A stretch of 64,000 bases of DNA from Spirochaetia bacterium (GTDB lineage Bacteria > Spirochaetota > Spirochaetia > UBA9216): NCBI GenBank assembly GCA_965140585.1, contig OZ223270.1, positions 1 to 64,000 of the forward strand, read 5' to 3'. Under the pieces are notes generated by a model, which had not been told where the DNA came from, ran no database searches, and was given only the letters and a program-made list of their open reading frames with translations. How positions within the stretch are numbered: position 1 is the first letter of the stretch; the number at the start of each line of letters is the position of its first letter. This document shows positions 1 through 64,000 of the stretch, piece by piece. A program made the translations under genes and the position numbers.

Positions 1-158
1 GCAACTTCGAGTGTAAGCGGTTTTGTACCCTCCTGAACCGCTTTTACCTCTTTGTATATGCTTTTGGGAAGTCTAATCCTCATTTCAGCATCTGAGAAAC
101 AGTTTGACCCGTAAAGGTCATAAAGAGGCGTTGCTGTAAAATCGATATTATCGTACAT
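1..158 (-). CDS. Glutamine synthetase type III, 5' end (runs off the window; absent from the ORF track)
   Basis: Manual translation from ATG at 158 gives MYDNIDFTATPLYDLYGSNCFSDAEMRIRLPKSIYKEVKAVQEGTKPLTLEVA, resembling the GSIII N-terminus (GSNxF...MRxRLPK.YK). AGGAG RBS at 166-170; lies downstream of amtB-PII. Confidence 0.8.
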   Translation of the reverse strand, partial: MYDNIDFTATPLYDLYGSNCFSDAEMRIRLPKSIYKEVKAVQEGTKPLTLEV

Positions 159-243
159 AAGAAAACTCCTTAAAAAAATACTCCATATTTATTCTTTAAA
201 AAAACTTAACTTTTTTACCTCTGTTTTTACATTACACACACAA

Positions 244-585
244 TCAACCAATCGCAATCTGACCGGTTTCTCCGTTCCTGATACGGATACATTCCTCGAT
301 CGGAGTTACGAAGATTTTGCCATCTCCGATTTCGCCGCTTCTTGCGCCTGCGACAATTGCATCAACTGTCGGTTTAACGAAATCATCGTTTACGGCTATA
401 TCAAGCCTTATTTTCTTTAACAGATTAACTTCAACGTCAACACCTCTGTATGACTCATGATAGCCCATCTGCTGTCCGCAGCCAAGCGTGTTGGTTACAG
501 ACATTTTATAAACTTCATTCTTGTATAATTCCTGTTTTACCTTGTTCAGCGCATGCGGCTGAATAAATGCTGTTATCAGTTTCAT
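244..585 (-). CDS. glnK: Nitrogen regulatory protein PII (GlnK/GlnB family)
   Basis: T-loop [15 protein letters not shown]-loop [18 protein letters not shown]; adjacent to amtB. Confidence 0.93.
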
Positions 586-597
586 TATTCCTCCCTC

Positions 598-1938
598 CTA
601 CATATTGCTGAATATCTGGAAACCGCTGTATGATTCCATTCCGTGTTCGCTTGTATCAAGACCTTCACGTTCGTGCTTAGGATCAACACGCAGACCTACA
701 GTCTTCTTGATGATGAAGAAAAGCAGTGATGCTGTAGCAAATACCCATACGAATACTGATACTACACCAAGAGCCTGTACACCAAGCTGTGCAAATCCGC
801 CGCCGTAGAAAAGACCGGGGCCAACACCGCTGTCAGCTGTTGCAAAAAGACCAACTGCAAGAGTTCCCCATGCACCGCATACACCGTGTACTGAAACAGC
901 ACCAACAGGGTCGTCAATGTGAAGAACACCGTCAATAAACTCAACAGAAAGAACAACAAGGATACCTGCTATAAGTCCAATTATAATAGCTCCGAAGGGA
1001 GATACAACTGCACAGGGTGCGGTAATTCCTACAAGACCTGCAAGCGCTCCGTTAAGTGACATACTTGGGTCCGGTTTTCCAAACATAAGCCATGAAGTAA
1101 GCATAGCGCCGATTGCACCTGTAGAAGCTGCAAGTGTTGTTGTAACGGCTACATGTGCGATTCCCATGTCAGTACCTGACAGAGTTGAACCGGCATTAAA
1201 TCCATACCATCCAAACCAAAGGATAAAAACACCAAGTGCTGCAAGCGGAAGGTTGTGGCCTGGAATAGCCTTTCTTCTCTTTACTCCGTCAACAACTACA
1301 TACTTGCCAAGTCTCGGGCCAAGCATGAGTGCGCCTGAAAGAGCTGCCCATCCACCAACTGAGTGTACTACTGTAGAACCTGCAAAGTCATGAAATCCCA
1401 GGTTTCCTAACCAGCCTACTCCGCTCCATATCCAGTGCCCTGAGATAGGATAGATGATTGCAGAAATGAACACACTATAGATCAGGTAACTGGTGAATTT
1501 TGTTCTTTCAGCCATTGCACCTGAAACTATGGTAGCTGCAGTAGCTGCAAAAACAACCTGAAACATCCAGTCTCTGAATGTTGCCGCATCAGCACCGCTC
1601 AGGAAAAACTGATCAGATCCGATAATACCAGCCTTAGTGGCTCCGTACATTAAAGCCCAGCCTATTGCCCAGTAAGCAACTGCACCGGCTGAAAAATCCA
1701 TAAGGTTTTTCATGATAATGTTACCGGCATTTTTTGCTCTGGTAAGACCAGTCTCAACCATTGCGAATCCGGCCTGCATAAAAAACACAAGTGCTGCTGC
1801 GAGCACAAGCCAGATCATATCGAAGGCATCTGAGTAGAGTGCCAGGGTGTCAGCTGTACTCATCTCTTCAGCAAACAACGCTGCCCCGGACATTAACAAT
1901 CCGGCTGCTGACAGGATTAAAATCCTCTTAATCTTCAT
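598..1938 (-). CDS. amtB: Ammonium transporter
   Basis: [40 protein letters not shown] motifs; signal peptide and multiple TM helices. Confidence 0.97.
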
Positions 1939-1979
1939 ATTTCTCTCCTTAAGAAAGTTTTTCTACCCATGCACTATAA

Positions 1980-1996
1980 AGCAACTGCTGTGCCAA
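1980..1996 (-). promoter_or_regulatory. Sigma54 -24/-12 promoter for amtB-glnK-GSIII
   Basis: Minus strand reads TTGGCACAGCAGTTGCT = TGGCAC-N5-TTGC with exact GG-N10-GC spacing, ~40 bp upstream of amtB and next to an enhancer-binding-protein gene. Confidence 0.9.
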
Positions 1997-2086
1997 CTTC
2001 AGAAAAGATATTTTAAGGATTTGTTATATGCTTACTGTAAAAGGAATTAAATAATTATCTAAAAATCATTGAAGTAAAAGTTCTTT

Positions 2087-2151
2087 ATTACATAAATGTA
2101 AATTTCCTACAAAAATGTTCGCGGAACCTTTTGATCCGACATTTTTGTAGG
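2087..2151. promoter_or_regulatory. Candidate upstream activator sites (three ACA-N4-TGT palindromes)
   Basis: ATTACATAAATGTAAA (2087-2102), CCTACAAAAATGTTCG (2106-2121), CCGACATTTTTGTAGG (2136-2151), ~90-155 bp upstream of the sigma54 promoter. Confidence 0.65.
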
Positions 2152-2172
2152 AATAAAAATTATATTTAAGCC

Positions 2173-3714
2173 TTATACATTATATTTACGTGTTTCAATA
2201 TCATATTTGGCCACACGAAGCCCCATCTTTCTTTCGGTAATCCCCAGAAGTCTTGCAGCCGCAGCCATATTTCCCTTGGAAGATTTAAGAGAATCCTCCA
2301 GCATCTCTCTTTCAAGCCGCTCAATAGCTGACTTAAGATTATTCTCGGGACCGCTGTCAGTAGATTCGGCGCTTTGAAGACTGGGAGGCAGGAGGTGACC
2401 ATGAATGACTCCGTCGGTAGTCAGCAGCACAGCACGCTCTATACAGTTCTCAAGCTCACGGACGTTGCCGGGCCAGTGGTAACTCATAAGCAATTCAATT
2501 GCAGGTGTTGATATACGCTTAATTTCCTTCTCATTGCGTTCAGCATATTTTTCGGTAAAATAATCTGCCAGAAGAATGATATCGGTTTTCCGGTCTCTTA
2601 ATGGAGGAATATTCACGGGAAATACATTCAGTCGGTAATAAAGATCTTCACGAAATTTGGATTCACTCATCATTTCTTCAAGCGGCCTGTTAGTTGCAGC
2701 AATAACCCTTACATTTACCTTTATAGTCTCAGTACCGCCGACACGTTCAAATTCTTTTTCCTGCAGGACCCGCAGCAGTTTTACCTGTGTCATCGGTGAA
2801 AGATCGCCTATCTCATCAAGAAAGATTGTACCTCCGTCTGCAAGCTCAAAACGGCCTTTGCGTGAAGCTATGGCACTTGTGAAGGCTCCCTTTTCGTGAC
2901 CGAAAAGCTCACTTTCTATTACAGAATCCGGAAGGGCGGCACAGTTTACTTTAATAAAGGGTTTATGAGCCCTGGGGCTGCTGTAATGAATAGCCTGGGC
3001 AACCAGCTCCTTTCCTGTTCCGCTTTCGCCCCTTATCAGTACGGTAGCATTACTGCCGGAAACCTGCTGTATCAGATTGAAGACTTCCTGCATTGCATTT
3101 GCCTTTCCAATCATATTTGAAGGTGTGTACTTGCTCTTCAGCTGCTGCTGGAGCTGTTCATTTCTGTCTTTTTCTTCCTGAACCCTTCGTCTAACCTTCA
3201 CCGCCTGGGCTATCATTGAACCGATAATACTTAAAAGTTTGACATCGTCGTCAAAATCAATCTCTTCGGCATATTCACGATCAATACTCAGGGTTCCGAT
3301 AACCTTTCCCTCTATTTTTATGGGCACGCAGATAAAAGCAGTCTTCCTGCCTTCAACTTTGCCCCTGGCCTGAGTACGGTCAAGAAACTTCGGGTTCTGA
3401 TTAATATCCTGAACAACCTCAGGCTCTCCCGTCTGGGTCACCTGTCCGATTATTCCTTCTCCCTGATTATACCGGCCTCTGCTCTGCTGCTGTTCAGACA
3501 GACCATGAGCGGCTTCAATCTGAATTTTTTCTGTAAGCCTGTTTAAAAGAGTTACCATACCGCGCTTCATATCCATTTCATCAGCGAGCAGGGTGAGCAC
3601 AGGGGCTATACTGTTCTGGAGATCAGTACTTATATCAAGAATACGGCTGATGTCAAAGAGAACGGAGTGCTCTTTAACCTTCCTTCGATAGTGAGAATCT
3701 TTGAGCTGTTCCAA
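2173..3714 (-). CDS. NifA-like sigma54-dependent activator (GAF - AAA+ - Fis HTH)
   Basis: N-terminal GAF domain, Walker A GESGTGKE, ESELFGHEKGAFTSA, FLDEIGD, WPGNVRELEN, C-terminal AAARLLGI; TTG start. Confidence 0.93.
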   Translation of the reverse strand: MEQLKDSHYRRKVKEHSVLFDISRILDISTDLQNSIAPVLTLLADEMDMKRGMVTLLNRLTEKIQIEAAHGLSEQQQSRGRYNQGEGIIGQVTQTGEPEVVQDINQNPKFLDRTQARGKVEGRKTAFICVPIKIEGKVIGTLSIDREYAEEIDFDDDVKLLSIIGSMIAQAVKVRRRVQEEKDRNEQLQQQLKSKYTPSNMIGKANAMQEVFNLIQQVSGSNATVLIRGESGTGKELVAQAIHYSSPRAHKPFIKVNCAALPDSVIESELFGHEKGAFTSAIASRKGRFELADGGTIFLDEIGDLSPMTQVKLLRVLQEKEFERVGGTETIKVNVRVIAATNRPLEEMMSESKFREDLYYRLNVFPVNIPPLRDRKTDIILLADYFTEKYAERNEKEIKRISTPAIELLMSYHWPGNVRELENCIERAVLLTTDGVIHGHLLPPSLQSAESTDSGPENNLKSAIERLEREMLEDSLKSSKGNMAAAARLLGITERKMGLRVAKYDIETRKYNV

Positions 3715-3733
3715 TTTGTCTTCCTTGTCTTAT

Positions 3734-3749
3734 CCTACATTTCTGTAGG
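3734..3749. promoter_or_regulatory. Palindrome CCTACA-N4-TGTAGG with perfect arms, candidate autoregulatory site
   Basis: CCTACATTTCTGTAGG about 20 bp upstream of the activator start; same motif as 2106-2151. Confidence 0.65.
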
Positions 3750-3853
3750 TTACTATAAATATATCTAAAAAAAGATCTAAAGTTAAGGGGTTTTAGGCCA
3801 AAGTTCTTTATTTTCTCTTTACAACTCAGAATTAATGGTGTAAGTCAAATACT

Positions 3854-4861
3854 ATGACCGAGAAAATTGAAAAAAAGCGCCTTGCAATATTAAGAGTTCT
3901 CCGTGACGCTGAAAAACCGCTTTCAAGCAAAACAATAACAGACGAACTGCTGACGCTCGGTTATGACATCAGCCCGCGTACTATCCGGTTCCATCTAAAA
4001 TCAATGGACGATGCAGGGCTGACCGAATATTCAGAAAAACACGGACGATTCATCACTCAGAAGGGGATCCGAGAGATTGAGGCTTCAAGGGTCTTTGAAA
4101 AAGTAGGATTCCTCAACGCCCGTATTGATCAGATGGCCTGCCGGATGAACTTTGACATACAGACTCAGAAAGGAACTGTTATAATCAATATCAGTTTCAT
4201 CAAAAAGGAAGATTTCCCGGCAGCAATAGAGCTTATGACTCCTGTATTCAGAGCAGGCTTTTCCATGGGACAGCTTGTCACTCTTTACAGAGAGGGTGAA
4301 TATGTGGGAAACCACCTTGTTCCCGACGGCTACATCGGTCTTGGAACTGTCTGTTCGTTCACATTCAACGGCGTTCTAATTAAAATGGGAATTCCTATTC
4401 AGTCAAAATTCGGCGGACTTCTTCAGATTGAAAAAAATGAACCGGTGCGCTTTGTGCAGATAATAAACTATGATGGAACAAGCATCGACCCCCTCGAGAT
4501 TTTTATACAGAGCGGTATGACCAGTTTTTCAGGAATCGAGAAAAAAGGAAACGGCCGAATTGGAGCCAACTTCTTCGAGATACCCGAGAACGCAAGAACC
4601 GATGCGGCACGAATAATAGGAAGACTTGAAAAGCTGGGACTGGGTAATATCATAAAATTGAGCTATCCGGAACACCCCCTGCTTGAAATTCCCATCAACG
4701 TAGGAAGAGTCGGTGGAATTGCCATCGGAGGCCTCAATCCGCTTGCCACCCTCTTCGAGCAGAACTTCAATACGAAAATTCATGCGGTTTCCGATGTAAT
4801 TGACTTCTCAAGGCTTTTTCACTTTACTGCACTTTCCCAACATTTTAACGAATTTCTTTGA
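3854..4861 (+). CDS. nrpR: NrpR-family nitrogen regulator (wHTH plus a single NrpR regulatory domain)
   Basis: N-terminal wHTH (ILRVL...RTIRFHLKSMDDAGLT...GRFITQKG), GTVCSFT.NGVL, YDGTSIDPLEIFI, GGLNP; sits within a nitrogen gene cluster. Confidence 0.82.
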   Translation: MTEKIEKKRLAILRVLRDAEKPLSSKTITDELLTLGYDISPRTIRFHLKSMDDAGLTEYSEKHGRFITQKGIREIEASRVFEKVGFLNARIDQMACRMNFDIQTQKGTVIINISFIKKEDFPAAIELMTPVFRAGFSMGQLVTLYREGEYVGNHLVPDGYIGLGTVCSFTFNGVLIKMGIPIQSKFGGLLQIEKNEPVRFVQIINYDGTSIDPLEIFIQSGMTSFSGIEKKGNGRIGANFFEIPENARTDAARIIGRLEKLGLGNIIKLSYPEHPLLEIPINVGRVGGIAIGGLNPLATLFEQNFNTKIHAVSDVIDFSRLFHFTALSQHFNEFL

Positions 4862-4966
4862 TTTCCCGCTAATTTCCACTAAAATTTAACTGAAAATGAA
4901 TATTTAACCTCAAAAAATGATTATATGGTAACAATTGCCACAAAATCATTCTTTTTTGATGATTTC

Positions 4967-5007
4967 TTGACATATTTAAGTTTTTTGTGGCAATATGTTG
5001 CCACAAA
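4967..5007 (+). promoter_or_regulatory. Putative sigma70 promoter of gltBD overlapped by a 24-bp palindromic operator
   Basis: TTGACA at 4967-4972; TTTGTGGCAA-TATG-TTGCCACAAA at 4984-5007 covers the expected -10 position. Confidence 0.65.
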
Positions 5008-5035
5008 CACGACAGTTATTAACCAGGAGAGCCAT

Positions 5036-9501
<4,466 letters not shown>

Positions 9502-9502
<1 letters not shown>

Positions 9503-10926
9503 TGGGAAGCGAACGAGGATTTATTGAAATAAACAGAATTGAAAAGAAATACCAGCCGGTAGAGGACAGAATCAAGCACTACCGGGAGTTCACCATACGA
9601 CCCTCCTATTCAGAGCTTGAAGGTCAGGGTGCTCGATGCATGGACTGCGGAATCCCTTTCTGCCACGCACTTGGATGCCCTATTTCAAACCTGATTCCCG
9701 AATGGAACGATCTGGTATTCAAGGGACACTGGAAGGAAGCCTACAACAGGCTGGCCCTGACTTCTCCCTTTTCCGAGATTACCGGAAGAATATGCCCTGC
9801 ACCATGTGAAAAATCATGCACAGTTGCAATCAACGATGCTCCGGTAGCAATTCAAGAACTCGAGCTTGCGATAATAGAAAGGGCCTTCGAGGAAGGATGG
9901 GTAAAACCGAATCCGCCTGAAGTTGAAACCGGAAAACGGGTTGCGGTAATCGGATCCGGCCCGGCAGGACTTGCTGCCGCATCAAGACTCAGAAAATACG
10001 GGCATTCTGTAACCGTATTTGAAAAATCCGATCGAATCGGAGGCCTGATGCGCTACGGTATACCGGAATTCAAACTCGAAAAAAGAATAATCGATCGAAG
10101 GCTTCAGATAATGGAAGCTGAAGGGATCCGGTTTGAAACAAATGTATCAATCGGTGAAGATATTTCAGCCGACTACCTCAGACGCTCATTCGATGCAGTA
10201 CTCATTGCCATCGGCGCCGGCAAACCCAGGGATATCCCTGCCGGCGGAAGAGGCCTTGAGGGTATTCATTTCGCCATGGAATATCTAACCCTTTCAAATA
10301 AATACTGCCACGGTGATATTCCTTTTGAGAAACTGATTTCAGCAAAAGACAAGAATGTACTTGTTGTAGGCGGAGGCGACACCGGTTCAGACTGTGTTGG
10401 AACTGCAATCAGACAGGGTGCAAAGTCGGTGAGACAGATTGAGATAATGCCAAAACCGCTCGACTGGAAGGAAAAGAGAAATCCGCAATGGCCGGACTGG
10501 CCCAATATTCTCCGAACTTCAAGTTCACACCTTGAAGGATGTGAAAGAGAATGGAGCGTCATGACATCCTACTTTTCAGGAAGAGGCGTCAAGGTGGAAA
10601 AAGCCTACCTTTCAGAGGTTGAATGGAAAACAAATCCGCATACCGGCAAAACGGTCATGAAGGAAGTCCCAGGCTCTGAAACAGAACTGGATATTGAACT
10701 GGTACTTATTGCGGCAGGCTTTGTCCATGCCGACGGAGGAGAACTTCTCAAATCGCTAGATCCGGAACTTGATGCAAGAGGAAATATCAAAATTGATTCA
10801 TCCTACTCAACATCAGTTCCCGGCGTTTTTGCTGCCGGTGATGCCGCCTCAGGAGCCTCTCTTGTTGTAAGAGCGCTTAACGCAGGAATGGAAGCAGCAG
10901 ATTCAATGAATGACTATCTGAATTAA
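9502..10926 (+). CDS. gltD: Glutamate synthase small subunit
   Basis: RCMDCGIPFC, GRICPAPCE, GSGPAG, GGGDTGSDC; TAATG overlap with gltB. Confidence 0.97.
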
Positions 10927-10987
10927 AGGAATCCGGAACAGGCTACCACCGATAACCGGTTCCTATAAATTGCTTTACCCTATTTTT

Positions 10988-11031
10988 GCCCTGCTACCGG
11001 AGTAATTACCGGTAGCAGGGCTTCTTTCTTT
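10988..11031 (+). terminator. Intrinsic terminator after gltD
   Basis: GCCCTGCTACCGG-AGTAATTA-CCGGTAGCAGGGC followed by TTCTTTCTTT. Confidence 0.85.
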
Positions 11032-11044
11032 AGGGCCTTGATAA

Positions 11045-11446
11045 TTATTTTCCTATCAGTTCCCTGACAAGCTGTATATTTACAGGTTTACCCGCAAACG
11101 AGATAATCATACACCAGACATTCTGTCCGCTCATTGTGGCTGCAGCCCCAAGTTCCTGAGTCATAACCTGCATAACATCATGATATATTTCCGACTTATC
11201 TTCCTTTGTGAGCGATTCATTGAGTATATATATTTTAACTATAATCTTTCCAATATCAGCTGGCTTCCCGCCCGTATAAACGCCGCCAAGCGGCTCATAA
11301 AAACTCAGATAGCATAGATTTCTCGAAGCTTCATTATCAAGAAATTTTTCAGCTTTGAGCTGAATTACCGTCATCCTTTCGGCAATTCTCTGCTTAAAAA
11401 CTTCATCAAGGAATTCTTTTTATACAATTACTTCACATATAGGCAT
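11045..11446 (-). pseudogene. Tautomerase-superfamily-like gene with a premature stop
   Basis: AAGGAG RBS, then ATG CCT (MPICEVIV*KEFLDEVFKQRIAERMTVIQ...) in frame with the 109-aa ORF; TAA at 11420-11422. N-terminal Pro and a duplicated beta-alpha-beta pattern. Confidence 0.6.
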
Positions 11447-11458
11447 AAGTGTACTCCT

Positions 11459-12472
11459 TTACTTTAATGAAAGATTGCCCCCGATCGTAAAAAGAAAGGG
11501 GCTTTCCGGATCTATTATATATCCAAGTGTCATTGCTGTAACATTATGCCAGAAGTGAAGAGCAATCATCCTTCTGAAATCATAACCGTTTTCAGCAGTT
11601 TTGACTGACGCGTAATATCCAAACAGAGTGGCGAAGGCCGTCTGCACAAGCGTATCTTCAACCGAAGTATCCGGTATAAGCATATTCGGCAAGTGAGCCG
11701 CTCCGAAATAAAGCGAACTGAAATGAATCCCGCTCTGCCTCAGAAGATGCCCGCGAAAAACAAGTTCTTCAGTAACAGTTGAAAAATTAGCAAGAAGGAC
11801 CGAAGAGAGAAGTGCCAGTGAAGTTGCGGCTGCCGGATGCATATCAGCTCCCATAAAAGGTACCGAATCTCTTGTAAAAAAGCTGCCGGCCGAAGACCAT
11901 TCATCTACAGTAACACCCGACAGAGCAAACATCGGGTATGCCGGAAAAAAATCAAAGTTAAAAATATTCTCCGGCTGCCATGGAGCAGCAAGGAGATCTG
12001 CCGCCGTTAAAGCTTCACCATACAATTCGGTATATACTTTATTATGCTGAATATAAAAATCCTCCTCGGCAGCATAACTGCTGTAAGCAGAAAGAAAAGA
12101 ACCTGCAGCCGACAGAAGAACTCCGGTATACAGCTTCCATCGATCGTCGCCGCTCAACCAGTTTTCAGAGTATAAAAGGTAGGTACGCTCACCAACCGTA
12201 TAATTCTGGTAAAAATCTCCGGCATTAAAAAAGAAATCAATCAGAAAATAATATCCAAGCCCCGACAGCGGCAGTGATGACATATAAAGCAGGCCTTCTG
12301 ATGTATCACCTGCTTTCAGCTGCCAGTAACCCGGAAGCAGACTGTTTACAAGCAGATCAGCATAGGTCCGTTCGTCATTTGCACCGGCCTCATCATTAGA
12401 CAATCCATCAGCAGAAAGTGTATACATAGAGGATATAAATAAAAAAGCTGTAAGCAGAATTACTTTTTTCAT
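11459..12472 (-). CDS. CPBP (CAAX/Abi) family intramembrane metalloprotease
   Basis: EELVFRG, FGAAH, HFWHN motifs; start moved to MKKVILL (signal peptide, GAGG RBS). Confidence 0.8.
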   Translation of the reverse strand: MKKVILLTAFLFISSMYTLSADGLSNDEAGANDERTYADLLVNSLLPGYWQLKAGDTSEGLLYMSSLPLSGLGYYFLIDFFFNAGDFYQNYTVGERTYLLYSENWLSGDDRWKLYTGVLLSAAGSFLSAYSSYAAEEDFYIQHNKVYTELYGEALTAADLLAAPWQPENIFNFDFFPAYPMFALSGVTVDEWSSAGSFFTRDSVPFMGADMHPAAATSLALLSSVLLANFSTVTEELVFRGHLLRQSGIHFSSLYFGAAHLPNMLIPDTSVEDTLVQTAFATLFGYYASVKTAENGYDFRRMIALHFWHNVTAMTLGYIIDPESPFLFTIGGNLSLK

Positions 12473-12638
12473 CAGACAGCCTCTAAACATGGATCTAACT
12501 ATATTGCTCATCATTTTAGTATAGAATACCTCTTTAGGAGTATATTTTTTATAAAATACAAAGTTCATTGCAGTATGTTACAATTTTTAACAATTACAAA
12601 AGGGAAAACCCGCTGTAATAGTAGTATACTGACATAGT

Positions 12639-13373
12639 ATGAAAATAAAAATATCAGCAGCATCACTTATTCTACTATTTTCTTTTTTTTCACTCCCCCT
12701 CTCCGCTCAGGAAAATACCCGCAATTCGCTGTGGACAAGGGCTGTGGAATATTTTGCCGCAAATGAAGGGCTCAGACCCGGCACTATGCATGTCCAGTCG
12801 AAAACCTTCGACCGAAAGGACAAACTGGAAAAAGATGAAACACAATACTACATGCTCAGCTATGACCGTGAAGGTCAGCCCGAGACAGAGCTGATAAAAG
12901 CTATCGAAAACGGAGTAGATATCACTGAAAAGAAAAAAGAGGAAATAGAGATATCCGGAGCCAGCAGAAACCGGCGGAGCGGTGGTGACGGAGAGGAATT
13001 TAATAAAAGCCCCCTGGATCCGGATTTCCAGGACAGCATAACAGCAATCGATTCAGGAAATAAAGAGTACAGAAACGGACAGATTTGTTCCGTATGGGAG
13101 TTTGAATTTCTGTTGAATGAAAAATATACAGCCGTAGGAAAGGCCTGGCTTAATCCTGCAAACGGGGCTGCGGTCAGCCTGGAGTACACGCTGACACCCG
13201 AATACCCGTTCACAGAAAATGTAATAATCCGGATTGACTACACACTGGAAGAATCAGGAAAATGGTATGCTGACAAGTTCATATTCAGAGGCACAATGAA
13301 TCTGATAGTAATGAAGAAAAGGTTCGACACAACGTCAACCTTCTCTGACTACACAGGAGAGAATACGCCCTGA
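12639..13373 (+). CDS. Secreted hypothetical protein
   Basis: 244-aa ORF with a signal peptide (PLSA-QE); no family recognised. Confidence 0.75.
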   Translation: MKIKISAASLILLFSFFSLPLSAQENTRNSLWTRAVEYFAANEGLRPGTMHVQSKTFDRKDKLEKDETQYYMLSYDREGQPETELIKAIENGVDITEKKKEEIEISGASRNRRSGGDGEEFNKSPLDPDFQDSITAIDSGNKEYRNGQICSVWEFEFLLNEKYTAVGKAWLNPANGAAVSLEYTLTPEYPFTENVIIRIDYTLEESGKWYADKFIFRGTMNLIVMKKRFDTTSTFSDYTGENTP

Positions 13374-13433
13374 AAATATCGAGTTGGACTCCTGAATGAA
13401 CCAACAGCAGGATACGCAGCACTCCTGTGAATT

Positions 13434-14474
13434 TTAAGCCTGATCCAGAGGCATCCTGATTCCGCCCTCATCGGAAAATCTGCTCTGCTCAAGATAATAC
13501 TGTATCTTGAGTGCATATTCGAGGTCCGGAAACGGAAGCGCTTCTCCACGGCAGGCAGAGATAAAACGATCTATAACTCTTTCCGCCGGCGGGTTGTTAA
13601 TCTCGCTGGTACTGGAACCGTCCGCTGTAGTATAAAGAAACCCTGTTTCATCGGAATCCGGAACTACAGATACCATCCCGTTGTCTCCATAAACAGAAAT
13701 ACGAAACAGTTCATCAGTCCCGCCTGCAGCGCGACTTGCATGCACAATACCTATGCCGCCGTTTTTGAAAGTTATATTGCTTGCAAATGAATCTCCGGAA
13801 TTAGGATCATATCCGCCTTCTTCAAAGTTGATAAAACTCTTTATAATAGTAGAAACATCTGCAAAATCACCGCAGAACCGGTCGGCAAGGTAGTAAAGCT
13901 GCGCCCCCGATTCTTCGAGAACCCCTCCAGCCGCCAGCCGCTGTATAAGCGGGTTATCTTCATCCCACTGATCAGCACCACCGGAAACCATCCAGCTTTC
14001 CAGGTTAGACGCTTCAAAATGGCGCACTTTACCAATATTCCCGGCGGCAACATAGTCAATAGCCGATGCAACTGCAGGAATATCCGATCTCCCGAAATAG
14101 ACCATTGCAGTAACGCCCTGTTCAGAGGCCGCTTTTGCAATCTCAACGGCCTCCGGATAACTTGCAGCAAGAGGAGCTGTACTTATAAAACTGACGCCCC
14201 GCCCTATTACATCAAGAAGAATCTCCGTTCTTTCATTTACAGGGACATTCATGATAACAGCATCTGGAGTTTCTTCATCCAGCATGCTGTTAAAATTATC
14301 ATAAATTTTGTGTATTCCATATCTTTCGGCCAGACCGGCAGCCCGGTCATAGTCGGGATCAAAACATGCGGTAAGTTCCGCATCATCATTATAATTGAAC
14401 TGGGAGGCCAGAAGACCGGCATTGATTCCGCAACCGGCGAGGCAGACCCTGAGGTTTGTATTAATATCCATCAT
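13434..14474 (-). CDS. Gfo/Idh/MocA family oxidoreductase (divergent)
   Basis: LRVCLAGCG Rossmann start, G.IGKVRH, GGVLEESG; the usual EKP motif appears as TAP. Confidence 0.75.
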   Translation of the reverse strand: MMDINTNLRVCLAGCGINAGLLASQFNYNDDAELTACFDPDYDRAAGLAERYGIHKIYDNFNSMLDEETPDAVIMNVPVNERTEILLDVIGRGVSFISTAPLAASYPEAVEIAKAASEQGVTAMVYFGRSDIPAVASAIDYVAAGNIGKVRHFEASNLESWMVSGGADQWDEDNPLIQRLAAGGVLEESGAQLYYLADRFCGDFADVSTIIKSFINFEEGGYDPNSGDSFASNITFKNGGIGIVHASRAAGGTDELFRISVYGDNGMVSVVPDSDETGFLYTTADGSSTSEINNPPAERVIDRFISACRGEALPFPDLEYALKIQYYLEQSRFSDEGGIRMPLDQA

Positions 14475-14575
14475 CGCTCCATAATATCAGAGTATGGATT
14501 ATGAGTGAATAGCCGGAATAAGGGATCATAACAGACCGGACCGGTATTGATCATAGCCCGGAAATATATATTATA

Positions 14576-16132
14576 ATGCTTAATATACTTAGTAACAGGA
14601 ATTTGAAATTGCACGAGACGATAAAATCACAGGCTGTTTTTCTGGACAGGGACGGAACAATCATCCACGATGAAGGATACCTGAAGGATCCGGAAAAAAT
14701 ACGCTTGTTTGATGACAGTATCGACTCGCTCAGAAAGCTGCAGAAGGATTATGAACTCTTTGTTGTAACAAATCAGAGCGGAGTTGCAAAAGGACTTACA
14801 TCCGAAACCGAAGTAAACTCCGTAAACAGCCGGCTCGATCATATGCTTAGAGAAGCCGGAATATATATTCGCGAATGGTATGTATGCATCCATGACAAAG
14901 AAGATAACTGCGAATGCCGTAAACCAAAACCATACTTCCTGCTCAAGGCTTCTGAAGATTACGGCATCAATCTTAAACATTCCTGGATGCTCGGCGATCA
15001 TCCTTCCGATGTTGAGACCGCCCTTGCATGCGGAGCAAAGGGTATATATCTGCTTACCGGTCACGGCGCAAAACACCTTGATGAACTGGGAAGAGAAATC
15101 AGTGTATTTCACACACTAACCGATGCCGTACGCTTTATTATGGAAGAAAGCCTGCCCGGAAAGGCGAATTTCTGCAGCATCTCCGATGGGGCGGAAATAA
15201 TCCGAAAGGGCGGGCTTGTAGCCTTTCCTACAGAAACTGTTTACGGCCTGGGTGCTGACGTATTCAACCCTGCCGCCGTAGAAAACATTTTCCGGCTTAA
15301 GGGAAGACCTCTGTTCAACCCCTTAATTGCGCATATTCCGGACAGAAAAATGCTTGAACGGCTTACAGATAATATTCCGGAATCTGCCGGGAGACTGATG
15401 GATGCATTCTGGCCGGGCCCCCTTACAATCGTTTTCAATAAAAAGGCCGGGGTTCCTGATATTGTAACCGGAGGCAACAGCACCGTAGCAGTCAGAATGC
15501 CGTCGCACCCGCTGGCTCTTAAACTGATAAGGCTGGCCGATACACCGGTTGCCGCACCCAGCGCCAACGCCTTTGGAAGAACAAGCCCCACAACAGCTTT
15601 CCATGTGATTGAACAGCTTGGAACCGAGGGCTACGGAATAATAGACGGGGGTGCATCACGGGTCGGAGTTGAATCAACTGTTATATCTCTGGCCCATGAA
15701 ATACCGCAGCTTCTAAGGCCCGGCGGTATCTCAAAAGACCAGATAGAAGCGGTTATCGGACCGGTTTCCATTCCGGAAAAAACCGTGCTCGACCATCCTG
15801 AGGCCCCGGGAATGCTTGAAAGCCATTATTCACCCGTAACACCGATGTTCCTTTCAGCATCTCAGCCTTCAGACAACGAAGATCCGCAAACAGGGCTGCT
15901 TCTGTTCAAACCGGAAGACATCAGAAGCGCAGGACCGGTGGAAATACTGAGTAAATCGGCAGATACCGAAGAGGCTGCGGTCAATCTCTACGCAGCCATG
16001 CGCCGGCTGGACAGCAAAAAATTGAAAAGAATAATTGCTTATCCCGTGCCGGAGACCGGTGCGGGACATGCAGTAAATGACAGGATCAAAAAAGCGGTCA
16101 AAGGCAGCAGCAGCGACTCCAACCAGACATAG
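14576..16132 (+). CDS. Fusion of a GmhB-like HAD-IIIA phosphatase and a Sua5-type L-threonylcarbamoyladenylate synthase
   Basis: N-terminal AVFLDRDGT, VTNQSG, CIH...CECRKP, GD..SD. C-terminal PTETVYGL, KGRP, APSAN, GVEST, PGM..SHY and Sua5 tail. Exact start uncertain. Confidence 0.88.
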   Translation: MLNILSNRNLKLHETIKSQAVFLDRDGTIIHDEGYLKDPEKIRLFDDSIDSLRKLQKDYELFVVTNQSGVAKGLTSETEVNSVNSRLDHMLREAGIYIREWYVCIHDKEDNCECRKPKPYFLLKASEDYGINLKHSWMLGDHPSDVETALACGAKGIYLLTGHGAKHLDELGREISVFHTLTDAVRFIMEESLPGKANFCSISDGAEIIRKGGLVAFPTETVYGLGADVFNPAAVENIFRLKGRPLFNPLIAHIPDRKMLERLTDNIPESAGRLMDAFWPGPLTIVFNKKAGVPDIVTGGNSTVAVRMPSHPLALKLIRLADTPVAAPSANAFGRTSPTTAFHVIEQLGTEGYGIIDGGASRVGVESTVISLAHEIPQLLRPGGISKDQIEAVIGPVSIPEKTVLDHPEAPGMLESHYSPVTPMFLSASQPSDNEDPQTGLLLFKPEDIRSAGPVEILSKSADTEEAAVNLYAAMRRLDSKKLKRIIAYPVPETGAGHAVNDRIKKAVKGSSSDSNQT

Positions 16133-16166
16133 CAATAAACTCTTTAGATATTCAGGCTGAAGCTTA

Positions 16167-16328
16167 TCAGTCTTTCCAGGTTACAAGAATCTTTTCACCG
16201 GGCATGGATTTTGCAGCCATCTCGGCAAGTTTTTTAATCTCTTCCTTACAGCAGTCAATTCCCTTTGAACCGTCTATCCTCTGAACAAGTTCGTCGGAAA
16301 ATTCTTTAATAGTAATTTCTTTTTGCAT
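16167..16328 (-). CDS. 53-aa small protein (below the ORF-track cutoff)
   Basis: AAGGAGAG RBS; MQKEITIKEFSDELVQRIDGSKGIDCCKEEIKKLAEMAAKSMPGEKILVTWKD*; fills an otherwise empty gap. Confidence 0.7.
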   Translation of the reverse strand: MQKEITIKEFSDELVQRIDGSKGIDCCKEEIKKLAEMAAKSMPGEKILVTWKD

Positions 16329-16476
16329 AATACTCTCCTTGATATACCTTATTCTAATAAATCAGACTGCAAATGTCGAACAAAGTTTTTATATAAATTT
16401 AACTGAAATCATGTTATATTAACCGATACCTCAAAAAAATCAGAGAAAATCGGCTTATGCAAGGAATCCAGAGAAG

Positions 16477-17907
16477 ATGAAAAAGCTTGCAGGCATTATT
16501 CAGAAAATATTTTTACTCATTTTTCTTCTTCTTACAGCAATAACCTGCACCATAATACTTCAAGGCAGACTTTTTGAAAAATCGATGATGGAATTCAGAA
16601 AGCAGGAACTTAAAACCCTTGTATCCCTTGCTCTTAACAGCATAAAAGATATCCGGACCGATTATGAGGATGGAAAAATTGAATATGATGAAGCTCTAAG
16701 CATAGTACAAAAACGGGTCAGCAGACTTGCCTACGATGAGGCCATGGGTAAGAATTATATTTTCATGAGCGCATATGACGGGACAATGCTGGTTCAGCCT
16801 TTTCAGCCTGAACTTATCGGCACAAACCAGCTTGATCTAATGGATCCGGATGATGTTTTCATTATAAGAGAACTTATAGAAACGGCCCGGAGCGGCTCAG
16901 GTTATTTCGGTTACAAATACTATTCTCCTGAGGGCGGAGTAATGCAGGACAAACTCTCCTACGTATACGGACTTCAGGATTTTAACTGTTACATTGGAAC
17001 CGGGATGTACCTCAACGATATCAAAAGTATAGTTTCCCGATTCACATCATTATCTGCAGTTATTCTTATAAGTCTCATCTTTGCTGTATCACTAACCGGC
17101 GGATTTTTACTTTTCCCCATCCTTGAAGCAGTCCGCTACATAACGGCCAAATATCAGTACATGAGCCTGAATCCTGCCAATGAAGACTTCTTTATCGACA
17201 CATCCGGATATCGGGAAAACTCGGATGCAGGGAAACTGGTATATCATTTTGCCGAAATGACTGATGCACTGAGCGCCAGCAACAGAGAGCTTAAGAAGAC
17301 CATTGAGGAGAGAAACTACCTCATAAAAGAGATACACCACAGGGTAAAAAATAACCTGCAGACTATTATCTCACTATTGAGTCTTCAGATTAATAAAACC
17401 ACAGATGAAAGTGTCAAAAAAATAATTCTGGACAGCGTGAACCGTATTGAGTCCATGAATCTTATACATAAAAAGCTATACCTTAACGACAGGCTCTCAG
17501 CCGTAAATCTTCAGACCTACATTCACGAACTGGCAGTCCAGATAATCAAAAGCTTTGACGAAACAGTTCATGTTAAACTCATCGACGACATTGAGAATAT
17601 TGAGCTTGATATTGACTACACTGTTCATCTGGGAATGATAATTACTGAAATAGTAACAAACAGTATTAAATACGCTTCAAGCCAGGATAATCCGGAGATA
17701 AAAATAGGAGTCCAAAAATCAGAAACAGGGCTGACAATGATGATATGCGATAACGGCCCCGGCATTCCCGAGAAATACCACAATGGAAAAGAATCAAGCC
17801 TTGGAATAGTCCTGATCAGGAATCTCACCAGGCAGCTTGATGGCGATATCAAAATCACCAATTCAGACGGAACATGTATTGAAATTAAGATTCCGCTGAA
17901 ATATTGA
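16477..17907 (+). CDS. Membrane sensor histidine kinase (Cache sensor, HisKA_2 family)
   Basis: Two TM helices flanking a Cache domain (YIF...DGTMLVQP...IGTG.Y); EIHHRVKNNLQ, EIVTNSIKY, DNGPG, SLG. Confidence 0.9.
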   Translation: MKKLAGIIQKIFLLIFLLLTAITCTIILQGRLFEKSMMEFRKQELKTLVSLALNSIKDIRTDYEDGKIEYDEALSIVQKRVSRLAYDEAMGKNYIFMSAYDGTMLVQPFQPELIGTNQLDLMDPDDVFIIRELIETARSGSGYFGYKYYSPEGGVMQDKLSYVYGLQDFNCYIGTGMYLNDIKSIVSRFTSLSAVILISLIFAVSLTGGFLLFPILEAVRYITAKYQYMSLNPANEDFFIDTSGYRENSDAGKLVYHFAEMTDALSASNRELKKTIEERNYLIKEIHHRVKNNLQTIISLLSLQINKTTDESVKKIILDSVNRIESMNLIHKKLYLNDRLSAVNLQTYIHELAVQIIKSFDETVHVKLIDDIENIELDIDYTVHLGMIITEIVTNSIKYASSQDNPEIKIGVQKSETGLTMMICDNGPGIPEKYHNGKESSLGIVLIRNLTRQLDGDIKITNSDGTCIEIKIPLKY

Positions 17908-18021
17908 CAAATCGGAAAAAAACATTAAATTAGAATCAGGTTGTATGCCTCAGACAGACGGACCCTTTATGCTAACGCTGCTTGTTTATGTTATTTATTC
18001 AGGTTATGGGAGTACCACAAC

Positions 18022-18234
18022 ATGGCTGAAAAATTGTGGTTTGTTTATGAGTCGGGGTTCCCGATCTACGTTTATCAATCAAAGACAGATGCTCAAAGAG
18101 CTGTAAAAGAAATGGAAATCGACTCTGATTACGAAGATTTAAGCATGGAGAGTGTTCTGCTCGACGATCTGGAAGAGTTTCAGGACGATTATCAGGACGA
18201 ATTTGAACTTGCAATGGATGAAGGCCTTATTTAG
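18022..18234 (+). CDS. Small, highly acidic hypothetical protein (70 aa)
   Basis: GGAG RBS before ATG 18022 (MAEKLWFVYESG...); D/E-rich C-terminal half; 3' end overlaps znuB. Confidence 0.6.
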   Translation: MAEKLWFVYESGFPIYVYQSKTDAQRAVKEMEIDSDYEDLSMESVLLDDLEEFQDDYQDEFELAMDEGLI

Positions 18235-19090
18235 AAGCCTTCATCCTTATTCTGTCAAAAATGAGCTTAAATACTCTTAATAAAATATATGCCGCTGCAG
18301 CAAGAATAATGGTAACAGAACCGGTAGCCATATCAAGCTGATAACTGATCATCAGACCGGTTATCGACAGAATGATTGAAAACAGAATCGAGTACAATAT
18401 CATTCCCGACAACTTTCGCGAGAACACAGAAGCCATTGCAGGCGGAATAGTAAGAAAAGCAATAACCATCACGGTACCGACAAGGGAAACCATCAGAACA
18501 ACTGTGACACTGATAAGGATCAGAATAATTGTCTGGTAAACCCTTATATTCAAACCCCTTGTCTGAGCGAACTCTGCATCAAAAGAAACAGCCTGAAGCT
18601 GAGGATAAAAAACTATTCCCGCAGCAAGCACAACCAGAGAGAAGACCGATATGGTAATCAGCTCACTGCTGCTGATCAGCAGGATATTTCCAAAAAGGTA
18701 ACTCATTGGATCAATGTATCCGGGAGTTTTAGCAATAAACAGCAGTCCAAGAGACATGCCGACAGCCCAGACAGCTCCTATAACCGTATCAAGCCGCTCC
18801 TTTCCGAAAGTCATCACTGCACTGAGAACCCCTGCGGCAATAAGCGCAAATGCAAAAGCGCCGATTGTAGGACTGAGCCATGTAACACCCAGCACCGTAC
18901 TCATATACAGGGCCAGCCCAATGCCTCCGAGAATAGAATGGCTTACTGCACCGGCAACAGAACTCATCTTTCTGACAACAACAAAGCTTCCGATAAAACC
19001 AAATGGAACACTTCCTATAACGCCGGCAAGAAAGGCCATCCTTATAAAGGGCACATCCGGATTAAATAAAGCCGCTATAAAATCACTCAT
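18227..19090 (-). CDS. znuB: Zn/Mn ABC transporter permease
   Basis: GSFVVVRKMS..GAVSHS.LGG, SYLFGNIL, SFDAEFA; ABC-3 family. Confidence 0.9.
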   Translation of the reverse strand: MSDFIAALFNPDVPFIRMAFLAGVIGSVPFGFIGSFVVVRKMSSVAGAVSHSILGGIGLALYMSTVLGVTWLSPTIGAFAFALIAAGVLSAVMTFGKERLDTVIGAVWAVGMSLGLLFIAKTPGYIDPMSYLFGNILLISSSELITISVFSLVVLAAGIVFYPQLQAVSFDAEFAQTRGLNIRVYQTIILILISVTVVLMVSLVGTVMVIAFLTIPPAMASVFSRKLSGMILYSILFSIILSITGLMISYQLDMATGSVTIILAAAAYILLRVFKLIFDRIRMKASK

Positions 19091-19833
19091 TTTCCGGCCT
19101 CTTCTCTTTCCAGCAGATGATCATGTCTTACAACCTTCATCTGCCTCCCGTAGGATGCGCTGATTAAATCTTTATCAACTTCCTCAACCGGATGCTCAAC
19201 CACACGCCGGTTTACACAGAGGACCCGGCTTGTGATATCTGAAACAAAACCCAGATCATGAGTAACGAGAACGATTGTAAGCTCACTGCTCAGCCTTTGA
19301 AGCAGATCAGAGAGCTGCTTCTCTGCATCAGTATCAATGTTGGCTGTCGGCTCATCAGCAAGCAAAACCTCAGGACTTGACGCAAGCGCCCTGGCTATAA
19401 GAACTCTTTGACGCTGACCGCCGGAAAGTTCAAAAAACGTACGCCCGCCAAGACCGTCCAGACCGACTTGCTGAAGGCAGGCTTCTGCAGCTTCCTTATC
19501 CGCCCTGGAATAGAAACCGAAACTCCTTATCCTGCCGGAAAGAACCACTTCCTTCACTGTAACAGGGTATGAAGGGTCAAGCTCTGAGTGCTGGGGAACA
19601 TAACCGAAAAAACGGGTCCGATCTCCGTTTATTCTGACGGCACCCTTCTGCGGTTTCAGCTGTCCCATCAGAAGCCTCAGAAGCGTTGTCTTCCCCCCGC
19701 CGTTAGGACCTATTATGGTAATGATATCATTTTTATTAATACTGAAACTGGCGTTCTCAATAACGGGATGAATATCATAACCGAAGGTTATATCATCAGC
19801 TTTTAGCAGCTCAGTCTTGGCATACACCATCAA
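19087..19833 (-). CDS. znuC: Zn/Mn ABC transporter ATPase
   Basis: GPNGGGKT, GYVPQ, LSGGQRQR, DEPT, VTHD. Confidence 0.92.
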   Translation of the reverse strand: MMVYAKTELLKADDITFGYDIHPVIENASFSINKNDIITIIGPNGGGKTTLLRLLMGQLKPQKGAVRINGDRTRFFGYVPQHSELDPSYPVTVKEVVLSGRIRSFGFYSRADKEAAEACLQQVGLDGLGGRTFFELSGGQRQRVLIARALASSPEVLLADEPTANIDTDAEKQLSDLLQRLSSELTIVLVTHDLGFVSDITSRVLCVNRRVVEHPVEEVDKDLISASYGRQMKVVRHDHLLEREEAGK

Positions 19834-20756
19834 TAAGCCTTCCTGACATTTTCTGAAATCGTATACATATTATCTATATAATCCTCTGCAAGCGGATTAA
19901 GCACTATCACAGTGCCACCTACAGCCCTGGCAATTGCATCCGCACTCTGCCTTGAGAACTCCGGCTGTACAAAAACTATCTTAACATCGTTTTCACGCGC
20001 ATGCTCAATAACCTCTTCAAGCTCTGCCGCAGAAGGCTCCTTACCGCCGGTCTCTATTGCCAGCTGCCGCATTCCGTAGCGATCTGTAAAATATCCGAAT
20101 GAAGGATGAAATACAAAAAGTGTTTTTCCTTTAAAGGGCGCGAGGTCCTGTTCAAGCACCGAATCCAGCTTTTCCAGCTCGCTGACAAGCTCATTGTAGC
20201 CGGCAGTATAATCGGATTCATTTTCGGGATCTAAAGAAACAAGAGTTCTGTAGATGATTTCTGCCTGTGTCATCACCAGAACCGGCGACATCCAGATATG
20301 GGGGTCCACTGTTCCACCCTCATCCTCATCATGACCGTCATCGTCATCATCACCGTCATGAACATGATGCTCAAGCATCCTTTTCTTAATACCTTCAGAA
20401 GTATCTACAATAAGAAGACTATCCGCCTTATCCCTGATACCCGGAAGAAATGCAGATTCAAAGGCCACGCCGACAGTAAAAAACACCCGGCTTTTACCAA
20501 GCGCAATGACCTGTGACGGGGTCGGATCATAGGTCGCAGGACTTCGTCCGGGAAGAACCATAGTCCTTACAGAAACATGCTCCCCGCCGATTTTTTCAAC
20601 AAAATACTTTTGCGGCGGAATACTTACAAAAACTGAATAGCCCGTATCGTTTTCCGGCTCTTCTGATTTCCCCGATGAAAACACAGGAAAAACAGCCAGA
20701 GCAAATATTGATAGTGACAGCAGTAATACAGTCAACTGTTTCATTTTATTCTCCAT
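19830..20756 (-). CDS. znuA: Zinc ABC transporter substrate-binding protein
   Basis: His/Asp-rich loop EHHVHDGDDDDDGHDEDE, DPHIWMSP, VFHPSFGYF, IETGGKEP. Confidence 0.92.
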   Translation of the reverse strand: MENKMKQLTVLLLSLSIFALAVFPVFSSGKSEEPENDTGYSVFVSIPPQKYFVEKIGGEHVSVRTMVLPGRSPATYDPTPSQVIALGKSRVFFTVGVAFESAFLPGIRDKADSLLIVDTSEGIKKRMLEHHVHDGDDDDDGHDEDEGGTVDPHIWMSPVLVMTQAEIIYRTLVSLDPENESDYTAGYNELVSELEKLDSVLEQDLAPFKGKTLFVFHPSFGYFTDRYGMRQLAIETGGKEPSAAELEEVIEHARENDVKIVFVQPEFSRQSADAIARAVGGTVIVLNPLAEDYIDNMYTISENVRKAY

Positions 20757-21005
20757 TTATTCCAATTCACATTTAATATGAACCTGATGGCATTCATTGC
20801 ATTCTTCCAGCTTGTGATGCGTCATGAAATCATCCCAGTGCTGTTTCTGCATTTCACTCAGCGTTCCTGAACCGTTGCAGAGCGGGCACTTATTCCCGAG
20901 AGCTTCTCTGATCGAATTTCTTATAAACTCGGATTTATTCGGTATGCTGTTCAGAGCTTTCACAAGCTCCGGGTCAGCCTTGAACGTAACAACCTGTTCC
21001 TTCAT
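20757..21005 (-). CDS. CopG/RHH-type regulator with a Cys/His-rich metal-binding tail
   Basis: VVTFKAD beta strand, NKSEFIRNSIREAL helix, CPLCNGSG, HH...CNECHQVH..C; first gene of the znu operon. Confidence 0.75.
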   Translation of the reverse strand: MKEQVVTFKADPELVKALNSIPNKSEFIRNSIREALGNKCPLCNGSGTLSEMQKQHWDDFMTHHKLEECNECHQVHIKCELE

Positions 21006-21236
21006 ATTGCCTCAAGGGTAATACTTTTTAATACTCAACGTCAATTGAAAAATATGGGTTTACCGGAAAAATTATGAAATTCAGGAAAATAATTTATTAG
21101 CCACTCATAGATACAAGCCCAAACATTGACATAATTAATATTTAAAGTATTATTTATTAATTTTTTTAATTTTTATAAACTTTTTTATTGATTTTGACAT
21201 AATACAGTGCTATATTAAAAACATCGGAGGATTAAA

Positions 21237-21602
21237 ATGATCCACAGTTGGAAAAAACTTGACGCCATGACCGGCGGAAAAGAATTCATAATAAAAAAAG
21301 TGAGGGTGCCCTCAGATCAGATAGACATCGAGGGCGAGTTCGAACTGCCGCCGCTGGGACGGCTGAGCATGGAGGAGCAGATATTCGTTGCGGCCTTCAT
21401 AAAGACCCACGGTTCCATCAAACAGATGGAGAGCATATTCGGAATATCATACCCCACTGTAAAAAACAGACTGAACCAGATTGCATCAAAAATAGGACTT
21501 GTTGATATCTCTGTTGATATAAAGGCAAGTGTCTCAAGCGTCATTGAAAAACTTGAACGCGGTGAAATAGATGTCAATGATGCATTGAAGGAGCTGGAGT
21601 AA
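21237..21602 (+). CDS. DUF2089 family HTH protein
   Basis: IEGEFELP.L..L..EEQ.F...FIK..GSIKQME..FGISYPTVKNRL. Confidence 0.85.
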   Translation: MIHSWKKLDAMTGGKEFIIKKVRVPSDQIDIEGEFELPPLGRLSMEEQIFVAAFIKTHGSIKQMESIFGISYPTVKNRLNQIASKIGLVDISVDIKASVSSVIEKLERGEIDVNDALKELE

Positions 21603-21874
21603 TGCTGCCGATGCTGTTAAGACTGAAAATCAGGGATGAAAATACTTCATTCGGGCTTTTCATACCGCTGATTATTATATACATACTGCTGCTTCCGGCA
21701 TATCTAATCTGCGGCATCATCTACGCCGTTATAGCCGCATGCGGAAACACAGCATCACAGGCAGGAATATATATGAAGATTGTATTTCGGCTTCCTCAAA
21801 TTTTAGCTGCAGCAAGAGGAACCGAAATAATAGCCCATTCGGATAAATCGAATGTAACACTATATTTAAGGTAA
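21602..21874 (+). CDS. Small membrane protein
   Basis: Hydrophobic core; TAATG overlap with the DUF2089 gene. Confidence 0.7.
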   Translation: MLPMLLRLKIRDENTSFGLFIPLIIIYILLLPAYLICGIIYAVIAACGNTASQAGIYMKIVFRLPQILAAARGTEIIAHSDKSNVTLYLR

Positions 21875-21888
21875 TTACGGAGGATAAT

Positions 21889-22314
21889 ATGGCTGATGAT
21901 AAAATGAAGATTCTTAACATGCTTGCAGAAGGCAAGATCAGCGCGGAAGAAGCGGAAAAGCTGCTGAATGCAGTGGAAAAGACCGAAGAACCGGCCGGCA
22001 CAGGAACAGCAGATCTGCTGAGTTCCCTCGAGAGCAAATTCCTATATGTTCAGGTTGATCCAAAGGATGGAAAATCATCCGAAAGGGTTTCTGTTAAAGT
22101 ACCATTTGCACTGCTGAAAGCGGGACTGAATATCATGGGACTGATACCTGAAGATGTTCAGGATAAGATAAACACGTCAATGGCAGATAAGGGAATGAAC
22201 TTCAATCTGAACGACATTAAACCCGAAAATGTCCAGGATATTCTTACTGCACTTGAACAACTTACAGTAGATGTTGATTCCGATGACTCAACTGTTAAGG
22301 TTTACTGCAGATAA
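21889..22314 (+). CDS. SHOCT-like domain protein (DUF2089 operon partner)
   Basis: KILNMLAEGKISAEEAEKLL N-terminus, V.VKVP..L; GGAGG RBS. Confidence 0.8.
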   Translation: MADDKMKILNMLAEGKISAEEAEKLLNAVEKTEEPAGTGTADLLSSLESKFLYVQVDPKDGKSSERVSVKVPFALLKAGLNIMGLIPEDVQDKINTSMADKGMNFNLNDIKPENVQDILTALEQLTVDVDSDDSTVKVYCR

Positions 22315-22332
22315 ACAGAAGCATGTTTCGAC

Positions 22333-22372
22333 AAAGAACCGCCGGATAGAGACTCTCCGGCGGTTCTTTTTT
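22333..22372 (+). terminator. Intrinsic terminator
   Basis: AAAGAACCGCCGGA...TCCGGCGGTTCTTT plus T-run. Confidence 0.88.
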
Positions 22373-22404
22373 AATTAATAACTTTTATATATAATACCGA
22401 TCAT

Positions 22405-23241
22405 ATGATCATGGAAACCTTTTCAAAATACATGTCCGCCCTGCCGGTCATGCCCGACATTGCAGCAAAAATCATCAGTATACCTGAAGATAATATAGAT
22501 ATATCCTTCAAAGAACTTGAAAACATGATAAAAGTTGACCCGGGTCTTACGACGAAAATTTTAAAAGTAGCCAATTCAGCGATGTACGCCAGACAGAAGG
22601 AAGTGACCTCTCTTCAGGCGGCAATAACACTCCTTGGATTCAAGACTATTAAAAGTCTGGTCTTCCTCGTGTCCGCATCCAACATGTTTAAAAAGGACAA
22701 CAGCAAAGAGTTCTTCAAAAGCTTCTGGAAACATTCAATTCTAACGGCTTTCATTTCACAGAATATTGCAGTGAGGACAGGCTTTAGACGTCTTAGTGAT
22801 GAAATATTTCTGGCAGGACTGCTTCACGATATCGGAAAAGTACCTCTTTACCAGTCAGAGCCGGAACTGTTCTACAGAATCACCGATACAGAATCGGAAA
22901 AGACTATCTACCATACAGACCACAAGGAAATCGGCGGAGCTGTGCTAAATTCATGGTCTTTTCCTGAAGTCTACGTGGATACGGCAATGGAGCATGGAAC
23001 CTACAACATTACATCGCCCCACAAGACCCTCATTCTCATAGTTTCAGCAGCTGACATAATATCAGGTTTTTACGAGGATTTCTCCAAGGATGAATATCCC
23101 CTAGAGGCTCTTCAAGCCTTCATGCTGAGACTTAATATGAAGAATGAGGACCTGAATTACTACCGGAACGATTTCTATTCAAGCCTGACAGCTGACAAAC
23201 TTTTCATAGAATGCGGGTCGCTGTTCGGATTGGAGAAATAA
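22405..23241 (+). CDS. HDOD domain protein
   Basis: LPVMP, DPGLTTKILKVANS, AITLLG, FWKHS, AGLLHDIGK. Confidence 0.92.
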   Translation: MIMETFSKYMSALPVMPDIAAKIISIPEDNIDISFKELENMIKVDPGLTTKILKVANSAMYARQKEVTSLQAAITLLGFKTIKSLVFLVSASNMFKKDNSKEFFKSFWKHSILTAFISQNIAVRTGFRRLSDEIFLAGLLHDIGKVPLYQSEPELFYRITDTESEKTIYHTDHKEIGGAVLNSWSFPEVYVDTAMEHGTYNITSPHKTLILIVSAADIISGFYEDFSKDEYPLEALQAFMLRLNMKNEDLNYYRNDFYSSLTADKLFIECGSLFGLEK

Positions 23242-23244
23242 AAA

Positions 23245-26200
23245 TCATCTTGCAAGAAGCTGCGGCATTGCAACATTACTGCCAAGCAGAACACTCATTT
23301 CCCAGTAGGTATTCTCGCCTCCGCTGAAAGTTCCCATGGTTCCAAGATTAAGGTAATAAGATGTCCCGTTTTTCACCCATGTCAGAGCCGCTCCTCCTTC
23401 AGCCTTGAAACTTGATGCAACATCACTGCTTCCTGCTCCGGACCAGTATCCGCCTGCACTTCCCCACAGTGCACCTTCAAAAGCCTGACTCCAGTCGGCA
23501 GAAGGCGCGGTCAGTACAGCTCGAAGGATGCCCTTTGTTTCTATAACATTGGACGGGGCATAATAATCAGTTACTGTTGCGTCGAAGGAATTCTCATAGT
23601 TAAAAAGGGCACCGGTAAAAAACTTAAGAATCGGAGAACTTAACAAGGTTATACCCAGATTCACATCCTGCATTATCTGACCTTTAACATTACCATCATC
23701 CATAAACTGCAGTCTTCCATAAGTTCGCGTTGTCAGAGGCCCAAGAATATCCGAGCCGTCGAGATCAAACCATGTGTCCGCAGCTGCTGTTATATCATTT
23801 TTATAAACGGCATTCCGATCAGGATAAAAGGTATCAGGTTCAATAATATATCTCCACTCCAGATCAAGACCAAGGAAATTATAGTCCCATGACAGCTTTG
23901 CCCCGTATACCGGATATACCGACAGGGTTTGAAAAAACTCGGAAAAGGAAACAAAGGACTCTTCAGAGAATACATAATCGGTTGAATAATAAAGACTGTC
24001 CGCATTAACACCGCCCCAGGGGGTAACTTTAAGTCCTATATCTATAAAACTGAAACTTAATCCGGCATCAATACTGTGAACTTGAAAACTTGCCTGACTA
24101 TTCTCACCGTAAGCACGATACAGCCGCTCCTGATCAAGCTTATACCCTGCATTGATTCCAAAAACACTGTTAAGTTCGGACTGATAACGCAGCTCACCCA
24201 GAAGGGTTATCTCCGACGGGCTGGCTACCAGCTGCACTGAAGAACCGAACTTATCAGCATGAGATCTGGCAAGCTGGTTATAGTAGTATGCAGTATTTTC
24301 ATATGCCGAATCCTGCAGATACACCTTCTTGTAATACTTCATGGCCTCGTACCAGTTGCCGTAGCGCTGCTCTACCACTCCAAGTTTATATGTAGCCGAA
24401 ATATTCCAGGGATCAACAGCTATCACATACCGGAACTGCTCCGAAGCCTTTTTATTTTCCCCCTCATCGAGATAATAGTCACCAAGCTCATAGCGGATGA
24501 GATAGGTGTCAGACTGCAGATAATAGGCAGCTCTTTTCAGCCTGCCCTGAATAATCCGGTTTACCAGCCGATCAAAGCGCTCATTACTGCGCAGACTGGA
24601 AGACAGCATACCGAGCTGCTCGCCGAGGATGGTCACAAGCTCATCAGCCTCCTCCTCAAGCCCCTCATAATATACGCCGCTGCCGGAGCTCTCCTGAAGA
24701 CTCATTGAAGCAAGAGTGAGATATCTGGATTCAATATTCTCTGCTGAGGGATATTCGGAAAGAAACATCTGCGCATCGGACTGATAGAGTCCAAGCCGGG
24801 CATTTTCATCACCAAACCGCATAAGATTATCATAAAGTAGAAAATGCATACCCGAATCTGTGCTGACTGGCTGTCCTTTTTCACTAAACAGAATTGCGGC
24901 AGCATCCTGGTAACGTCCATCCTGACGATATAGCCATGCAAGCATATATGAAGCCAGCTCAGGCTCGAAAGGCATAACCGATTCGAGTTCTCTCATATCT
25001 TCCTCAATATTCCATGCCCAGCCGGAAGCGGAAACAGCGGCACTGAAAGCCTCTTCATCGGCAACCTCCTTACCTGACAGCTCTTCAATCAAGGATTCAT
25101 AGGAATCAAGCTCAGTAACCCATGACTCAAAAAGCTCAACGGCATCTCTTAAATCATCAACCGCACCGGCATATTCACCGGCCTTATTGTCATAGTCCTG
25201 TTTCAGCAGGGGAGCTTCGGGCTCTTTGGCTGATGCAGAGGCAGCTTTCGACATGGCTGAGGCAGCAGAAGAAAGCCTCTGCCTGACGCCCTGTGCATAT
25301 GAAGAGAATCCTTTTAACAGCTCAAGAAGCGAATAGACTTCTACCGAGAGCTGTATAAGATCAGCATTCCGTCTGCTGAACTCAGATGCGGCACGATATG
25401 AATACGTTGTAAGAACATAGCGGATCTGCTCGATAGCCTCTTTTTTCAGCCCGTTCCAGAAGTAGGTCTGGGCAAGTTCCTGCCTCAGCATCAGATTCCC
25501 CGGATCCTCTTTAAGTTTCTCGAGGTACCCATTAATAACATCATCCCTCATTCTGAGCTTCTGAACATATATTTCCAGTTCGGATTCAAGTTCAGGACTC
25601 CTGACAAAAGTTGACTCTACAAGACTTCCTATTCGATCCGACTCTTCCTTCATTCCGGAAGAAAGATACGACTGCTGAAGCAGCAGATAAAACTCCAGGT
25701 ATTCCGGATGACTTTCGATAGCTGTGGTATAAACTTCCCGTGCATATTCAGCATAGCCGTTGGCTTCCTCTATCTTACCAAGTTCTGCAAGGCTGTCTGT
25801 ATCAGTAAGAGACTGGGCAAGGGCTTCATCAAGAATCCGTTCCGCTTCTTCAGAACTGGACATCCAGAGATATGTAAGCCCAAGATTTACTTTAAGATTG
25901 AGATCCTCGGGAAAAAGCGCAAGACCACGTGTAAAAAAATCTATAGCCTTATAGTAATTGGCAGTCCAGGCTGCAACCTTTCCCGCCTCGGACCAGAGCG
26001 CTGCATCCTCAGGCGCTATATTCAATGCCCTTTCATACAGAGCAAGACTCTCCTTAACATCACCCTTCCACAGTCTGTTTTTAGCCGAAAGAATGACTGG
26101 TTCTGGATCTGAAGAGTCAAGAGCCATAGCTTTGTTCAGATTTTTAAGAGCGTTCTGATAATCTCCAAGAAGCGAGTATACAAGTGAAACCTCAAGATAT

Positions 26201-26928
26201 ATCCCCTTATCATCGGGATGTGCGCTGATATATGCATCATACTCGTTGAGTGTCAGGAAATAGCTGTTTATTGATGTATCGTCGGTATTCTGCGGAAAAA
26301 CTGACGGAATGTTTTCAAAATCAAAGTTTTCCGGGTTCAGAAAAACCAGGGAATCGAGATAGAAATAGTATTTTCCGTCAAACCCCCTTTTCTCCGAAAC
26401 TTCAACCCTTATCCTGTGGGTACCCTTAGTGAGCTCAATTTCATTTACACGGTTCCAGTAGTACGAAGGGGTATAGCCTTCAACAACTGTAATATTTTCA
26501 CGGTACACATTCACCCGCTCGCCGTTATCAAGAATATAAGAAAAAGGGCTTGAATACGAAGGAAGAAGATCATCCTGCGGCCCCGGAGGGGTACCACCAT
26601 ACCAGAACTGATACATGCCGTCGGAGGGGACATAGAAAACATATTCCGCAAAGAAGGCTGCGCCACCCTGCTGGCCGGTAGTTCTGTTAAGCTGCAAACT
26701 TCTAAAACCTGAACATCCGTAGTTAGAGACAGGCTCACCGGCAAAATTGGTTGAAACAGCAGCTTCGCCTTCAACAAAAACAAGGCCAGGATTCGTTCGG
26801 GCAAAAACCGGAGTAAGAAGGGGGTCTCCGTCAGGATTTCCTTCCTGAGAGAAGGCTGGAGTCATTATCATCAGGCCTAAACCGGCAATTATCCCAAAAA
26901 ATCTGCCTGCTCTGGTAATGTTGAACAT
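23245..26928 (-). CDS. PelB-like exported TPR protein with an N-terminal jelly-roll/CBM-like domain and a beta-strand-rich C-terminus
   Basis: Signal peptide; two TPR clusters; C-terminal ~330 aa of amphipathic aromatic strands; GGAGG RBS; divergent from pelDEFG. Confidence 0.65.
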   Translation of the reverse strand: MFNITRAGRFFGIIAGLGLMIMTPAFSQEGNPDGDPLLTPVFARTNPGLVFVEGEAAVSTNFAGEPVSNYGCSGFRSLQLNRTTGQQGGAAFFAEYVFYVPSDGMYQFWYGGTPPGPQDDLLPSYSSPFSYILDNGERVNVYRENITVVEGYTPSYYWNRVNEIELTKGTHRIRVEVSEKRGFDGKYYFYLDSLVFLNPENFDFENIPSVFPQNTDDTSINSYFLTLNEYDAYISAHPDDKGIYLEVSLVYSLLGDYQNALKNLNKAMALDSSDPEPVILSAKNRLWKGDVKESLALYERALNIAPEDAALWSEAGKVAAWTANYYKAIDFFTRGLALFPEDLNLKVNLGLTYLWMSSSEEAERILDEALAQSLTDTDSLAELGKIEEANGYAEYAREVYTTAIESHPEYLEFYLLLQQSYLSSGMKEESDRIGSLVESTFVRSPELESELEIYVQKLRMRDDVINGYLEKLKEDPGNLMLRQELAQTYFWNGLKKEAIEQIRYVLTTYSYRAASEFSRRNADLIQLSVEVYSLLELLKGFSSYAQGVRQRLSSAASAMSKAASASAKEPEAPLLKQDYDNKAGEYAGAVDDLRDAVELFESWVTELDSYESLIEELSGKEVADEEAFSAAVSASGWAWNIEEDMRELESVMPFEPELASYMLAWLYRQDGRYQDAAAILFSEKGQPVSTDSGMHFLLYDNLMRFGDENARLGLYQSDAQMFLSEYPSAENIESRYLTLASMSLQESSGSGVYYEGLEEEADELVTILGEQLGMLSSSLRSNERFDRLVNRIIQGRLKRAAYYLQSDTYLIRYELGDYYLDEGENKKASEQFRYVIAVDPWNISATYKLGVVEQRYGNWYEAMKYYKKVYLQDSAYENTAYYYNQLARSHADKFGSSVQLVASPSEITLLGELRYQSELNSVFGINAGYKLDQERLYRAYGENSQASFQVHSIDAGLSFSFIDIGLKVTPWGGVNADSLYYSTDYVFSEESFVSFSEFFQTLSVYPVYGAKLSWDYNFLGLDLEWRYIIEPDTFYPDRNAVYKNDITAAADTWFDLDGSDILGPLTTRTYGRLQFMDDGNVKGQIMQDVNLGITLLSSPILKFFTGALFNYENSFDATVTDYYAPSNVIETKGILRAVLTAPSADWSQAFEGALWGSAGGYWSGAGSSDVASSFKAEGGAALTWVKNGTSYYLNLGTMGTFSGGENTYWEMSVLLGSNVAMPQLLAR

Positions 26929-26971
26929 TCTTCTTTATCCTCCGTACTCTATCCGGTATAATATAATACTA

Positions 26972-28372
26972 ATGATGCAGAAAACCTACTTCAAACATAT
27001 ACTGGAAACAGCAGCAATAATATTTGTAATAGCTGCCGCTGATTTTTTTATCAAATTCGGCGGAACCGGTTTCTCGGACCTGCTATTTTCACCATATGTT
27101 ATTGCATCACTAATCTGCGCAGTTATATACGACCGCATCTCAGGTTTTACAGCAATACTGCTATCTGCCGCTGCAGCTGGTATTCAAATTCTAACAGGCA
27201 GCGAACCTTTTTCAGGAAACATGCTCGGATACACCCTCCCCGCTGCTACCAGCCTCGTTCTTGTTTATATCTTCGGCACCATAAGGGCAAATGACCGGAT
27301 AAAAATGCAGGAAATAAAAAACCGCCACAGAGAACTTGCCGCAGAGAATCAGAGACTGAAAAGTCTTTCTGATGCACAGTTTGAAATAACCAGAGAACTG
27401 GAGCAGAGAATTTCAGGACAGAGAGTTTCAATGAGCTCGCTTTACAACCAGATGCACAGAATGGACAGCCTGAACCTGAATAAGTCACTCGATATCCTGC
27501 TGGAAACTGTTGAAATGTTCACGGACACAACATCGGCATCCATCTGGGCGCCTTCCAACGTTCCCGGCTTCCTTTCACCCGCAGCATCAAGGAGTAAATC
27601 AGGAAAGATAGACAACTCTGAATTCCTTGATATGGAAAACAGCATTGAGGGCTGGGTCTTCAGGAACAACAGAATGATATCTGTCCGAATGATTAACAAT
27701 TTCGAACATCTAAGTAAAATGGACGCCGGTGATAATATAATAACTCTCCCTATATCTATCCAGAAGAAAGTCTGGGGCGTTCTAAATATCGAAGAAATGC
27801 CTTTTATAAAATACAACAGCTATACCGAGAAAATACTTGAAATCATAATAAGCCTGGCCGAACCCGCACTTGCGCGCGCTGTGAACTATGAAAAACAGTC
27901 CCAGCAGAACGAAATTGATAAAATCACCGGCCTGCCGCTGTTTTCACAGCTTTACAATATGCTTGAAAAATATAAACCGGAAACCGGCGAAGAACCGCCG
28001 AAGATCAGCCTCCTGATTGTTGAGATAGCAAACTACCAGCAGCTGTTTGAAAGCTTCAAAAAAAAGAAACTCTGGAATGTATTCACCGATTTCATCAATG
28101 AAATTCAGCTTCTTGCTGCAGGTATGGCAGAATTTTTCATGTTCAAATCTGAGAACCAGTTTGCGGCACTGATCCCCGGAGTATCCTCTGACGGAGCATC
28201 ACTTCTATGCCTCGAAATACTCGAAATGGCTAATAACGGGCTTGGAGAAATCGACGGACGGGCAGTGCAGCCTGAACTGATAATCGGCTATGCAACTCTC
28301 GGCGATAACGCATCTGATACAGAAGAGCTTATCAAGGAAGCGGAACACATCCTTGAAATTCAGAAGATCTAG
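26972..28372 (+). CDS. pelD: PelD-like protein (4 TM, coiled coil, GAF, degenerate GGDEF)
   Basis: Four N-terminal TM helices, GAF (VWGVLNIEEMPF), IDKITGL start of a GGDEF fold with SENQF at the active-site position; first gene of the pel-like operon. Start moved to MMQKTY. Confidence 0.75.
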   Translation: MMQKTYFKHILETAAIIFVIAAADFFIKFGGTGFSDLLFSPYVIASLICAVIYDRISGFTAILLSAAAAGIQILTGSEPFSGNMLGYTLPAATSLVLVYIFGTIRANDRIKMQEIKNRHRELAAENQRLKSLSDAQFEITRELEQRISGQRVSMSSLYNQMHRMDSLNLNKSLDILLETVEMFTDTTSASIWAPSNVPGFLSPAASRSKSGKIDNSEFLDMENSIEGWVFRNNRMISVRMINNFEHLSKMDAGDNIITLPISIQKKVWGVLNIEEMPFIKYNSYTEKILEIIISLAEPALARAVNYEKQSQQNEIDKITGLPLFSQLYNMLEKYKPETGEEPPKISLLIVEIANYQQLFESFKKKKLWNVFTDFINEIQLLAAGMAEFFMFKSENQFAALIPGVSSDGASLLCLEILEMANNGLGEIDGRAVQPELIIGYATLGDNASDTEELIKEAEHILEIQKI

Positions 28373-28377
28373 GGAGG

Positions 28378-29100
28378 ATGGACATGTCTGCAAACAGCTA
28401 TGACTACATCAAATCCATGGATCAGTACTTTGCACCTAAAACCCCCTTTGCGGCGTACAAGGCAGCAAGAAAAGGCTTTATCCCCGCTGAAGTTTTCATC
28501 TACAAGACAACATCAATTGAACCGGTTATAGAAAATCCTGATAATCTGTATGAAATAGAAAGAATCCTTGCCCAGCGTGACAGAGACATCATGACAAACA
28601 GTCTGCTTGTTGACATCCTCAATAAACTGGTCAAAAACAGAGATAAAGAAATTGCGCTGTTTGCAGCTGAAAGCATAAATGCCATAGAAAACGAATACAA
28701 CCGGAAGATTGAAGAAGCAGCAGATGATAATTTCAGGCTGAAAGCCGATCTCTACATGCAGATGTCTGTGATCAACAAGATGACTCCGGATCTTAAAAAT
28801 TTCTACCTTCAGGAATCTTTCGGGTGCTACAGGGAAATCCAGAAGAAGAAAGAACTGATACGTAAGGACCGTCTTAACATGGCAAGAGTACTTCTGGAAC
28901 TTAACCTGCCTTTTCAGGCAAAAGTAGTTCTTGCAGATGCCGAAAAGGGCGTTCCCGAATTTATACTTATGAAAGCTGAAATTGCCTTCAGGGAAAGAGA
29001 TTTCGCAGAAGTGAGCAGATACCTCAGCCTTCTTGAAACACATCGTAATGATCTGGATACTGAAACCCTGGAACTCATAGACTTCTGGAAGGAACAATGA
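28378..29100 (+). CDS. PelE-like HEAT/TPR protein
   Basis: Position between pelD and pelF; L..LV.N.D.EIALFAAESINAIE HEAT-like motif followed by TPR-like helices; no TM segment. Confidence 0.6.
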   Translation: MDMSANSYDYIKSMDQYFAPKTPFAAYKAARKGFIPAEVFIYKTTSIEPVIENPDNLYEIERILAQRDRDIMTNSLLVDILNKLVKNRDKEIALFAAESINAIENEYNRKIEEAADDNFRLKADLYMQMSVINKMTPDLKNFYLQESFGCYREIQKKKELIRKDRLNMARVLLELNLPFQAKVVLADAEKGVPEFILMKAEIAFRERDFAEVSRYLSLLETHRNDLDTETLELIDFWKEQ

Positions 29101-30494
29101 ACGGAAGAAAAAAAATAGCACTCGTCCTTGAGGGCTCCTATCCCTATATCACAGGCGGTGTGTCAGCCTGGACCCATGATCTTATTTTTAATCTTCCTGA
29201 ATTTGATTTTATTCTATATACCATATCACCCGAAGAGGATATGGAACTGCGCTACACCCTTCCTGAAAATGTGATACTGCACCATGACATAATACTCAAT
29301 AAACACTACGAATCATCAGAGCACCCGCCTACACGGAAAGACACCGATACCGCAGTTTTAATAGCTCACGATCTTACCGAACACGGGGATCCGGGAAGCT
29401 TCAGACAACTTGTCAAAATAATACCCGAAGGCTATTTTCTATATGATAAGGCCATAAACAGCGAGACCGGCTGGCAGAGGATGATAGAGGGGAACCTGAA
29501 GAATAACCCTATCTATGCATTTACAGATTACTACTGGGCCTGGAAGTCAGCCTTCGATATGCTGTTCACAATAATCGGAAGCAGGGCGCCACAGGCGGAT
29601 ATATATCATGCAATTTCAACCGGCTTTGCCGGAATAGCGGCTATTTCAGCCTCGATAAGGCACAACAAACCATGCATCCTGACCGAGCACGGTCTTTACC
29701 ACAAAGAACGCGAAATGGAAATCAGAAAGACCAACATCATCCGCGGATACCAGCGCGATATGTGGACCGGCCTTTACAATAACTTCAGTACAATCTGCTA
29801 CAAGCATGCTGACAAAATCATCTCTCTGTTCGAAGAGAACAGACGGAAACAGCATGAACTTGGCGCCGATTCCCAGAGGACCGAAGTAATTCCGAACGGT
29901 ATAGATATTCAGAGATTCATGGTTGAGCGCGAGGAAAAAGAAGGTTTTCACGTGGGACTTGTAGGTAGGGTTGTCCCGATAAAGGATATTAAAACCTACA
30001 TTTCTACGGCAAAAATCGTACTGGAGCGGATACCCGAGGCAATTTTTTACTGCATCGGCCCTACAGATGAGGATCCCGGCTACTACAGGGACTGCGTGAT
30101 GCTGACTGAGAGCCTGAAAATAACAGACCGTTTCAAATTTACAGGCAGGCAGAATGTACTGGACTATTATAAATTCCTTGATGTGATGGCACTGACAAGT
30201 GTCCGCGAGGCACAGCCGCTTGTTATACTTGAAGCCTACTGCGCAGGTGTTCCGGTTGTATCAACCGGTGTCGGAAACGTTCCAGAGATGCTTGATTATG
30301 ATGAGCGTTTTATATCGGCGCCAAAGGATGCCCAGAAGCTGGCATCTGCAATAATTTATCTGTACAGTCATCCCGATGAACGAAAGTCACTCATAGAATC
30401 AAACCGGTACAAAACCGTAACCTTCTACGACAAGACTGACCTGCATAAGAAATATTCGGAAATCTATACCACCACAGGGAGGAATGCTGAATAA
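29097..30494 (+). CDS. pelF: GT4 glycosyltransferase PelF
   Basis: LEGSYPYITGGVSAW, YHAISTGFAG, LTEHGLY.KER, GRVVPIKDIKT, EAQPLVILE (EX7E). Confidence 0.93.
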   Translation: MNGRKKIALVLEGSYPYITGGVSAWTHDLIFNLPEFDFILYTISPEEDMELRYTLPENVILHHDIILNKHYESSEHPPTRKDTDTAVLIAHDLTEHGDPGSFRQLVKIIPEGYFLYDKAINSETGWQRMIEGNLKNNPIYAFTDYYWAWKSAFDMLFTIIGSRAPQADIYHAISTGFAGIAAISASIRHNKPCILTEHGLYHKEREMEIRKTNIIRGYQRDMWTGLYNNFSTICYKHADKIISLFEENRRKQHELGADSQRTEVIPNGIDIQRFMVEREEKEGFHVGLVGRVVPIKDIKTYISTAKIVLERIPEAIFYCIGPTDEDPGYYRDCVMLTESLKITDRFKFTGRQNVLDYYKFLDVMALTSVREAQPLVILEAYCAGVPVVSTGVGNVPEMLDYDERFISAPKDAQKLASAIIYLYSHPDERKSLIESNRYKTVTFYDKTDLHKKYSEIYTTTGRNAE

Positions 30495-31825
30495 TGGCCG
30501 GAATCGGTTTTGAACTGCGGAGAGTTGTAAGCAAGGGCGGAGTAAGCGCGTTTATGCAGACTGCTATGTCCGGCGCAATGATTGTTGCCGGGCCATGGCT
30601 GCTTTCAATTCTAACAATTTCCATTATTCAGAAACTGATCGATTTTTCAGGAAACGGCAGCCTTGAACTATTTATGGGTGCGGTAATCTACTGTTACGCG
30701 TTCTCACTGTTTATATTCGGCGGAGTACACTACCTTTTCACAAGGCGAATGAGTGATCTGATTTATGAAAAGAAGGAGCGGCAGGCCCTGGGATATGTAC
30801 TGCTGCTTATGCTTCCGGTAGCAGGTGTATCCGCAGTTATCGCACTTCCTGCAGTGTTGAACATTGACACAGGAATAGAACATCTTCTTCTATTTAAAGC
30901 ATCCGCAGCCGTTCTATTTATCACCGTCAACTGCCTTTGGCTTATAATGCTCTTTGTGTCTGTATTGAAGTGGTATATCAAGATTCTTGTGGTATATACC
31001 GCAGGACTTGCATCATCACTGTTTCTGATAAAACTTCTTTCACAATCATACGGAACCGCCGGGGCTCTGGCCGGATTCACAGCCGGCCACATTGTAATAG
31101 TATTACTGCTTGCCCTGCTTTCAGCTGCAGCCTACAGCCCCCTGAAGCCTGAGCTGGAAAAAAAATCAGGATTCATTTACAAATACCGATACCTGCTTGG
31201 TGCCGGGGTATTCTATTACTGGGGAATTTGGGCAGATAAACTGATATTCTGGTTTACAAAAGGCACCACTGTTGAAGGAACTTTTTTCAAAATGTTTGCA
31301 GAATATGATATACCTGTTTATCTTGCCAATCTGACTATGATTCCCGGACTCATTTTCTTTGTTATATATTCAGAAACAGACTTCTACATAGCTCTTAAAC
31401 ACTTCCTGCACCGTCTGATAAATTCACATTACCCCGATATTAATAGAGCAAAACTGAAGCTGAAGGAAACTACCGTAAAGAGTCTTAAGGAACAGAGCCT
31501 GCTTCAGGCGGTTACCGCCGGATTCTTTATTATTATCACTGATGACCCGGTTATGCAGATTACACTTGCAGCAGTATTCTCACACCTTCTGCTCTTAACA
31601 CTGCTTAACTATCTGTATTACATAGAGCAGTACAGACATGCCTTCTACTCTTCACTCCTGTTTTTCACTGCGAATGCTGTAACAGCCGTCATACAGGTTT
31701 TAGTAACCGCTATCCCGCCTGGAACGGCATATTTCATCTCGGCTTCTGCAGCATCCCTGTTTGCTATGAAGCTCCTTTTTTATGATTTAAAAATTGCCGA
31801 CAGATATATTCTGACGAAGACCTGA
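30494..31825 (+). CDS. pelG: Pel polysaccharide transporter PelG
   Basis: Hallmark N-terminus MAGIGFELRR, GPWL.SI, IWADK.IFW, YD.P.YLA.L..IPG, ETDFY; polytopic membrane protein. Confidence 0.93.
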   Translation: MAGIGFELRRVVSKGGVSAFMQTAMSGAMIVAGPWLLSILTISIIQKLIDFSGNGSLELFMGAVIYCYAFSLFIFGGVHYLFTRRMSDLIYEKKERQALGYVLLLMLPVAGVSAVIALPAVLNIDTGIEHLLLFKASAAVLFITVNCLWLIMLFVSVLKWYIKILVVYTAGLASSLFLIKLLSQSYGTAGALAGFTAGHIVIVLLLALLSAAAYSPLKPELEKKSGFIYKYRYLLGAGVFYYWGIWADKLIFWFTKGTTVEGTFFKMFAEYDIPVYLANLTMIPGLIFFVIYSETDFYIALKHFLHRLINSHYPDINRAKLKLKETTVKSLKEQSLLQAVTAGFFIIITDDPVMQITLAAVFSHLLLLTLLNYLYYIEQYRHAFYSSLLFFTANAVTAVIQVLVTAIPPGTAYFISASAASLFAMKLLFYDLKIADRYILTKT

Positions 31826-32001
31826 AATTGACTGAATTCAAGCTCAAAGATTGATTTGTCGATTATAAAATCAGAAAATAGTACTAGGCAAATACGAATA
31901 AAGTTTATTGAAAATATCTTATATCGGGATATCTTTATATAGATCTAATAATTGTAATAATGCAGCCGTAACGAAGGTTAACGGCCTTTAAGGAGTGTTA
32001 T

Positions 32002-33084
32002 ATGAAGCGGATAAAGATTACAGGACCTATTTCGCTCACTATTTTAATTATAGCGGCAGTAATTATTACATCAGGATGTAACGGGACTACCGACCGCATC
32101 ACCGTTGAACAGGCTGATTACTTGCTCAGTTCATACTACATGTTAAGGGGCGATGACGAAATTGCAGACAGCCGTGCTGCATGGCCGGCCTATACGGACA
32201 GCATAACCTTACCGACTGATTCCACAGCGGTTACCGACAGAAAAAATAACTACCCTGAAAAAGGTCAGAAGACAGACGTCACAATTATCAAAACCCTCGT
32301 AACTAACGTTTACAAAGTATCATCAGTAACCACATACCCTAAAAAAGATTCTATTTCATCAACCACCGAGGTATACTATATCTATGACGATCCTGAAAAC
32401 GGGACGTTCGGCGAATTCGATTCGGCAGATTATATCTGTGATTCAGCAGGGACCCGTAACGACAACCTCAGAAGCACATTCCAGACAGAATACGATAACG
32501 GAACAATTCGGTATGAAGAAATAATTGCAACAACAGCCGATGGATTAAGTTCAAATTATGCGGAATTCGATATAGACGGGGAGCTGAGTTTCCCGACTCC
32601 CGATTCGGATGGAGACTGGGCACCTGCCGATGACGGAACAGGAACTGCAACATGGTCCAGTATGGTCAGCTATATCCAGGAAGAAGAGAGTGGATTCTGG
32701 ATATGGACTAATTACAGACTGATTACCGGAACCAGATATTATACGGAGCTTACATCAGGTTCTGATATAACAAAAACATCCGTATCTTATGAAAAATGCA
32801 TAGAAAGAGACTCCTCCAACCAGTCAACCAGAGATAACATCATCGTATTTCTAAAGAGACTGTTTAACGACAACACAACCGATCTTGATTATGCCGGAGC
32901 AACTCTTTCCGAAACTGTTATCCGATATGAAATTCTGCCTAGCGGAAAGAAAACCGTTAATTCAAACACACTGGTAAAGGATCAGGATTCTTCGACTGTT
33001 GTTACTTTTACGGCAGCCTATGAAGAAGAAGCCGATGGAAGCATCACAAGCGCCGGAACTCCGGTAGCAGCATATCCACAATAA
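32002..33084 (+). CDS. Lipoprotein, Thr/Asp-rich, unknown function
   Basis: Lipobox IITSG-C; AAGGAG RBS. Confidence 0.8.
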   Translation: MKRIKITGPISLTILIIAAVIITSGCNGTTDRITVEQADYLLSSYYMLRGDDEIADSRAAWPAYTDSITLPTDSTAVTDRKNNYPEKGQKTDVTIIKTLVTNVYKVSSVTTYPKKDSISSTTEVYYIYDDPENGTFGEFDSADYICDSAGTRNDNLRSTFQTEYDNGTIRYEEIIATTADGLSSNYAEFDIDGELSFPTPDSDGDWAPADDGTGTATWSSMVSYIQEEESGFWIWTNYRLITGTRYYTELTSGSDITKTSVSYEKCIERDSSNQSTRDNIIVFLKRLFNDNTTDLDYAGATLSETVIRYEILPSGKKTVNSNTLVKDQDSSTVVTFTAAYEEEADGSITSAGTPVAAYPQ

Positions 33085-33102
33085 TATCCCTTTGAAAATT
33101 TT

Positions 33103-33134
33103 AAAAAACCGGGAGAATTTTCTTCCGGTTTTTT
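33103..33134 (+). terminator. Intrinsic terminator
   Basis: AAAAAACCGGGAGAA-TT-TTCTTCCGGTTTTTT. Confidence 0.8.
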
Positions 33135-33201
33135 ATTACATAAAAGTATAAAACATACGGTCAATCTTGAATCGACCTCTCTATTCCTGCATAATAAACC
33201 T

Positions 33202-34029
33202 ATGAAAGGACTTATTGTAGCAGCCGGGTACGGCACCAGATTTCTTCCCGTGACCAAAACCATCCCGAAGGAAATGCTTCCTCTTATAGATAAACCGTCA
33301 ATTGCTTTTATAATTGAGGAGTTTATTAATTCCGGAATCGACGAGATTCTAATTATTACATCCAGACGTAAAAAAAGTCTGGAAGACTTCCTTGACAGAG
33401 AGATCGAACTTGAGTCGGTATTTGACAAAGAGGGTTCCGCAGCAAAGGCTGCAAAAATCAAGCCCTATGACGCGAAATTTCTTTTTGTACGTCAGCAGGA
33501 AATGATGGGAACCGGACATGCACTTATGCAGGCAAGACCGATGCTTGACGGCGAACCCTTTGTTGTAGCCTATCCTGACGACCTGCACTTCGGAGACAAG
33601 CCGCTGGCCCTCCAGCTTATTGAAAAATACAGAGAAACCGGCTGCAGCGTCATGGCGACCCTGCATAATCCGCCGAACCTTGAACGCTACGGGATTCTTA
33701 AGCTGGCCGACGATGGCCTGCACGTTACTGACATCGTTGAAAAGCCGGCTCCGGGAACCGAACCAAGCTGTGAGGCTTCAATAGGACGGTATCTATATAC
33801 TCCTGAAATTTTTGACTTACTGGAAGAAGGATGGTCAAAACATACTTCTGGTGAATACTTCCATACATATGCTCTTAATAAAATGATGTCGGCTGGAAAC
33901 GTAGTTTACTGCGAAACCGAGGGCGAGAGACTCGATACGGGAGCCCCGGCGGGCTATCTGCAGGCGATAATTAAGTACGCAATGCAGGACCCCGAACTTG
34001 CTGAAGTTCTGCGCAGCGAAGTGAAATAA
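33202..34029 (+). CDS. galU: UTP--glucose-1-phosphate uridylyltransferase family
   Basis: AAGYGTRFLPVTKTIPKEMLP, VRQ...GTGHA, VEKP, GRY, DTG. Confidence 0.85.
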   Translation: MKGLIVAAGYGTRFLPVTKTIPKEMLPLIDKPSIAFIIEEFINSGIDEILIITSRRKKSLEDFLDREIELESVFDKEGSAAKAAKIKPYDAKFLFVRQQEMMGTGHALMQARPMLDGEPFVVAYPDDLHFGDKPLALQLIEKYRETGCSVMATLHNPPNLERYGILKLADDGLHVTDIVEKPAPGTEPSCEASIGRYLYTPEIFDLLEEGWSKHTSGEYFHTYALNKMMSAGNVVYCETEGERLDTGAPAGYLQAIIKYAMQDPELAEVLRSEVK

Positions 34030-34053
34030 TCTGCCTGCTAATAAACAGCGATT

Positions 34054-35139
34054 TTACCAGCGGTTGAGAACCTTCTCGGCAAACCCCATAAAGTCTTTTA
34101 TTTCCAGGGCTGTTCCGTCATCAAGGACAGCCCTGCCGCTGAATTTACCGAAAACCTGATGTTGGCAGCTTCTGATAATAAGAATGTTGGTATCGGAAAA
34201 CCGGTCTATAAGCGGTTTGAATTCCATTTCAAATCTGCCGTCAGAGCTTGTAAATGTCCAGGGTTCCGTAAACTGCTCACAGCCTTTTGAATCTACCGGA
34301 ATATTGAAAGTCACATTTTCAAACTTATGGCCCCTTCCGTCATAGAAGATGATATTCTCGGTTGCGGCCGAGGTATCACCGAACCCGTAGCCTATGTTGA
34401 ATCCGAAGCGCTTTCCATCAATAATACCGGAACCTGACCCCCAGTACCACGTATTATTGTAAGTCCACACGCCCCTTCCCCAGTCAAGGACAGCATAACT
34501 GCCGGTCGACGGTAATTCACTATCCTGCCTGGATTCTGTACCCTTATTTGTAAAATCGATGCTTTTCCGCCCGGATATAAGACTGCCTTCAGCCTTCATG
34601 CAGTTGATTTTACGGTTAAAGTAGAAATGGGCTGATTTATCAAAGGGAGTAGCAATGACCATGCTGTCATCTGAAAGCGGCTGTTCAAGAACAAGCGACC
34701 CGCTTAGGCCATTATCTCCGTCAAAAGCCGGATAATCAACCTCAAGAGTTCTTATAAGGCTGTTTCCGCTCTGACTGAGAAGAAAACTTATTCTAATGCC
34801 TTTTTCATTTACAACCACATCACCTTCCTCAGTGGAACCGGGCAAATTAAGTTTCCCCATAGGAAAGAGCCCCATAACTGAACCGCTTGTTTCGGTTTTA
34901 TTTTTAAAATCAAAAACTGTGACAGAATAAAATGCCATATATCCGTTATCTGCAACCGTCAGAGCAATACCGTCGTTGTCATTCATAACACAGTAATAGT
35001 CCCATTCTTTGATTCTCCATGCTGGGGCTTTAATCATATTCCGCCCGTAACTAAACAGGGGCTTTCTTGCCCAGCCCGGAGTACCAATATTCCCATTAGA
35101 ATTGAGAAGTACAGTTTTTTCGGTAATTTCAGTCTGCAT
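34054..35139 (-). CDS. DUF2804 family protein
   Basis: RIKEWDYY, LDWGRGVW.Y...WYW, FGFNIGYGFGDTSAATEN, QHQVFG.FSG, GFAEKV.NRW. Confidence 0.85.
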   Translation of the reverse strand: MQTEITEKTVLLNSNGNIGTPGWARKPLFSYGRNMIKAPAWRIKEWDYYCVMNDNDGIALTVADNGYMAFYSVTVFDFKNKTETSGSVMGLFPMGKLNLPGSTEEGDVVVNEKGIRISFLLSQSGNSLIRTLEVDYPAFDGDNGLSGSLVLEQPLSDDSMVIATPFDKSAHFYFNRKINCMKAEGSLISGRKSIDFTNKGTESRQDSELPSTGSYAVLDWGRGVWTYNNTWYWGSGSGIIDGKRFGFNIGYGFGDTSAATENIIFYDGRGHKFENVTFNIPVDSKGCEQFTEPWTFTSSDGRFEMEFKPLIDRFSDTNILIIRSCQHQVFGKFSGRAVLDDGTALEIKDFMGFAEKVLNRW

Positions 35140-36040
35140 ATTCGACCTCCATATTTTTAATTAAGCCTTCAAGCTGTTGAGCTTCTGCCGGCCGGCCATG
35201 TTTTCTGCAGCCTTCTATCCATACCCGGCATTTAAATTTAAGTTCATTAAAAGCAGCACTCTTCTGTGTGCCTGAAAAGCCATTCCAGCAATACCCTTCA
35301 GTATACAAGGCTCCGGGAAAATCAGGGTATATTTCTTTAAATGCAGCGGATGCACCCAGAAGCCCGGCAAGCCCCGTAAGTCTGAACCATTCTATTCTGC
35401 CGTACTTTTCAGACAACTGCGGCCAGTCCCCGGCCTGTTTACATGTATGTTTTTCATTCAGATAACCCACATTTGCGGCAGGGGTTATGCGTAACCAGTA
35501 TTCATAGTCCTCCGCTATCTCCAGATTTTCGTTGAACCCGCCGGTATTAAAATAAAAATCACGGCACATCATAACTGTTGAGGGACCGATTATACATTTC
35601 TTAAGAGCATCTGCAAAAATGTCGCCTTCGCGGCGGTGTTTCTGCCCCTTCTGGCTGACCTCTTTACCGTTTCTCATCCACTGTTCGCGGGTATGTGATA
35701 CCTGAAGAGCCTTCGCCTGCATAAGCTCAAGCTGATTTTTAAGTTTATCAGGAAACCAGTAATCATCGGAATCGAGAAAAGCCAGAAACTCACCTTCTGC
35801 AGATTCTGCGCCTCGGTTTCTTGCCGCCCCGGGCATTCCGCTATGCCGGAACTTTAAAACCCTTATACGGCTGTCTTCGGATGCAAGTCTGTCGGCTATA
35901 AAGGGCGTTTCATCTGTGGAGCCGTCATCTGTGATGAGCAGTTCGAAATCAGTCATTGTCTGAGAAAGGACGCTGCCGACTGCCTTTATAAGGTGGGCGG
36001 GACGGTTGTACACAGGGATTATGGCAGATATAAGCGGCAT
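35129..36040 (-). CDS. GT2 family glycosyltransferase
   Basis: ISAIIPVYNR, DDGSTD, ARNRG, FLDSDD, EDYEYWLR. Confidence 0.92.
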   Translation of the reverse strand: MPLISAIIPVYNRPAHLIKAVGSVLSQTMTDFELLITDDGSTDETPFIADRLASEDSRIRVLKFRHSGMPGAARNRGAESAEGEFLAFLDSDDYWFPDKLKNQLELMQAKALQVSHTREQWMRNGKEVSQKGQKHRREGDIFADALKKCIIGPSTVMMCRDFYFNTGGFNENLEIAEDYEYWLRITPAANVGYLNEKHTCKQAGDWPQLSEKYGRIEWFRLTGLAGLLGASAAFKEIYPDFPGALYTEGYCWNGFSGTQKSAAFNELKFKCRVWIEGCRKHGRPAEAQQLEGLIKNMEVEYAD

Positions 36041-36043
36041 AAA

Positions 36044-36652
36044 TCAGTCTTCAGTTACAGTTTTAACAAGATAGATTGAGAGAACCTTCTCATTCTCCGC
36101 CAGCTCACTCTCAACTATTTCATCATTAAGCAGAATCTGACCGCCCAGGTCTTTAATATGGTAAATGTAGTAAGTGTCAGGAACGGAACTGAATAAATCG
36201 GTTGAAAGTGAAAGTTGTGTATCGGAATCCACTGAAAGAACCTTCGCGGATGAAATTGATGTTGCATTCTGGTAGATAACGTCGCCTTCGACTATCCCCG
36301 CGGTTGTGAAGCTGGCTGTGGAATCTATAAGCTTTGCAGCTCCGTATAGATCGGCTGTACCATTCAGAAAATAGTTAAATACATCGTCCCGAAGGATATC
36401 AGCTTTGAGGTAAAGATACCCTTTAAATTCAGCACCTGCAGTAAACACTCCTGAAGTCCATGGAAGTTCTTCAGCTGTAAGCTTAATAATATTGTCATCT
36501 CCATCGCTGTATGAAATATCCGCAGTGGCTCCATCAAATCCGCTTACTTTGTATTCGTATGTATCTGCAATCACAGCCGGAATCTCTATATCAGAACACC
36601 CTGAAAGAAATGCTATTATACTTATTAAAAATATTAAGTAACTGTTTTTCAT
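36044..36652 (-). CDS. Lipoprotein, unknown function
   Basis: MKNSYLIFLISIIAFLSG-C lipobox; 3 bp upstream of the GT2 gene. Confidence 0.75.
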   Translation of the reverse strand: MKNSYLIFLISIIAFLSGCSDIEIPAVIADTYEYKVSGFDGATADISYSDGDDNIIKLTAEELPWTSGVFTAGAEFKGYLYLKADILRDDVFNYFLNGTADLYGAAKLIDSTASFTTAGIVEGDVIYQNATSISSAKVLSVDSDTQLSLSTDLFSSVPDTYYIYHIKDLGGQILLNDEIVESELAENEKVLSIYLVKTVTED

Positions 36653-36758
36653 AAAATTGCCGTATATATAATGTATCATAATTTCGGGAAAATGCTAAAA
36701 ATTTTTATAATTGAAATCGCATGATATTTTTCCGGAAAATGATATAATGTAAGTAAAT

Positions 36759-37898
36759 ATGAAAAAACTCTTCCTTAAGATATTTACAGTATTCTCACTT
36801 CTGACACTACTTACAGGCTGCTCATACGATTATTTCTCGAGGTATGAAAGCAAGAATCTTATTCAGCACCTGAGTCTGGCAGACTGGACTCTTTCAGTAA
36901 GCACTACATACATGGATTACAGCACCGTCACTGCAGCAGTAGCCGGAACTTCCGGGCTTCCCGATGCAGCAGCTGCTATTTACTGCATTGAAAACCTGAA
37001 CCTGGTTCCCGACGGAGATTTTGAAGCAACCACACCTGACACCAACTCATTTCCTGCTGGATGGGACAATTCTAATGCCGATGCAGGAGACGGAGTGGAG
37101 TCGGGCTCTCCCATTGACGGACAGGCCCTTCGATTTGACGAGGGTATTGGAGAATATCTTACTTACGATGTAAACACGATATCTGACGGAGCTATTCCCG
37201 ACTCAAACTACCTGCTTAGATTCGATCTGTCGGGAGATAACACCGGAAACTATTATTTCAGAATTGAAGACACATCCGGTTCAGGAAATGTAACTACATA
37301 TTCTGCAAACCTTCTCCAGAGTGGAACTGCATTCGCCTTTCCTGCTGATTTTTCATCTATATCCCTTACAGAATTTTTAATACATACTGACGACAGCGAA
37401 GTTTTTCATATAAACCTCAGCGACGTCACACTTCAGGCAGGGTATATTGACAACTTCAGGATCGTAAAGTCAGATCAGGATCAGAATATTTCAATTGAAC
37501 TGCCCTTTATCGATGAGAATAGAATCGACTCACTTAACCTTATCTCGGGCTATTACAGATTCAGTGTCTGGGTTAAAGCTGATCCGAATGCCGGTGTTTC
37601 AAATACATTTGCTGCAGAGGCTGTTTCCCTCTCGATAAGTTCATTGGATGAGGAAGGTCTTGCATCAAGGGCAAACAGTGCAGCATTCGACGCTTCTGAT
37701 TATTCATCATTTTCCAATTGGACAGAGATTTATATTGATGCCGAGCTTCAGATTGCACTCCCCTACTGGGGGGAGACCACTGTAATAAAGCTCCAGATAA
37801 GCCCGGGTGATATTACCGCAGGAGCTTCCGGCATTGATTCAGGTTCAATACTTGTATCAACACCGGGACTTTATTATTCCCCCGACTCAGAGTTCTGA
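36759..37898 (+). CDS. Lipoprotein with possible carbohydrate-binding (CBM4/9-like) domains
   Basis: Lipobox LLTG-C; NLVPDGDFE...GW and YRFSVWVKA...W motifs typical of jelly-roll modules. Confidence 0.7.
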   Translation: MKKLFLKIFTVFSLLTLLTGCSYDYFSRYESKNLIQHLSLADWTLSVSTTYMDYSTVTAAVAGTSGLPDAAAAIYCIENLNLVPDGDFEATTPDTNSFPAGWDNSNADAGDGVESGSPIDGQALRFDEGIGEYLTYDVNTISDGAIPDSNYLLRFDLSGDNTGNYYFRIEDTSGSGNVTTYSANLLQSGTAFAFPADFSSISLTEFLIHTDDSEVFHINLSDVTLQAGYIDNFRIVKSDQDQNISIELPFIDENRIDSLNLISGYYRFSVWVKADPNAGVSNTFAAEAVSLSISSLDEEGLASRANSAAFDASDYSSFSNWTEIYIDAELQIALPYWGETTVIKLQISPGDITAGASGIDSGSILVSTPGLYYSPDSEF

Positions 37899-37899
37899 G

Positions 37900-40800
37900 C
37901 TATTTAACAATCATAACCTTCCTATACTCATCAATTCCCGGGGCAACTATTCTTATGAAATAAATCCCCCTGGCAACGATATTACCGGCCCGGTTTGTTC
38001 CGTCCCAGCTGAAGTTGTACGTGCCGGCACCCTGTGCGCCGCGATGAATAACCTTAACCAGATCACCGGCCATATTAAAGACATTAATGGTAACCATTCC
38101 GGCATTCGGCAGGTCATAAGTAAGAACGGTCTTCTCATCACCCTCAACAGGATTGATGACATTATTAAGTATCGTCACACCGGCCGCTTGCTTCTTTATA
38201 TCCTTAATTGAAAAACTCCATGGAACAATGGTCCGAGGATCATCCTTATCAAGAAGATTAGCACAGAAGAGATCTCCGACTTTAAGCAGGAACTGGACTT
38301 CATTACCTGTTTCAATCTCGGAATCATCCGAAGGAATCATAAATTTTCTGGTACCCTCACTACTGCTGTATGGGTTAAGACCTCTGGCTGATGTGTTTGC
38401 CGCAGGAACAAGAGCATTGTTATAGCTCGGGAGCCAGAAGCCGTCATTAAGAACAGACTCTGAAGGATCAACGTCATAATAGAGGCTGGCCGAAAGACCT
38501 TTAAACCTGTCGGCTGCAAGAATTGAGGCTTCAAGCGTAATATTACTGTCTGTCAGATATCCTGTACCGTCAAAGATTCTCAGGCTTGTATCTGTTCCAT
38601 ACAGAGAGTTATTATGCAGGCTGTCTGCCGCCCATATCGGGTTCATGACACCTATTCCGATATCAGAGAAGCGGTGTATGGAGGTAACCTCCATAGCGTT
38701 GCCCAGCTTATCATAGATCTGAGTAGCCTGGGGTATAATCTTTGCCTCAAGGATTTCATCTGCGGTAAGGCCTGAATCAAGGTTGAACCATGCTTCAAGC
38801 AGTCCGCCGCTAAGATAGCTTATTGCGGTAATTCCATTCAGAGAATTGGTTGTACCGCTGAAGCTGAAGTCGGTTTCTGCGACATTAACATAGCCTGCGC
38901 CAAAAACAGGCTCGGAAAACCTGATATATATCTTAGTATCACCAACAGCACCAAGGGCAAGTTCAATATACGGAGGAATACGCTCAACACCAGAAAGAGA
39001 AATTGAGGTGGTAGGTATAAGATTTCCGGCAAGGTCGGTTATATATCCGATTGATGCATCATACTTTATCTGAAGAGCTGTACGGGTATTCCAGGTATGC
39101 AGATCATTCAAAGTCAGTGCAAAATAAGAGTCATCAGCAACTGTAATCGGGCCGAGGAAGATCGAAGAATCCTGAACCGTAGTAGTAATACCGGTATTAT
39201 ATCCGGCTGTCAAACTTGTATCATTTACATCCGCGATAAAAAAGGCGGTATAAGGATCAATCGAGTTTGCAGCATCAATGGCACATGTAGCATCACGGAC
39301 ACCGAGGTTTGCGCCTGCTTCCGGATGAACAATTCCAGCGTCGATAGCCTGGGAGAATCCGCCCTGTGAAGTTTCATTATCCCTTATAAAGAACTCAAGC
39401 CTTTCAATCTTTCCGGTAGTAACGTTAGCGATAGAAATAATTTCATATGTATTTGGAATAACAGTATCGTCATAGACTGAAAAAATAGGAGGCTCAACAT
39501 CCCATCCGGTAATATGGTCTGCAGGCATGCTTATATTCGGTAAACTTGTTGTCCCGCTCACAAGGATATCGGAGACAGCTGTTGTGATAACCGGATCTGC
39601 TATAGCATCTGTCCCCCTGTATGGCTCAGTAGAAGGTTCAATTGTATTCCCATCGGCATCTTTAATAAAACTGTTTGCCAGCGCTTTAATAGAAACTCCG
39701 CCGGCTGTTACATCGGTATTTACGCTGTGACTTAAAAGAGTTTCTGCAGGATCTCCGAGATATCCCGGCCAGAGGGCTGTATCATCAGTTCGCCAGCCCG
39801 CTACATATAGAGTTATTCCAAAATCTCCTGACGGGTTTTCTGTACCGCTTCTATACATGGAGGTAATTGCCGGGTTACCGTCACGGCTGCCAGATAAAAA
39901 AGTTCCTGTATACGAGAAATAACCGACAACATCAACGACTGCTCCATTCTGAACAATATGACCACCGTGCTCACCGGTAGCAAAGGTTTCATCTGCACGG
40001 TCATTTGCCGGAGGCGCTCCCGCACCAATTGCATAATTAACATCATCTCCGATATCTACAGGCTCTGAATACCTGAGATGAAGGAAGTTGTGGCCGTCAT
40101 ATATCTCATCAGACGCAGCTGCCTGATGGTTCACCCGACCGCCTACAACTGCAACAAGATTCGGTCGGCATTCATCTGCAAAAGTTTCATTCGTAGATCC
40201 GTCAGCAATATCCTCGGTGTTAAGCCCATAATTCCGAATATGGTTATGGCCTTCTGCATCAAACAAAGATCCCTTCAGCATTGAAAGTGATGCTGAAATT
40301 GCCTGATGATTTCCTTCGCGGTCCGAACTTCCGGTATTACCGTCACTTGTTCCGGTTGCATCCGTATTCCATGTTGCTGTAGTCCTGTCTATCTGAAGGT
40401 AGAATGTAGTGAGATCTCCCGCACCGTCTGTGGTTGTGAAATTAAACGGAGCAGCATCATCAGCATCAATATATGAGGCACTGAAGGTAAGTCCTGAGTT
40501 TCCATCGACATAGACGTTTGAAACAGCAGCGGATATTTCATCACTATCGTTTTCGATTGCCTCTGTGAATGTAACCCTTATTACATTATCAAAGACAGTC
40601 TCATAATTTACAATCTCGGGAAATGTTGAATCTACGTTTGCAACATTATTTCCGCCGTCAGTATTTCCGTTCTGGGGATCAACGCCAAGCCAATTTGAAG
40701 CGTTACAGTAATCTACTGCCGATCTGAAAACAACTGCATAGTTTGTGCCGTAGGGCCAATCGGTTATATTATCGCCCGGAGCTGTATCAAGCCCGGTGAC

Positions 40801-43800
40801 AGTTGAATTATCGTTTACAATTAGGTTCCAGGCTGCAGTTCCCGGAAGACCCGCGCCGTTAACATAGAAATTACCGCCTGCATTAATAGTTGAGCCGTTA
40901 AGATTAGCAAAGGCAGCACCCGGGGCAGTGCTGAATACCGCAGTTCCGGCGTTATATGTTCCTGCAGAGGGATAGTATGCAAGAGCTCCGGTATTCGGAT
41001 AGGCAAAATAGATATTGCCTGCATGTGTTGCGGCTCTGGCTGAATCAATTGCTGAGTATGTACCTCCGAATACAGCAAGATCACCATTTGTTGTCAGTGT
41101 CCTTGCATTCAGATTGAGAGTTCCGTCATAGAAGATTAAATTATCGGCTGAAAGATGTTTCTGCAGAACCAGGGTGTAACCGCCGGCATCTATGTATAAA
41201 TCCTGGGCACTGATATCTATTGTAGCGGCAGTGGAGGTACAGTTTCCAGCTCCGCGGATGAGCACATATCGAAATGGTATCAGCCCGCTGCCGACAACGC
41301 CATTCAGGGTTAAGGTTCCAATTCCTGAATCCAGGGATAGAATCCCGGTATCAGCACTGCTGCTAACGACTGTTGAATTAAATGTTAAATCTCCCTGTAT
41401 AGAGCCAGTATCATTAATATCAGTATCAAAAACGATAGACTCATCGTCAGTAACAGTTACTGCTGAGGTAAAATAGATATCATCCTGAGTCGTGGTCACA
41501 TTTCCGGCAGTCTGAACAGCTCCGGCTCCATCCTGTGTGAAAGCACCGTCGAGCGATATGTCAGCACCCGGTGCTATATCAAGAAGTCCGGCATTTGTTA
41601 TGGTTACAGCTCCGCCGTTTCCGGCAGTTGAGGTATCGATCGTACTGTTGATTGTAACTGTATTGGTTGTAAGATCCATGCCCCCGGCAGCCTGCAGCAC
41701 TACGGCTCCATCAAACTGGGTATCACCTGTTCCTGCAGTTTGAGTTAGTGTATTTGCACTGAAGGCCAAATCAGCAGTAACATCTGCAGCACTGTTGATA
41801 CTAACATCGCCAAGATCATTTGCTCCGCCGACAATTCCGTTAAAATCAATATTACCGGTTCCTGCTGTAAGACTCAGGTCGTCATCAAAGTTGGCATCAT
41901 CGCCGTTGAGCGTCCCATTGAAGGTAATTGTCCCTGCACCTGCATCGGTATCGAGCGAGACAGTCCCGTTATCAGTAATAGTCACGTTTCTGGTGAAATA
42001 TATACTGTCATTTGTGGTAGTAATATTTCCTGCTGTCTCCACATCTCCGGCACCATCCTGTAAAAAGGCACCGTCAAGGCTCATATTGGCACCTGCTGCT
42101 ATATCAAGCAGACCGGCATTGGTTATTGTTACGGTTCCTCCGTTTCCTGCCGCCAAGGTGTTTATAGTACTGTTAATAGTTACCGTACTGGTTGTTATAT
42201 CCATTCCGCCCAAGGCCTGCAGCGTTATAGCGCCGTCAAACTGGGTATCGCCTGTGCCCGCTGTCTGGGTTAAAGTGTTTGCACTGAAGGCTGCATCTGC
42301 TGTCACATCAAGAGCACTGCTGATTAATACATTGCCCATGTCGACCGAGCTTCCAACAGCGGCATTAAAATCAATATTACCGGTTCCGGCAATAAGGGTA
42401 AGATTGTCCGTAAAATCAGAACCCTCGCCATCGAGTGTTCCACTGAAAGTAATTGTTCCGCCTACGCCTGCACCTGTACTGACTGTAACAGTCGCATCAT
42501 CAGTTATATATGTATTACTTGCAAACTGAATTGTGTTGTTTGAGGTCGTAACATTGCTGTTTGTATCGATTGAGGTGCCGCCGGTCAGAGTAATACCACC
42601 GGTACCTCCGTTTATAGCCGCATTTATATCAAGGTTATTTCCGGCACCTATACCGGTCAGGATTATACCTCCCGCACCTGCGGCTGAAGCTCCTGCCCCG
42701 TTCAGGGTAATAGTACCGTCGGCATCCAGACGGATATTTCCACCTGCAACTGTACTCAGTCCTGTAACTGTAACAGCGCCGGATTCATCAATCGCGATAT
42801 CACCGCCTGCGGAATTGCCAACATTTAATGTATTTACAGTTGTACTGATCGCCTGCCCAAAGCTTACACCAGTACCATTTGCAGTACTGATGGTAAGTAC
42901 ATCGCCGGTAACATTCGAGGTTGAATCGGTATTTGTAACTGCCCCGTTAGCCGTTGTCAGGCTAATGTCGGCATTGCTTCCCTGGGCATCAATTGTATCA
43001 ACCTCAATATCACCGTTAGCTGCGGTTACGCTGATATCGTTAACATCTGTATCGTTACTGCTTACAATATTAGTCAGAACGATATTTCCGGCATTAACCG
43101 TCGAAAGGGTAACCGGGCCGTTTGAAGCCGTAACCGAGGTAAAAGTAACTGCATCGGTCTCCCTGATGGTTACCGAACCTGCAGCCTGCGCATTCAGAGT
43201 CATTGTTGAAACAGCAGTATCCAGATTTATTCCGCCCTGAGCAGTAATGTTAAGATCGGATGCGCTTATATCATTCTCTGCATTTCCGCCTGGATCGGTA
43301 ACCGCATTCAAGGAAGTAAGGACAATATCTCCCGTACCGCCTGTTGTAAGCAGGACAACAGGCGTCGGACCGACAGGATCATATAGAGCGATATCGCTCC
43401 CATCTGCAGAACTGTCAGCGGAAAGTCCGACTGCAGCCCTTACGTCGACAGCCCCGTTTGCAGCCTGACCTATTCCTGAGTCATCTGCCGTAAGTATTAT
43501 AACCGCGGCAGTCACATCGGCGGTTGTATCAGAGGCAGTTGAATCATCAATTGCTCCCGATGCAGATATTGATACAGTATCATCTGCTGTATCCGCAGTA
43601 ATACTACCGAGGCCTGTATCTGCACCGGTTCCGCCGGTATTGGTTACAGTTATGTCTCCGTTTGAAGCAGTGACAGTGACCAGTGTCAGGCTTTGGTTTC
43701 CTGTTTGATCAAAATCAATTGTTGAAGCCCCGCCCGTTGTCATCGTTGTAACTGAAAGTCCGGCATCGGCAGTATGATCAATATCGATATTTCCGGAAGC

Positions 43801-46800
43801 AGTATCAGCAGTAAGAATCGTGACACTTGCAAGTTCAATTTCGTTTGTATCGCCAATTCCTGTTGATGCGTTAAGATCTACAGTATTAGCATTTATATCG
43901 ATATCTGTATCGGCCGCTGCAGAGTCATAGATCTCTCCGGCAGCAGCTGTAAGGGTTACAGTTGATGTACCGGCGCTTATTGTCGGAATTACTGAATTTC
44001 CTATGAGGATGCTTCCGGTTGTTGAAACAAGGGTTTCAGCTCTGTTTACATTATACAGCTTATTGATTGTCAGCCCGTTACTCTCGGTTATCTGAACTGT
44101 ACCAGATGTATTATTATCCAGATCTACAGTAGAAACTGTCGTTTCGAGTACATTTGCATCTCCGACACCCGTATCTGCATCGATAATGAGATTGCCGCAG
44201 ATTATATCCGCAGTTCCATCATCATCTGTAATTCCCCCGGCAGCAGATTCAAGACTGATGTCACCGCTTGTAGTAAGAGAACCGCCGACAAAGGCAATAT
44301 CCCCGGCTGTAGCGGCTCTCAGTTCAAGATTATCGTTTCCAAGGTTCCAGGCATTATTTACAATTATTCCGGCATTACGGTTATAGACAATTATTGTTTG
44401 AACAGAGGCTCCGGCTGTAGAGGAGGATATCTGCGAACTGCTTAGAGCACCGTTTGTTTCGGCGATATTTATATTTCCTGATGGTGCGGCCGCAGTAGTT
44501 GTAAGATCAAGGCTTCCGCCGCCGAGATCAATTTCAATCTCCTCTCCGGCTGCCGAAGTTCCTATTGCATCCTGCGCTGTCAGTGATATTGAACCAGCGG
44601 TAATATCCGAGGCGGCATCTGTTGCGGCTGCCTCAAGGATACTTCCGGAGGCTGCAGTCAAAGCAACAGTGCCTGAAGCGCTTACTGCAGCAACATTGAC
44701 GGTCCCCGCTGTTGATACAATATTTACATCGCCGGAAGCCGCTGTAATGGAAGTGAGTGTTACATTGTTTGCCTCTACTATGCTTATATCTCCAGCGGCT
44801 GCAGTAGAAGCAGTTATACTTCCCACATTTGTGTTTAATGAATTCAGGGTCCCTATGTCTGTCCCTGCAGTCAAAGTAAGTACGGTCGTACTATTTACAG
44901 CTCCTACCCTTGCTGTATTATCAGCTTCCTCAATAGCATCTCCGGCAGCTGTAAGATTGATTGCCCCATTTCCTGTTGACTCTACGACATCCACAGTCAG
45001 ACCATTTGCACCGGCACTCATATCAATCTGACCGGCAGCTGTCTGCACAAGGGATACTGAATCCATAGTAACTACATCGGTTCCGGTTATATCTATAGTT
45101 CCGGCCAATCCTGTCGTAATGTTTCCATATATCAGCAAGACATTCGCTCCGGTAGTATCTATTGTAATGTCACCGCTTGTACTGCTCATAACAACACCAT
45201 TAGAAAGTGTAAATGCTGATGATGAGTTGATGTCTATATTACCCGAACCATTTGCTGTTACGGTATTGCTTAGCGTAATTGGATTTGTTCCGGTGCTCGT
45301 CAGCGTTATTGCTCCATTCGCTCCGGTCGTCGCAATGCTGTTGCCGGTTGTTATTGCTCCGGCAGTCTGTATAGTTACATCACCGCCGCTGCTTGTTACT
45401 CCGCTTCCGGCTCCCAGAATAATTGCAGTGAATTCATTGATGCTTAGAATGCCTCCGGCAGAAGCAACCAGGGTTCCAACATTGGTATTAAGGGCACTGC
45501 CTGCCCCGATATCTGTTCCGGCACTTAATGTAAGAACGGTTGTGCTCCCTGCGGCTCCTATAAGTGCCGTATTATCAGCTTCTTCTATAGCGCTGCCGAC
45601 AGCTGTGAGGTTGATAGCGGCAGAGCCTCCGGTGGCTTCTATTACATCGACAGTCAATCCGGTTGCTCCTGCGCTTACATCTATCTGCCCGTTCACAGTC
45701 TGGATAAGCGATGTTGTATCCATTAATACCGCATCAACAGAAGTGAGATTGATCGTACCAGCACCGGCTGTCGTAATACTTCCGTTTACGGTCAGAACTC
45801 CTCCGTTTAATGTATCCACAGTAATATTTCCGGTACCGCTGCCAAGGACTATGCCATTATTAAGGGTAAAATCATCTCCGGAATTGATGTCCACAATACC
45901 GGACCCGCCGGCACTCACAGCATGTCCCAGAGTAATCGTGTCGCCATTCCCAGTTGTTGTGAGTGTAAGGTTCTGATCGGCGCCGCTTGATACGGTATTA
46001 CCGGTTGTTATAGAACCGTCAGCTTCAATACTTAAAGCACCTGCTCCGCTTGAAATACCGCCGGTCGCATTACCAAGCTGTATCGCACTCACTTCATCCA
46101 CCGTAAAGCTTCCAGTGACTGTGCCTCTGATAACCGACACTGAGGTATCAAGCGCAAAGGATGCCGGGGCATTAACCCATAATATGTTTGCAGCTATGTC
46201 TGCTGCCGCATCTCCGGATGCATCCGTAATACCGCCGGTCGCCGTTACCTCAACGTCTCCGGCTCCGGCATCAATCAGACCGACCGGAAACACCCCGAGA
46301 GAATCAAGGTATATATCTCCGTTTGCAGAAGTTGAATCGGCATTCAGGGCCGTTGATATATCAAGCTCGATACTGGAGGCTGCGGTTCCGATATCTCCGT
46401 TTGAGCTCAGACTTATGGTATTTCCGCTCACATCGGCCACAGCATCATTAGCATTTACGGTGATCGCTCCGCCGCCTGTCAGCGTTACATTACCGTTTGC
46501 TGCGGTAATATCTAAAATCAGAACATCGTTGTTTTCAATGATATCAATATCACCCGCAGCGCTGAGTGACAGATCGAGTGAAACAACATCTGTCTCAACC
46601 GCACCGTTTGCACCGCTGTTGCCTATTCCGTCTAAAGCACTAATCTGCAATTCTCCGCCTGCAGCAATATCACTTCCGCCGGTGTCACCGCCGTCTATAA
46701 CTTCACCGCCTACTGTAATATCAACTGCCGGAGCTCCGGCACTGGTTGTAACAAGTCTTCCAAGAGTAAGATCGGTTCCGGAACTTACAGAAATTGTTCC

Positions 46801-49800
46801 GCTGCCGGCATCAACTACAGCTCCGTCATTTATGATCATCGCCCCGGTTCCGGCGGTAAGGCTGACTGCGCCGGCTCCTGAACCCGTGATATCTCCGCTG
46901 ATAGTTAATGCAGTTCCTGCATTAAGAGTAAGAGTTCCTGTGTAGGCAGAAGCCCCCGCACCAACAGTGAATGCGGCGGGTTCGCTAATATCTACATTTG
47001 CCGAATTAGTGAAAGTAACTGTATTAAAAGCATTACTGCCGTTTGTAAGAGTAATATCATTTCCAGCGCCTGCTTCAAATGCAGCAGCTCCGCTTATGCT
47101 CAGGGCTGCTCCCTGGGTTATATCTCCTCCGACAGTACAAGCAAGCCCGCCTGCTGTAGTTATAGCCGGAAGGGCAATACCGGCTCCTGTACCGGTGATT
47201 ATAAGGTCATTAATATTTGAGGACAGTACTCCGCCGAGGGTTACACTGCCGGTACCGGCATCAATTGTAAAATCACGATTTGCCCCTGAGCCGGCAACAA
47301 CTCCGGAAATCTGAATATTTCCACCGGCAGCTCCTGTATCGATACCGCTGGCTCCGGTGAGACTTATACCCGCAACCGAAACATCGTCAGCGGTAGTTAT
47401 AATATCACCATTGAGCGTCAATGGCGCGCCTGTTGACATTCCGCCGTTAAAATTGCATGTACCGGAAAGTCTTACACTTGTTGTATTCTGAAAATTAACA
47501 GCTCCGGTTATCGTGCAGCCGCTGTCCATTCTGACTGAGTATGCAGAAGCTCCAACATTGAGGGTACCAACCGTCAGAGCTTCGCGAAACCGGATTGTCC
47601 CGGTTGAAGAGGTTATATCTATCTGGTTAGAACCGGCTGTGACTGTGACACCTGCACCGAAATCAACACCGGTGGAATTTGTAATTATCAGGTTATCAGC
47701 TGTAGTAAGACTTGTTCCAACTGTAAATGCGGCAACTGCATCAAATTCGAGATCAAAGTAATCGGTGACACCGTATTCCTGAACTGCGCCTCCGCCTGTA
47801 TACCTGACCGTACCGCTGTCTGTATCTGTAGCAGAAACATTTGTACCGCCTGCTCTGCGCAGAATTGCTGTGCCCTGTAGATCAATAGAGCTGATACTGA
47901 GATCATTTGTCCCGGTCCGGAGTTCGGCGCCTGCGGAAACTATTACATCCTCACCTGAAGAATCAACAGAAAGCACCGGATAGCCGGATGCTATTACAAC
48001 ATCATCAGCCGCTGCCGGAACATAGCCCTCAACCCAGTTTCCGGCTACGGACCAGTCGCCGCCGGAAGAACCGCCCCAGTTGCATTCACGGTAAAACGTA
48101 ACTGATGAAGCATCAGTTACTGCTGTAACCTGTGTTCCTGCATTACCCGCAGTATCGCTGAAATCTATAGTGAATGCAACGGCCGCTTCTGCAATTGTTC
48201 TGTCTGCCGGCAGAAGCTGGTAAACAGCTTGATAATCATCGCCGCCCAGTGACGATTCAGTTGCCGCCCTCGACAGACTTGTTAGGGTCACAACAGGCAG
48301 GGCGGACAGTGTTTCAGACGATGTGAATGTAAGAGTAATTGCATCCTGAATCTTGGCGGTTGCAGTATCAGCATTATCGGATTGAATATGTACGGGAGCA
48401 AGCGTCGGCAGAACCTGATCAACAGTAAGTGTGACTGCACTCGTGCTTCCGGTTGTTGAGTTTCCGGCAATATCGGTAATTACAGCCCTGAGCTGTACCG
48501 TGTCGCCTTCACCAAAGTTTGTCAGAGCTTCAAACTGTGCGGCCGTTGCAGTGTGATCCTTATTTGTACTTATATCGCCGCCGCCTATAGCTATAGCCCC
48601 TGCGAGGTTCTCCCATGCACCGCCTGTCGCAAACCCCTGCAGCTGCACTGTTCCGCCGCTGAGACTTGCATCATTTGCTATGGGGATGGTTACGGTTAGT
48701 CCCGTATTTGTTGAGTTCCAGTAGTTTGCAGTAACTGTTCCGCCGGTAGCGGTTACAGCTCCGGCAGTGAATGCTGTCGGAATAATTTGATCTACAGTAA
48801 GCGTTGTTACACTTGCGCTGCCGGTTGTTGAGTTTCCGGCGACATCGGTAATAACCGCCCGGAGCTGGACTGTGTCGCCTTCACCGAAACCGGTTAAAGC
48901 CTCCAGCTGTGCAGCCGTTGCAGTGTGGTCCTTGTTTGTATTGATATCGCCGCCGCCTATGGCAATGGCTCCGGCAAGGTTCTCCCAGGCTCCGCCTGTC
49001 GCAAACCCCTGCAGCTGTACTGTTCCACCGCTGAGGCTTGCATCATTTGCTATCGGGATGGTTACGGTTAGTCCCGTATTTGTAGAGTTCCAGTAGTTTG
49101 CGGTAACTGTTCCGCCGGTTGCAGTCACTGCTCCGGCTGTAAACGCTCCGGGGGCTGCAACATCAAGCTCGCTTGTATCAGTTGCATCCAGACCGGTATT
49201 TCCTGCCGGATCTGTTAAAGCTACGGTAAGAGTTACAGTACCGTCATTTAGGGCGCTTAAATCATCATTTATTGTATCGGTTGCTGTTGCTATTGTTCCG
49301 CTGCCGGTGACAGGCCCACCTCCGCCGCTGCTTGTATATGTGTAGCTGTAATCTGCTCCTACTTCAGCTCCTGTGAAGTCAAAGTCCAGGCTTGCAACTT
49401 CTGAGGCATTGATATATCCGTCAACATCAGCAATAGCAACCGTATATCCGGCGGGTGCGGTTTGATCGACAGTAAGCATTGTTGCACTCGCGCTGCCGGT
49501 TGTTGAGTTTCCGGCGACATCGGTAATAACCGCCCGGAGCTGGACTGTGTCGCCTTCACCGAAACCGGTTAAAGCCTCCAGCTGTGCAGCCGTTGCAGTG
49601 TGGTCCTTGTTTGTATTGATATCGCCGCCGCCTATGGCAATGGCTCCGGCAAGGTTCTCCCAGGCTCCGCCTGTCGCAAACCCCTGCAGCTGTACTGTTC
49701 CACCGCTGAGGCTTGCATCATTTGCTATCGGGATGGTTACGGTTAGTCCCGTATTTGTAGAGTTCCAGTAGTTTGCGGTAACTGTTCCGCCGGTTGCAGT

Positions 49801-50919
49801 CACTGCTCCGGCTGTAAACGCTCCGGGGGCTGCAACATCAAGCTCGCTTGTATCAGTTGCATCCAGACCGGTATTTCCTGCCGGATCTGTTAAAGCTACG
49901 GTAAGAGTTACAGTACCGTCATTTAGGGCGCTTAAATCATCATTTATTGTATCGGTTGCTGTTGCTATTGTTCCGCTGCCGGTGACAGGCCCACCTCCGC
50001 CGCTGCTTGTATATGTGTAGCTGTAATCTGCTCCTACTTCAGCTCCTGTGAAATCAAAGTCTACGCTTGCAACTTCTGAGGCATTGATATATCCGTCAAC
50101 ATCAGCAATCGCAACCGTATATCCGGCGGGTGCAGTTGTATCAACATCAGCATTGCTTGTGTCTGCGACTGTAGTAGTATTTCCTGCATCATCGGTTGCA
50201 GTAATACTTACGTTTAAATTGGAGGTATCGATCCCGTCCAGAAGAGCATAACTAGCAGTCCATGTTTCAGCTGTATTTGCCATGGCAACCGCAGCCCCGC
50301 CTCCGAACTCTGTAAAATCGGCAGCCGCAGAGCTGATGTCCCCGTTATTATCGCCTCCGGCGGTATTGTTCCAGGTTACGGTGACAGTATCGCCTGATAT
50401 AAAAACACTGCCTGTGCCGGTAGCTCCGCTTATGCTTAGATTACCGTCGGTCACTGTGGGAGACTGATTATCACAGGAGAGATTTGTACCGTTATCAACC
50501 GGTCCGGTTGTACCATCACCATTGGTAACAGTAACTGTTATCCTCACCGTTGAACTGTCTATAATACCTGCGACTATTGTATACGAAGCTGTCCATATGC
50601 CATCACCCGAAGCTGCGTCATCACCGCTACCGTCATCAACAGCAGCAGCTGCAGCTGCCCCCCCGAACTGGGAAAAATCTACGCTTACCGCGGTTATATT
50701 ATTTGTGGCCGGCGGAGCATAGTTTAGAGGACTATTTGTACTATCCCATTCTACAACAATGGTATCTCCGGTTATAAAGACGCTTCCTGTGCCGGTAGCT
50801 CCCGAGATAGTCATATCGGTTGTCTGCACATTAGGCACTGCAAACAGAAAAACTATTGAGCAAATGTTAAATACAGAGGTTAATAGCAGTAATTTAATTC
50901 TCTTTCGGTTGAACAGCAT
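37900..50919 (-). CDS. Giant acidic surface protein/adhesin: signal peptide, Ig-like repeats, long beta-helix-like region, C-terminal FlgD-Ig domain
   Basis: Single ~4340-aa ORF rich in T/A/G/D/S; D.AGN Ig-like repeats; WGG...DWSVAGNW...VP...DDVVI; ends ...FSWDGTNRAGNIVARGIYFIRI...RKVMIVK. Start moved to MLFNRKR. Confidence 0.88.
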   Translation of the reverse strand: MLFNRKRIKLLLLTSVFNICSIVFLFAVPNVQTTDMTISGATGTGSVFITGDTIVVEWDSTNSPLNYAPPATNNITAVSVDFSQFGGAAAAAAVDDGSGDDAASGDGIWTASYTIVAGIIDSSTVRITVTVTNGDGTTGPVDNGTNLSCDNQSPTVTDGNLSISGATGTGSVFISGDTVTVTWNNTAGGDNNGDISSAAADFTEFGGGAAVAMANTAETWTASYALLDGIDTSNLNVSITATDDAGNTTTVADTSNADVDTTAPAGYTVAIADVDGYINASEVASVDFDFTGAEVGADYSYTYTSSGGGGPVTGSGTIATATDTINDDLSALNDGTVTLTVALTDPAGNTGLDATDTSELDVAAPGAFTAGAVTATGGTVTANYWNSTNTGLTVTIPIANDASLSGGTVQLQGFATGGAWENLAGAIAIGGGDINTNKDHTATAAQLEALTGFGEGDTVQLRAVITDVAGNSTTGSASATMLTVDQTAPAGYTVAIADVDGYINASEVASLDFDFTGAEVGADYSYTYTSSGGGGPVTGSGTIATATDTINDDLSALNDGTVTLTVALTDPAGNTGLDATDTSELDVAAPGAFTAGAVTATGGTVTANYWNSTNTGLTVTIPIANDASLSGGTVQLQGFATGGAWENLAGAIAIGGGDINTNKDHTATAAQLEALTGFGEGDTVQLRAVITDVAGNSTTGSASVTTLTVDQIIPTAFTAGAVTATGGTVTANYWNSTNTGLTVTIPIANDASLSGGTVQLQGFATGGAWENLAGAIAIGGGDISTNKDHTATAAQFEALTNFGEGDTVQLRAVITDIAGNSTTGSTSAVTLTVDQVLPTLAPVHIQSDNADTATAKIQDAITLTFTSSETLSALPVVTLTSLSRAATESSLGGDDYQAVYQLLPADRTIAEAAVAFTIDFSDTAGNAGTQVTAVTDASSVTFYRECNWGGSSGGDWSVAGNWVEGYVPAAADDVVIASGYPVLSVDSSGEDVIVSAGAELRTGTNDLSISSIDLQGTAILRRAGGTNVSATDTDSGTVRYTGGGAVQEYGVTDYFDLEFDAVAAFTVGTSLTTADNLIITNSTGVDFGAGVTVTAGSNQIDITSSTGTIRFREALTVGTLNVGASAYSVRMDSGCTITGAVNFQNTTSVRLSGTCNFNGGMSTGAPLTLNGDIITTADDVSVAGISLTGASGIDTGAAGGNIQISGVVAGSGANRDFTIDAGTGSVTLGGVLSSNINDLIITGTGAGIALPAITTAGGLACTVGGDITQGAALSISGAAAFEAGAGNDITLTNGSNAFNTVTFTNSANVDISEPAAFTVGAGASAYTGTLTLNAGTALTISGDITGSGAGAVSLTAGTGAMIINDGAVVDAGSGTISVSSGTDLTLGRLVTTSAGAPAVDITVGGEVIDGGDTGGSDIAAGGELQISALDGIGNSGANGAVETDVVSLDLSLSAAGDIDIIENNDVLILDITAANGNVTLTGGGAITVNANDAVADVSGNTISLSSNGDIGTAASSIELDISTALNADSTSANGDIYLDSLGVFPVGLIDAGAGDVEVTATGGITDASGDAAADIAANILWVNAPASFALDTSVSVIRGTVTGSFTVDEVSAIQLGNATGGISSGAGALSIEADGSITTGNTVSSGADQNLTLTTTGNGDTITLGHAVSAGGSGIVDINSGDDFTLNNGIVLGSGTGNITVDTLNGGVLTVNGSITTAGAGTINLTSVDAVLMDTTSLIQTVNGQIDVSAGATGLTVDVIEATGGSAAINLTAVGSAIEEADNTALIGAAGSTTVLTLSAGTDIGAGSALNTNVGTLVASAGGILSINEFTAIILGAGSGVTSSGGDVTIQTAGAITTGNSIATTGANGAITLTSTGTNPITLSNTVTANGSGNIDINSSSAFTLSNGVVMSSTSGDITIDTTGANVLLIYGNITTGLAGTIDITGTDVVTMDSVSLVQTAAGQIDMSAGANGLTVDVVESTGNGAINLTAAGDAIEEADNTARVGAVNSTTVLTLTAGTDIGTLNSLNTNVGSITASTAAAGDISIVEANNVTLTSITAASGDVNIVSTAGTVNVAAVSASGTVALTAASGSILEAAATDAASDITAGSISLTAQDAIGTSAAGEEIEIDLGGGSLDLTTTAAAPSGNINIAETNGALSSSQISSSTAGASVQTIIVYNRNAGIIVNNAWNLGNDNLELRAATAGDIAFVGGSLTTSGDISLESAAGGITDDDGTADIICGNLIIDADTGVGDANVLETTVSTVDLDNNTSGTVQITESNGLTINKLYNVNRAETLVSTTGSILIGNSVIPTISAGTSTVTLTAAAGEIYDSAAADTDIDINANTVDLNASTGIGDTNEIELASVTILTADTASGNIDIDHTADAGLSVTTMTTGGASTIDFDQTGNQSLTLVTVTASNGDITVTNTGGTGADTGLGSITADTADDTVSISASGAIDDSTASDTTADVTAAVIILTADDSGIGQAANGAVDVRAAVGLSADSSADGSDIALYDPVGPTPVVLLTTGGTGDIVLTSLNAVTDPGGNAENDISASDLNITAQGGINLDTAVSTMTLNAQAAGSVTIRETDAVTFTSVTASNGPVTLSTVNAGNIVLTNIVSSNDTDVNDISVTAANGDIEVDTIDAQGSNADISLTTANGAVTNTDSTSNVTGDVLTISTANGTGVSFGQAISTTVNTLNVGNSAGGDIAIDESGAVTVTGLSTVAGGNIRLDADGTITLNGAGASAAGAGGIILTGIGAGNNLDINAAINGGTGGITLTGGTSIDTNSNVTTSNNTIQFASNTYITDDATVTVSTGAGVGGTITFSGTLDGEGSDFTDNLTLIAGTGNIDFNAAVGSSVDMGNVLISSALDVTADAAFSANTLTQTAGTGDTQFDGAITLQALGGMDITTSTVTINSTINTLAAGNGGTVTITNAGLLDIAAGANMSLDGAFLQDGAGDVETAGNITTTNDSIYFTRNVTITDNGTVSLDTDAGAGTITFNGTLNGDDANFDDDLSLTAGTGNIDFNGIVGGANDLGDVSINSAADVTADLAFSANTLTQTAGTGDTQFDGAVVLQAAGGMDLTTNTVTINSTIDTSTAGNGGAVTITNAGLLDIAPGADISLDGAFTQDGAGAVQTAGNVTTTQDDIYFTSAVTVTDDESIVFDTDINDTGSIQGDLTFNSTVVSSSADTGILSLDSGIGTLTLNGVVGSGLIPFRYVLIRGAGNCTSTAATIDISAQDLYIDAGGYTLVLQKHLSADNLIFYDGTLNLNARTLTTNGDLAVFGGTYSAIDSARAATHAGNIYFAYPNTGALAYYPSAGTYNAGTAVFSTAPGAAFANLNGSTINAGGNFYVNGAGLPGTAAWNLIVNDNSTVTGLDTAPGDNITDWPYGTNYAVVFRSAVDYCNASNWLGVDPQNGNTDGGNNVANVDSTFPEIVNYETVFDNVIRVTFTEAIENDSDEISAAVSNVYVDGNSGLTFSASYIDADDAAPFNFTTTDGAGDLTTFYLQIDRTTATWNTDATGTSDGNTGSSDREGNHQAISASLSMLKGSLFDAEGHNHIRNYGLNTEDIADGSTNETFADECRPNLVAVVGGRVNHQAAASDEIYDGHNFLHLRYSEPVDIGDDVNYAIGAGAPPANDRADETFATGEHGGHIVQNGAVVDVVGYFSYTGTFLSGSRDGNPAITSMYRSGTENPSGDFGITLYVAGWRTDDTALWPGYLGDPAETLLSHSVNTDVTAGGVSIKALANSFIKDADGNTIEPSTEPYRGTDAIADPVITTAVSDILVSGTTSLPNISMPADHITGWDVEPPIFSVYDDTVIPNTYEIISIANVTTGKIERLEFFIRDNETSQGGFSQAIDAGIVHPEAGANLGVRDATCAIDAANSIDPYTAFFIADVNDTSLTAGYNTGITTTVQDSSIFLGPITVADDSYFALTLNDLHTWNTRTALQIKYDASIGYITDLAGNLIPTTSISLSGVERIPPYIELALGAVGDTKIYIRFSEPVFGAGYVNVAETDFSFSGTTNSLNGITAISYLSGGLLEAWFNLDSGLTADEILEAKIIPQATQIYDKLGNAMEVTSIHRFSDIGIGVMNPIWAADSLHNNSLYGTDTSLRIFDGTGYLTDSNITLEASILAADRFKGLSASLYYDVDPSESVLNDGFWLPSYNNALVPAANTSARGLNPYSSSEGTRKFMIPSDDSEIETGNEVQFLLKVGDLFCANLLDKDDPRTIVPWSFSIKDIKKQAAGVTILNNVINPVEGDEKTVLTYDLPNAGMVTINVFNMAGDLVKVIHRGAQGAGTYNFSWDGTNRAGNIVARGIYFIRIVAPGIDEYRKVMIVK
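48815..50133. repeat. Near-identical tandem duplication with 675-bp period inside the giant gene
   Basis: 48815-49458 matches 49490-50133 with only a few substitutions; identical antisense ORFs at 48872 and 49547. Confidence 0.95.
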
Positions 50920-51006
50920 ATCTTTAAAAATATACCACATTAAGATTTATGTGACATTACTTTTTATATATCGAAGATTTTCAGCTGTAACGTTAAATCT
51001 TTCACT

Positions 51007-51981
51007 TCAGCCGGATGAAGAGTTTTTTACATTATTTTTGAGCTGAATTCTGATAAACCTTAAAGTCTGTTCGAGTATCTGTGTTGTACGGATATCACGT
51101 AATTTTACCTCAAAACAGTGTCCGCCGTTTTTATGTTCAAGCAGTCTGCAGTGTACGCCCAGTTCTTTAAGTTTCTGAATAAGTGTGTGAGATGAACGGA
51201 ATGGAACGGTTTCATCCTTCATCCCGTGAACCGCCAGTACCGGAACCATCTCCGACGTTAACCAGGTGACCGGTGAATACCTGATATATGCTTCTTCATC
51301 AAAGGAAGGAAGGGCTTTCAGCGTGCTCCCGGCTGCAAAACGGACAAACAGAGACTTATCATCGGGCGCATAGAGATCTCTGAGATCCGACGGCGCATAG
51401 TAGGCTATAACAGACAGAATTCCCCGCATAGCCTGATGGTTTTTCTGCGACGTATTATAGGCGGCATAACTCAGCGCCAGGTGCCCTCCGGCAGACAATC
51501 CTATAAGGATGATATTGCCTGAAGCTTCATCTCCTGCAAATTTATGCCTGATGAAGGATACGGCATCAGAATAATCCTCAAGGATATCAGACATTCTGTA
51601 TTTGAATCCAAGCCTGTAATCTATTGATGCCACGGTGAATCCTCGGGAGGATAAAAACCTGCACCAGGAGACATTATTCGGCTGATTTCTGAAACCGCTT
51701 ATCCAGCCTCCGCCGTGAGCAAAAATTACAAGTGCCGGTATTCGGTTTTTTTCAGGAGGAGACCAGAGATCAAGCTTAAGCTCCACATCTTCAGCCCTTT
51801 TATAGATAATTGTTTCGGGATGATTTTCACCTCCGGGATCAATGGGAAGTCTGGCTCGTAAAATATTGAGGATGTAGATGATAAAAACAATAATTATACC
51901 CGCAACGGCAGCACTGAAGTTAACTATTGCGAGGATTACAAGAGCCGGAAAGATCAACTTTTTCCTGTTCATTTCATTCAT
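51007..51981 (-). CDS. Membrane-anchored alpha/beta hydrolase (esterase)
   Basis: HGGGW, IDYRL, GLSAGG, HGMKDETVP, GGHCF; N-terminal TM helix. Confidence 0.88.
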   Translation of the reverse strand: MNEMNRKKLIFPALVILAIVNFSAAVAGIIIVFIIYILNILRARLPIDPGGENHPETIIYKRAEDVELKLDLWSPPEKNRIPALVIFAHGGGWISGFRNQPNNVSWCRFLSSRGFTVASIDYRLGFKYRMSDILEDYSDAVSFIRHKFAGDEASGNIILIGLSAGGHLALSYAAYNTSQKNHQAMRGILSVIAYYAPSDLRDLYAPDDKSLFVRFAAGSTLKALPSFDEEAYIRYSPVTWLTSEMVPVLAVHGMKDETVPFRSSHTLIQKLKELGVHCRLLEHKNGGHCFEVKLRDIRTTQILEQTLRFIRIQLKNNVKNSSSG

Positions 51982-52031
51982 TATATTGATTTAAGAGAAT
52001 AATAAACAGAGCTGATGAACGCTGATGAATT

Positions 52032-52250
52032 TCAGCCCCCGTCGAGAAGAGTAAATATACTGAGCTTATCGTTAGCAGACAGCACTGTATCATCAGGGAC
52101 ATTTGTTCCGTTTACAACAAAAAGATAATCCTCTGTTGAAGTTTCACCGAGTGTTTTCAGTAGCGAGCGGATATCAGTGCCCTCATCAATCTGACAGGCC
52201 CCTGATTTGATTTTTTTGTTCATCGGCGCATGGATATTTACGGTAATCAT
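52032..52250 (-). CDS. MoaD/ThiS family ubiquitin-like sulfur carrier
   Basis: 72 aa, VNG motif, C-terminal LDGG. Confidence 0.85.
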   Translation of the reverse strand: MITVNIHAPMNKKIKSGACQIDEGTDIRSLLKTLGETSTEDYLFVVNGTNVPDDTVLSANDKLSIFTLLDGG

Positions 52251-52251
52251 C

Positions 52252-53403
52252 TCAGGCTTCAGCGCCTCCTATCACCCACATTCCGCCGTCCGGACTCATA
52301 ATTTCGGGAATGTCCTTTCTAATGACAACCATATCCTCAATCTTAACATGACCTGTTTCTTTTGTCTTATACTCCATCTCAAGTGAAAGAACCATTCCCT
52401 CAAGAAGACTTTCAGAGGAGCTACGGCTGACCACCGGTTTTTCATGATGAACCATGCCGATGCCGTGCGCTATAAACTTTCCATTAAGGCCCGGAGATGT
52501 TCTTTCAATAAAAGAATCAGCTTCAAGCTGAATCTCAGAAACGGCGGCTCCGGAAACCAGGTAATCAAGCATGTGCTTTTCAAGTCCGTCACAAAGGCCG
52601 AGAAGGTTTTCCGCCTCTGCAGTTGGGTTTCCAATGTGGCCGGTGCGGCAGGTTTCAGCTATACAACCGTTGCTCAGCATGGCCCCAGTATCTATATGCA
52701 GAATATGCCCCTCCCTGAACGTCCTTTTCGGGGAAGCCGCCCGGAACATGTCAGGCCCGGCGCACACAAGGGCATACAGAAAATGCAGTCCCGATTCAGA
52801 GAACTTCTTCTTGAGAATGTCAGCAAGTTCCAGAGTTGTCATGCCCGGTGCTGCAGCGGCAAGGCATTCATTCACCGCTTTCAGATTGAGCAGTGTTCCC
52901 TGCCTTATTATTTCAATTTCTTTTTCAGATTTAACCGCCCGCAGAGTATCCATCAGGCCGGTAATATCAACAAACTCAGCCTGCGGAAGCTCATTTTTCA
53001 GAGTCAGATAGGCATCAGCAGGAAGAGCTGTCAATTCGACTCCTATCTTTCCTGTTTTAAGACCTCTCGACTTAATCTCTTTTGCAGTCTGCTCTGATGC
53101 AGATATGGAATTGAGCTTTGGACTTTCAACACAGTCCTCAAGCCAGATATCGGATTCTGCACTTACCTCATTTTCACCGGGGCGGCCGACAAAGAAAGCG
53201 TTTGAAAGTCCTGCTCCCGGAATAACTATATAAGGAAGGTACTGGGTTCCACGGGTGTGGGTATCCCAGACGAATAGCGGATAAAAATATCCACCGGTAA
53301 GATATCTTACGTTATGCCTGGAGGAAACAAGAATGATATCAAGCCCTTCCTTCTTCATCAGTTCACTGAGTAAATCTGTATTAAATTCGGGTTTCTTTCT
53401 CAT
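52252..53403 (-). CDS. M24 family (Xaa-Pro peptidase/creatinase fold) hydrolase
   Basis: N.RYLTG, LRAVKSEKEI, HIDTG, HGIG..HE.P, L.EGMVLSLE, KIEDMV. Confidence 0.88.
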   Translation of the reverse strand: MRKKPEFNTDLLSELMKKEGLDIILVSSRHNVRYLTGGYFYPLFVWDTHTRGTQYLPYIVIPGAGLSNAFFVGRPGENEVSAESDIWLEDCVESPKLNSISASEQTAKEIKSRGLKTGKIGVELTALPADAYLTLKNELPQAEFVDITGLMDTLRAVKSEKEIEIIRQGTLLNLKAVNECLAAAAPGMTTLELADILKKKFSESGLHFLYALVCAGPDMFRAASPKRTFREGHILHIDTGAMLSNGCIAETCRTGHIGNPTAEAENLLGLCDGLEKHMLDYLVSGAAVSEIQLEADSFIERTSPGLNGKFIAHGIGMVHHEKPVVSRSSSESLLEGMVLSLEMEYKTKETGHVKIEDMVVIRKDIPEIMSPDGGMWVIGGAEA

Positions 53404-53523
53404 TGCGGTCTCCTTAAAAACTTGTTTACACAGGGGCTGCGTAATATTATACTTATATTATAAGTTAATTATACTATCAATTTTATAATATTTAAATATC
53501 TAATTCATAAATAAGGACTATAA

Positions 53524-54321
53524 ATGAAAAAAGTAAAAATTCTGTTTGCAGCGGTAATCTTATTGGCCTTTTCAGGAATTGCAGTTAAAGAAGCTTTATT
53601 ATCAAACAGCCCTGAAACATATGTTTGGGGGCTTCATCTGTGGAAAAATATTGATACTGAATACTGCAGACTTTACTATTTTAATAACGATGAAGAAGTC
53701 AAAAAGGCATCAAAAATTATTGATGATATTTATTCAGAAGCTGTGGGGTTATTTAAACATGGAACAAAAACCTCTCCAAGCGAAGACAATCTTATACCTA
53801 TTATCCTGCTTGATAATAACACCTATTATAAAACCTATCCTAATGGCCCAGGTGCCGCCTGGAACGGTAATTCTATGATCATAAATATAGAAAAGGTACG
53901 TTCCGGATCAATACAAGGCGCACTTCTTCATGAATTCATACATGCAGTAACTTTATACAGCGAAGACACAACAGTCACCGGGGCTCCAGGTTGGTTTTGT
54001 GAAGGTATAGCACAGTATCACCAGTATTATGCCCGGAAACTTGTTCTTGAAGCAGCTGCCGATAATCGTCTTATCGAGTGGGATGAGATAACAATACAGT
54101 CAGGACAGTGGGGGACAACTGATCGTCCACTTAAATATGCCGTATCAACTTCAATCTATGATTTTTTAATTAATACTTATGGAATTGATAATATTAATGG
54201 AATTTTTTACACAGACGGTGATTTTTCTGAAATAATTTTAAATATCACAGGCCTGACACTTCCACAACTTGAAAAGGTCTGGAAAGAATATGTATTGCAA
54301 AAGAGGAGTAGAATATTATGA
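53524..54321 (+). CDS. Secreted zinc metallopeptidase (peptidase MA-like)
   Basis: Signal peptide; LLHEFIH ... PGWFCEGIAQY; AT-rich. Confidence 0.8.
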   Translation: MKKVKILFAAVILLAFSGIAVKEALLSNSPETYVWGLHLWKNIDTEYCRLYYFNNDEEVKKASKIIDDIYSEAVGLFKHGTKTSPSEDNLIPIILLDNNTYYKTYPNGPGAAWNGNSMIINIEKVRSGSIQGALLHEFIHAVTLYSEDTTVTGAPGWFCEGIAQYHQYYARKLVLEAAADNRLIEWDEITIQSGQWGTTDRPLKYAVSTSIYDFLINTYGIDNINGIFYTDGDFSEIILNITGLTLPQLEKVWKEYVLQKRSRIL

Positions 54322-54776
54322 CACTGAATTCCAAATTTGTTTTCAAGGTTGAGGTCGAGGTTGAAGCTCCGATACTCGTAGGTCAGGACTCGGTTTCAGG
54401 CAGGAGACAGCTAATACCTATTGGCGCAGGAACAGTCGAAGGTCCTGAAATCAAAGGAACTGTTCTGCCCGGCGGAGTAGACAGCCAGATAATCCGGCCT
54501 GACGGCAGATGCGAACTCTCAGCCAGATATGCCCTGAAATTTGATGACGGCTGCGGAGTATATCTAGAAAATAACGGCATAAGAACCGTACCGAAGGAGT
54601 ATGTAGAAAAAGTCCTGAATGGCGGGTTCATCGATCCTTCATTGTACTATTTCAGAACAACACCTGTTTTTGAGGTATACGATGAAAAATATATGTGGCT
54701 GAAAAACAATCATTTTATATGCAGCGGTGAGCGGCTTCCGGATAAGGTACGTATCAGCTTTTACATGGTCGGCTAA
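54318..54776 (+). CDS. DUF3237 family protein
   Basis: G.RQLIPI..G.V.G...GTVLPGG.D.Q, LSARY, YYFRTTP.FE...Y.WL. Confidence 0.88.
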   Translation: MTLNSKFVFKVEVEVEAPILVGQDSVSGRRQLIPIGAGTVEGPEIKGTVLPGGVDSQIIRPDGRCELSARYALKFDDGCGVYLENNGIRTVPKEYVEKVLNGGFIDPSLYYFRTTPVFEVYDEKYMWLKNNHFICSGERLPDKVRISFYMVG

Positions 54777-54823
54777 AAAAATCCCCGGCTTGTGATGTTC
54801 TAAGGCGCAAGCCGAGGATTTTT
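54776..54823. terminator. Bidirectional intrinsic terminator
   Basis: AAAAATCCCCGGCTTG...CAAGCCGAGGATTTTT between convergent genes. Confidence 0.8.
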
Positions 54824-54835
54824 GTTAAAAACTGT

Positions 54836-55740
54836 TTATTTGGAAGAAGCTTCCGCAAGTTCCTTGAGAAGAGTATCAACCATCAGATCGCCTAAATCTT
54901 TTCTTACCATTTCGATTACAGGTTTTGCCGCCTCAGCCATCTTTACATAATCAGCATCACTGAACTCAATAACTTCAAGACCTGCGTCCTTGAGCTTCGC
55001 AAGTGATTCTTCATTTACACGGATTGAATTCTCATATACATACTTGTCAACTTCTACAAATACATCCTTCATAATCTGCTGGTATTCAGCAGGCAGACTG
55101 TTATAAAAATCGAGATTCATTACATAACCGCTGCAGAACATTACATGGTGGGTCAGCACAATGTATTTCTGCTGTTCATAAATCTTGCTTGAAAGAATTT
55201 TATCAAAGGGGTTTTCCTGAGCCTCAACAAGACCCTGCTGTAGACCAACATAAAGTTCGCTGAAGGCAATAGGAGTAGGATTAGCGCCAAGAGCCTTCGA
55301 GTATGCCATGTGAAGCGGATGCTCCATAGTCTGATCTTAAGGCCTTTAAGATCATCAGCAGTTCTGATCTCCTTATTACTGGAAACCTCTCTGTAACCAA
55401 CCGGAATAACGCCGCTCATCAGCTTAAGATTGGATTCAGTTAGCACATCGTCAACCATTTTGATAAATTCACCTTCTGAATTGAACCGCCCTTTACGTTC
55501 TGGTCAAGTTCCATGATGTTGCCAAGCTGGAAGGCCGGATAATTATCAATCACAATTTTACCTGCTGAGCGTTCAGCAGCAAGTTTCTTTAAGAGATTTG
55601 CACCCTCATTCGCAAAAGAATTATCCGGTGAGCCGTGACCGGGGATAATAGTTACTTTAGGTTCATCAGAAGAAACGGCTTCCTGTAAACCTCCCGCAAA
55701 TACTGTTCCTGTTATCATAACAGCCAGGAGACAGATCAGT
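54836..55740 (-). pseudogene. dctP: TRAP solute-binding protein DctP, fragmented
   Basis: Three frames: N-terminal part (VFAGGLQE...YPAFQLG), middle (GYREVSSNKEIRTADDLKGLKIR), C-terminal part (LGANPTPIAFSELY..LQQGLVEAQENP). The start has been deleted. Confidence 0.85.
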
Positions 55741-56630
55741 CCTATGGATAGGTTAATCACAAGAACTACACCAAAATGAACAGGGTCAATCCCAAACATG
55801 GCAATTACGGGCATCATCATGGGAGCAGTTATCGCAATGGCGCCAGCAACATCCGTGAACATACCGATTATCAGAAATATGTATGGATTTGAAAACGTAC
55901 TGGCCAGAAAACTTGCAAGCTCCTGCGCGCATGAGCAAGCGTCATGACCCTTGCAAAAGTCATTGCTGTTATTAAAAGAAAACAGAGCGGTGCAATCGAT
56001 TTTATTGAAGAAAGTAGAATACAGATACAACTGCAACCTCTGTCGGAGTTACGATGCCGCTGTAGATTCCGCCAAGAATAATGACAGGTGTGATAATTGC
56101 CCAGACAATTTCTTTAAGTATATTCAGAAACCCCTTGGCCTTCAGTTCCTCATAGTTAGCGGCAACCTTCTCCTTATCCTCCCCGTTTCTTTTGCAGTAT
56201 ACATAAACATAAAGAATAAGCAGAGCTGCGGAAAAATCCTTCTTGTAGCCGAGGTTTGTCAGTATCGGTATAGTCATTGCCCCTACTGCTGCAGTAGTTA
56301 CAGGCCCGGATCCGCTAATAGCACCATAAAACGCGCAGGTTATGACAACAGCAATCGGAATACCTGCTGTTATCTTCCCGACCAGGTATGCAAATAAGTT
56401 GAACATTTTTTTAGAAATCCCCCCATTGCCATGATGGACCCTGCAAGCTTGAAAAATGGTATGGCAAGTATCGGTGTACTGTCGATACCGCTGACCATCG
56501 CTCTCAGCAGATACAAGACTCCTCCCGGAAATGACGGATTAACAATTCGCGGAATTATCGAACTTATTCCGATGGTAAGTCCGATCGGGAATCCAATAAC
56601 GAGCAGGACAACAAAAACCGAGAAAATTAA
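55741..56630 (-). pseudogene. dctM: TRAP large permease DctM, frameshifted and internally deleted
   Basis: Fragments LAIPFFKLAGSIMA / FYGAISGSG / IILGGIYSGIVTPTE / GIDPVHFGVV lie in different frames; ~890 bp versus 1308 bp for the intact paralog. Confidence 0.85.
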
Positions 56631-57134
56631 CTAAGCATTCACATTCTCCCTGTCTGATGATGTTTTAAAACTGATAATCCCTGTGACTATTGACTGAATT
56701 GCGCGCAGGGCGCCGACAAGAAGACCTGCACCGGCAAATATATAAAAAATAAACACCGGCATCTGCAGACCGGTTGTGATGTTTCCAGTAGCCTTAGTCT
56801 GCTCTACTGCTACCAGAGAGTAGTAAAAACAGAAACTGTAGAATAACAGAAAACTGATATCAATTATGATATTCATTATTTTCTGTGCAACTTCAGGAAG
56901 TTTCTTCACCAGCTGACTAATGCGAAAATTGGATCTGTTCTTAATACAGAATCCCAATGTCATAAATGAAAATAGAATAAAACAATACCTGGCCGTTTCT
57001 TCCAGCCAGCCGAGGGCGTTATGAAATATATATCTCATAATCACCTGAAACATAATTAAAATGCTCATTAGAACGAGCATCGCCACGAGAAAGATTTTCT
57101 CGAGGTTATTATCCAGCCACCTGATAATCCCCAT
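56631..57134 (-). CDS. dctQ: TRAP small permease DctQ
   Basis: QVIMRY.F...L.WLEETARY; four TM helices. Confidence 0.85.
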   Translation of the reverse strand: MGIIRWLDNNLEKIFLVAMLVLMSILIMFQVIMRYIFHNALGWLEETARYCFILFSFMTLGFCIKNRSNFRISQLVKKLPEVAQKIMNIIIDISFLLFYSFCFYYSLVAVEQTKATGNITTGLQMPVFIFYIFAGAGLLVGALRAIQSIVTGIISFKTSSDRENVNA

Positions 57135-57296
57135 AACTCCTTCTAAATAGATACTTTTTTAATTATTTCTTGATTATAATCTAACGATATATGATCATAG
57201 TTTATTATCTTGTCAATAGAATTTATTCGGCGAATCCATTACGGTTATAACCTGAGATTCTCAACAATCATCTATTTTTCAATACGGGGGATTTTT

Positions 57297-58679
57297 ATGG
57301 CTATTTTTGAAACCATCACAGAAAACGGAGAAATTTCAGGATTGCCTGCAGGCAACCAGGGAATCAGTTTTTTTAAAGGTATACCTTACGCAAAGCCGCC
57401 TGTCGGTGATTTACGCTGGAAGGCTCCTCAACCGGCAGAAAACTGGAAAGGTATCTACAACGCTTACTCATTTTCAGATATCCCGATGCAGTGCAGAGTT
57501 CCCGGAACCTCGATGTATAGAAAAGAATTTTATCCTGTGGATCTGCCACGAAGCGAAGACAGCCTGTACCTGAACATCTGGACTCCCGCAAAAAGTACGG
57601 ACGAAAAGCTTCCTGTGGCGCTGTGGATCTATGGAGGCGGATTCGTACAGGGCTACTCCGACAAAATGGAAACCGACGGAGAGGCCTTCGCCAAAAGAGG
57701 CGTCATTTACGTTTCGCTCAACTACAGACTTAACGTCTTCGGCTTTTTCAGTCACCCTGAACTTTCGGCGGAGTCAGAGAAGGAAACAGGTATCAGAACA
57801 TCAGGTAATTATGGAATTCTTGATCAGATAGCAGCCTTAAAGTGGATACGCAGGAACATTGAAGCCTTTGGAGGCGATCCTGATAAAATTACCGTATTCG
57901 GCCAGTCTGCCGGAGCCATGAGCGTACAGACTCTTCTTTCATCAAAGCTTACCGAAGGCGACATTGACAAGGCAATTATGCAGAGCGCAGCCGGGCTCGG
58001 CTGGATGCAGACAATCAGCAAATTGGAGATTTCGGAAGCTGAAAAGCAGGGAGAAGAGTTTCTTAAGGATATTAAAGTTAAGAATATTGACGAGGCAAGA
58101 AAAATACCTGCAGAAGAGCTTATTAATCATTTTGCAAAGGCTATAAGCCCTGAAGGCCTTCAGTATATGCCGGTGATCGACGGATATGTCCTGGAGAATA
58201 ATCTGATTTCCCTCGCAAAACAGAATAAAACACACAATGTACCGACAATGATCGGCTGTACATCGGACGATCTCTCTTTCAGTGAGGATAAAAAGAATGA
58301 TATCCACATCGGCTGTACAGCATGGTCAAGGCTTCAAAACAGGCTGGGGCATAAGCCGGTTTATCAGTACTACTTTAATCATGCTGTTCCCGACAGCGAT
58401 ATTGGAACTTTTCATTCTTCAGAGCATATGTATGTTTTTCAGACCTTTCTAAGAGGATGGAGATCGTATTCAGGTACGGATTTTGATTTGTCAAACAGGA
58501 TGTGCGCCTACTGGACCAATTTTGTAAAAACCGGGAATCCGAACGCGCCTGAACTTCCTGAATGGAAACCGTACACAAACAAAGCGCCAAACGTAATCGA
58601 ACTTTTTAATGAAAAAAAATCAAGAGAACTTCCGCCAGCCGAGCAAACTACTGCTGAAGCAGACAATTACATCAAGTAA
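57297..58679 (+). CDS. Type B carboxylesterase (PnbA-like)
   Basis: FKGIPYAKPPVGDLRW, SEDSLYLNIW, YGGGF, GQSAG, FHSSE, WTNF.KTG.PN. Start moved to MAIFETI. Confidence 0.93.
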   Translation: MAIFETITENGEISGLPAGNQGISFFKGIPYAKPPVGDLRWKAPQPAENWKGIYNAYSFSDIPMQCRVPGTSMYRKEFYPVDLPRSEDSLYLNIWTPAKSTDEKLPVALWIYGGGFVQGYSDKMETDGEAFAKRGVIYVSLNYRLNVFGFFSHPELSAESEKETGIRTSGNYGILDQIAALKWIRRNIEAFGGDPDKITVFGQSAGAMSVQTLLSSKLTEGDIDKAIMQSAAGLGWMQTISKLEISEAEKQGEEFLKDIKVKNIDEARKIPAEELINHFAKAISPEGLQYMPVIDGYVLENNLISLAKQNKTHNVPTMIGCTSDDLSFSEDKKNDIHIGCTAWSRLQNRLGHKPVYQYYFNHAVPDSDIGTFHSSEHMYVFQTFLRGWRSYSGTDFDLSNRMCAYWTNFVKTGNPNAPELPEWKPYTNKAPNVIELFNEKKSRELPPAEQTTAEADNYIK

Positions 58680-58681
58680 AC

Positions 58682-58711
58682 AAAAAAAAGGGAGTCACGA
58701 CTGACTCCCCC
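58682..58711 (-). terminator. Intrinsic terminator for the dctQMP operon
   Basis: Minus strand GGGAGTCA-GTCG-TGACTCCC-TTTTTTTT. Confidence 0.85.
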
Positions 58712-58747
58712 CGGCAACTACGATTTACCTTAAAAATATCAAATATT

Positions 58748-59794
58748 TTATTTTTTAGCCTTTGCAAGACTGTCAAAAAGACTGTCAACGAGATCTGCAC
58801 CCAGATCATCTGCAATCATTTTGTTTGTACCTTCTGCAATTTTCTTCATATCTGAGTAAAGCTTCTCACTCGGCTGGAGGAACTCCATTCCCTTTTCTTT
58901 TGCCATAGCTGCAAACATTATATCATCCTTTTCGCCGCCTTCAGCGATTCTTGGAGTAGCTCTGTCAATGAACTGCATAAGAACGTCCTGCTGAGCCTTT
59001 GACATGCTGTTCCAGGTATCAAGACCTGTAACCATCTGCACGAAGAAAAGTACATGGTTAGTGAGAACAACATAATCCTGCTGTTCATGGAAACCATTAA
59101 GAACACATACAACTACCGGGTTTTCCTGTGCATCAACAAGGCCCTGCTGAAGAGCAAGATAAAGTTCTGCGAAATTGATAGGAGTTGCACTTGCTCCAAG
59201 AGAATTCCAGAAATTCATGTGATACTTGTTTTCCATGGTTCTTATTCTAATTCCCTTGAAATCATCAATATTCTCAATTTTCTTGCTAGAAGACATAACT
59301 CTGTACATTCTTGAGCTGAAAAGAGTAAGAAGCTTGAATCCTGCTTTTTCAAAAGCAGCATCCATTTTTGTACGGAAATCACCTACTTCACCGCTCATAA
59401 CTGCATCAATTTCGTCCCAGGAATATCCTGCGAAAGCCATCGGCATATCAAGAACAGCAACCTCAGGAACAAAGGATACCATTGGTGATGGTGCACCGAA
59501 GAGTATTCCCTGATCTCCGAGCTGTACAGATTCAGCCATTTCACGGTCACCGCCAAGCTGTGCAGCCGGGTAGATGTCAAACTTGAATACACCATCGGTT
59601 TCTTCAGCAATTTTTGCGGCTTCTTCTTTAACAACGATATCACCTGATTGACCTTCAGCAGAGGCATAACCGATTGATATTGTTATAGGTTTAAGTGTAC
59701 CGTCATCAGCAGTCTCACCCTGGCCTCCTGCAAATGAGTAGCCTGCAACAGCAATTGCAAGCACAAGAACTAATACGATTTTTTTTGCTTTCAT
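58748..59794 (-). CDS. dctP: TRAP solute-binding protein DctP
   Basis: Signal peptide, YPAAQLGGDRE, FKGIRIRTME, ELYLALQQGLVDAQENP; AGGAG RBS. Confidence 0.93.
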   Translation of the reverse strand: MKAKKIVLVLVLAIAVAGYSFAGGQGETADDGTLKPITISIGYASAEGQSGDIVVKEEAAKIAEETDGVFKFDIYPAAQLGGDREMAESVQLGDQGILFGAPSPMVSFVPEVAVLDMPMAFAGYSWDEIDAVMSGEVGDFRTKMDAAFEKAGFKLLTLFSSRMYRVMSSSKKIENIDDFKGIRIRTMENKYHMNFWNSLGASATPINFAELYLALQQGLVDAQENPVVVCVLNGFHEQQDYVVLTNHVLFFVQMVTGLDTWNSMSKAQQDVLMQFIDRATPRIAEGGEKDDIMFAAMAKEKGMEFLQPSEKLYSDMKKIAEGTNKMIADDLGADLVDSLFDSLAKAKK

Positions 59795-59853
59795 TAAACA
59801 CTCCTTAAAAAGCATATACTACGTGTAAAAAACACGGTTAAGCCGAATTTAAA

Positions 59854-61161
59854 TCATCCTTTCATTAGATTAACGAGAAAAAGGCTGATATCGGGTATGA
59901 ATGCTATTAGTAAAAGGGCAATACCGAAACTCAGCACAAAGGGGATGGCCTTGCGGCCTACAGAGAATGCATTCTCATTTACCATTGGTGATATAACAAA
60001 GAGGTTCATACCAAAAGGCGGTGTTACCATTCCTATTGCGAGACAGGAAACCATGATAATACAAAGATGAACCGGGCTTACACCCATCATTACGCCTACC
60101 GGGGCAAACACCGGACCGAGAATTACAACGGCAAAACCTACATCCATAACCATTCCCATCAGCAGCAGAAGGATAATAATCCCTACAATAAATAGAAACG
60201 GTGTTGAAAGAACACTTGATACAAAGGCTCCGACTATACTTGCAGTCTTTAAAACTGTCATCATACGGCTGAAAGACATTGCAAGAGCAATTACCATTAC
60301 CAATGGTGCATACTGCGAAACAGCTTTGGCAAAAATCGGGATAATCTCATTAAACTTTATGGTTTTATAGATAAACAGAGAAACTATCAGCGAATAAGCG
60401 ACAGAAATGGTCGCGGCCTCTGTTGGTGTAACAATACCGCTGTAGATACCTCCCAGGATGATAATAGGAGACATCAACGCGAAAAAACTTTCTCTAAATA
60501 CCCTGAAAAACCCCTTTGCCTTAAGCTCATCAACAGCGGAGTCTATCTTAACACGATCTTCACCATTTTTTTTGCAGTAAATAAATGTGTAGACCATTAG
60601 AGACACAGCAATAAGTATACCCGGGACGATACCGGCAACAAAAATTTCGCCGACTGAAGTCTGTGTCATCATTCCGTAAAATATAAACGGAATACTCGGA
60701 GGGATAATTACACCCAGCCCTCCTGCCGTAGCCACCATTGCCGCAATAAACTTCCTGTCATATCCCAGTTTATCTACTAAAAGAGGAATTGTCATTCCGC
60801 CGACAGCTGCAGCAGTAGCAACTCCGCTTCCCGAAATTGCACCGTAAAAAAGTGCAGTAACAATTGCGGCAATTGGAAGACCTGCTGTACGGCGGCCGAT
60901 TAGATAGGCGAAAACATCAAAAAGCTTCTTTGAAATGTCACCGCGGGCCATAACGGCTCCGGCAAGGATGAACATCGGAATGGCAATAAGAGGAATACTG
61001 TCAGCACCCTGTATTGCCCAGCGGATTACAGTATCAACTTTATACGGAACATTAGAGCCGATAAGCAGAGGAAAAAGGGTTGTAAGGCCCATTGAAGTAA
61101 CAATGGGAATCCCTAGAAATAGAAGTCCAAAAAAAACTAAAAATGCAAGACCAACTATCAT
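59854..61161 (-). CDS. dctM: TRAP large permease DctM
   Basis: LIAIPMFILAG, GAISGSGVA, IIPPSIP, TPTEA, TPPFGMNLF. Confidence 0.95.
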   Translation of the reverse strand: MIVGLAFLVFFGLLFLGIPIVTSMGLTTLFPLLIGSNVPYKVDTVIRWAIQGADSIPLIAIPMFILAGAVMARGDISKKLFDVFAYLIGRRTAGLPIAAIVTALFYGAISGSGVATAAAVGGMTIPLLVDKLGYDRKFIAAMVATAGGLGVIIPPSIPFIFYGMMTQTSVGEIFVAGIVPGILIAVSLMVYTFIYCKKNGEDRVKIDSAVDELKAKGFFRVFRESFFALMSPIIILGGIYSGIVTPTEAATISVAYSLIVSLFIYKTIKFNEIIPIFAKAVSQYAPLVMVIALAMSFSRMMTVLKTASIVGAFVSSVLSTPFLFIVGIIILLLLMGMVMDVGFAVVILGPVFAPVGVMMGVSPVHLCIIMVSCLAIGMVTPPFGMNLFVISPMVNENAFSVGRKAIPFVLSFGIALLLIAFIPDISLFLVNLMKG

Positions 61162-61649
61162 TTCGCCCCCCCCTCTTTAGCTAATGCTTTGTATTTAATA
61201 ATTTTTGACTGAACATAACGAACCACTCCTAGACCAAAGCCCACAGGAGCTGCAAGGTAAACAAACTGCATGGGAATTTCAAGAGCAGAACTGACCTGCC
61301 CTGTCCTTGCTATTGCCATGAATATCATGATTGATCGATAAAAGAAGAATGAAAACAATCCGAATGTCATAATTGCCGCTACTACATCAATAACCCTGCG
61401 CGGCAATTCCGGGAATTTTGAATACAGCGCATCTACAGCAAGGATTTTATCCAGTCTGAAACAGTAACCTATACTTAAAAACGCAGTCCAGACAAACATG
61501 TAGCGGCACACCTCTTCCGCCCAGCTGAGCGGAGCCATGAAAACATAGCGCAGTATTACCTGGAGCAGCATTATCACTCCTATGCCAATCAGAAGAAGGA
61601 TCATTGCTCCTTCCTCCAAATGCCTTTCTATTTTGTGAAAAACATCCAC
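61158..61649 (-). CDS. dctQ: TRAP small permease DctQ
   Basis: QVILRYVF..PLSWAEEVCRY; GTG start after GGAGG. Confidence 0.92.
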   Translation of the reverse strand: MDVFHKIERHLEEGAMILLLIGIGVIMLLQVILRYVFMAPLSWAEEVCRYMFVWTAFLSIGYCFRLDKILAVDALYSKFPELPRRVIDVVAAIMTFGLFSFFFYRSIMIFMAIARTGQVSSALEIPMQFVYLAAPVGFGLGVVRYVQSKIIKYKALAKEGGAK

Positions 61650-61992
61650 CTGAAAAACCTCCCCTTATCGAAAAGCAAATATCGATTAAAAAATATCTTA
61701 AGTATATACAGATTATACGCAGATTATTCATCCTAAGCTCAGGATAGAAATCTGTCAACTTTTTTCCAGGCTAAACTATATTTCTATTAGAAGAATCTCT
61801 TTCAAAACTCAATTAATCAGTATGGATGATTATTTAGTAGAGTCCTCAACCATTTTACCCTATGAATATATTACTTTGCTCGATAACTGATAAAGATCGA
61901 TTTATACCAAATTGACTGATTTTGAGGCATGTCTATCACTTGCTTAAAAATAATAAGAGTGAAAATAAGATTTTCCTAAGGATTTTTTATTT

Positions 61993-62900
61993 TCATATTT
62001 CCGGCAAATGAAAAAAAAGCAGAATTTTGAGCGCAGTCAGACACAATACAGCTATCATGAGGGTACATTTCATATTCCGAAAACCTTTCACGTATATTTT
62101 ATCCGGAATAATATAATCTTTCAGATGAGGGTTCGTTCTTTCCACAGAAGATCTGATCTTGTATCGTTCCTTTTCAGCCGAACTCATCACTTCCAAGAAG
62201 GATTTTCGCCTTTTATTAAAATCTATGAGATCAAAACGTCCTTTATCCTGAATATATCTATTGATTTGATGGGCATCGCAGGCTGCACCCATAAAGAATA
62301 TAGATGAGATATTTTCCGTTCCGTCAATTTATCCATAGAAATTGTGACCTTGGAATCATGAACATCGGCCCCTGTTACAATTGCAGTCAGAAGAGTGCCA
62401 AGATCTGCAGCATCAAGATATAGTTTATATCCTGTCCAAAAGTGTGTTTTTTCTTTGCTGTTCTTCATCCAACCCCAATCACATGTTTTATTCAGGTTTT
62501 CAGTAATTTGCCTGCTTTTTGTCCATGCTGCTGATTTAATCGGGGATCTTCTTTAGGTAAAACAATTTCCCCTTTTTTTGGCAGCCCCGTATTTTTTTAG
62601 CTCGTACGGCTCTTCTTTATTATCTTTTTTCTTGTTTACTGACTTTTCCAGTGCTGAAATAGCGTTAGTATCCCTGAAAAATCTGGTAAACCCACATATT
62701 TTTCTTAATGAAGAATAGCTTTGCAACCCGAGGATGAGATCCTTGCTTGTGATGATTTTGAAAACAGATTTGGCAAGTAAAGCCCTAATGAAATGAATCA
62801 TGGCATATACTTTTCTGCCTGTAATTGAACTTTGTTATTCAACATTGGATAAAAAATCATCGATACTTCGGAGCATGGTAAGAAATGGGCTCACAAAAAA
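61993..62900 (-). mobile_element. Degraded DDE transposase (IS4/IS5-clan-like) remnant
   Basis: Three frame-broken fragments: RALLAK...SLRKICGF; WTGYKL.LD...VTGADVHDS; ERYKIRSSVERTN.HLKD. No terminal inverted repeats identified. Confidence 0.8.
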
Positions 62901-62925
62901 CATATTTATCAAAAGCAAGAATTTC

Positions 62926-63840
62926 TTAAAGCTGCCCGAACTCCCGTTTCAGAGAAAGGTACATACCTTCACGAATCCACTTTGTAAGCGAAGCTTCGTT
63001 CACCAGGTCATAACCATGTGAAACCCTCGGCATGCTGTGCAGTTCTGTCGGCACTGCAAACTCCATCAGACGTTTTGCATAATCAATACCTTCATCACGA
63101 AGGGGATCATATTCACATGTCACAACAAATGCCGGAGGAAGTCCGTATAAATCACGAGCCAGAGCCGGCAGCGCATAATATGAGGGTGCAGAACCGTTAT
63201 AGCCGCCGAGATAGAGCTGTATCACATCAGAGAGGCCGTCTCCTTTTACCATCGGAGTTCCCTCATAAAGCATTTTTGCAGAATTCGTAACAGCTATACC
63301 GGACAGAACAGGAAAATTAAGAATCTGCATTTTTATCGCCGGACCTTTATGATCCCGAAGATACAGACACAAACCTGCGGCAAGACATCCGCCTGCACTG
63401 GTTCCGAAAACAGCAATATTATCCTTGTCGATACCGTAATGATCGGGATTTTCATAAGCGTGTTCGAGGACAGCCCGGCAGTCTTCGAGTGCGGAAGGAA
63501 AGATATGTTCAGGGGAAAGCCGATATTCAACTGATACAACAGTACAGTCCACGTTCATCGCAAATCCGGTACACCGATGATTATCGTTATCAAGATCGCC
63601 TGAAACAAACCCGCCGCCGTGAATATTTAAAAGCATTGGAGTTCTTCCAAGCCCCTTTCTTTTGTATATACGGATTTTCACATCAGGTGCGCCGTTCAGA
63701 CCGGGCACAGAGCTGTCGGTAATTTCGAGTTCTTCTGGTGCATTATAATCCCGGTACGGTGCAAGCTTTTTGAAAAGCTCGAGCTGATCTGTAGGTAAAT
63801 TAAACAGGATTTCATACCCTGGATGCGGAAATAGTTTCAT
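62926..63840 (-). CDS. HSL-family (Aes-like) esterase/lipase
   Basis: HGGGF, VEYRLSPEH.FP, GTSAGG, DPLRDEG, HGY. Start moved to MKLFPHP (GGAG RBS). Confidence 0.92.
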   Translation of the reverse strand: MKLFPHPGYEILFNLPTDQLELFKKLAPYRDYNAPEELEITDSSVPGLNGAPDVKIRIYKRKGLGRTPMLLNIHGGGFVSGDLDNDNHRCTGFAMNVDCTVVSVEYRLSPEHIFPSALEDCRAVLEHAYENPDHYGIDKDNIAVFGTSAGGCLAAGLCLYLRDHKGPAIKMQILNFPVLSGIAVTNSAKMLYEGTPMVKGDGLSDVIQLYLGGYNGSAPSYYALPALARDLYGLPPAFVVTCEYDPLRDEGIDYAKRLMEFAVPTELHSMPRVSHGYDLVNEASLTKWIREGMYLSLKREFGQL

Positions 63841-63884
63841 AACACTCAACTCCACTTCTAAAATAATTCGAGTGTACCTTTTTA

Positions 63885-63933
63885 AAATAGAAACAGAAAC
63901 AGTCGGGACCCCCCAGCCATGGTTGTCCCGACT
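63885..63933 (-). terminator. Hairpin, probable terminator of the upstream gene
   Basis: AGTCGGGAC...GTCCCGACT (63901-63933) followed on the minus strand by GTTTCTGTTTCTATTTT. Confidence 0.55.
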
Positions 63934-63952
63934 GCTTAAAATTATTAATCGA

Positions 63953-64000
63953 TTAAAGTTCAAACATACATTTTACAGTTTCTTTTGCCTTGAAATCCTT
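63953..64000 (-). CDS. Probable 3' end of a CDS entering from beyond the window
   Basis: Open frame ...KDFKAKETVKCMFEL* followed by a hairpin; too short to assign. Confidence 0.4.
   Translation of the reverse strand, partial: KDFKAKETVKCMFEL

Follow-up and report, generated by a model that had tools for sequence, protein, structure and literature searches.

The 28-kb stretch of spirochaete DNA described here probably contains two gene modules, which are neighbours in this lineage, and not one locus for a biofilm matrix, an explanation in which, taken as a whole, we have fairly good confidence. The first (module 1, positions 22405-33084) encodes an HDOD-domain protein, a PelB-like exporter, a PelD-like protein, PelE, PelF, PelG and a lipoprotein which we refer to as Lipo360, and is a Spirochaetota-type, synthase-dependent Pel-like exopolysaccharide system in a rearranged and stripped-down form. 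The second (module 2, positions 33202-50940) encodes GalU, a DUF2804 protein, a family 2 glycosyltransferase (GT2), the lipoproteins Lipo211 and Lipo379 and a giant protein of 4,346 aa, and from its gene content and neighbourhoods appears to be an independent, class-wide surface-protein module. The position of the two modules next to each other would then be a feature of the lineage and no conserved functional unit.

Pel is among the most widespread biofilm polysaccharides, and the rules by which it is understood come from Pseudomonas and Bacillus, namely binding of c-di-GMP by PelD, obligatory deacetylation and a ring of PelC on PelB. A conserved diderm variant that does without these three would reveal which parts cannot be dispensed with, and the variant described here suggests HDOD as a new input and CBM–TPR–porin as a new architecture for the exporter. 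A literature search found no published description of Pel genes in spirochaetes, and spirochaete genomes were among those screened in a 2020 operon survey, with none appearing in its two operon tables.

The window, by which we mean the whole stretch of DNA that was analysed, is 64,000 nt of contig OZ223270.1 from a Spirochaetia bacterium (UBA9216) whose genome is 98.5% complete. The source organism is a free-living spirochaete. The features discussed are collected in Table 1; three of the genes listed, those for the HDOD protein, the DUF2804 protein and the esterase, had not figured in an earlier, sequence-only reading of this DNA.

Table 1. Positions of the genes and domains discussed in the text, with the main evidence for each assignment
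Feature	Position	Strand	Evidence
HDOD-domain protein, 278 aa, candidate regulator	22405-23241	+	PF08668, 164.9 bits
PelB-like exporter of 1,227 aa, with a hydrophobic N-terminus followed by a predicted CBM-like beta-sandwich, a TPR/helical region and a predicted 16-strand barrel	23245-26928	-	AF2 model; Pfam TPR
Exporter, predicted C-terminal 16-strand beta-barrel (porin)	23266-24255	-	16 strands, model residues 865-1194
Exporter, predicted TPR/helical periplasmic scaffold	24262-26250	-	Helical over model residues 200-862; Pfam TPR_19, TPR_2 and relatives
Exporter, predicted N-terminal CBM-like beta-sandwich, residues ~49-197	26338-26784	-	Beta-strands within model residues 22-170
PelD-like protein with TM helices, a coiled coil, a GAF and a degenerate GGDEF domain	26918-28372	+	Domains in 11/11 orthologues
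PelE homologue without transmembrane helices, 240 aa	28378-29100	+	hhalign 97.7%, E 2.5e-12
PelF, GT4 glycosyltransferase	29097-30494	+	NF038011, 318.9 bits (cut-off 100); DUF3492 and Glycos_transf_1
PelG, polytopic inner-membrane component	30494-31825	+	PF16933, 268.8 bits (cut-off 29)
Lipo360, beta-rich lipoprotein of 360 aa after pelG	32002-33084	+	Lipobox ...ITSGC, by eye
GalU-like sugar-1-phosphate nucleotidyltransferase, first gene of module 2	33202-34029	+	PF00483, 111.7 bits
DUF2804 protein	34054-35139	-	PF10974, 437 bits; 11-base overlap with GT2 gene
GT2, family 2 glycosyltransferase, 303 aa	35129-36040	-	PF00535, 111.8 bits
Lipo211, small lipoprotein	36044-36679	-	Lipobox ...FLSGC, by eye
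Lipo379, lipoprotein convergent with the giant gene, its conserved partner	36759-37898	+	Lipobox ...LLTGC, by eye
Giant secreted protein, 4,346 aa, T/A/G/S/D/N-rich	37900-50940	-	PF13860; composition
Alpha/beta-hydrolase esterase (BD-FAE/Abhydrolase_3)	51007-51981	-	PF20434, 108.7 bits; 66 bases upstream of giant gene, same strand

The Pel-like core, its exporter and a candidate regulator

Every gene named in the sequence-only reading is present as an intact ORF at the same or nearly the same coordinates, and its picture of a rearranged, non-canonical Pel-type system is borne out. PelF and PelG score far above the cut-offs of their family profiles (NF038011 and PF16933, respectively). PelF also matches PF11997 at 220.5 bits, PelG covers positions 1-445 of the 452 in the PF16933 model, and phmmer joins each to its canonical counterpart (E 6.4e-75 for PelF and 1.5e-30 for PelG), the canonical reference being throughout the annotated pel operon of the Pseudoalteromonas sp. 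THAF3 plasmid NZ_CP045419. The four genes keep the order pelD-E-F-G with tight or overlapping junctions.

The PelD-like and PelE-like genes reported earlier can likewise be confirmed. PelE gave no match in a Pfam search; its hhalign match spans residues 162-323 of the 326-aa canonical PelE, i.e. the cytosolic helical domain, and in the 11 aligned orthologues (239-253 aa), read by eye, there is no hydrophobic N-terminal stretch that would correspond to the two N-terminal TM helices. On these alignments we take the protein to be a true PelE homologue without the two membrane helices. In the PelD-like protein of the window the GAF (E 1.6e-4) and GGDEF (E 1.6e-3) matches are weak, both domains being found in all 11 orthologues. 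These orthologues begin at the column of window residue 19, and translation of the window gene probably begins with the ATG at 26972 or 26975. A colinear hhalign alignment to residues 24-291 (TM and GAF) of canonical PelD was obtained (E 4e-4, probability 35%), none was obtained between the GGDEF domains (probability 0.8%), and PF16963 (PelD_GGDEF) is matched neither by the window protein nor by its orthologues. An RxxD motif is lacking from the last 160 residues of 8/11 PelD-like proteins and lies at non-homologous columns in the other three. The position of the I-site in the window protein reads G-x-A-E by register with generic GGDEF domains and FimX, the register on which loss of the site is based because the GGDEF-like domain cannot be aligned to canonical PelD. 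The protein therefore appears to lack the c-di-GMP I-site known from canonical PelD, so that control is probably exerted in another way.

The best candidate for such control would be the HDOD protein, whose gene lies beside the Pel cluster in 47 of 79 spirochaete loci. It consists of the HDOD domain only, retains His110, His141-Asp142, His170, His173 and His197, and has as its best solved relative the HDOD protein 3hc1 of G. sulfurreducens (E 1.7e-23).

The divergently transcribed TPR/beta-strand protein of the sequence-only reading proves to match TPR families and to end in a predicted 16-strand barrel. In its AF2 model (pLDDT 80.3) the exporter has, at the level of the fold, the build of PelB, with periplasmic TPRs followed by a C-terminal 16-strand porin. 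The barrel is structurally closer to PgaA (4y25; VIA Z 24.3, rmsd 2.7 over 279 aa) than to PelB (PelBC, 9h80_M; Z 19.9, rmsd 5.6 over 342 aa), with BcsC at Z 19.5-20.0 (9b8h, Z 20.0); the PelBC alignment pairs model residues 786-1196 with PelB 805-1193, a likeness at fold level only. None of nine orthologue barrels matches the PelB barrel family PF24604 or another barrel family of Pfam at E<=1 (canonical PelB scores 123 bits with PF24604), hhalign with canonical PelB aligns at TPR level only (probability 15%), and no PgaA or BcsC sequence family is reached above threshold (TIGR03939, 25 bits against a cut-off of 367). At the N-terminus a single hydrophobic stretch followed by ...AFS/QE would fit either a cleaved signal peptide or an anchor. 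The predicted beta-sandwich that follows has 41 invariant columns among nine orthologues and gave no significant match in sequence searches of Pfam and the PDB; its ESM features are closest to CBM6/CBM35/GH115_C clusters (scores 0.93-0.94), and its distant relatives are fusions with GH115_C, CBM_35 and PMT_2 proteins.

This arrangement is widely shared. The exporter gene adjoins pelDEFG, in divergent or colinear orientation, in 52/79 loci, synteny of HDOD, exporter and pelDEFG is kept in 11 relatives from several families, and the variant was present in 17 of 301 genomes sampled from the phylum. Since the Pel core is syntenic across dozens of spirochaete genomes, its clustering is not a product of chance.

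PelA, PelC and the lipoprotein Lipo360

The lack of a recognisable pelA or pelC, noted earlier for the window, now extends to the whole genome. Among its 23,307 six-frame ORFs, canonical PelA, PelB, PelC, PelD and PelE gave no phmmer match at E<0.01, and there were no matches to the PelA hydrolase domain PF03537 (canonical PelA scores 55 bits) or to the deacetylase family DUF2194 (PF09960), the latter being also missing from the 10 other genomes of family f1. DUF2194 is the family of PelADA (PDB 9ZAU, E 2.5e-44; structure in PMC13254593), and this search for a deacetylase covered PF09960 and the whole of PelA. PelC was found by tblastn in 0/79 spirochaete loci; as both the phmmer and the tblastn search used a single canonical query, and no model in Pfam is specific for PelC, a very divergent PelC could be missed.

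The three lipoproteins of the stretch had been linked to pel as a group, and of these Lipo360 alone keeps the link beyond the family, with a homologue beside pel in 19/79 loci and never together with DUF2194. Its AF2 model is all-beta (pLDDT 67.5), Foldseek gave no match for it, and the top VIA rows are outer-membrane barrels (Z up to 11.3); all six long relatives examined carry a C-terminal, lectin-like Laminin_G_3 domain. Lipo360 is probably an accessory of the Pel module that handles glycan at the outer membrane.

Among the 34 fully flanked spirochaete loci, 13 have Lipo360 only, 12 retain the DUF2194 deacetylase only, none has both and nine have neither. Mutual exclusion of this kind would fit a replacement, in which the product is canonical, partly deacetylated Pel and an unrecognised enzyme (Lipo360, the esterase, the DUF2804 protein or a CE4 enzyme elsewhere) takes the place of PelA, and deacetylation is described as required for Pel-dependent biofilm in B. 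cereus (PMC13254593). Lipo360, DUF2804 and Lipo379 are without known function, which leaves room for such an enzyme. We nevertheless hold it to be unlikely: the Lipo360 model resembles an outer-membrane barrel and has no esterase or deacetylase fold, what its long relatives gain is a lectin domain and not a catalytic one, the esterase and DUF2804 go with module 2 instead of pel, and the exclusivity, which may just reflect phylogeny, leaves the nine loci with neither gene.

A different view of the same losses is that module 1 is a decaying remnant which, with PelA, PelC and the c-di-GMP site lost, has ceased to make or export a polymer. Three components essential to Pel in P. aeruginosa were indeed not found, and Lipo360-like fragments occur at two loci (L058 and L097), but decay is very hard to reconcile with the state of the genes and we give it hardly any weight. 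All seven are intact ORFs, their products are 92-97% identical to those of the relative G001 and synteny persists between families at 32-70% identity, the invariant motifs of PelE and of the exporter N-domain are retained, and the same PelA/PelC-less core is complete in 52/79 loci.

For a working Pel-like system we propose the following route. With PelD, PelE and PelG as its platform at the inner membrane, PelF would polymerise a UDP-sugar; in the periplasm the exporter would receive the chain with its CBM-like N-domain and TPR scaffold and release it via its barrel, the polymer being made without a PelA hydrolase, a PelA-type deacetylase or a PelC ring. As these are lacking, the polymer is probably uncharged and fully N-acetylated, or different in some other way, and the earlier suggestion that it is unmodified or modified differently is reasonable, the PelADA-type deacetylase being missing here and present beside pel in other spirochaetes. 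It had also been suggested that the system has its own export and anchoring module; the export part is supported by the predicted barrel with its matches to PgaA, BcsC and PelB, and the anchoring part is not.

A more specific reading can be offered tentatively, its four parts being put forward jointly and the whole being possible rather than probable. The Spirochaetota would possess a distinct class of Pel-type secretion system in which neither PelA nor PelC takes part; the CBM-like domain of the exporter, placed where the TPR scaffold faces the inner membrane, would catch the nascent chain, replacing the membrane anchor of PelB; PelD, without its c-di-GMP I-site, would be controlled through a metal-binding HDOD partner; and in the sub-type of the window the barrel-like lipoprotein, lectin-fused in relatives, would replace the deacetylase to give a neutral, fully acetylated polymer held at the cell surface.

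The giant protein and its partners

The remaining genes of the earlier list are equally real. GalU and GT2 match PF00483 and PF00535, the three lipoproteins have lipobox-like N-termini when read by eye, and the giant ORF gives 4,346 aa from the first ATG, which places its end at 50940 (the end previously given, 50919, corresponds to the next ATG, at residue 8). GalU scores 224.4 bits with TIGR01099, under the cut-off of 326.8, GT2 has no TM segment on inspection, and DUF2804 has no solved relative. Over the 4,346 residues of the giant protein the C-terminal FlgD-Ig-like domain (37942-38160, residues 4261-4333; PF13860, 45.6 bits) is alone above its curated cut-off in Pfam, the only other listing being DUF5753 (E 0.0042, below cut-off), and no two-partner-secretion or other adhesin domain was found; a T9SS sorting domain at the C-terminus stays under threshold (TIGR04183, 20.8 bits, cut-off 23). 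Its homologues (n=63) range from 2,390 to 7,606 aa and in spirochaetes are named 'FlgD immunoglobulin-like domain containing protein' or 'beta strand repeat-containing protein'.

The sequence-only reading had put forward the 28-kb stretch as a candidate matrix locus, with proximity as the link between pel and the adhesin. In an integrated locus of this kind the giant protein would act like CdrA, binding and anchoring the Pel-like polymer, and GalU, GT2 and the three lipoproteins would be parts of one export and anchoring apparatus. Its genes are indeed contiguous and syntenic in G001, G004 and G006, and rearranged in G007; in G049, from a second family, GT2, GalU, a 474-aa ORF and PelG share a single 5-kb contig; and a giant homologue occurs in 14/19 PelG-positive against 17/42 PelG-negative genomes, a weak contrast because related genomes are not independent. 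The distribution of module 2 makes such a locus quite unlikely all the same. The giant gene, Lipo379, GT2 and GalU are kept together in seven PelG-less genomes (G012, G014, G018, G020, G046, G054 and G056), with PelG-less G032 having all of these except Lipo379, and in Pel-positive G005 and G044 module 2 lies away from pel. The genome has one GalU only (tblastn, 1e-8), hence a housekeeping enzyme, and the giant protein, as stated, is without an adhesin domain. Homologues of the giant C-terminus occur in 31 of 61 relatives, 17 of which are PelG-negative, and 12 of the 23 strong matches (E<=1e-100) come from PelG-negative genomes.

The partners of the giant gene follow it rather than pel. Outside genera g1 and g4, GalU and GT2 flank it in 10/12 loci examined (eight of the ten from PelG-less genomes) and Lipo379 adjoins it in 10/12, as it does in G001, G004, G006 and G007. 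DUF2804 stays with GT2 in G001, G004, G005, G006 and G007, an orthologue of the esterase lies within the giant-gene loci of G001 and G007, and Lipo211 is confined to g1 and g4 (tblastn matches only in G001, G004 and G006). The pel and giant genes adjoin in five related genomes only, all of these two genera, and a conserved link between the giant gene and pelFG is seen in no others. A locus of the integrated kind had been expected to show such linkage in relatives and to have no canonical pelA or pelC elsewhere in the genome, and of these only the latter holds. Within those lineages (g1, g4 and G049) a functional tie between pel and module 2 is possible.

We thus favour two modules, in the second of which the giant protein, rich in Thr and Ser, may be glycosylated by GalU and GT2 or have a glycoconjugate built for it by them. 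For a giant 'adhesin' near an exopolysaccharide cluster, proximity is no evidence of coupling, and the GalU–GT2–lipoprotein–giant set is a separate class-wide module worth study of its own.

Comparison with known systems

CdrA is the large, secreted, repeat-rich matrix adhesin of the biofilm-capable P. aeruginosa. The giant protein is likewise large, secreted and repeat-rich, but has no two-partner-secretion match and ends in a FlgD-Ig-like tail; its conserved partners are a lipoprotein, GT2 and GalU, and it is retained in Pel-less genomes.

Among TPR-plus-porin exporters, PgaA (PNAG) and BcsC (cellulose) come closest to the barrel in structure, and differ from the exporter in their partner genes, which here are pelDEFG and not pgaBCD or bcsAB. 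We know of no N-terminal CBM-like domain in either. Both are described as functioning without an added lipoprotein ring (PMC12141448).

SadB, an HDOD regulator of biofilm in Pseudomonas, is described as having an extra N-domain and one pocket His (PMC12075610). The window protein shares the HDOD domain with this regulator tied to biofilm control, but is HDOD-only, retains several His/Asp residues and is closest to the iron-binding 3hc1.

The pelDEADAFG operon of B. cereus (Whitfield 2020, PMC7112168), as described, is also a pelD-E...F-G core without PelB-type sequence signatures, and other spirochaetes pair this core with the DUF2194 protein homologous to PelADA; G037 has in addition a short GH114-like frame near pel. 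Unlike B. cereus, the window genome is that of a diderm without DUF2194 and with a predicted outer-membrane exporter, and the intact RxxD through which B. cereus PelD is reported to bind c-di-GMP (PMC7112168) is not conserved in the PelD-like proteins.

With the pelABCDEFG system of the P. aeruginosa type the spirochaete system shares members of the PelF and PelG families, a homologous PelE cytosolic domain, the TM–GAF–degenerate GGDEF build of PelD, an exporter predicted to combine TPRs with a 16-strand barrel, and the order pelD-E-F-G. It differs in that neither PelA nor PelC was found, PelC being termed essential and a hallmark in one account of the system (PMC12141448). The gene for the exporter, which in the canonical operon comes before pelC, here either lies after pelG or is transcribed away from pelDEFG, and its product has a predicted extra CBM-like N-domain and a barrel outside PF24604. 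PelE is without TM helices, PelD lacks RxxD and misses PF16963, and a gene for an HDOD protein and one for a lipoprotein are the conserved neighbours.

The Pel core and its missing partners

Every gene named in the sequence-only reading is present in the ORF list and family scans, together with an HDOD gene, a DUF2804 gene and an esterase directly upstream of the giant gene, none of which it had mentioned. The remaining genes of the window are housekeeping genes (ammonium transporter, glutamate synthase, zinc ABC transporter and TRAP transporters) and no signs of mobile elements were seen among them. A promoter and terminator scan of 22000-38500 gave no excess over shuffles (34 vs 30.7 and 17 vs 13.7, respectively), and operon boundaries were judged from gene spacing only.

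Features of the window considered in this analysis
Feature	Position	Remarks
DUF2089-HTH gene, 90-aa ORF, SHOCT-like DUF2089-C gene	21237-22314	three small genes upstream of HDOD, same strand
HDOD gene	22405-23241	
Putative exporter (TPR protein)	23245-26928 (-)	1,227 aa; divergent from pel core
PelD-like gene	annotated start 26918 (+)	484 aa; upstream of PelF; weak GAF and GGDEF matches
PelE-like gene		240 aa; upstream of PelF; no Pfam match
PelF	29097-30494	NCBIfam PelF equivalog, 318.9 bits (cut-off 100)
PelG	30494-31825	PF16933, 268.8 bits
360-aa lipoprotein (Lipo360), GalU-like gene, DUF2804, GT2, two further lipoproteins		downstream of PelG
Giant ORF	37900-50940	4,346 aa; downstream of PelG; sole clear domain a C-terminal FlgD-Ig-like fold
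Three alpha/beta-hydrolase esterases	51007-51981, 57210-58679, 62926-63963	inside 13 kb; BD-FAE, COesterase and Abhydrolase_3 types
TRAP transporter fragments	54836-56406	DctP piece of 163 aa (model positions 143-283) and DctM piece of 198 aa
Intact DctPQM set	58748-61649	near the TRAP fragments

The annotated canonical pelABCDEFG operon of a Pseudoalteromonas plasmid served as reference, its seven proteins being used as phmmer queries against the 23,307 six-frame ORFs (at least 60 aa) of the window's genome. PelF (6.4e-75) and PelG (1.5e-30), both members of their families, were the only two of the seven to find a match; the PelD- and PelE-like genes are beyond the reach of phmmer and were recovered by profile methods. 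The 240-aa protein is homologous to PelE, an alignment of 11 orthologues matching the cytosolic half of PelE (probability 97.7%, E 2.5e-12), and since these orthologues lack the hydrophobic N-terminal segment it corresponds to PelE minus its two membrane helices. The 484-aa protein has the architecture of PelD: GAF and GGDEF are matched in all 11 orthologues and, from the membrane part through GAF, the family is colinear with canonical PelD (E 4e-4, probability 35%). None of the 11 matches the PelD_GGDEF model, and hhalign of the C-terminal domain against canonical PelD was non-significant. In Bacillus cereus, PelD binds c-di-GMP via an RxxD motif (PMC7112168), and the canonical reference carries one RxxD, at residue 367. 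The motif is absent from the last 160 residues of eight of the 11 PelD-like proteins and stands in non-homologous columns only in the other three; judged from these alignments, the I-site appears not to be retained in the family. The genome contains 44 GGDEF matches and the organism therefore uses c-di-GMP; canonical-type reading of it by this PelD seems unlikely. As annotated, the starts of the PelD-like gene and of the exporter gene (26928, -) overlap head-to-head by 11 bases. Since PelD orthologues have their first residue opposite residue 19 of the window protein, translation probably begins at ATG 26972 or 26975, and about 45 bases would then separate the two divergent genes.

The earlier statement that no pelA or pelC is recognisable in the window was borne out and extends to the whole genome (98.5% complete), from which recognisable PelA, PelC and PelADA, the Pel deacetylase of B. 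cereus, are absent. PF03537, which recognises the hydrolase domain of canonical PelA, and PF09960 (DUF2194) both have no match in this genome; a spirochaete DUF2194 member matches the B. cereus PelADA structure 9ZAU (E 2.5e-44), and DUF2194 is thus the PelADA family. Canonical PelA and PelC gave no phmmer match among the genome's 23,307 ORFs and no tblastn match in 79 spirochaete loci, the PelC search being a weak one with a single query sequence and no Pfam model.

Distribution of the module and its sub-types

Synteny of the Pel module is conserved, HDOD, exporter and pelDEFG being found in the same arrangement in 11 relatives from several families (tblastn and fetched neighbourhoods). PelG (PF16933) occurs in 19 of the 61 relatives, which are metagenome-assembled genomes throughout. 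A pattern search with the exporter alignment, taking one genome per GTDB species, returned 79 loci, 76 with a spirochaete taxon in the title and three labelled 'bacterium' only; the closest record (locus L042, 'Spirochaetia bacterium') has 94% identity. By tblastn, the exporter is found in 77 of these loci, PelD in 60, PelG and PelE in 57 each, PelF in 56, HDOD in 47, DUF2194 in 22 and Lipo360 in 19, and the core is complete in 52 and incomplete in 27. TM-less PelE also occurs in other classes, with 17/301 genomes and 11/126 genera in an even sample of the phylum.

Among the complete-core loci, 34 are fully flanked (at least 3.5 kb on either side) and 18 short-flanked. The fully flanked loci carry Lipo360 alone (13), DUF2194 alone (12) or neither (nine) and never both, an exclusivity that may be phylogenetic since kin are not independent; a lipoprotein or Lipo360-like fragments follow pelG in three of the nine. 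Two layouts occur, the divergent one of the window and a colinear one in the order HDOD-pelDEFG-exporter-DUF2194. Genome-wide, DUF2194 scores above cut-off in six of the 61 relatives, each time beside pel; the window's family, 11 genomes with the own one counted, has no such match. GH114 is present in 20 of the 61 and lies near pel in G037 only, where locus L036 holds a short GH114-like frame at ~16922-17170, about 1 kb upstream of HDOD in a colinear DUF2194 locus (239-aa open frame, model positions 40-119 of 231, E 2e-13).

A second PelFG type, closer to the canonical one, has DUF2194 and lacks the window-type exporter; it is found in the related genomes G015, G029 and G052. Within the same class, locus L032 (G015, 4698-11140) and also L031 and L038 show PelF, a 228-aa PelE of TPR type, a PelG lengthened to 659 aa and a divergent DUF2194 (PelADA-like) gene, with no PelD-like or exporter match nearby; on PF16933 this PelG scores 391 bits, far above that of the window. 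We found no published description of Pel genes in spirochaetes. Neither PMC7112194 nor PMC7112168 has the string 'Spirochaet' in its main text, and among ten supplements of the former it occurs in a genome list only and is absent from two operon tables that give species names.

The giant gene and its own module

The giant gene is part of another module, with GalU, GT2 and a 379-aa lipoprotein (Lipo379), which is independent of Pel. The sequence-only reading had linked the giant adhesin to pel by proximity only, a link that is not supported, the gene being kept with GalU and GT2 in PelG-negative genomes. Homologues of the C-terminal 1,099 residues are found in 31 of the 61 relatives, of which 14 have PelG and 17 do not, PelG alone being present in five and neither in 25; PelG-negative genomes account for 12 of the 23 strong matches (E<=1e-100). 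In 12 loci fetched around the 3' end of the giant gene, excluding the genera of the window lineage and its kin (g1/g4), GalU and GT2 stand beside it in 10, as does Lipo379 in 10, and eight of the 10 GalU and GT2 loci are PelG-negative (G012, G014, G018, G020, G032, G046, G054, G056). In the other two, G005 and G044, pel is on another contig or 3.5 Mb from the giant-gene module, and the two adjoin only in G000 (the window's own genome), G001, G004, G006 and G007, and partly in G049. GalU has one copy in the genome and is therefore a housekeeping gene; that GalU and GT2 serve the giant protein is speculative.

In PelG-negative G012, locus L125 has an HDOD-like fragment (3104-3436; 111 aa, 40% identity to the window's HDOD, within no ORF of at least 90 aa) directly upstream of GalU-GT2-Lipo379-giant, an arrangement to be expected had a pel cassette been lost between HDOD and GalU. 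In its genus-mate G049, pelG adjoins GalU.

Records from Spirochaeta, Oceanispirochaeta and Treponema give homologues of the giant protein the name 'FlgD immunoglobulin-like domain containing protein' or 'beta strand repeat-containing protein'. Thr makes up 13.8% of the giant protein, Ala 12.7%, Gly 12.4% and Lys 0.6%; blastp against itself gave no self-repeats, and its C-terminus had ESM Atlas scores below 0.8. A T9SS reading of the tail was not adopted, TIGR04183 being below cut-off. DUF2804 has no solved relative. The esterase at 51007-51981 shares the strand of the giant gene, lies 66 bases upstream of it and also has a match within the giant-gene loci of G001 and G007. Further along, the TRAP fragments look like a decayed duplicate.

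The putative exporter and the proposed handling of the polymer

All structural statements are based on predicted models. The divergent 1,227-aa gene would encode the exporter. Residues 28-1227, modelled by AlphaFold2 with nine orthologues as input (pLDDT 80.3), are predicted to form a beta-sandwich at the N-terminus, about 660 residues of helix and a C-terminal barrel of 16 strands; TPR proteins dominate the Foldseek results for the whole model. The N-domain is the most conserved part (41 invariant columns). Its profile has no relative among solved structures (best E 0.042) and nothing significant in Pfam, CBM_6 appearing at E 0.023 in one of nine members, and its language-model features are nearest to CBM6/CBM35/GH115_C clusters (scores 0.93-0.94), which is a lead only. 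Among 1.84 billion representatives, a search with the profile returned 394 relatives, 113 of them at E<=1e-30; nearly all of these 113 have ~1,200-1,300 aa with the domain in N-terminal position. The weaker relatives occur either as C-terminal appendages on PMT_2 glycosyltransferases or as repeats in proteins that also carry GH115_C, CBM_35 or aBig_2. Such domain neighbours are the company typical of a carbohydrate-binding module.

Lipo360 has no Pfam family, and its all-beta model (pLDDT 67.5) found nothing by Foldseek at E<=0.001, the top row being OspA (1.4e-2). Its best structural re-alignments are to outer-membrane barrels (CymA, Z 11.3; a Bacteroides BAM subunit, 9.7; FadL, 9.4-9.7), a likeness that may serve as a lead and is no fold assignment. 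All six long relatives beside pel (638-692 aa) have an added lectin-like Laminin_G_3 domain, which ties the family to glycans. Neither its size nor its predicted fold resembles PelC.

A possible route can be proposed in which PelF would polymerise the chain with PelD, PelE and PelG as its platform, the CBM-like domain would guide it to the barrel together with the TPRs, and Lipo360 would handle it at the outer membrane, the product presumably not being deacetylated. Regulatory input may come from the HDOD protein, which keeps the HD-type His and Asp residues and among solved structures is closest to the iron-binding 3hc1.

PgaA, BcsC and PelB are the known 16-strand EPS porins (PMC12141448). 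Re-aligned against candidates supplied by Foldseek, the predicted barrel gave Z 24.3 with PgaA (4y25; rmsd 2.7, 279 aa), 19.5-20.0 with BcsC and 19.9 with PelBC (9h80_M; rmsd 5.6, 342 aa). By hhalign, the family shares with one canonical PelB a similarity at TPR level only (probability 15%), and none of nine exporter orthologues matches a Pfam barrel family at E<=1. By sequence, the barrel of the window's exporter lies outside every Pfam barrel family; canonical PelB scores 123 bits on PF24604.

Follow-up and report, generated by a model that had tools for sequence, protein, structure and literature searches.

The giant secreted protein encoded in the window, by which we mean the whole 64,000-nucleotide stretch of DNA that was analysed, closes with a domain whose HMM scores, predicted fold and conserved end motifs support its description as T9SS-CTD-like. 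Judging from genome comparisons, this tail may form, together with an outer-membrane (OM) barrel of the PorV/PorQ kind and a distant SprA-like protein encoded elsewhere in the genome, a T9SS-related module that exports or anchors one cargo and has no motor, a reading to which we give about an even chance.

A giant acidic protein closes with a T9SS-CTD-like tail

The giant gene (P0001; 37900..50940, minus strand, from the ORF and its translation) encodes 4346 aa and has its stop codon at 37900-37902; the final ~90 residues agree with those given in the earlier note. Its product is rich in T, A, G, S and D and in beta-strand repeats, some of which, close to the N-terminus, are near-identical to one another. 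The earlier note had described a basic tail on an acidic protein with a Sec signal. The acidic character is clear (net charge −386, pI 4.05 for the whole protein), but "basic" slightly overstates a tail with a net charge of +1 and a pI of 8.3. The Sec-type signal peptide, placed at about residues 1-34 (50839..50940, minus strand), was read by eye from the translation: a positive stretch is followed by a hydrophobic run ending in ..LFA, and signal-like starts also occur in most of the full-length homologues. These homologues (n = 15) range from 2456 to 6349 aa, and those named by their sources are spirochaetes, such as Oceanispirochaeta, Salinispira and Spirochaeta isovalerica, in agreement with the suggestion that the host is not a member of the Bacteroidota.

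Ahead of the tail, residues ~3751-4250 (38191..39690, minus strand) make up consecutive Ig-like beta-sandwich domains, as judged from alignment and model. This module is conserved in an alignment of 28 sequences (A3), with a mean pairwise identity of 0.27. The AlphaFold2 model of the C-terminal region is all-beta (pLDDT 80.1), and Foldseek searches with the 596-aa C-terminal model returned only generic multi-Ig proteins.

The tail itself, delimited by HMMs and model, is a FlgD_ig / T9SS type A CTD-like Ig domain of 96 aa (37903..38190, minus strand; about residues 4251-4346), slightly longer than the earlier limit of 38175, that occupies the extreme C-terminus and ends in RKVMIVK. Scoring confirmed its proposed T9SS-CTD-like (FlgD-Ig) nature. 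Pfam FlgD_ig (PF13860) gave 53-55 bits against a cut-off of 27 and matched 16/16 aligned tails. TIGR04183, the model of the T9SS type A tail, has a cut-off of 23 bits, which was exceeded by the isolated 96-aa tail (30.3 bits) and by a 166-aa piece (28.5 bits) and was missed by the whole of P0001 (20.8 bits); the model matched all 16 aligned tails at E ≤ 0.01 (best E 1.8e-7). Pfam Por_Secre_tail (15.7-17.8 bits, cut-off 27) and CHU_C (17-19 bits) remained under their cut-offs on the tail. The CTD region of the NCBIfam PorU model was matched by 16/16 aligned tails and that of PorZ by 15/16.

The tail is the best-conserved part of the family, with a mean pairwise identity of 0.59, rising to 0.71 over the last 21 aa, as compared with the lower value of the pre-tail module. 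It closes the protein in 16/16 homologues and in 28/28 A3 sequences with at most one extra residue after it, and residues G42, R90, K91 and K96 are invariant in 16/16 tails. According to passages of PMC11285876, the T9SS CTD has seven strands packed 3+4 into a compact Ig-like beta-sandwich, and its function depends on two elements, a Gly where strand 3 leads into strand 4 and a Lys of the final strand. The putative tail counterparts of both functional elements are conserved, as G42 (strand 3-4 loop) and K91 (last strand); G42, K91 and K96 sit at the expected places in the tail model, so that the correspondence to the Porphyromonas motifs is one judged by position.

The AlphaFold2 model of the tail has seven strands (pLDDT 92.3). 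When it was compared with solved structures using VIA-align, the PorU CTD ranked first (6za2_B, Z 10.0, 89 aligned); the PorZ CTD scored Z 9.5 and a translocon-bound substrate CTD Z 8.8 (8glk_D, 75/75 aligned), with many unrelated Ig domains lying within 1 Z of these CTDs. FlgD (Foldseek 3osv) ranks with these CTDs at the top of the structural matches, and a comparison by sequence puts the tail closest to solved FlgD Ig domains and not to CTDs.

Comparison with FlgD and with the neighbouring genes

This nearness to FlgD is what one would expect if the tail were an ordinary FlgD_ig module at the end of the protein, one that serves structure, adhesion or the nucleation of folding and is perhaps contacted by the adjacent lipoprotein; its T9SS likeness and its co-occurrence with the barrel and SprA-like protein described below would then come from common fold and ancestry only. 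We consider this unlikely. FlgD_ig is indeed the best-scoring family, the signature WDG..N..G..V..G.Y is held in common, unrelated Ig domains tie with CTDs structurally, and three other envelope proteins of the genome contain internal FlgD_ig repeats. However, none of these repeats matched TIGR04183 at E 0.1 and only the tail passes its cut-off; by the same model, the CTD-type ..NP start and RKVMIVK end of the tail are extra features that the internal repeats do not have. Nor is the protein a FlgD hook cap: the tail ends a 4346-aa secreted protein in which no FlgD N-terminal region was found, no flagellar operon surrounds the giant gene, and the matches to the FlgD equivalog models of NCBIfam covered the Ig part only and scored 14-46 bits, where cut-offs of 230-383 apply.

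The neighbours of the giant gene comprise two lipoprotein genes, glycosyltransferases and a Pel-like locus, and the list confirms that no transporter gene lies beside it. The nearest lipoprotein gene (P0111; 36759..37898, plus strand, from the ORF) encodes 379 aa with the lipobox LLTGC and is convergent with the giant gene, the two stops being 1 bp apart. It adjoins the tail gene in 9/11 compared loci and is present in 25/61 relatives, 23 of which are tail-positive; the two genes are adjacent in 19 of these 23. P0111 may be an accessory factor. The adjacency would also suit the view of the tail as an ordinary Ig module, as would the fact that gene sets are common to kin. On the other hand, the extreme conservation of the tail and its fixed C-terminal place suggest a conserved partner, whereas P0111 is poorly conserved (mean column identity 37%) and missing from seven tail-matching genomes, none of which is without the barrel described below. 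The adjacency of tail and barrel in sister classes and the co-variation within one genus, both reported below, also argue against that view. P0111 has no Pfam or NCBIfam family, and a protein-atlas search yielded only weak CBM_4_9-like leads (scores 0.88-0.90).

The second lipoprotein gene, P0112 (36044..36679, minus strand, from the ORF; 211 aa), is a weakly conserved neighbour present in 3/11 compared genomes and without a Pfam or NCBIfam family. Beyond it, a family-2 glycosyltransferase gene (35129..36040, minus strand; Glycos_transf_2, 111.8 bits) and a sugar-nucleotidyl transferase gene (33202..34029, plus strand; NTP_transferase, 111.7 bits) recur in the flank of the giant gene in 9/11 and 8/11 genomes, respectively.

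The tail mostly occurs once per genome

If the tail were a tag shared by many cargoes, several copies should be found in the genome. Counting did not support this idea: as a C-terminal domain the tail is unique in its own genome and proteome, one of the results that the earlier note had named beforehand as speaking, when taken together, against a sorting role. Among 61 relatives it is present in 30, with a single match in 27 of them, and it is confined there to one large-protein family and always C-terminal. Genomes with 4-9 copies were met only in some of the other classes of the phylum. We also rejected the idea that the tail is common to all giant secreted proteins, as two other giants of 3349 and 3339 aa have a signal peptide and no tail.

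Search for the T9SS machinery

A search for PorV, SprA, PorU and GldLMN homologs, as suggested by the earlier note, succeeded in part, with a barrel of the PorV/PorQ kind and a distant SprA-like protein on the one side and no GldM, GldN or PorU on the other. GldM was found neither in this genome nor in 201 genomes of the class, as compared with 5/5 Bacteroidota controls. Using models without a positive control, we found no GldN in 61 relatives, only weak matches to GldL, and matches to PorU that were limited to its own CTD, with no sortase. TIGR04189, the SprA model, had no match anywhere in this genome, whereas 4/5 controls reached 1300-2900 bits; the PorV model gave 23.8-31 bits here and 360-540 bits in 4/5 controls. 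The curated GldM, GldN, PorU and SprA models did not detect the T9SS core in the host, for which only the distant SprA-like and PorV/PorQ-family proteins were found.

These results make it very improbable that the tail is a canonical sorting signal, that is, one exported by a full Bacteroidota-type T9SS and removed by PorU, with the protein then joined to lipopolysaccharide. Such a reading could appeal to the isolated tail scoring above the TIGR04183 cut-off and to the annotation by the NCBI pipeline, in which the name "T9SS type A sorting domain-containing protein" is given to 3 of 94 related proteins. The tail also resembles a type A CTD in its place at the extreme C-terminus behind a Sec cargo, its length of ~90 aa, its seven-strand Ig sandwich and possibly its conserved Gly (strands 3-4) and Lys (last strand). 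It differs in marking a single cargo in a genome where a CTD would mark tens, in falling below the Por_Secre_tail cut-off (and below that of TIGR04183 when the whole protein is scanned), and in belonging to a host without a detectable GldLM/PorLM motor or GldN. Moreover, no PorU was found here, so that there is probably neither cleavage nor linkage to LPS.

A PorV/PorQ-family barrel accompanies the tail

The genome contains a single PorV/PorQ-family OM barrel, of 419 aa and with a TPR arm (contig C4:146604-147863). It scored 84.8-85.1 bits with NF033709 (PorV_fam; cut-off 90) over model positions 1-324 of 326, a near miss; from its sequence, it is related to the PorV/PorQ family and is not filed as a member. 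The PorQ model gave 54 bits, and the PorV score given above compares with a cut-off of 250. Among curated families, the highest score came from the treponemal UPF0164 / FadL-like family (Pfam UPF0164, 115 bits, cut-off 21.4), whose members may be lipid importers. A HAMP-SpoIIE protein is encoded near the barrel gene.

Among the 61 relatives, the barrel is present in 30/30 tail-matching genomes. The same holds for the phylum sample, where 30/30 tail-positive genomes of the class have such a barrel, and three tail-negative genomes of the class have one too. In sister classes, all loci examined (7/7) have a gene for a 275-744-aa tail-ending protein followed 0-124 bp downstream, on the same strand, by the gene of a barrel of this kind. 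Here the tail, barrel and SprA-like genes are unlinked, tail and barrel lying on different contigs, and the gene beside that of the giant protein encodes an unrelated lipoprotein.

In Porphyromonas, PorU and PorZ keep their CTDs, which dock on PorV and PorQ. The tail and barrel recall this attachment complex of P. gingivalis in that a single CTD protein would be paired with a PorV/PorQ-family barrel, the pairing here coming from genome comparisons, and in that the PorU CTD ranks first in the structural comparison and the PorZ CTD follows, at the Z-scores given above. They differ from it in the cargo, a giant repeat protein and not a sortase or LPS carrier, and in the barrel, a member of the treponemal UPF0164 branch with a TPR arm.

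A distant SprA-like protein and its co-occurrence with the tail

A protein of 1580 aa encoded at C6:1030255-1034997 is a candidate distant SprA/Sov-like OM protein; two barrel-like genes, of 465 aa and 754 aa, lie downstream of it. Using hhalign, its family (A6) aligned with a spirochaetal family of ~1920-aa proteins (A5) at probability 100 (E 5e-53, 1049 columns), and A5 in turn with true Bacteroidota SprA (A7) at probability 99.7 (E 2.1e-26, 1000 columns); members of A5 match TIGR04189 at E 1.5e-30. The direct comparison of A6 with true SprA was weak (probability 24, E 8e-4, 176 columns). Profile searches with A5 and A6 against the sequences of solved structures, SprA included, found nothing, and phmmer searches of the genome ORFs with five single spirochaetal SprA-like proteins were also negative; it took the profile to detect the 1580-aa protein. 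The last residue is aromatic in 10/13 aligned A6 sequences, the ranges of the other three stopping before the end. In their sources the relatives are hypothetical proteins, and they have no Pfam domain. These comparisons support a putative homology of the 1580-aa protein to SprA/Sov that passes only through the intermediate family A5. Like SprA/Sov, it is a large OM protein, linked over ~1000 columns at each step, but it is ~800 residues shorter.

We then compared the distribution of this protein with that of the tail in the 46 genomes by which the class is represented in the phylum sample. The genomes with the tail and those with the SprA-like protein were the same, 30 having both and 16 having neither. 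The split runs through one genus, in which seven genomes have both and five have neither. In other classes, 41/42 tail-positive genomes have a SprA-like match. The genomes without any of the parts are mostly small, and these counts were made among kin and are not independent. Tail, barrel and distant SprA-like protein are found together across much of the spirochaete phylum.

The tail might instead act as an anchor only, docking on the barrel much like PorZ on PorQ so as to tether the protein, while the OM is crossed by some other route and the SprA-like protein is unrelated. The tail-barrel cassettes of sister classes, which have no SprA-like gene in the same cassette, would fit such an arrangement, as would the weak direct link of the 1580-aa family to SprA and the failure to find motor or ring genes. 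It is nevertheless rather improbable in our opinion, given the identity of the tail and SprA-like sets in the 46 class genomes, down to the level of one genus, the near-complete agreement in other classes, and the fact that no other exporter was identified for a protein of 4346 aa.

Our own supposition that the genome has no T9SS parts at all was rejected once the barrel, its co-occurrence with the tail and the SprA-like protein had been found. A lack of T9SS-like OM components, another of the observations that the earlier note would have counted against a sorting signal, does not describe this genome, in which both the barrel and the 1580-aa protein exist.

Discussion

The proposal that the tail is the export or sorting signal of a T9SS-related pathway stands insofar as the tail is CTD-like and distant OM components exist and co-occur with it; the part that falls is the notion of a shared tag. 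Under the single-cargo, motor-less module that we favour, the giant protein would enter the periplasm by Sec, as its N-terminus suggests, and the fold predicted for its last 96 residues is an Ig-like sandwich of seven strands, akin to T9SS type A CTDs and FlgD_ig domains. Co-occurrence, remote homology and adjacency in sister classes together suggest that the tail would be recognised by the only PorV/PorQ-family barrel of the genome and that the giant protein would probably cross the OM with the help of the SprA/Sov-like 1580-aa protein. Because no PorU-type sortase was found, the tail is probably not removed; uncut, it would keep the giant protein attached to the barrel, and so to the cell surface, in the manner of the PorU and PorZ CTDs. 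We know of no T9SS that works without its motor.

In the literature, the T9SS has been placed in one clade. A passage of PMC4793230 reports it in 60/97 genomes of the Bacteroidetes and nowhere outside them, statements in PMC11611037 and PMC7906972 likewise confine it to the Bacteroidetes, and a passage of PMC11285876 adds that species without T9SS genes are also without CTD proteins. In the portions of the literature available to us, PorV-like barrels of spirochaetes are mentioned only in a Brachyspira preprint and in a Treponema pallidum modelling paper, and our literature search found no report of a system of CTD tail, barrel and SprA-like protein in spirochaetes. On the basis of the genomes compared here, we tentatively raise, with some doubt, the possibility of a spirochaete system made of a distant SprA/Sov-like OM protein, a PorV/PorQ-like barrel and CTD tails, which would serve several small cargoes encoded beside their own barrel in some classes and one giant cargo in this class.

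If the three parts are one machine, it would explain the surface placement of giant proteins in spirochaetes and would represent a minimal system for the recognition and movement of CTDs without a motor. It would also provide roles open to testing for two groups of proteins, the "PorV/FadL-like" barrels of spirochaetes and a family of hypothetical OM proteins of ~1100-2000 aa. Should the wider spirochaete system be real, the translocon-plus-carrier core of the T9SS would predate the Bacteroidota/FCB group and extend beyond it, and this core could work without the PorLM/PorKN motor and ring.

The tail of the giant protein resembles a type IX sorting domain

The ORF at window positions 37900-50940 (minus strand) encodes a giant protein of 4346 aa, rich in T, A, G, S and D, with a computed net charge of −386 (pI 4.05) and an N-terminus that, judged by eye, looks like a Sec signal. 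At its C-terminal end, the last ~96 residues (the tail, window 37903-38190, minus strand) read as quoted in the earlier note, which had described a basic tail in a very acidic protein; the protein is indeed acidic, while the tail is only near neutral (net +1, pI 8.3). Close to the N-terminus (residues ~260-900, window 47000-50000) the protein repeats itself in long, near-identical units of ~230 aa; as repeat markers, one 23-aa string occurs twice and another of 28 aa three times. Such repeats make assembly of the gene difficult in draft genomes. The protein has 15 homologues of 2456-6349 aa, from spirochaetes wherever the source names an organism, and all 15 end in a near-identical tail.

The proposed likeness to FlgD-type Ig domains and to the C-terminal sorting domain (CTD) of T9SS, the type IX secretion system, was borne out by two family models: the tail scored 53-55 bits against Pfam FlgD_ig (cut-off 27) and, when scanned alone, 28.5-30.3 bits against the NCBIfam model for the T9SS type A sorting domain, TIGR04183 (cut-off 23). 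On the whole giant protein, the TIGR04183 score was 20.8, against the same cut-off of 23. Por_Secre_tail, also put forward in that note, and CHU_C, both from Pfam, stayed under cut-off; the PorU and PorZ models gave matches over their CTD regions. Among 94 further shorter or partial proteins carrying the tail at 50% identity or more, seven are named 'FlgD immunoglobulin-like domain containing protein' and three 'T9SS type A sorting domain-containing protein' in their sources, so that automatic annotation had already flagged the likeness. When the last ~596 aa were aligned for 28 genomes, mean pairwise identity was 0.59 in the tail and 0.71 in its last 21 residues (compare 0.27 for the upstream region). 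G42 and K91 are invariant in 16/16 tails; they may be the counterparts of the Gly at the strand 3-4 loop and the Lys in the last strand that PMC11285876 describes as needed for CTD function.

The AlphaFold2 model of the tail predicts a seven-strand sandwich (pLDDT 92.3). Its nearest relatives disagree between methods: Foldseek placed FlgD (3osv), Fn3 domains of streptococcal C5a peptidase and the PorZ CTD on top; VIA-align ranked the PorU CTD first (Z 10.0), followed by the PorZ CTD (9.5) and by the CTD of a translocon-bound substrate (8.8, 75/75 aligned), dozens of unrelated Ig domains falling within 1 Z; and by sequence comparison the nearest solved chains were FlgD Ig domains only. The 500 aa preceding the tail are, from the AlphaFold2 model and its Foldseek matches, a chain of Ig-like domains.

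The unrelated Ig domains among the VIA-align matches speak for a second explanation, in which the tail is a plain Ig module that may act together with the lipoprotein encoded beside it. The lipoprotein gene (window 36759-37898) is convergent with the giant gene, their stops (window 37896-37902) being 1 bp apart, which leaves no space for terminators; in relatives this gap is 7-349 bp. The gene stands beside the tail in 9/11 compared loci. It occurs in 25 of the 61 relatives; the tail accompanies it in 23 of these 25 (adjacent in 19/23). The lipoprotein matched no family, is poorly conserved and is missing from seven tail-matching genomes, and we consider this explanation unlikely.

Other conserved neighbours of the giant gene are a family-2 glycosyltransferase (9/11) and a nucleotidyl transferase (8/11). 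Just downstream of them lies a Pel-like exopolysaccharide locus (window 23245-31825), which comprises a 1227-aa TPR protein (23245-26928, minus strand), a protein of 484 aa that weakly matches GGDEF/EAL-like domains, a PelF-like gene (DUF3492 and GT1, 29097-30494) and PelG (30494-31825). Elsewhere in the window, TRAP transporter fragments, probably remnants of decayed genes, lie beside an intact DctQ at 54836-56036: one of 163 aa, whose match is confined to DctP positions 143-283, and one of 198 aa, which matches DctM 319-367. At 58748-61649 there is a further DctPQM set, which is complete.

The tail is not a shared sorting tag in this genome

The earlier note had asked how many proteins share the tail. 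When every ORF of the genome was searched with the tail by phmmer, no second C-terminal copy emerged, and a sorting tag common to several proteins is not what the tail is. The remaining FlgD_ig matches are internal repeats of three envelope proteins, none of which reaches TIGR04183 at E 0.1: a 1418-aa protein that carries some seven repeats and has a C-terminal end like that of OmpA (contig C6:1231423-1235679), an 827-aa protein with repeats and a similar end (contig C1:414863-417346) and a 521-aa protein (contig C4:6828-8393), where labels other than FlgD_ig come from reading the sequences. Two other giant secreted proteins, of 3349 and 3339 aa, are without the tail; their N-termini are nearly identical and their C-terminal ends different (C6:1092511-1102560 and contig C7:588335-598354).

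Among the 61 relatives, 30 have a tail match, exactly one in 27/30; in G012 a second, weak match appears, in G037 the one copy is split in two, and G053 carries three. The sole match of G019 was weak (31.9 bits, 125-aa frame) and it was therefore left out of the family. In the 301-genome phylum sample, the number of tails rises to 4-9 per genome in some members of other classes. Seven such genomes (G209, G224, G237, G259, G248, G211, G278) have 4-9 tail-bearing proteins, many of ~400-750 aa, and several of their tail genes stand directly before a PorV-like barrel gene. That the tail serves as an anchor and nothing more has a low probability in our view.

A distant barrel and a SprA-like protein occur without a canonical T9SS

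Curated models found neither SprA nor GldM in this genome; GldL gave weak matches only, PorU matches were restricted to its CTD, and PorV gave one match of 23.8 bits. No GldM turned up in 201 class genomes or in the seven multi-tail genomes, six of which have a ~1920-aa distant SprA homologue; GldN was not found in the 61 relatives. As positive controls, a 16S probe led to five named genomes of Bacteroidota, in which the same models detected SprA in 4/5 (about 1300-2900 bits), GldM in 5/5 and PorV in 4/5; the controls covered these three models only. From the curated-model results and these controls, it follows that a canonical T9SS is absent from this genome. For all the TIGR04183 score of the tail, its handling by such a system is thus highly improbable. 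The component search proposed in the earlier note brought out a distant barrel and a SprA-like protein, and no GldM, GldN, curated SprA or PorU beyond its CTD.

The PorV match lies in a 419-aa protein (C4:146604-147863), the sole gene of its type in the genome. It scored 84.8 bits against NF033709, 'PorV/PorQ family', with the whole model covered (cut-off 90), 54 bits against PorQ, 31 against PorV and 115 against Pfam UPF0164, and has TPR at its C-terminus. Within C4:144001-162000, the gene is divergent from those of a 1013-aa TPR protein and a 1537-aa protein with BNR, Big_13, HAMP and SpoIIE phosphatase domains. In all seven loci of a sister-class sample (six genomes), a tail-ending protein of 275-744 aa has a barrel gene of this kind behind it, on its own strand and at a distance of 0-124 bp.

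The ~1920-aa protein, with partial SprA matches (E 1.5e-30, 105 bits, cut-off 200), occurs in 6/7 multi-tail genomes of other classes. A profile of five such proteins (A5) found a 1580-aa protein in our genome (C6:1030255-1034997; hhalign probability 98.6, E 5.8e-16, 955 columns). A profile of 13 sequences of the latter's family (A6) aligned with A5 (probability 100, E 5e-53, 1049 columns), and A5 with three true SprA proteins (A7; probability 99.7, E 2.1e-26, 1000 columns); directly compared, A6 and A7 matched weakly (probability 24, E 8e-4, 176 N-terminal columns). Proteins related to the 1580-aa one go unnamed or as 'hypothetical' in their sources, with no Pfam domain. Downstream on the same strand, two genes encode barrel-like proteins of 465 aa and, with a FecR domain, 754 aa (locus C6:1024001-1041000, the three genes at positions 2518-10997 of this stretch, minus strand). 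Their products have signal peptides and a terminal F as in outer-membrane barrels, and the genes are faintly similar to ~400-aa genes after SprA-like genes in other classes. The giant, barrel and SprA-like genes are unlinked in this genome.

Tail, barrel and SprA-like protein co-occur

The barrel is present in 41/61 relatives, among them all 30 tail-matching ones, and the 1580-aa protein in 40/61, including 27/30; the A6 profile adds G043 and G045, G019 still being without. Barrel- or SprA-like-positive relatives without the tail are all assemblies of at least 130 contigs, in which the giant repeat gene may be unassembled. Of the 46 class genomes in the phylum sample, 30 carry the tail and exactly those 30 are A6-positive, while tail and A6 match are both missing from the remaining 16; the barrel occurs in the 30 and in three others. 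In other classes, 39 of the 42 tail-positive genomes are A6-positive and two more A5-positive, the single exception being 71% complete, and 30/42 have the barrel. SprA-like matches were seen in 137/301 sampled phylum genomes. Since kin are not independent, these counts overstate the statistical weight; a split inside one genus (seven genomes with both tail and A6, five with neither) argues against a purely deep-lineage effect.

PMC11611037 and PMC4793230 restrict the T9SS to Bacteroidota, and according to PMC11285876 species without T9SS genes also lack CTD proteins. Our literature searches brought up no T9SS-related module described for spirochaetes; the relevant mentions they gave were limited to a PorV/PorQ-family barrel in Brachyspira, in a preprint, and 'PorV/FadL-like' barrels, in a legend of a Treponema pallidum modelling paper.

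The best-supported reading, to which we give about an even chance, is a single-cargo, motor-less relative of the T9SS. It builds on the observed scores, conservation and position of the tail, on the co-occurrence and on the adjacency of tail and barrel genes; the fold enters as a prediction, and barrel and SprA-like protein as remote homologues. The physical interactions and the energy source of such a module we infer. The giant protein would reach the periplasm via Sec, the PorV/PorQ-like barrel would recognise its CTD-like tail, and the outer membrane would be crossed with the SprA-like protein. By analogy with the PorU-PorV and PorZ-PorQ pairs, the uncut tail would then stay on the barrel as an anchor, holding the giant protein at the cell surface.
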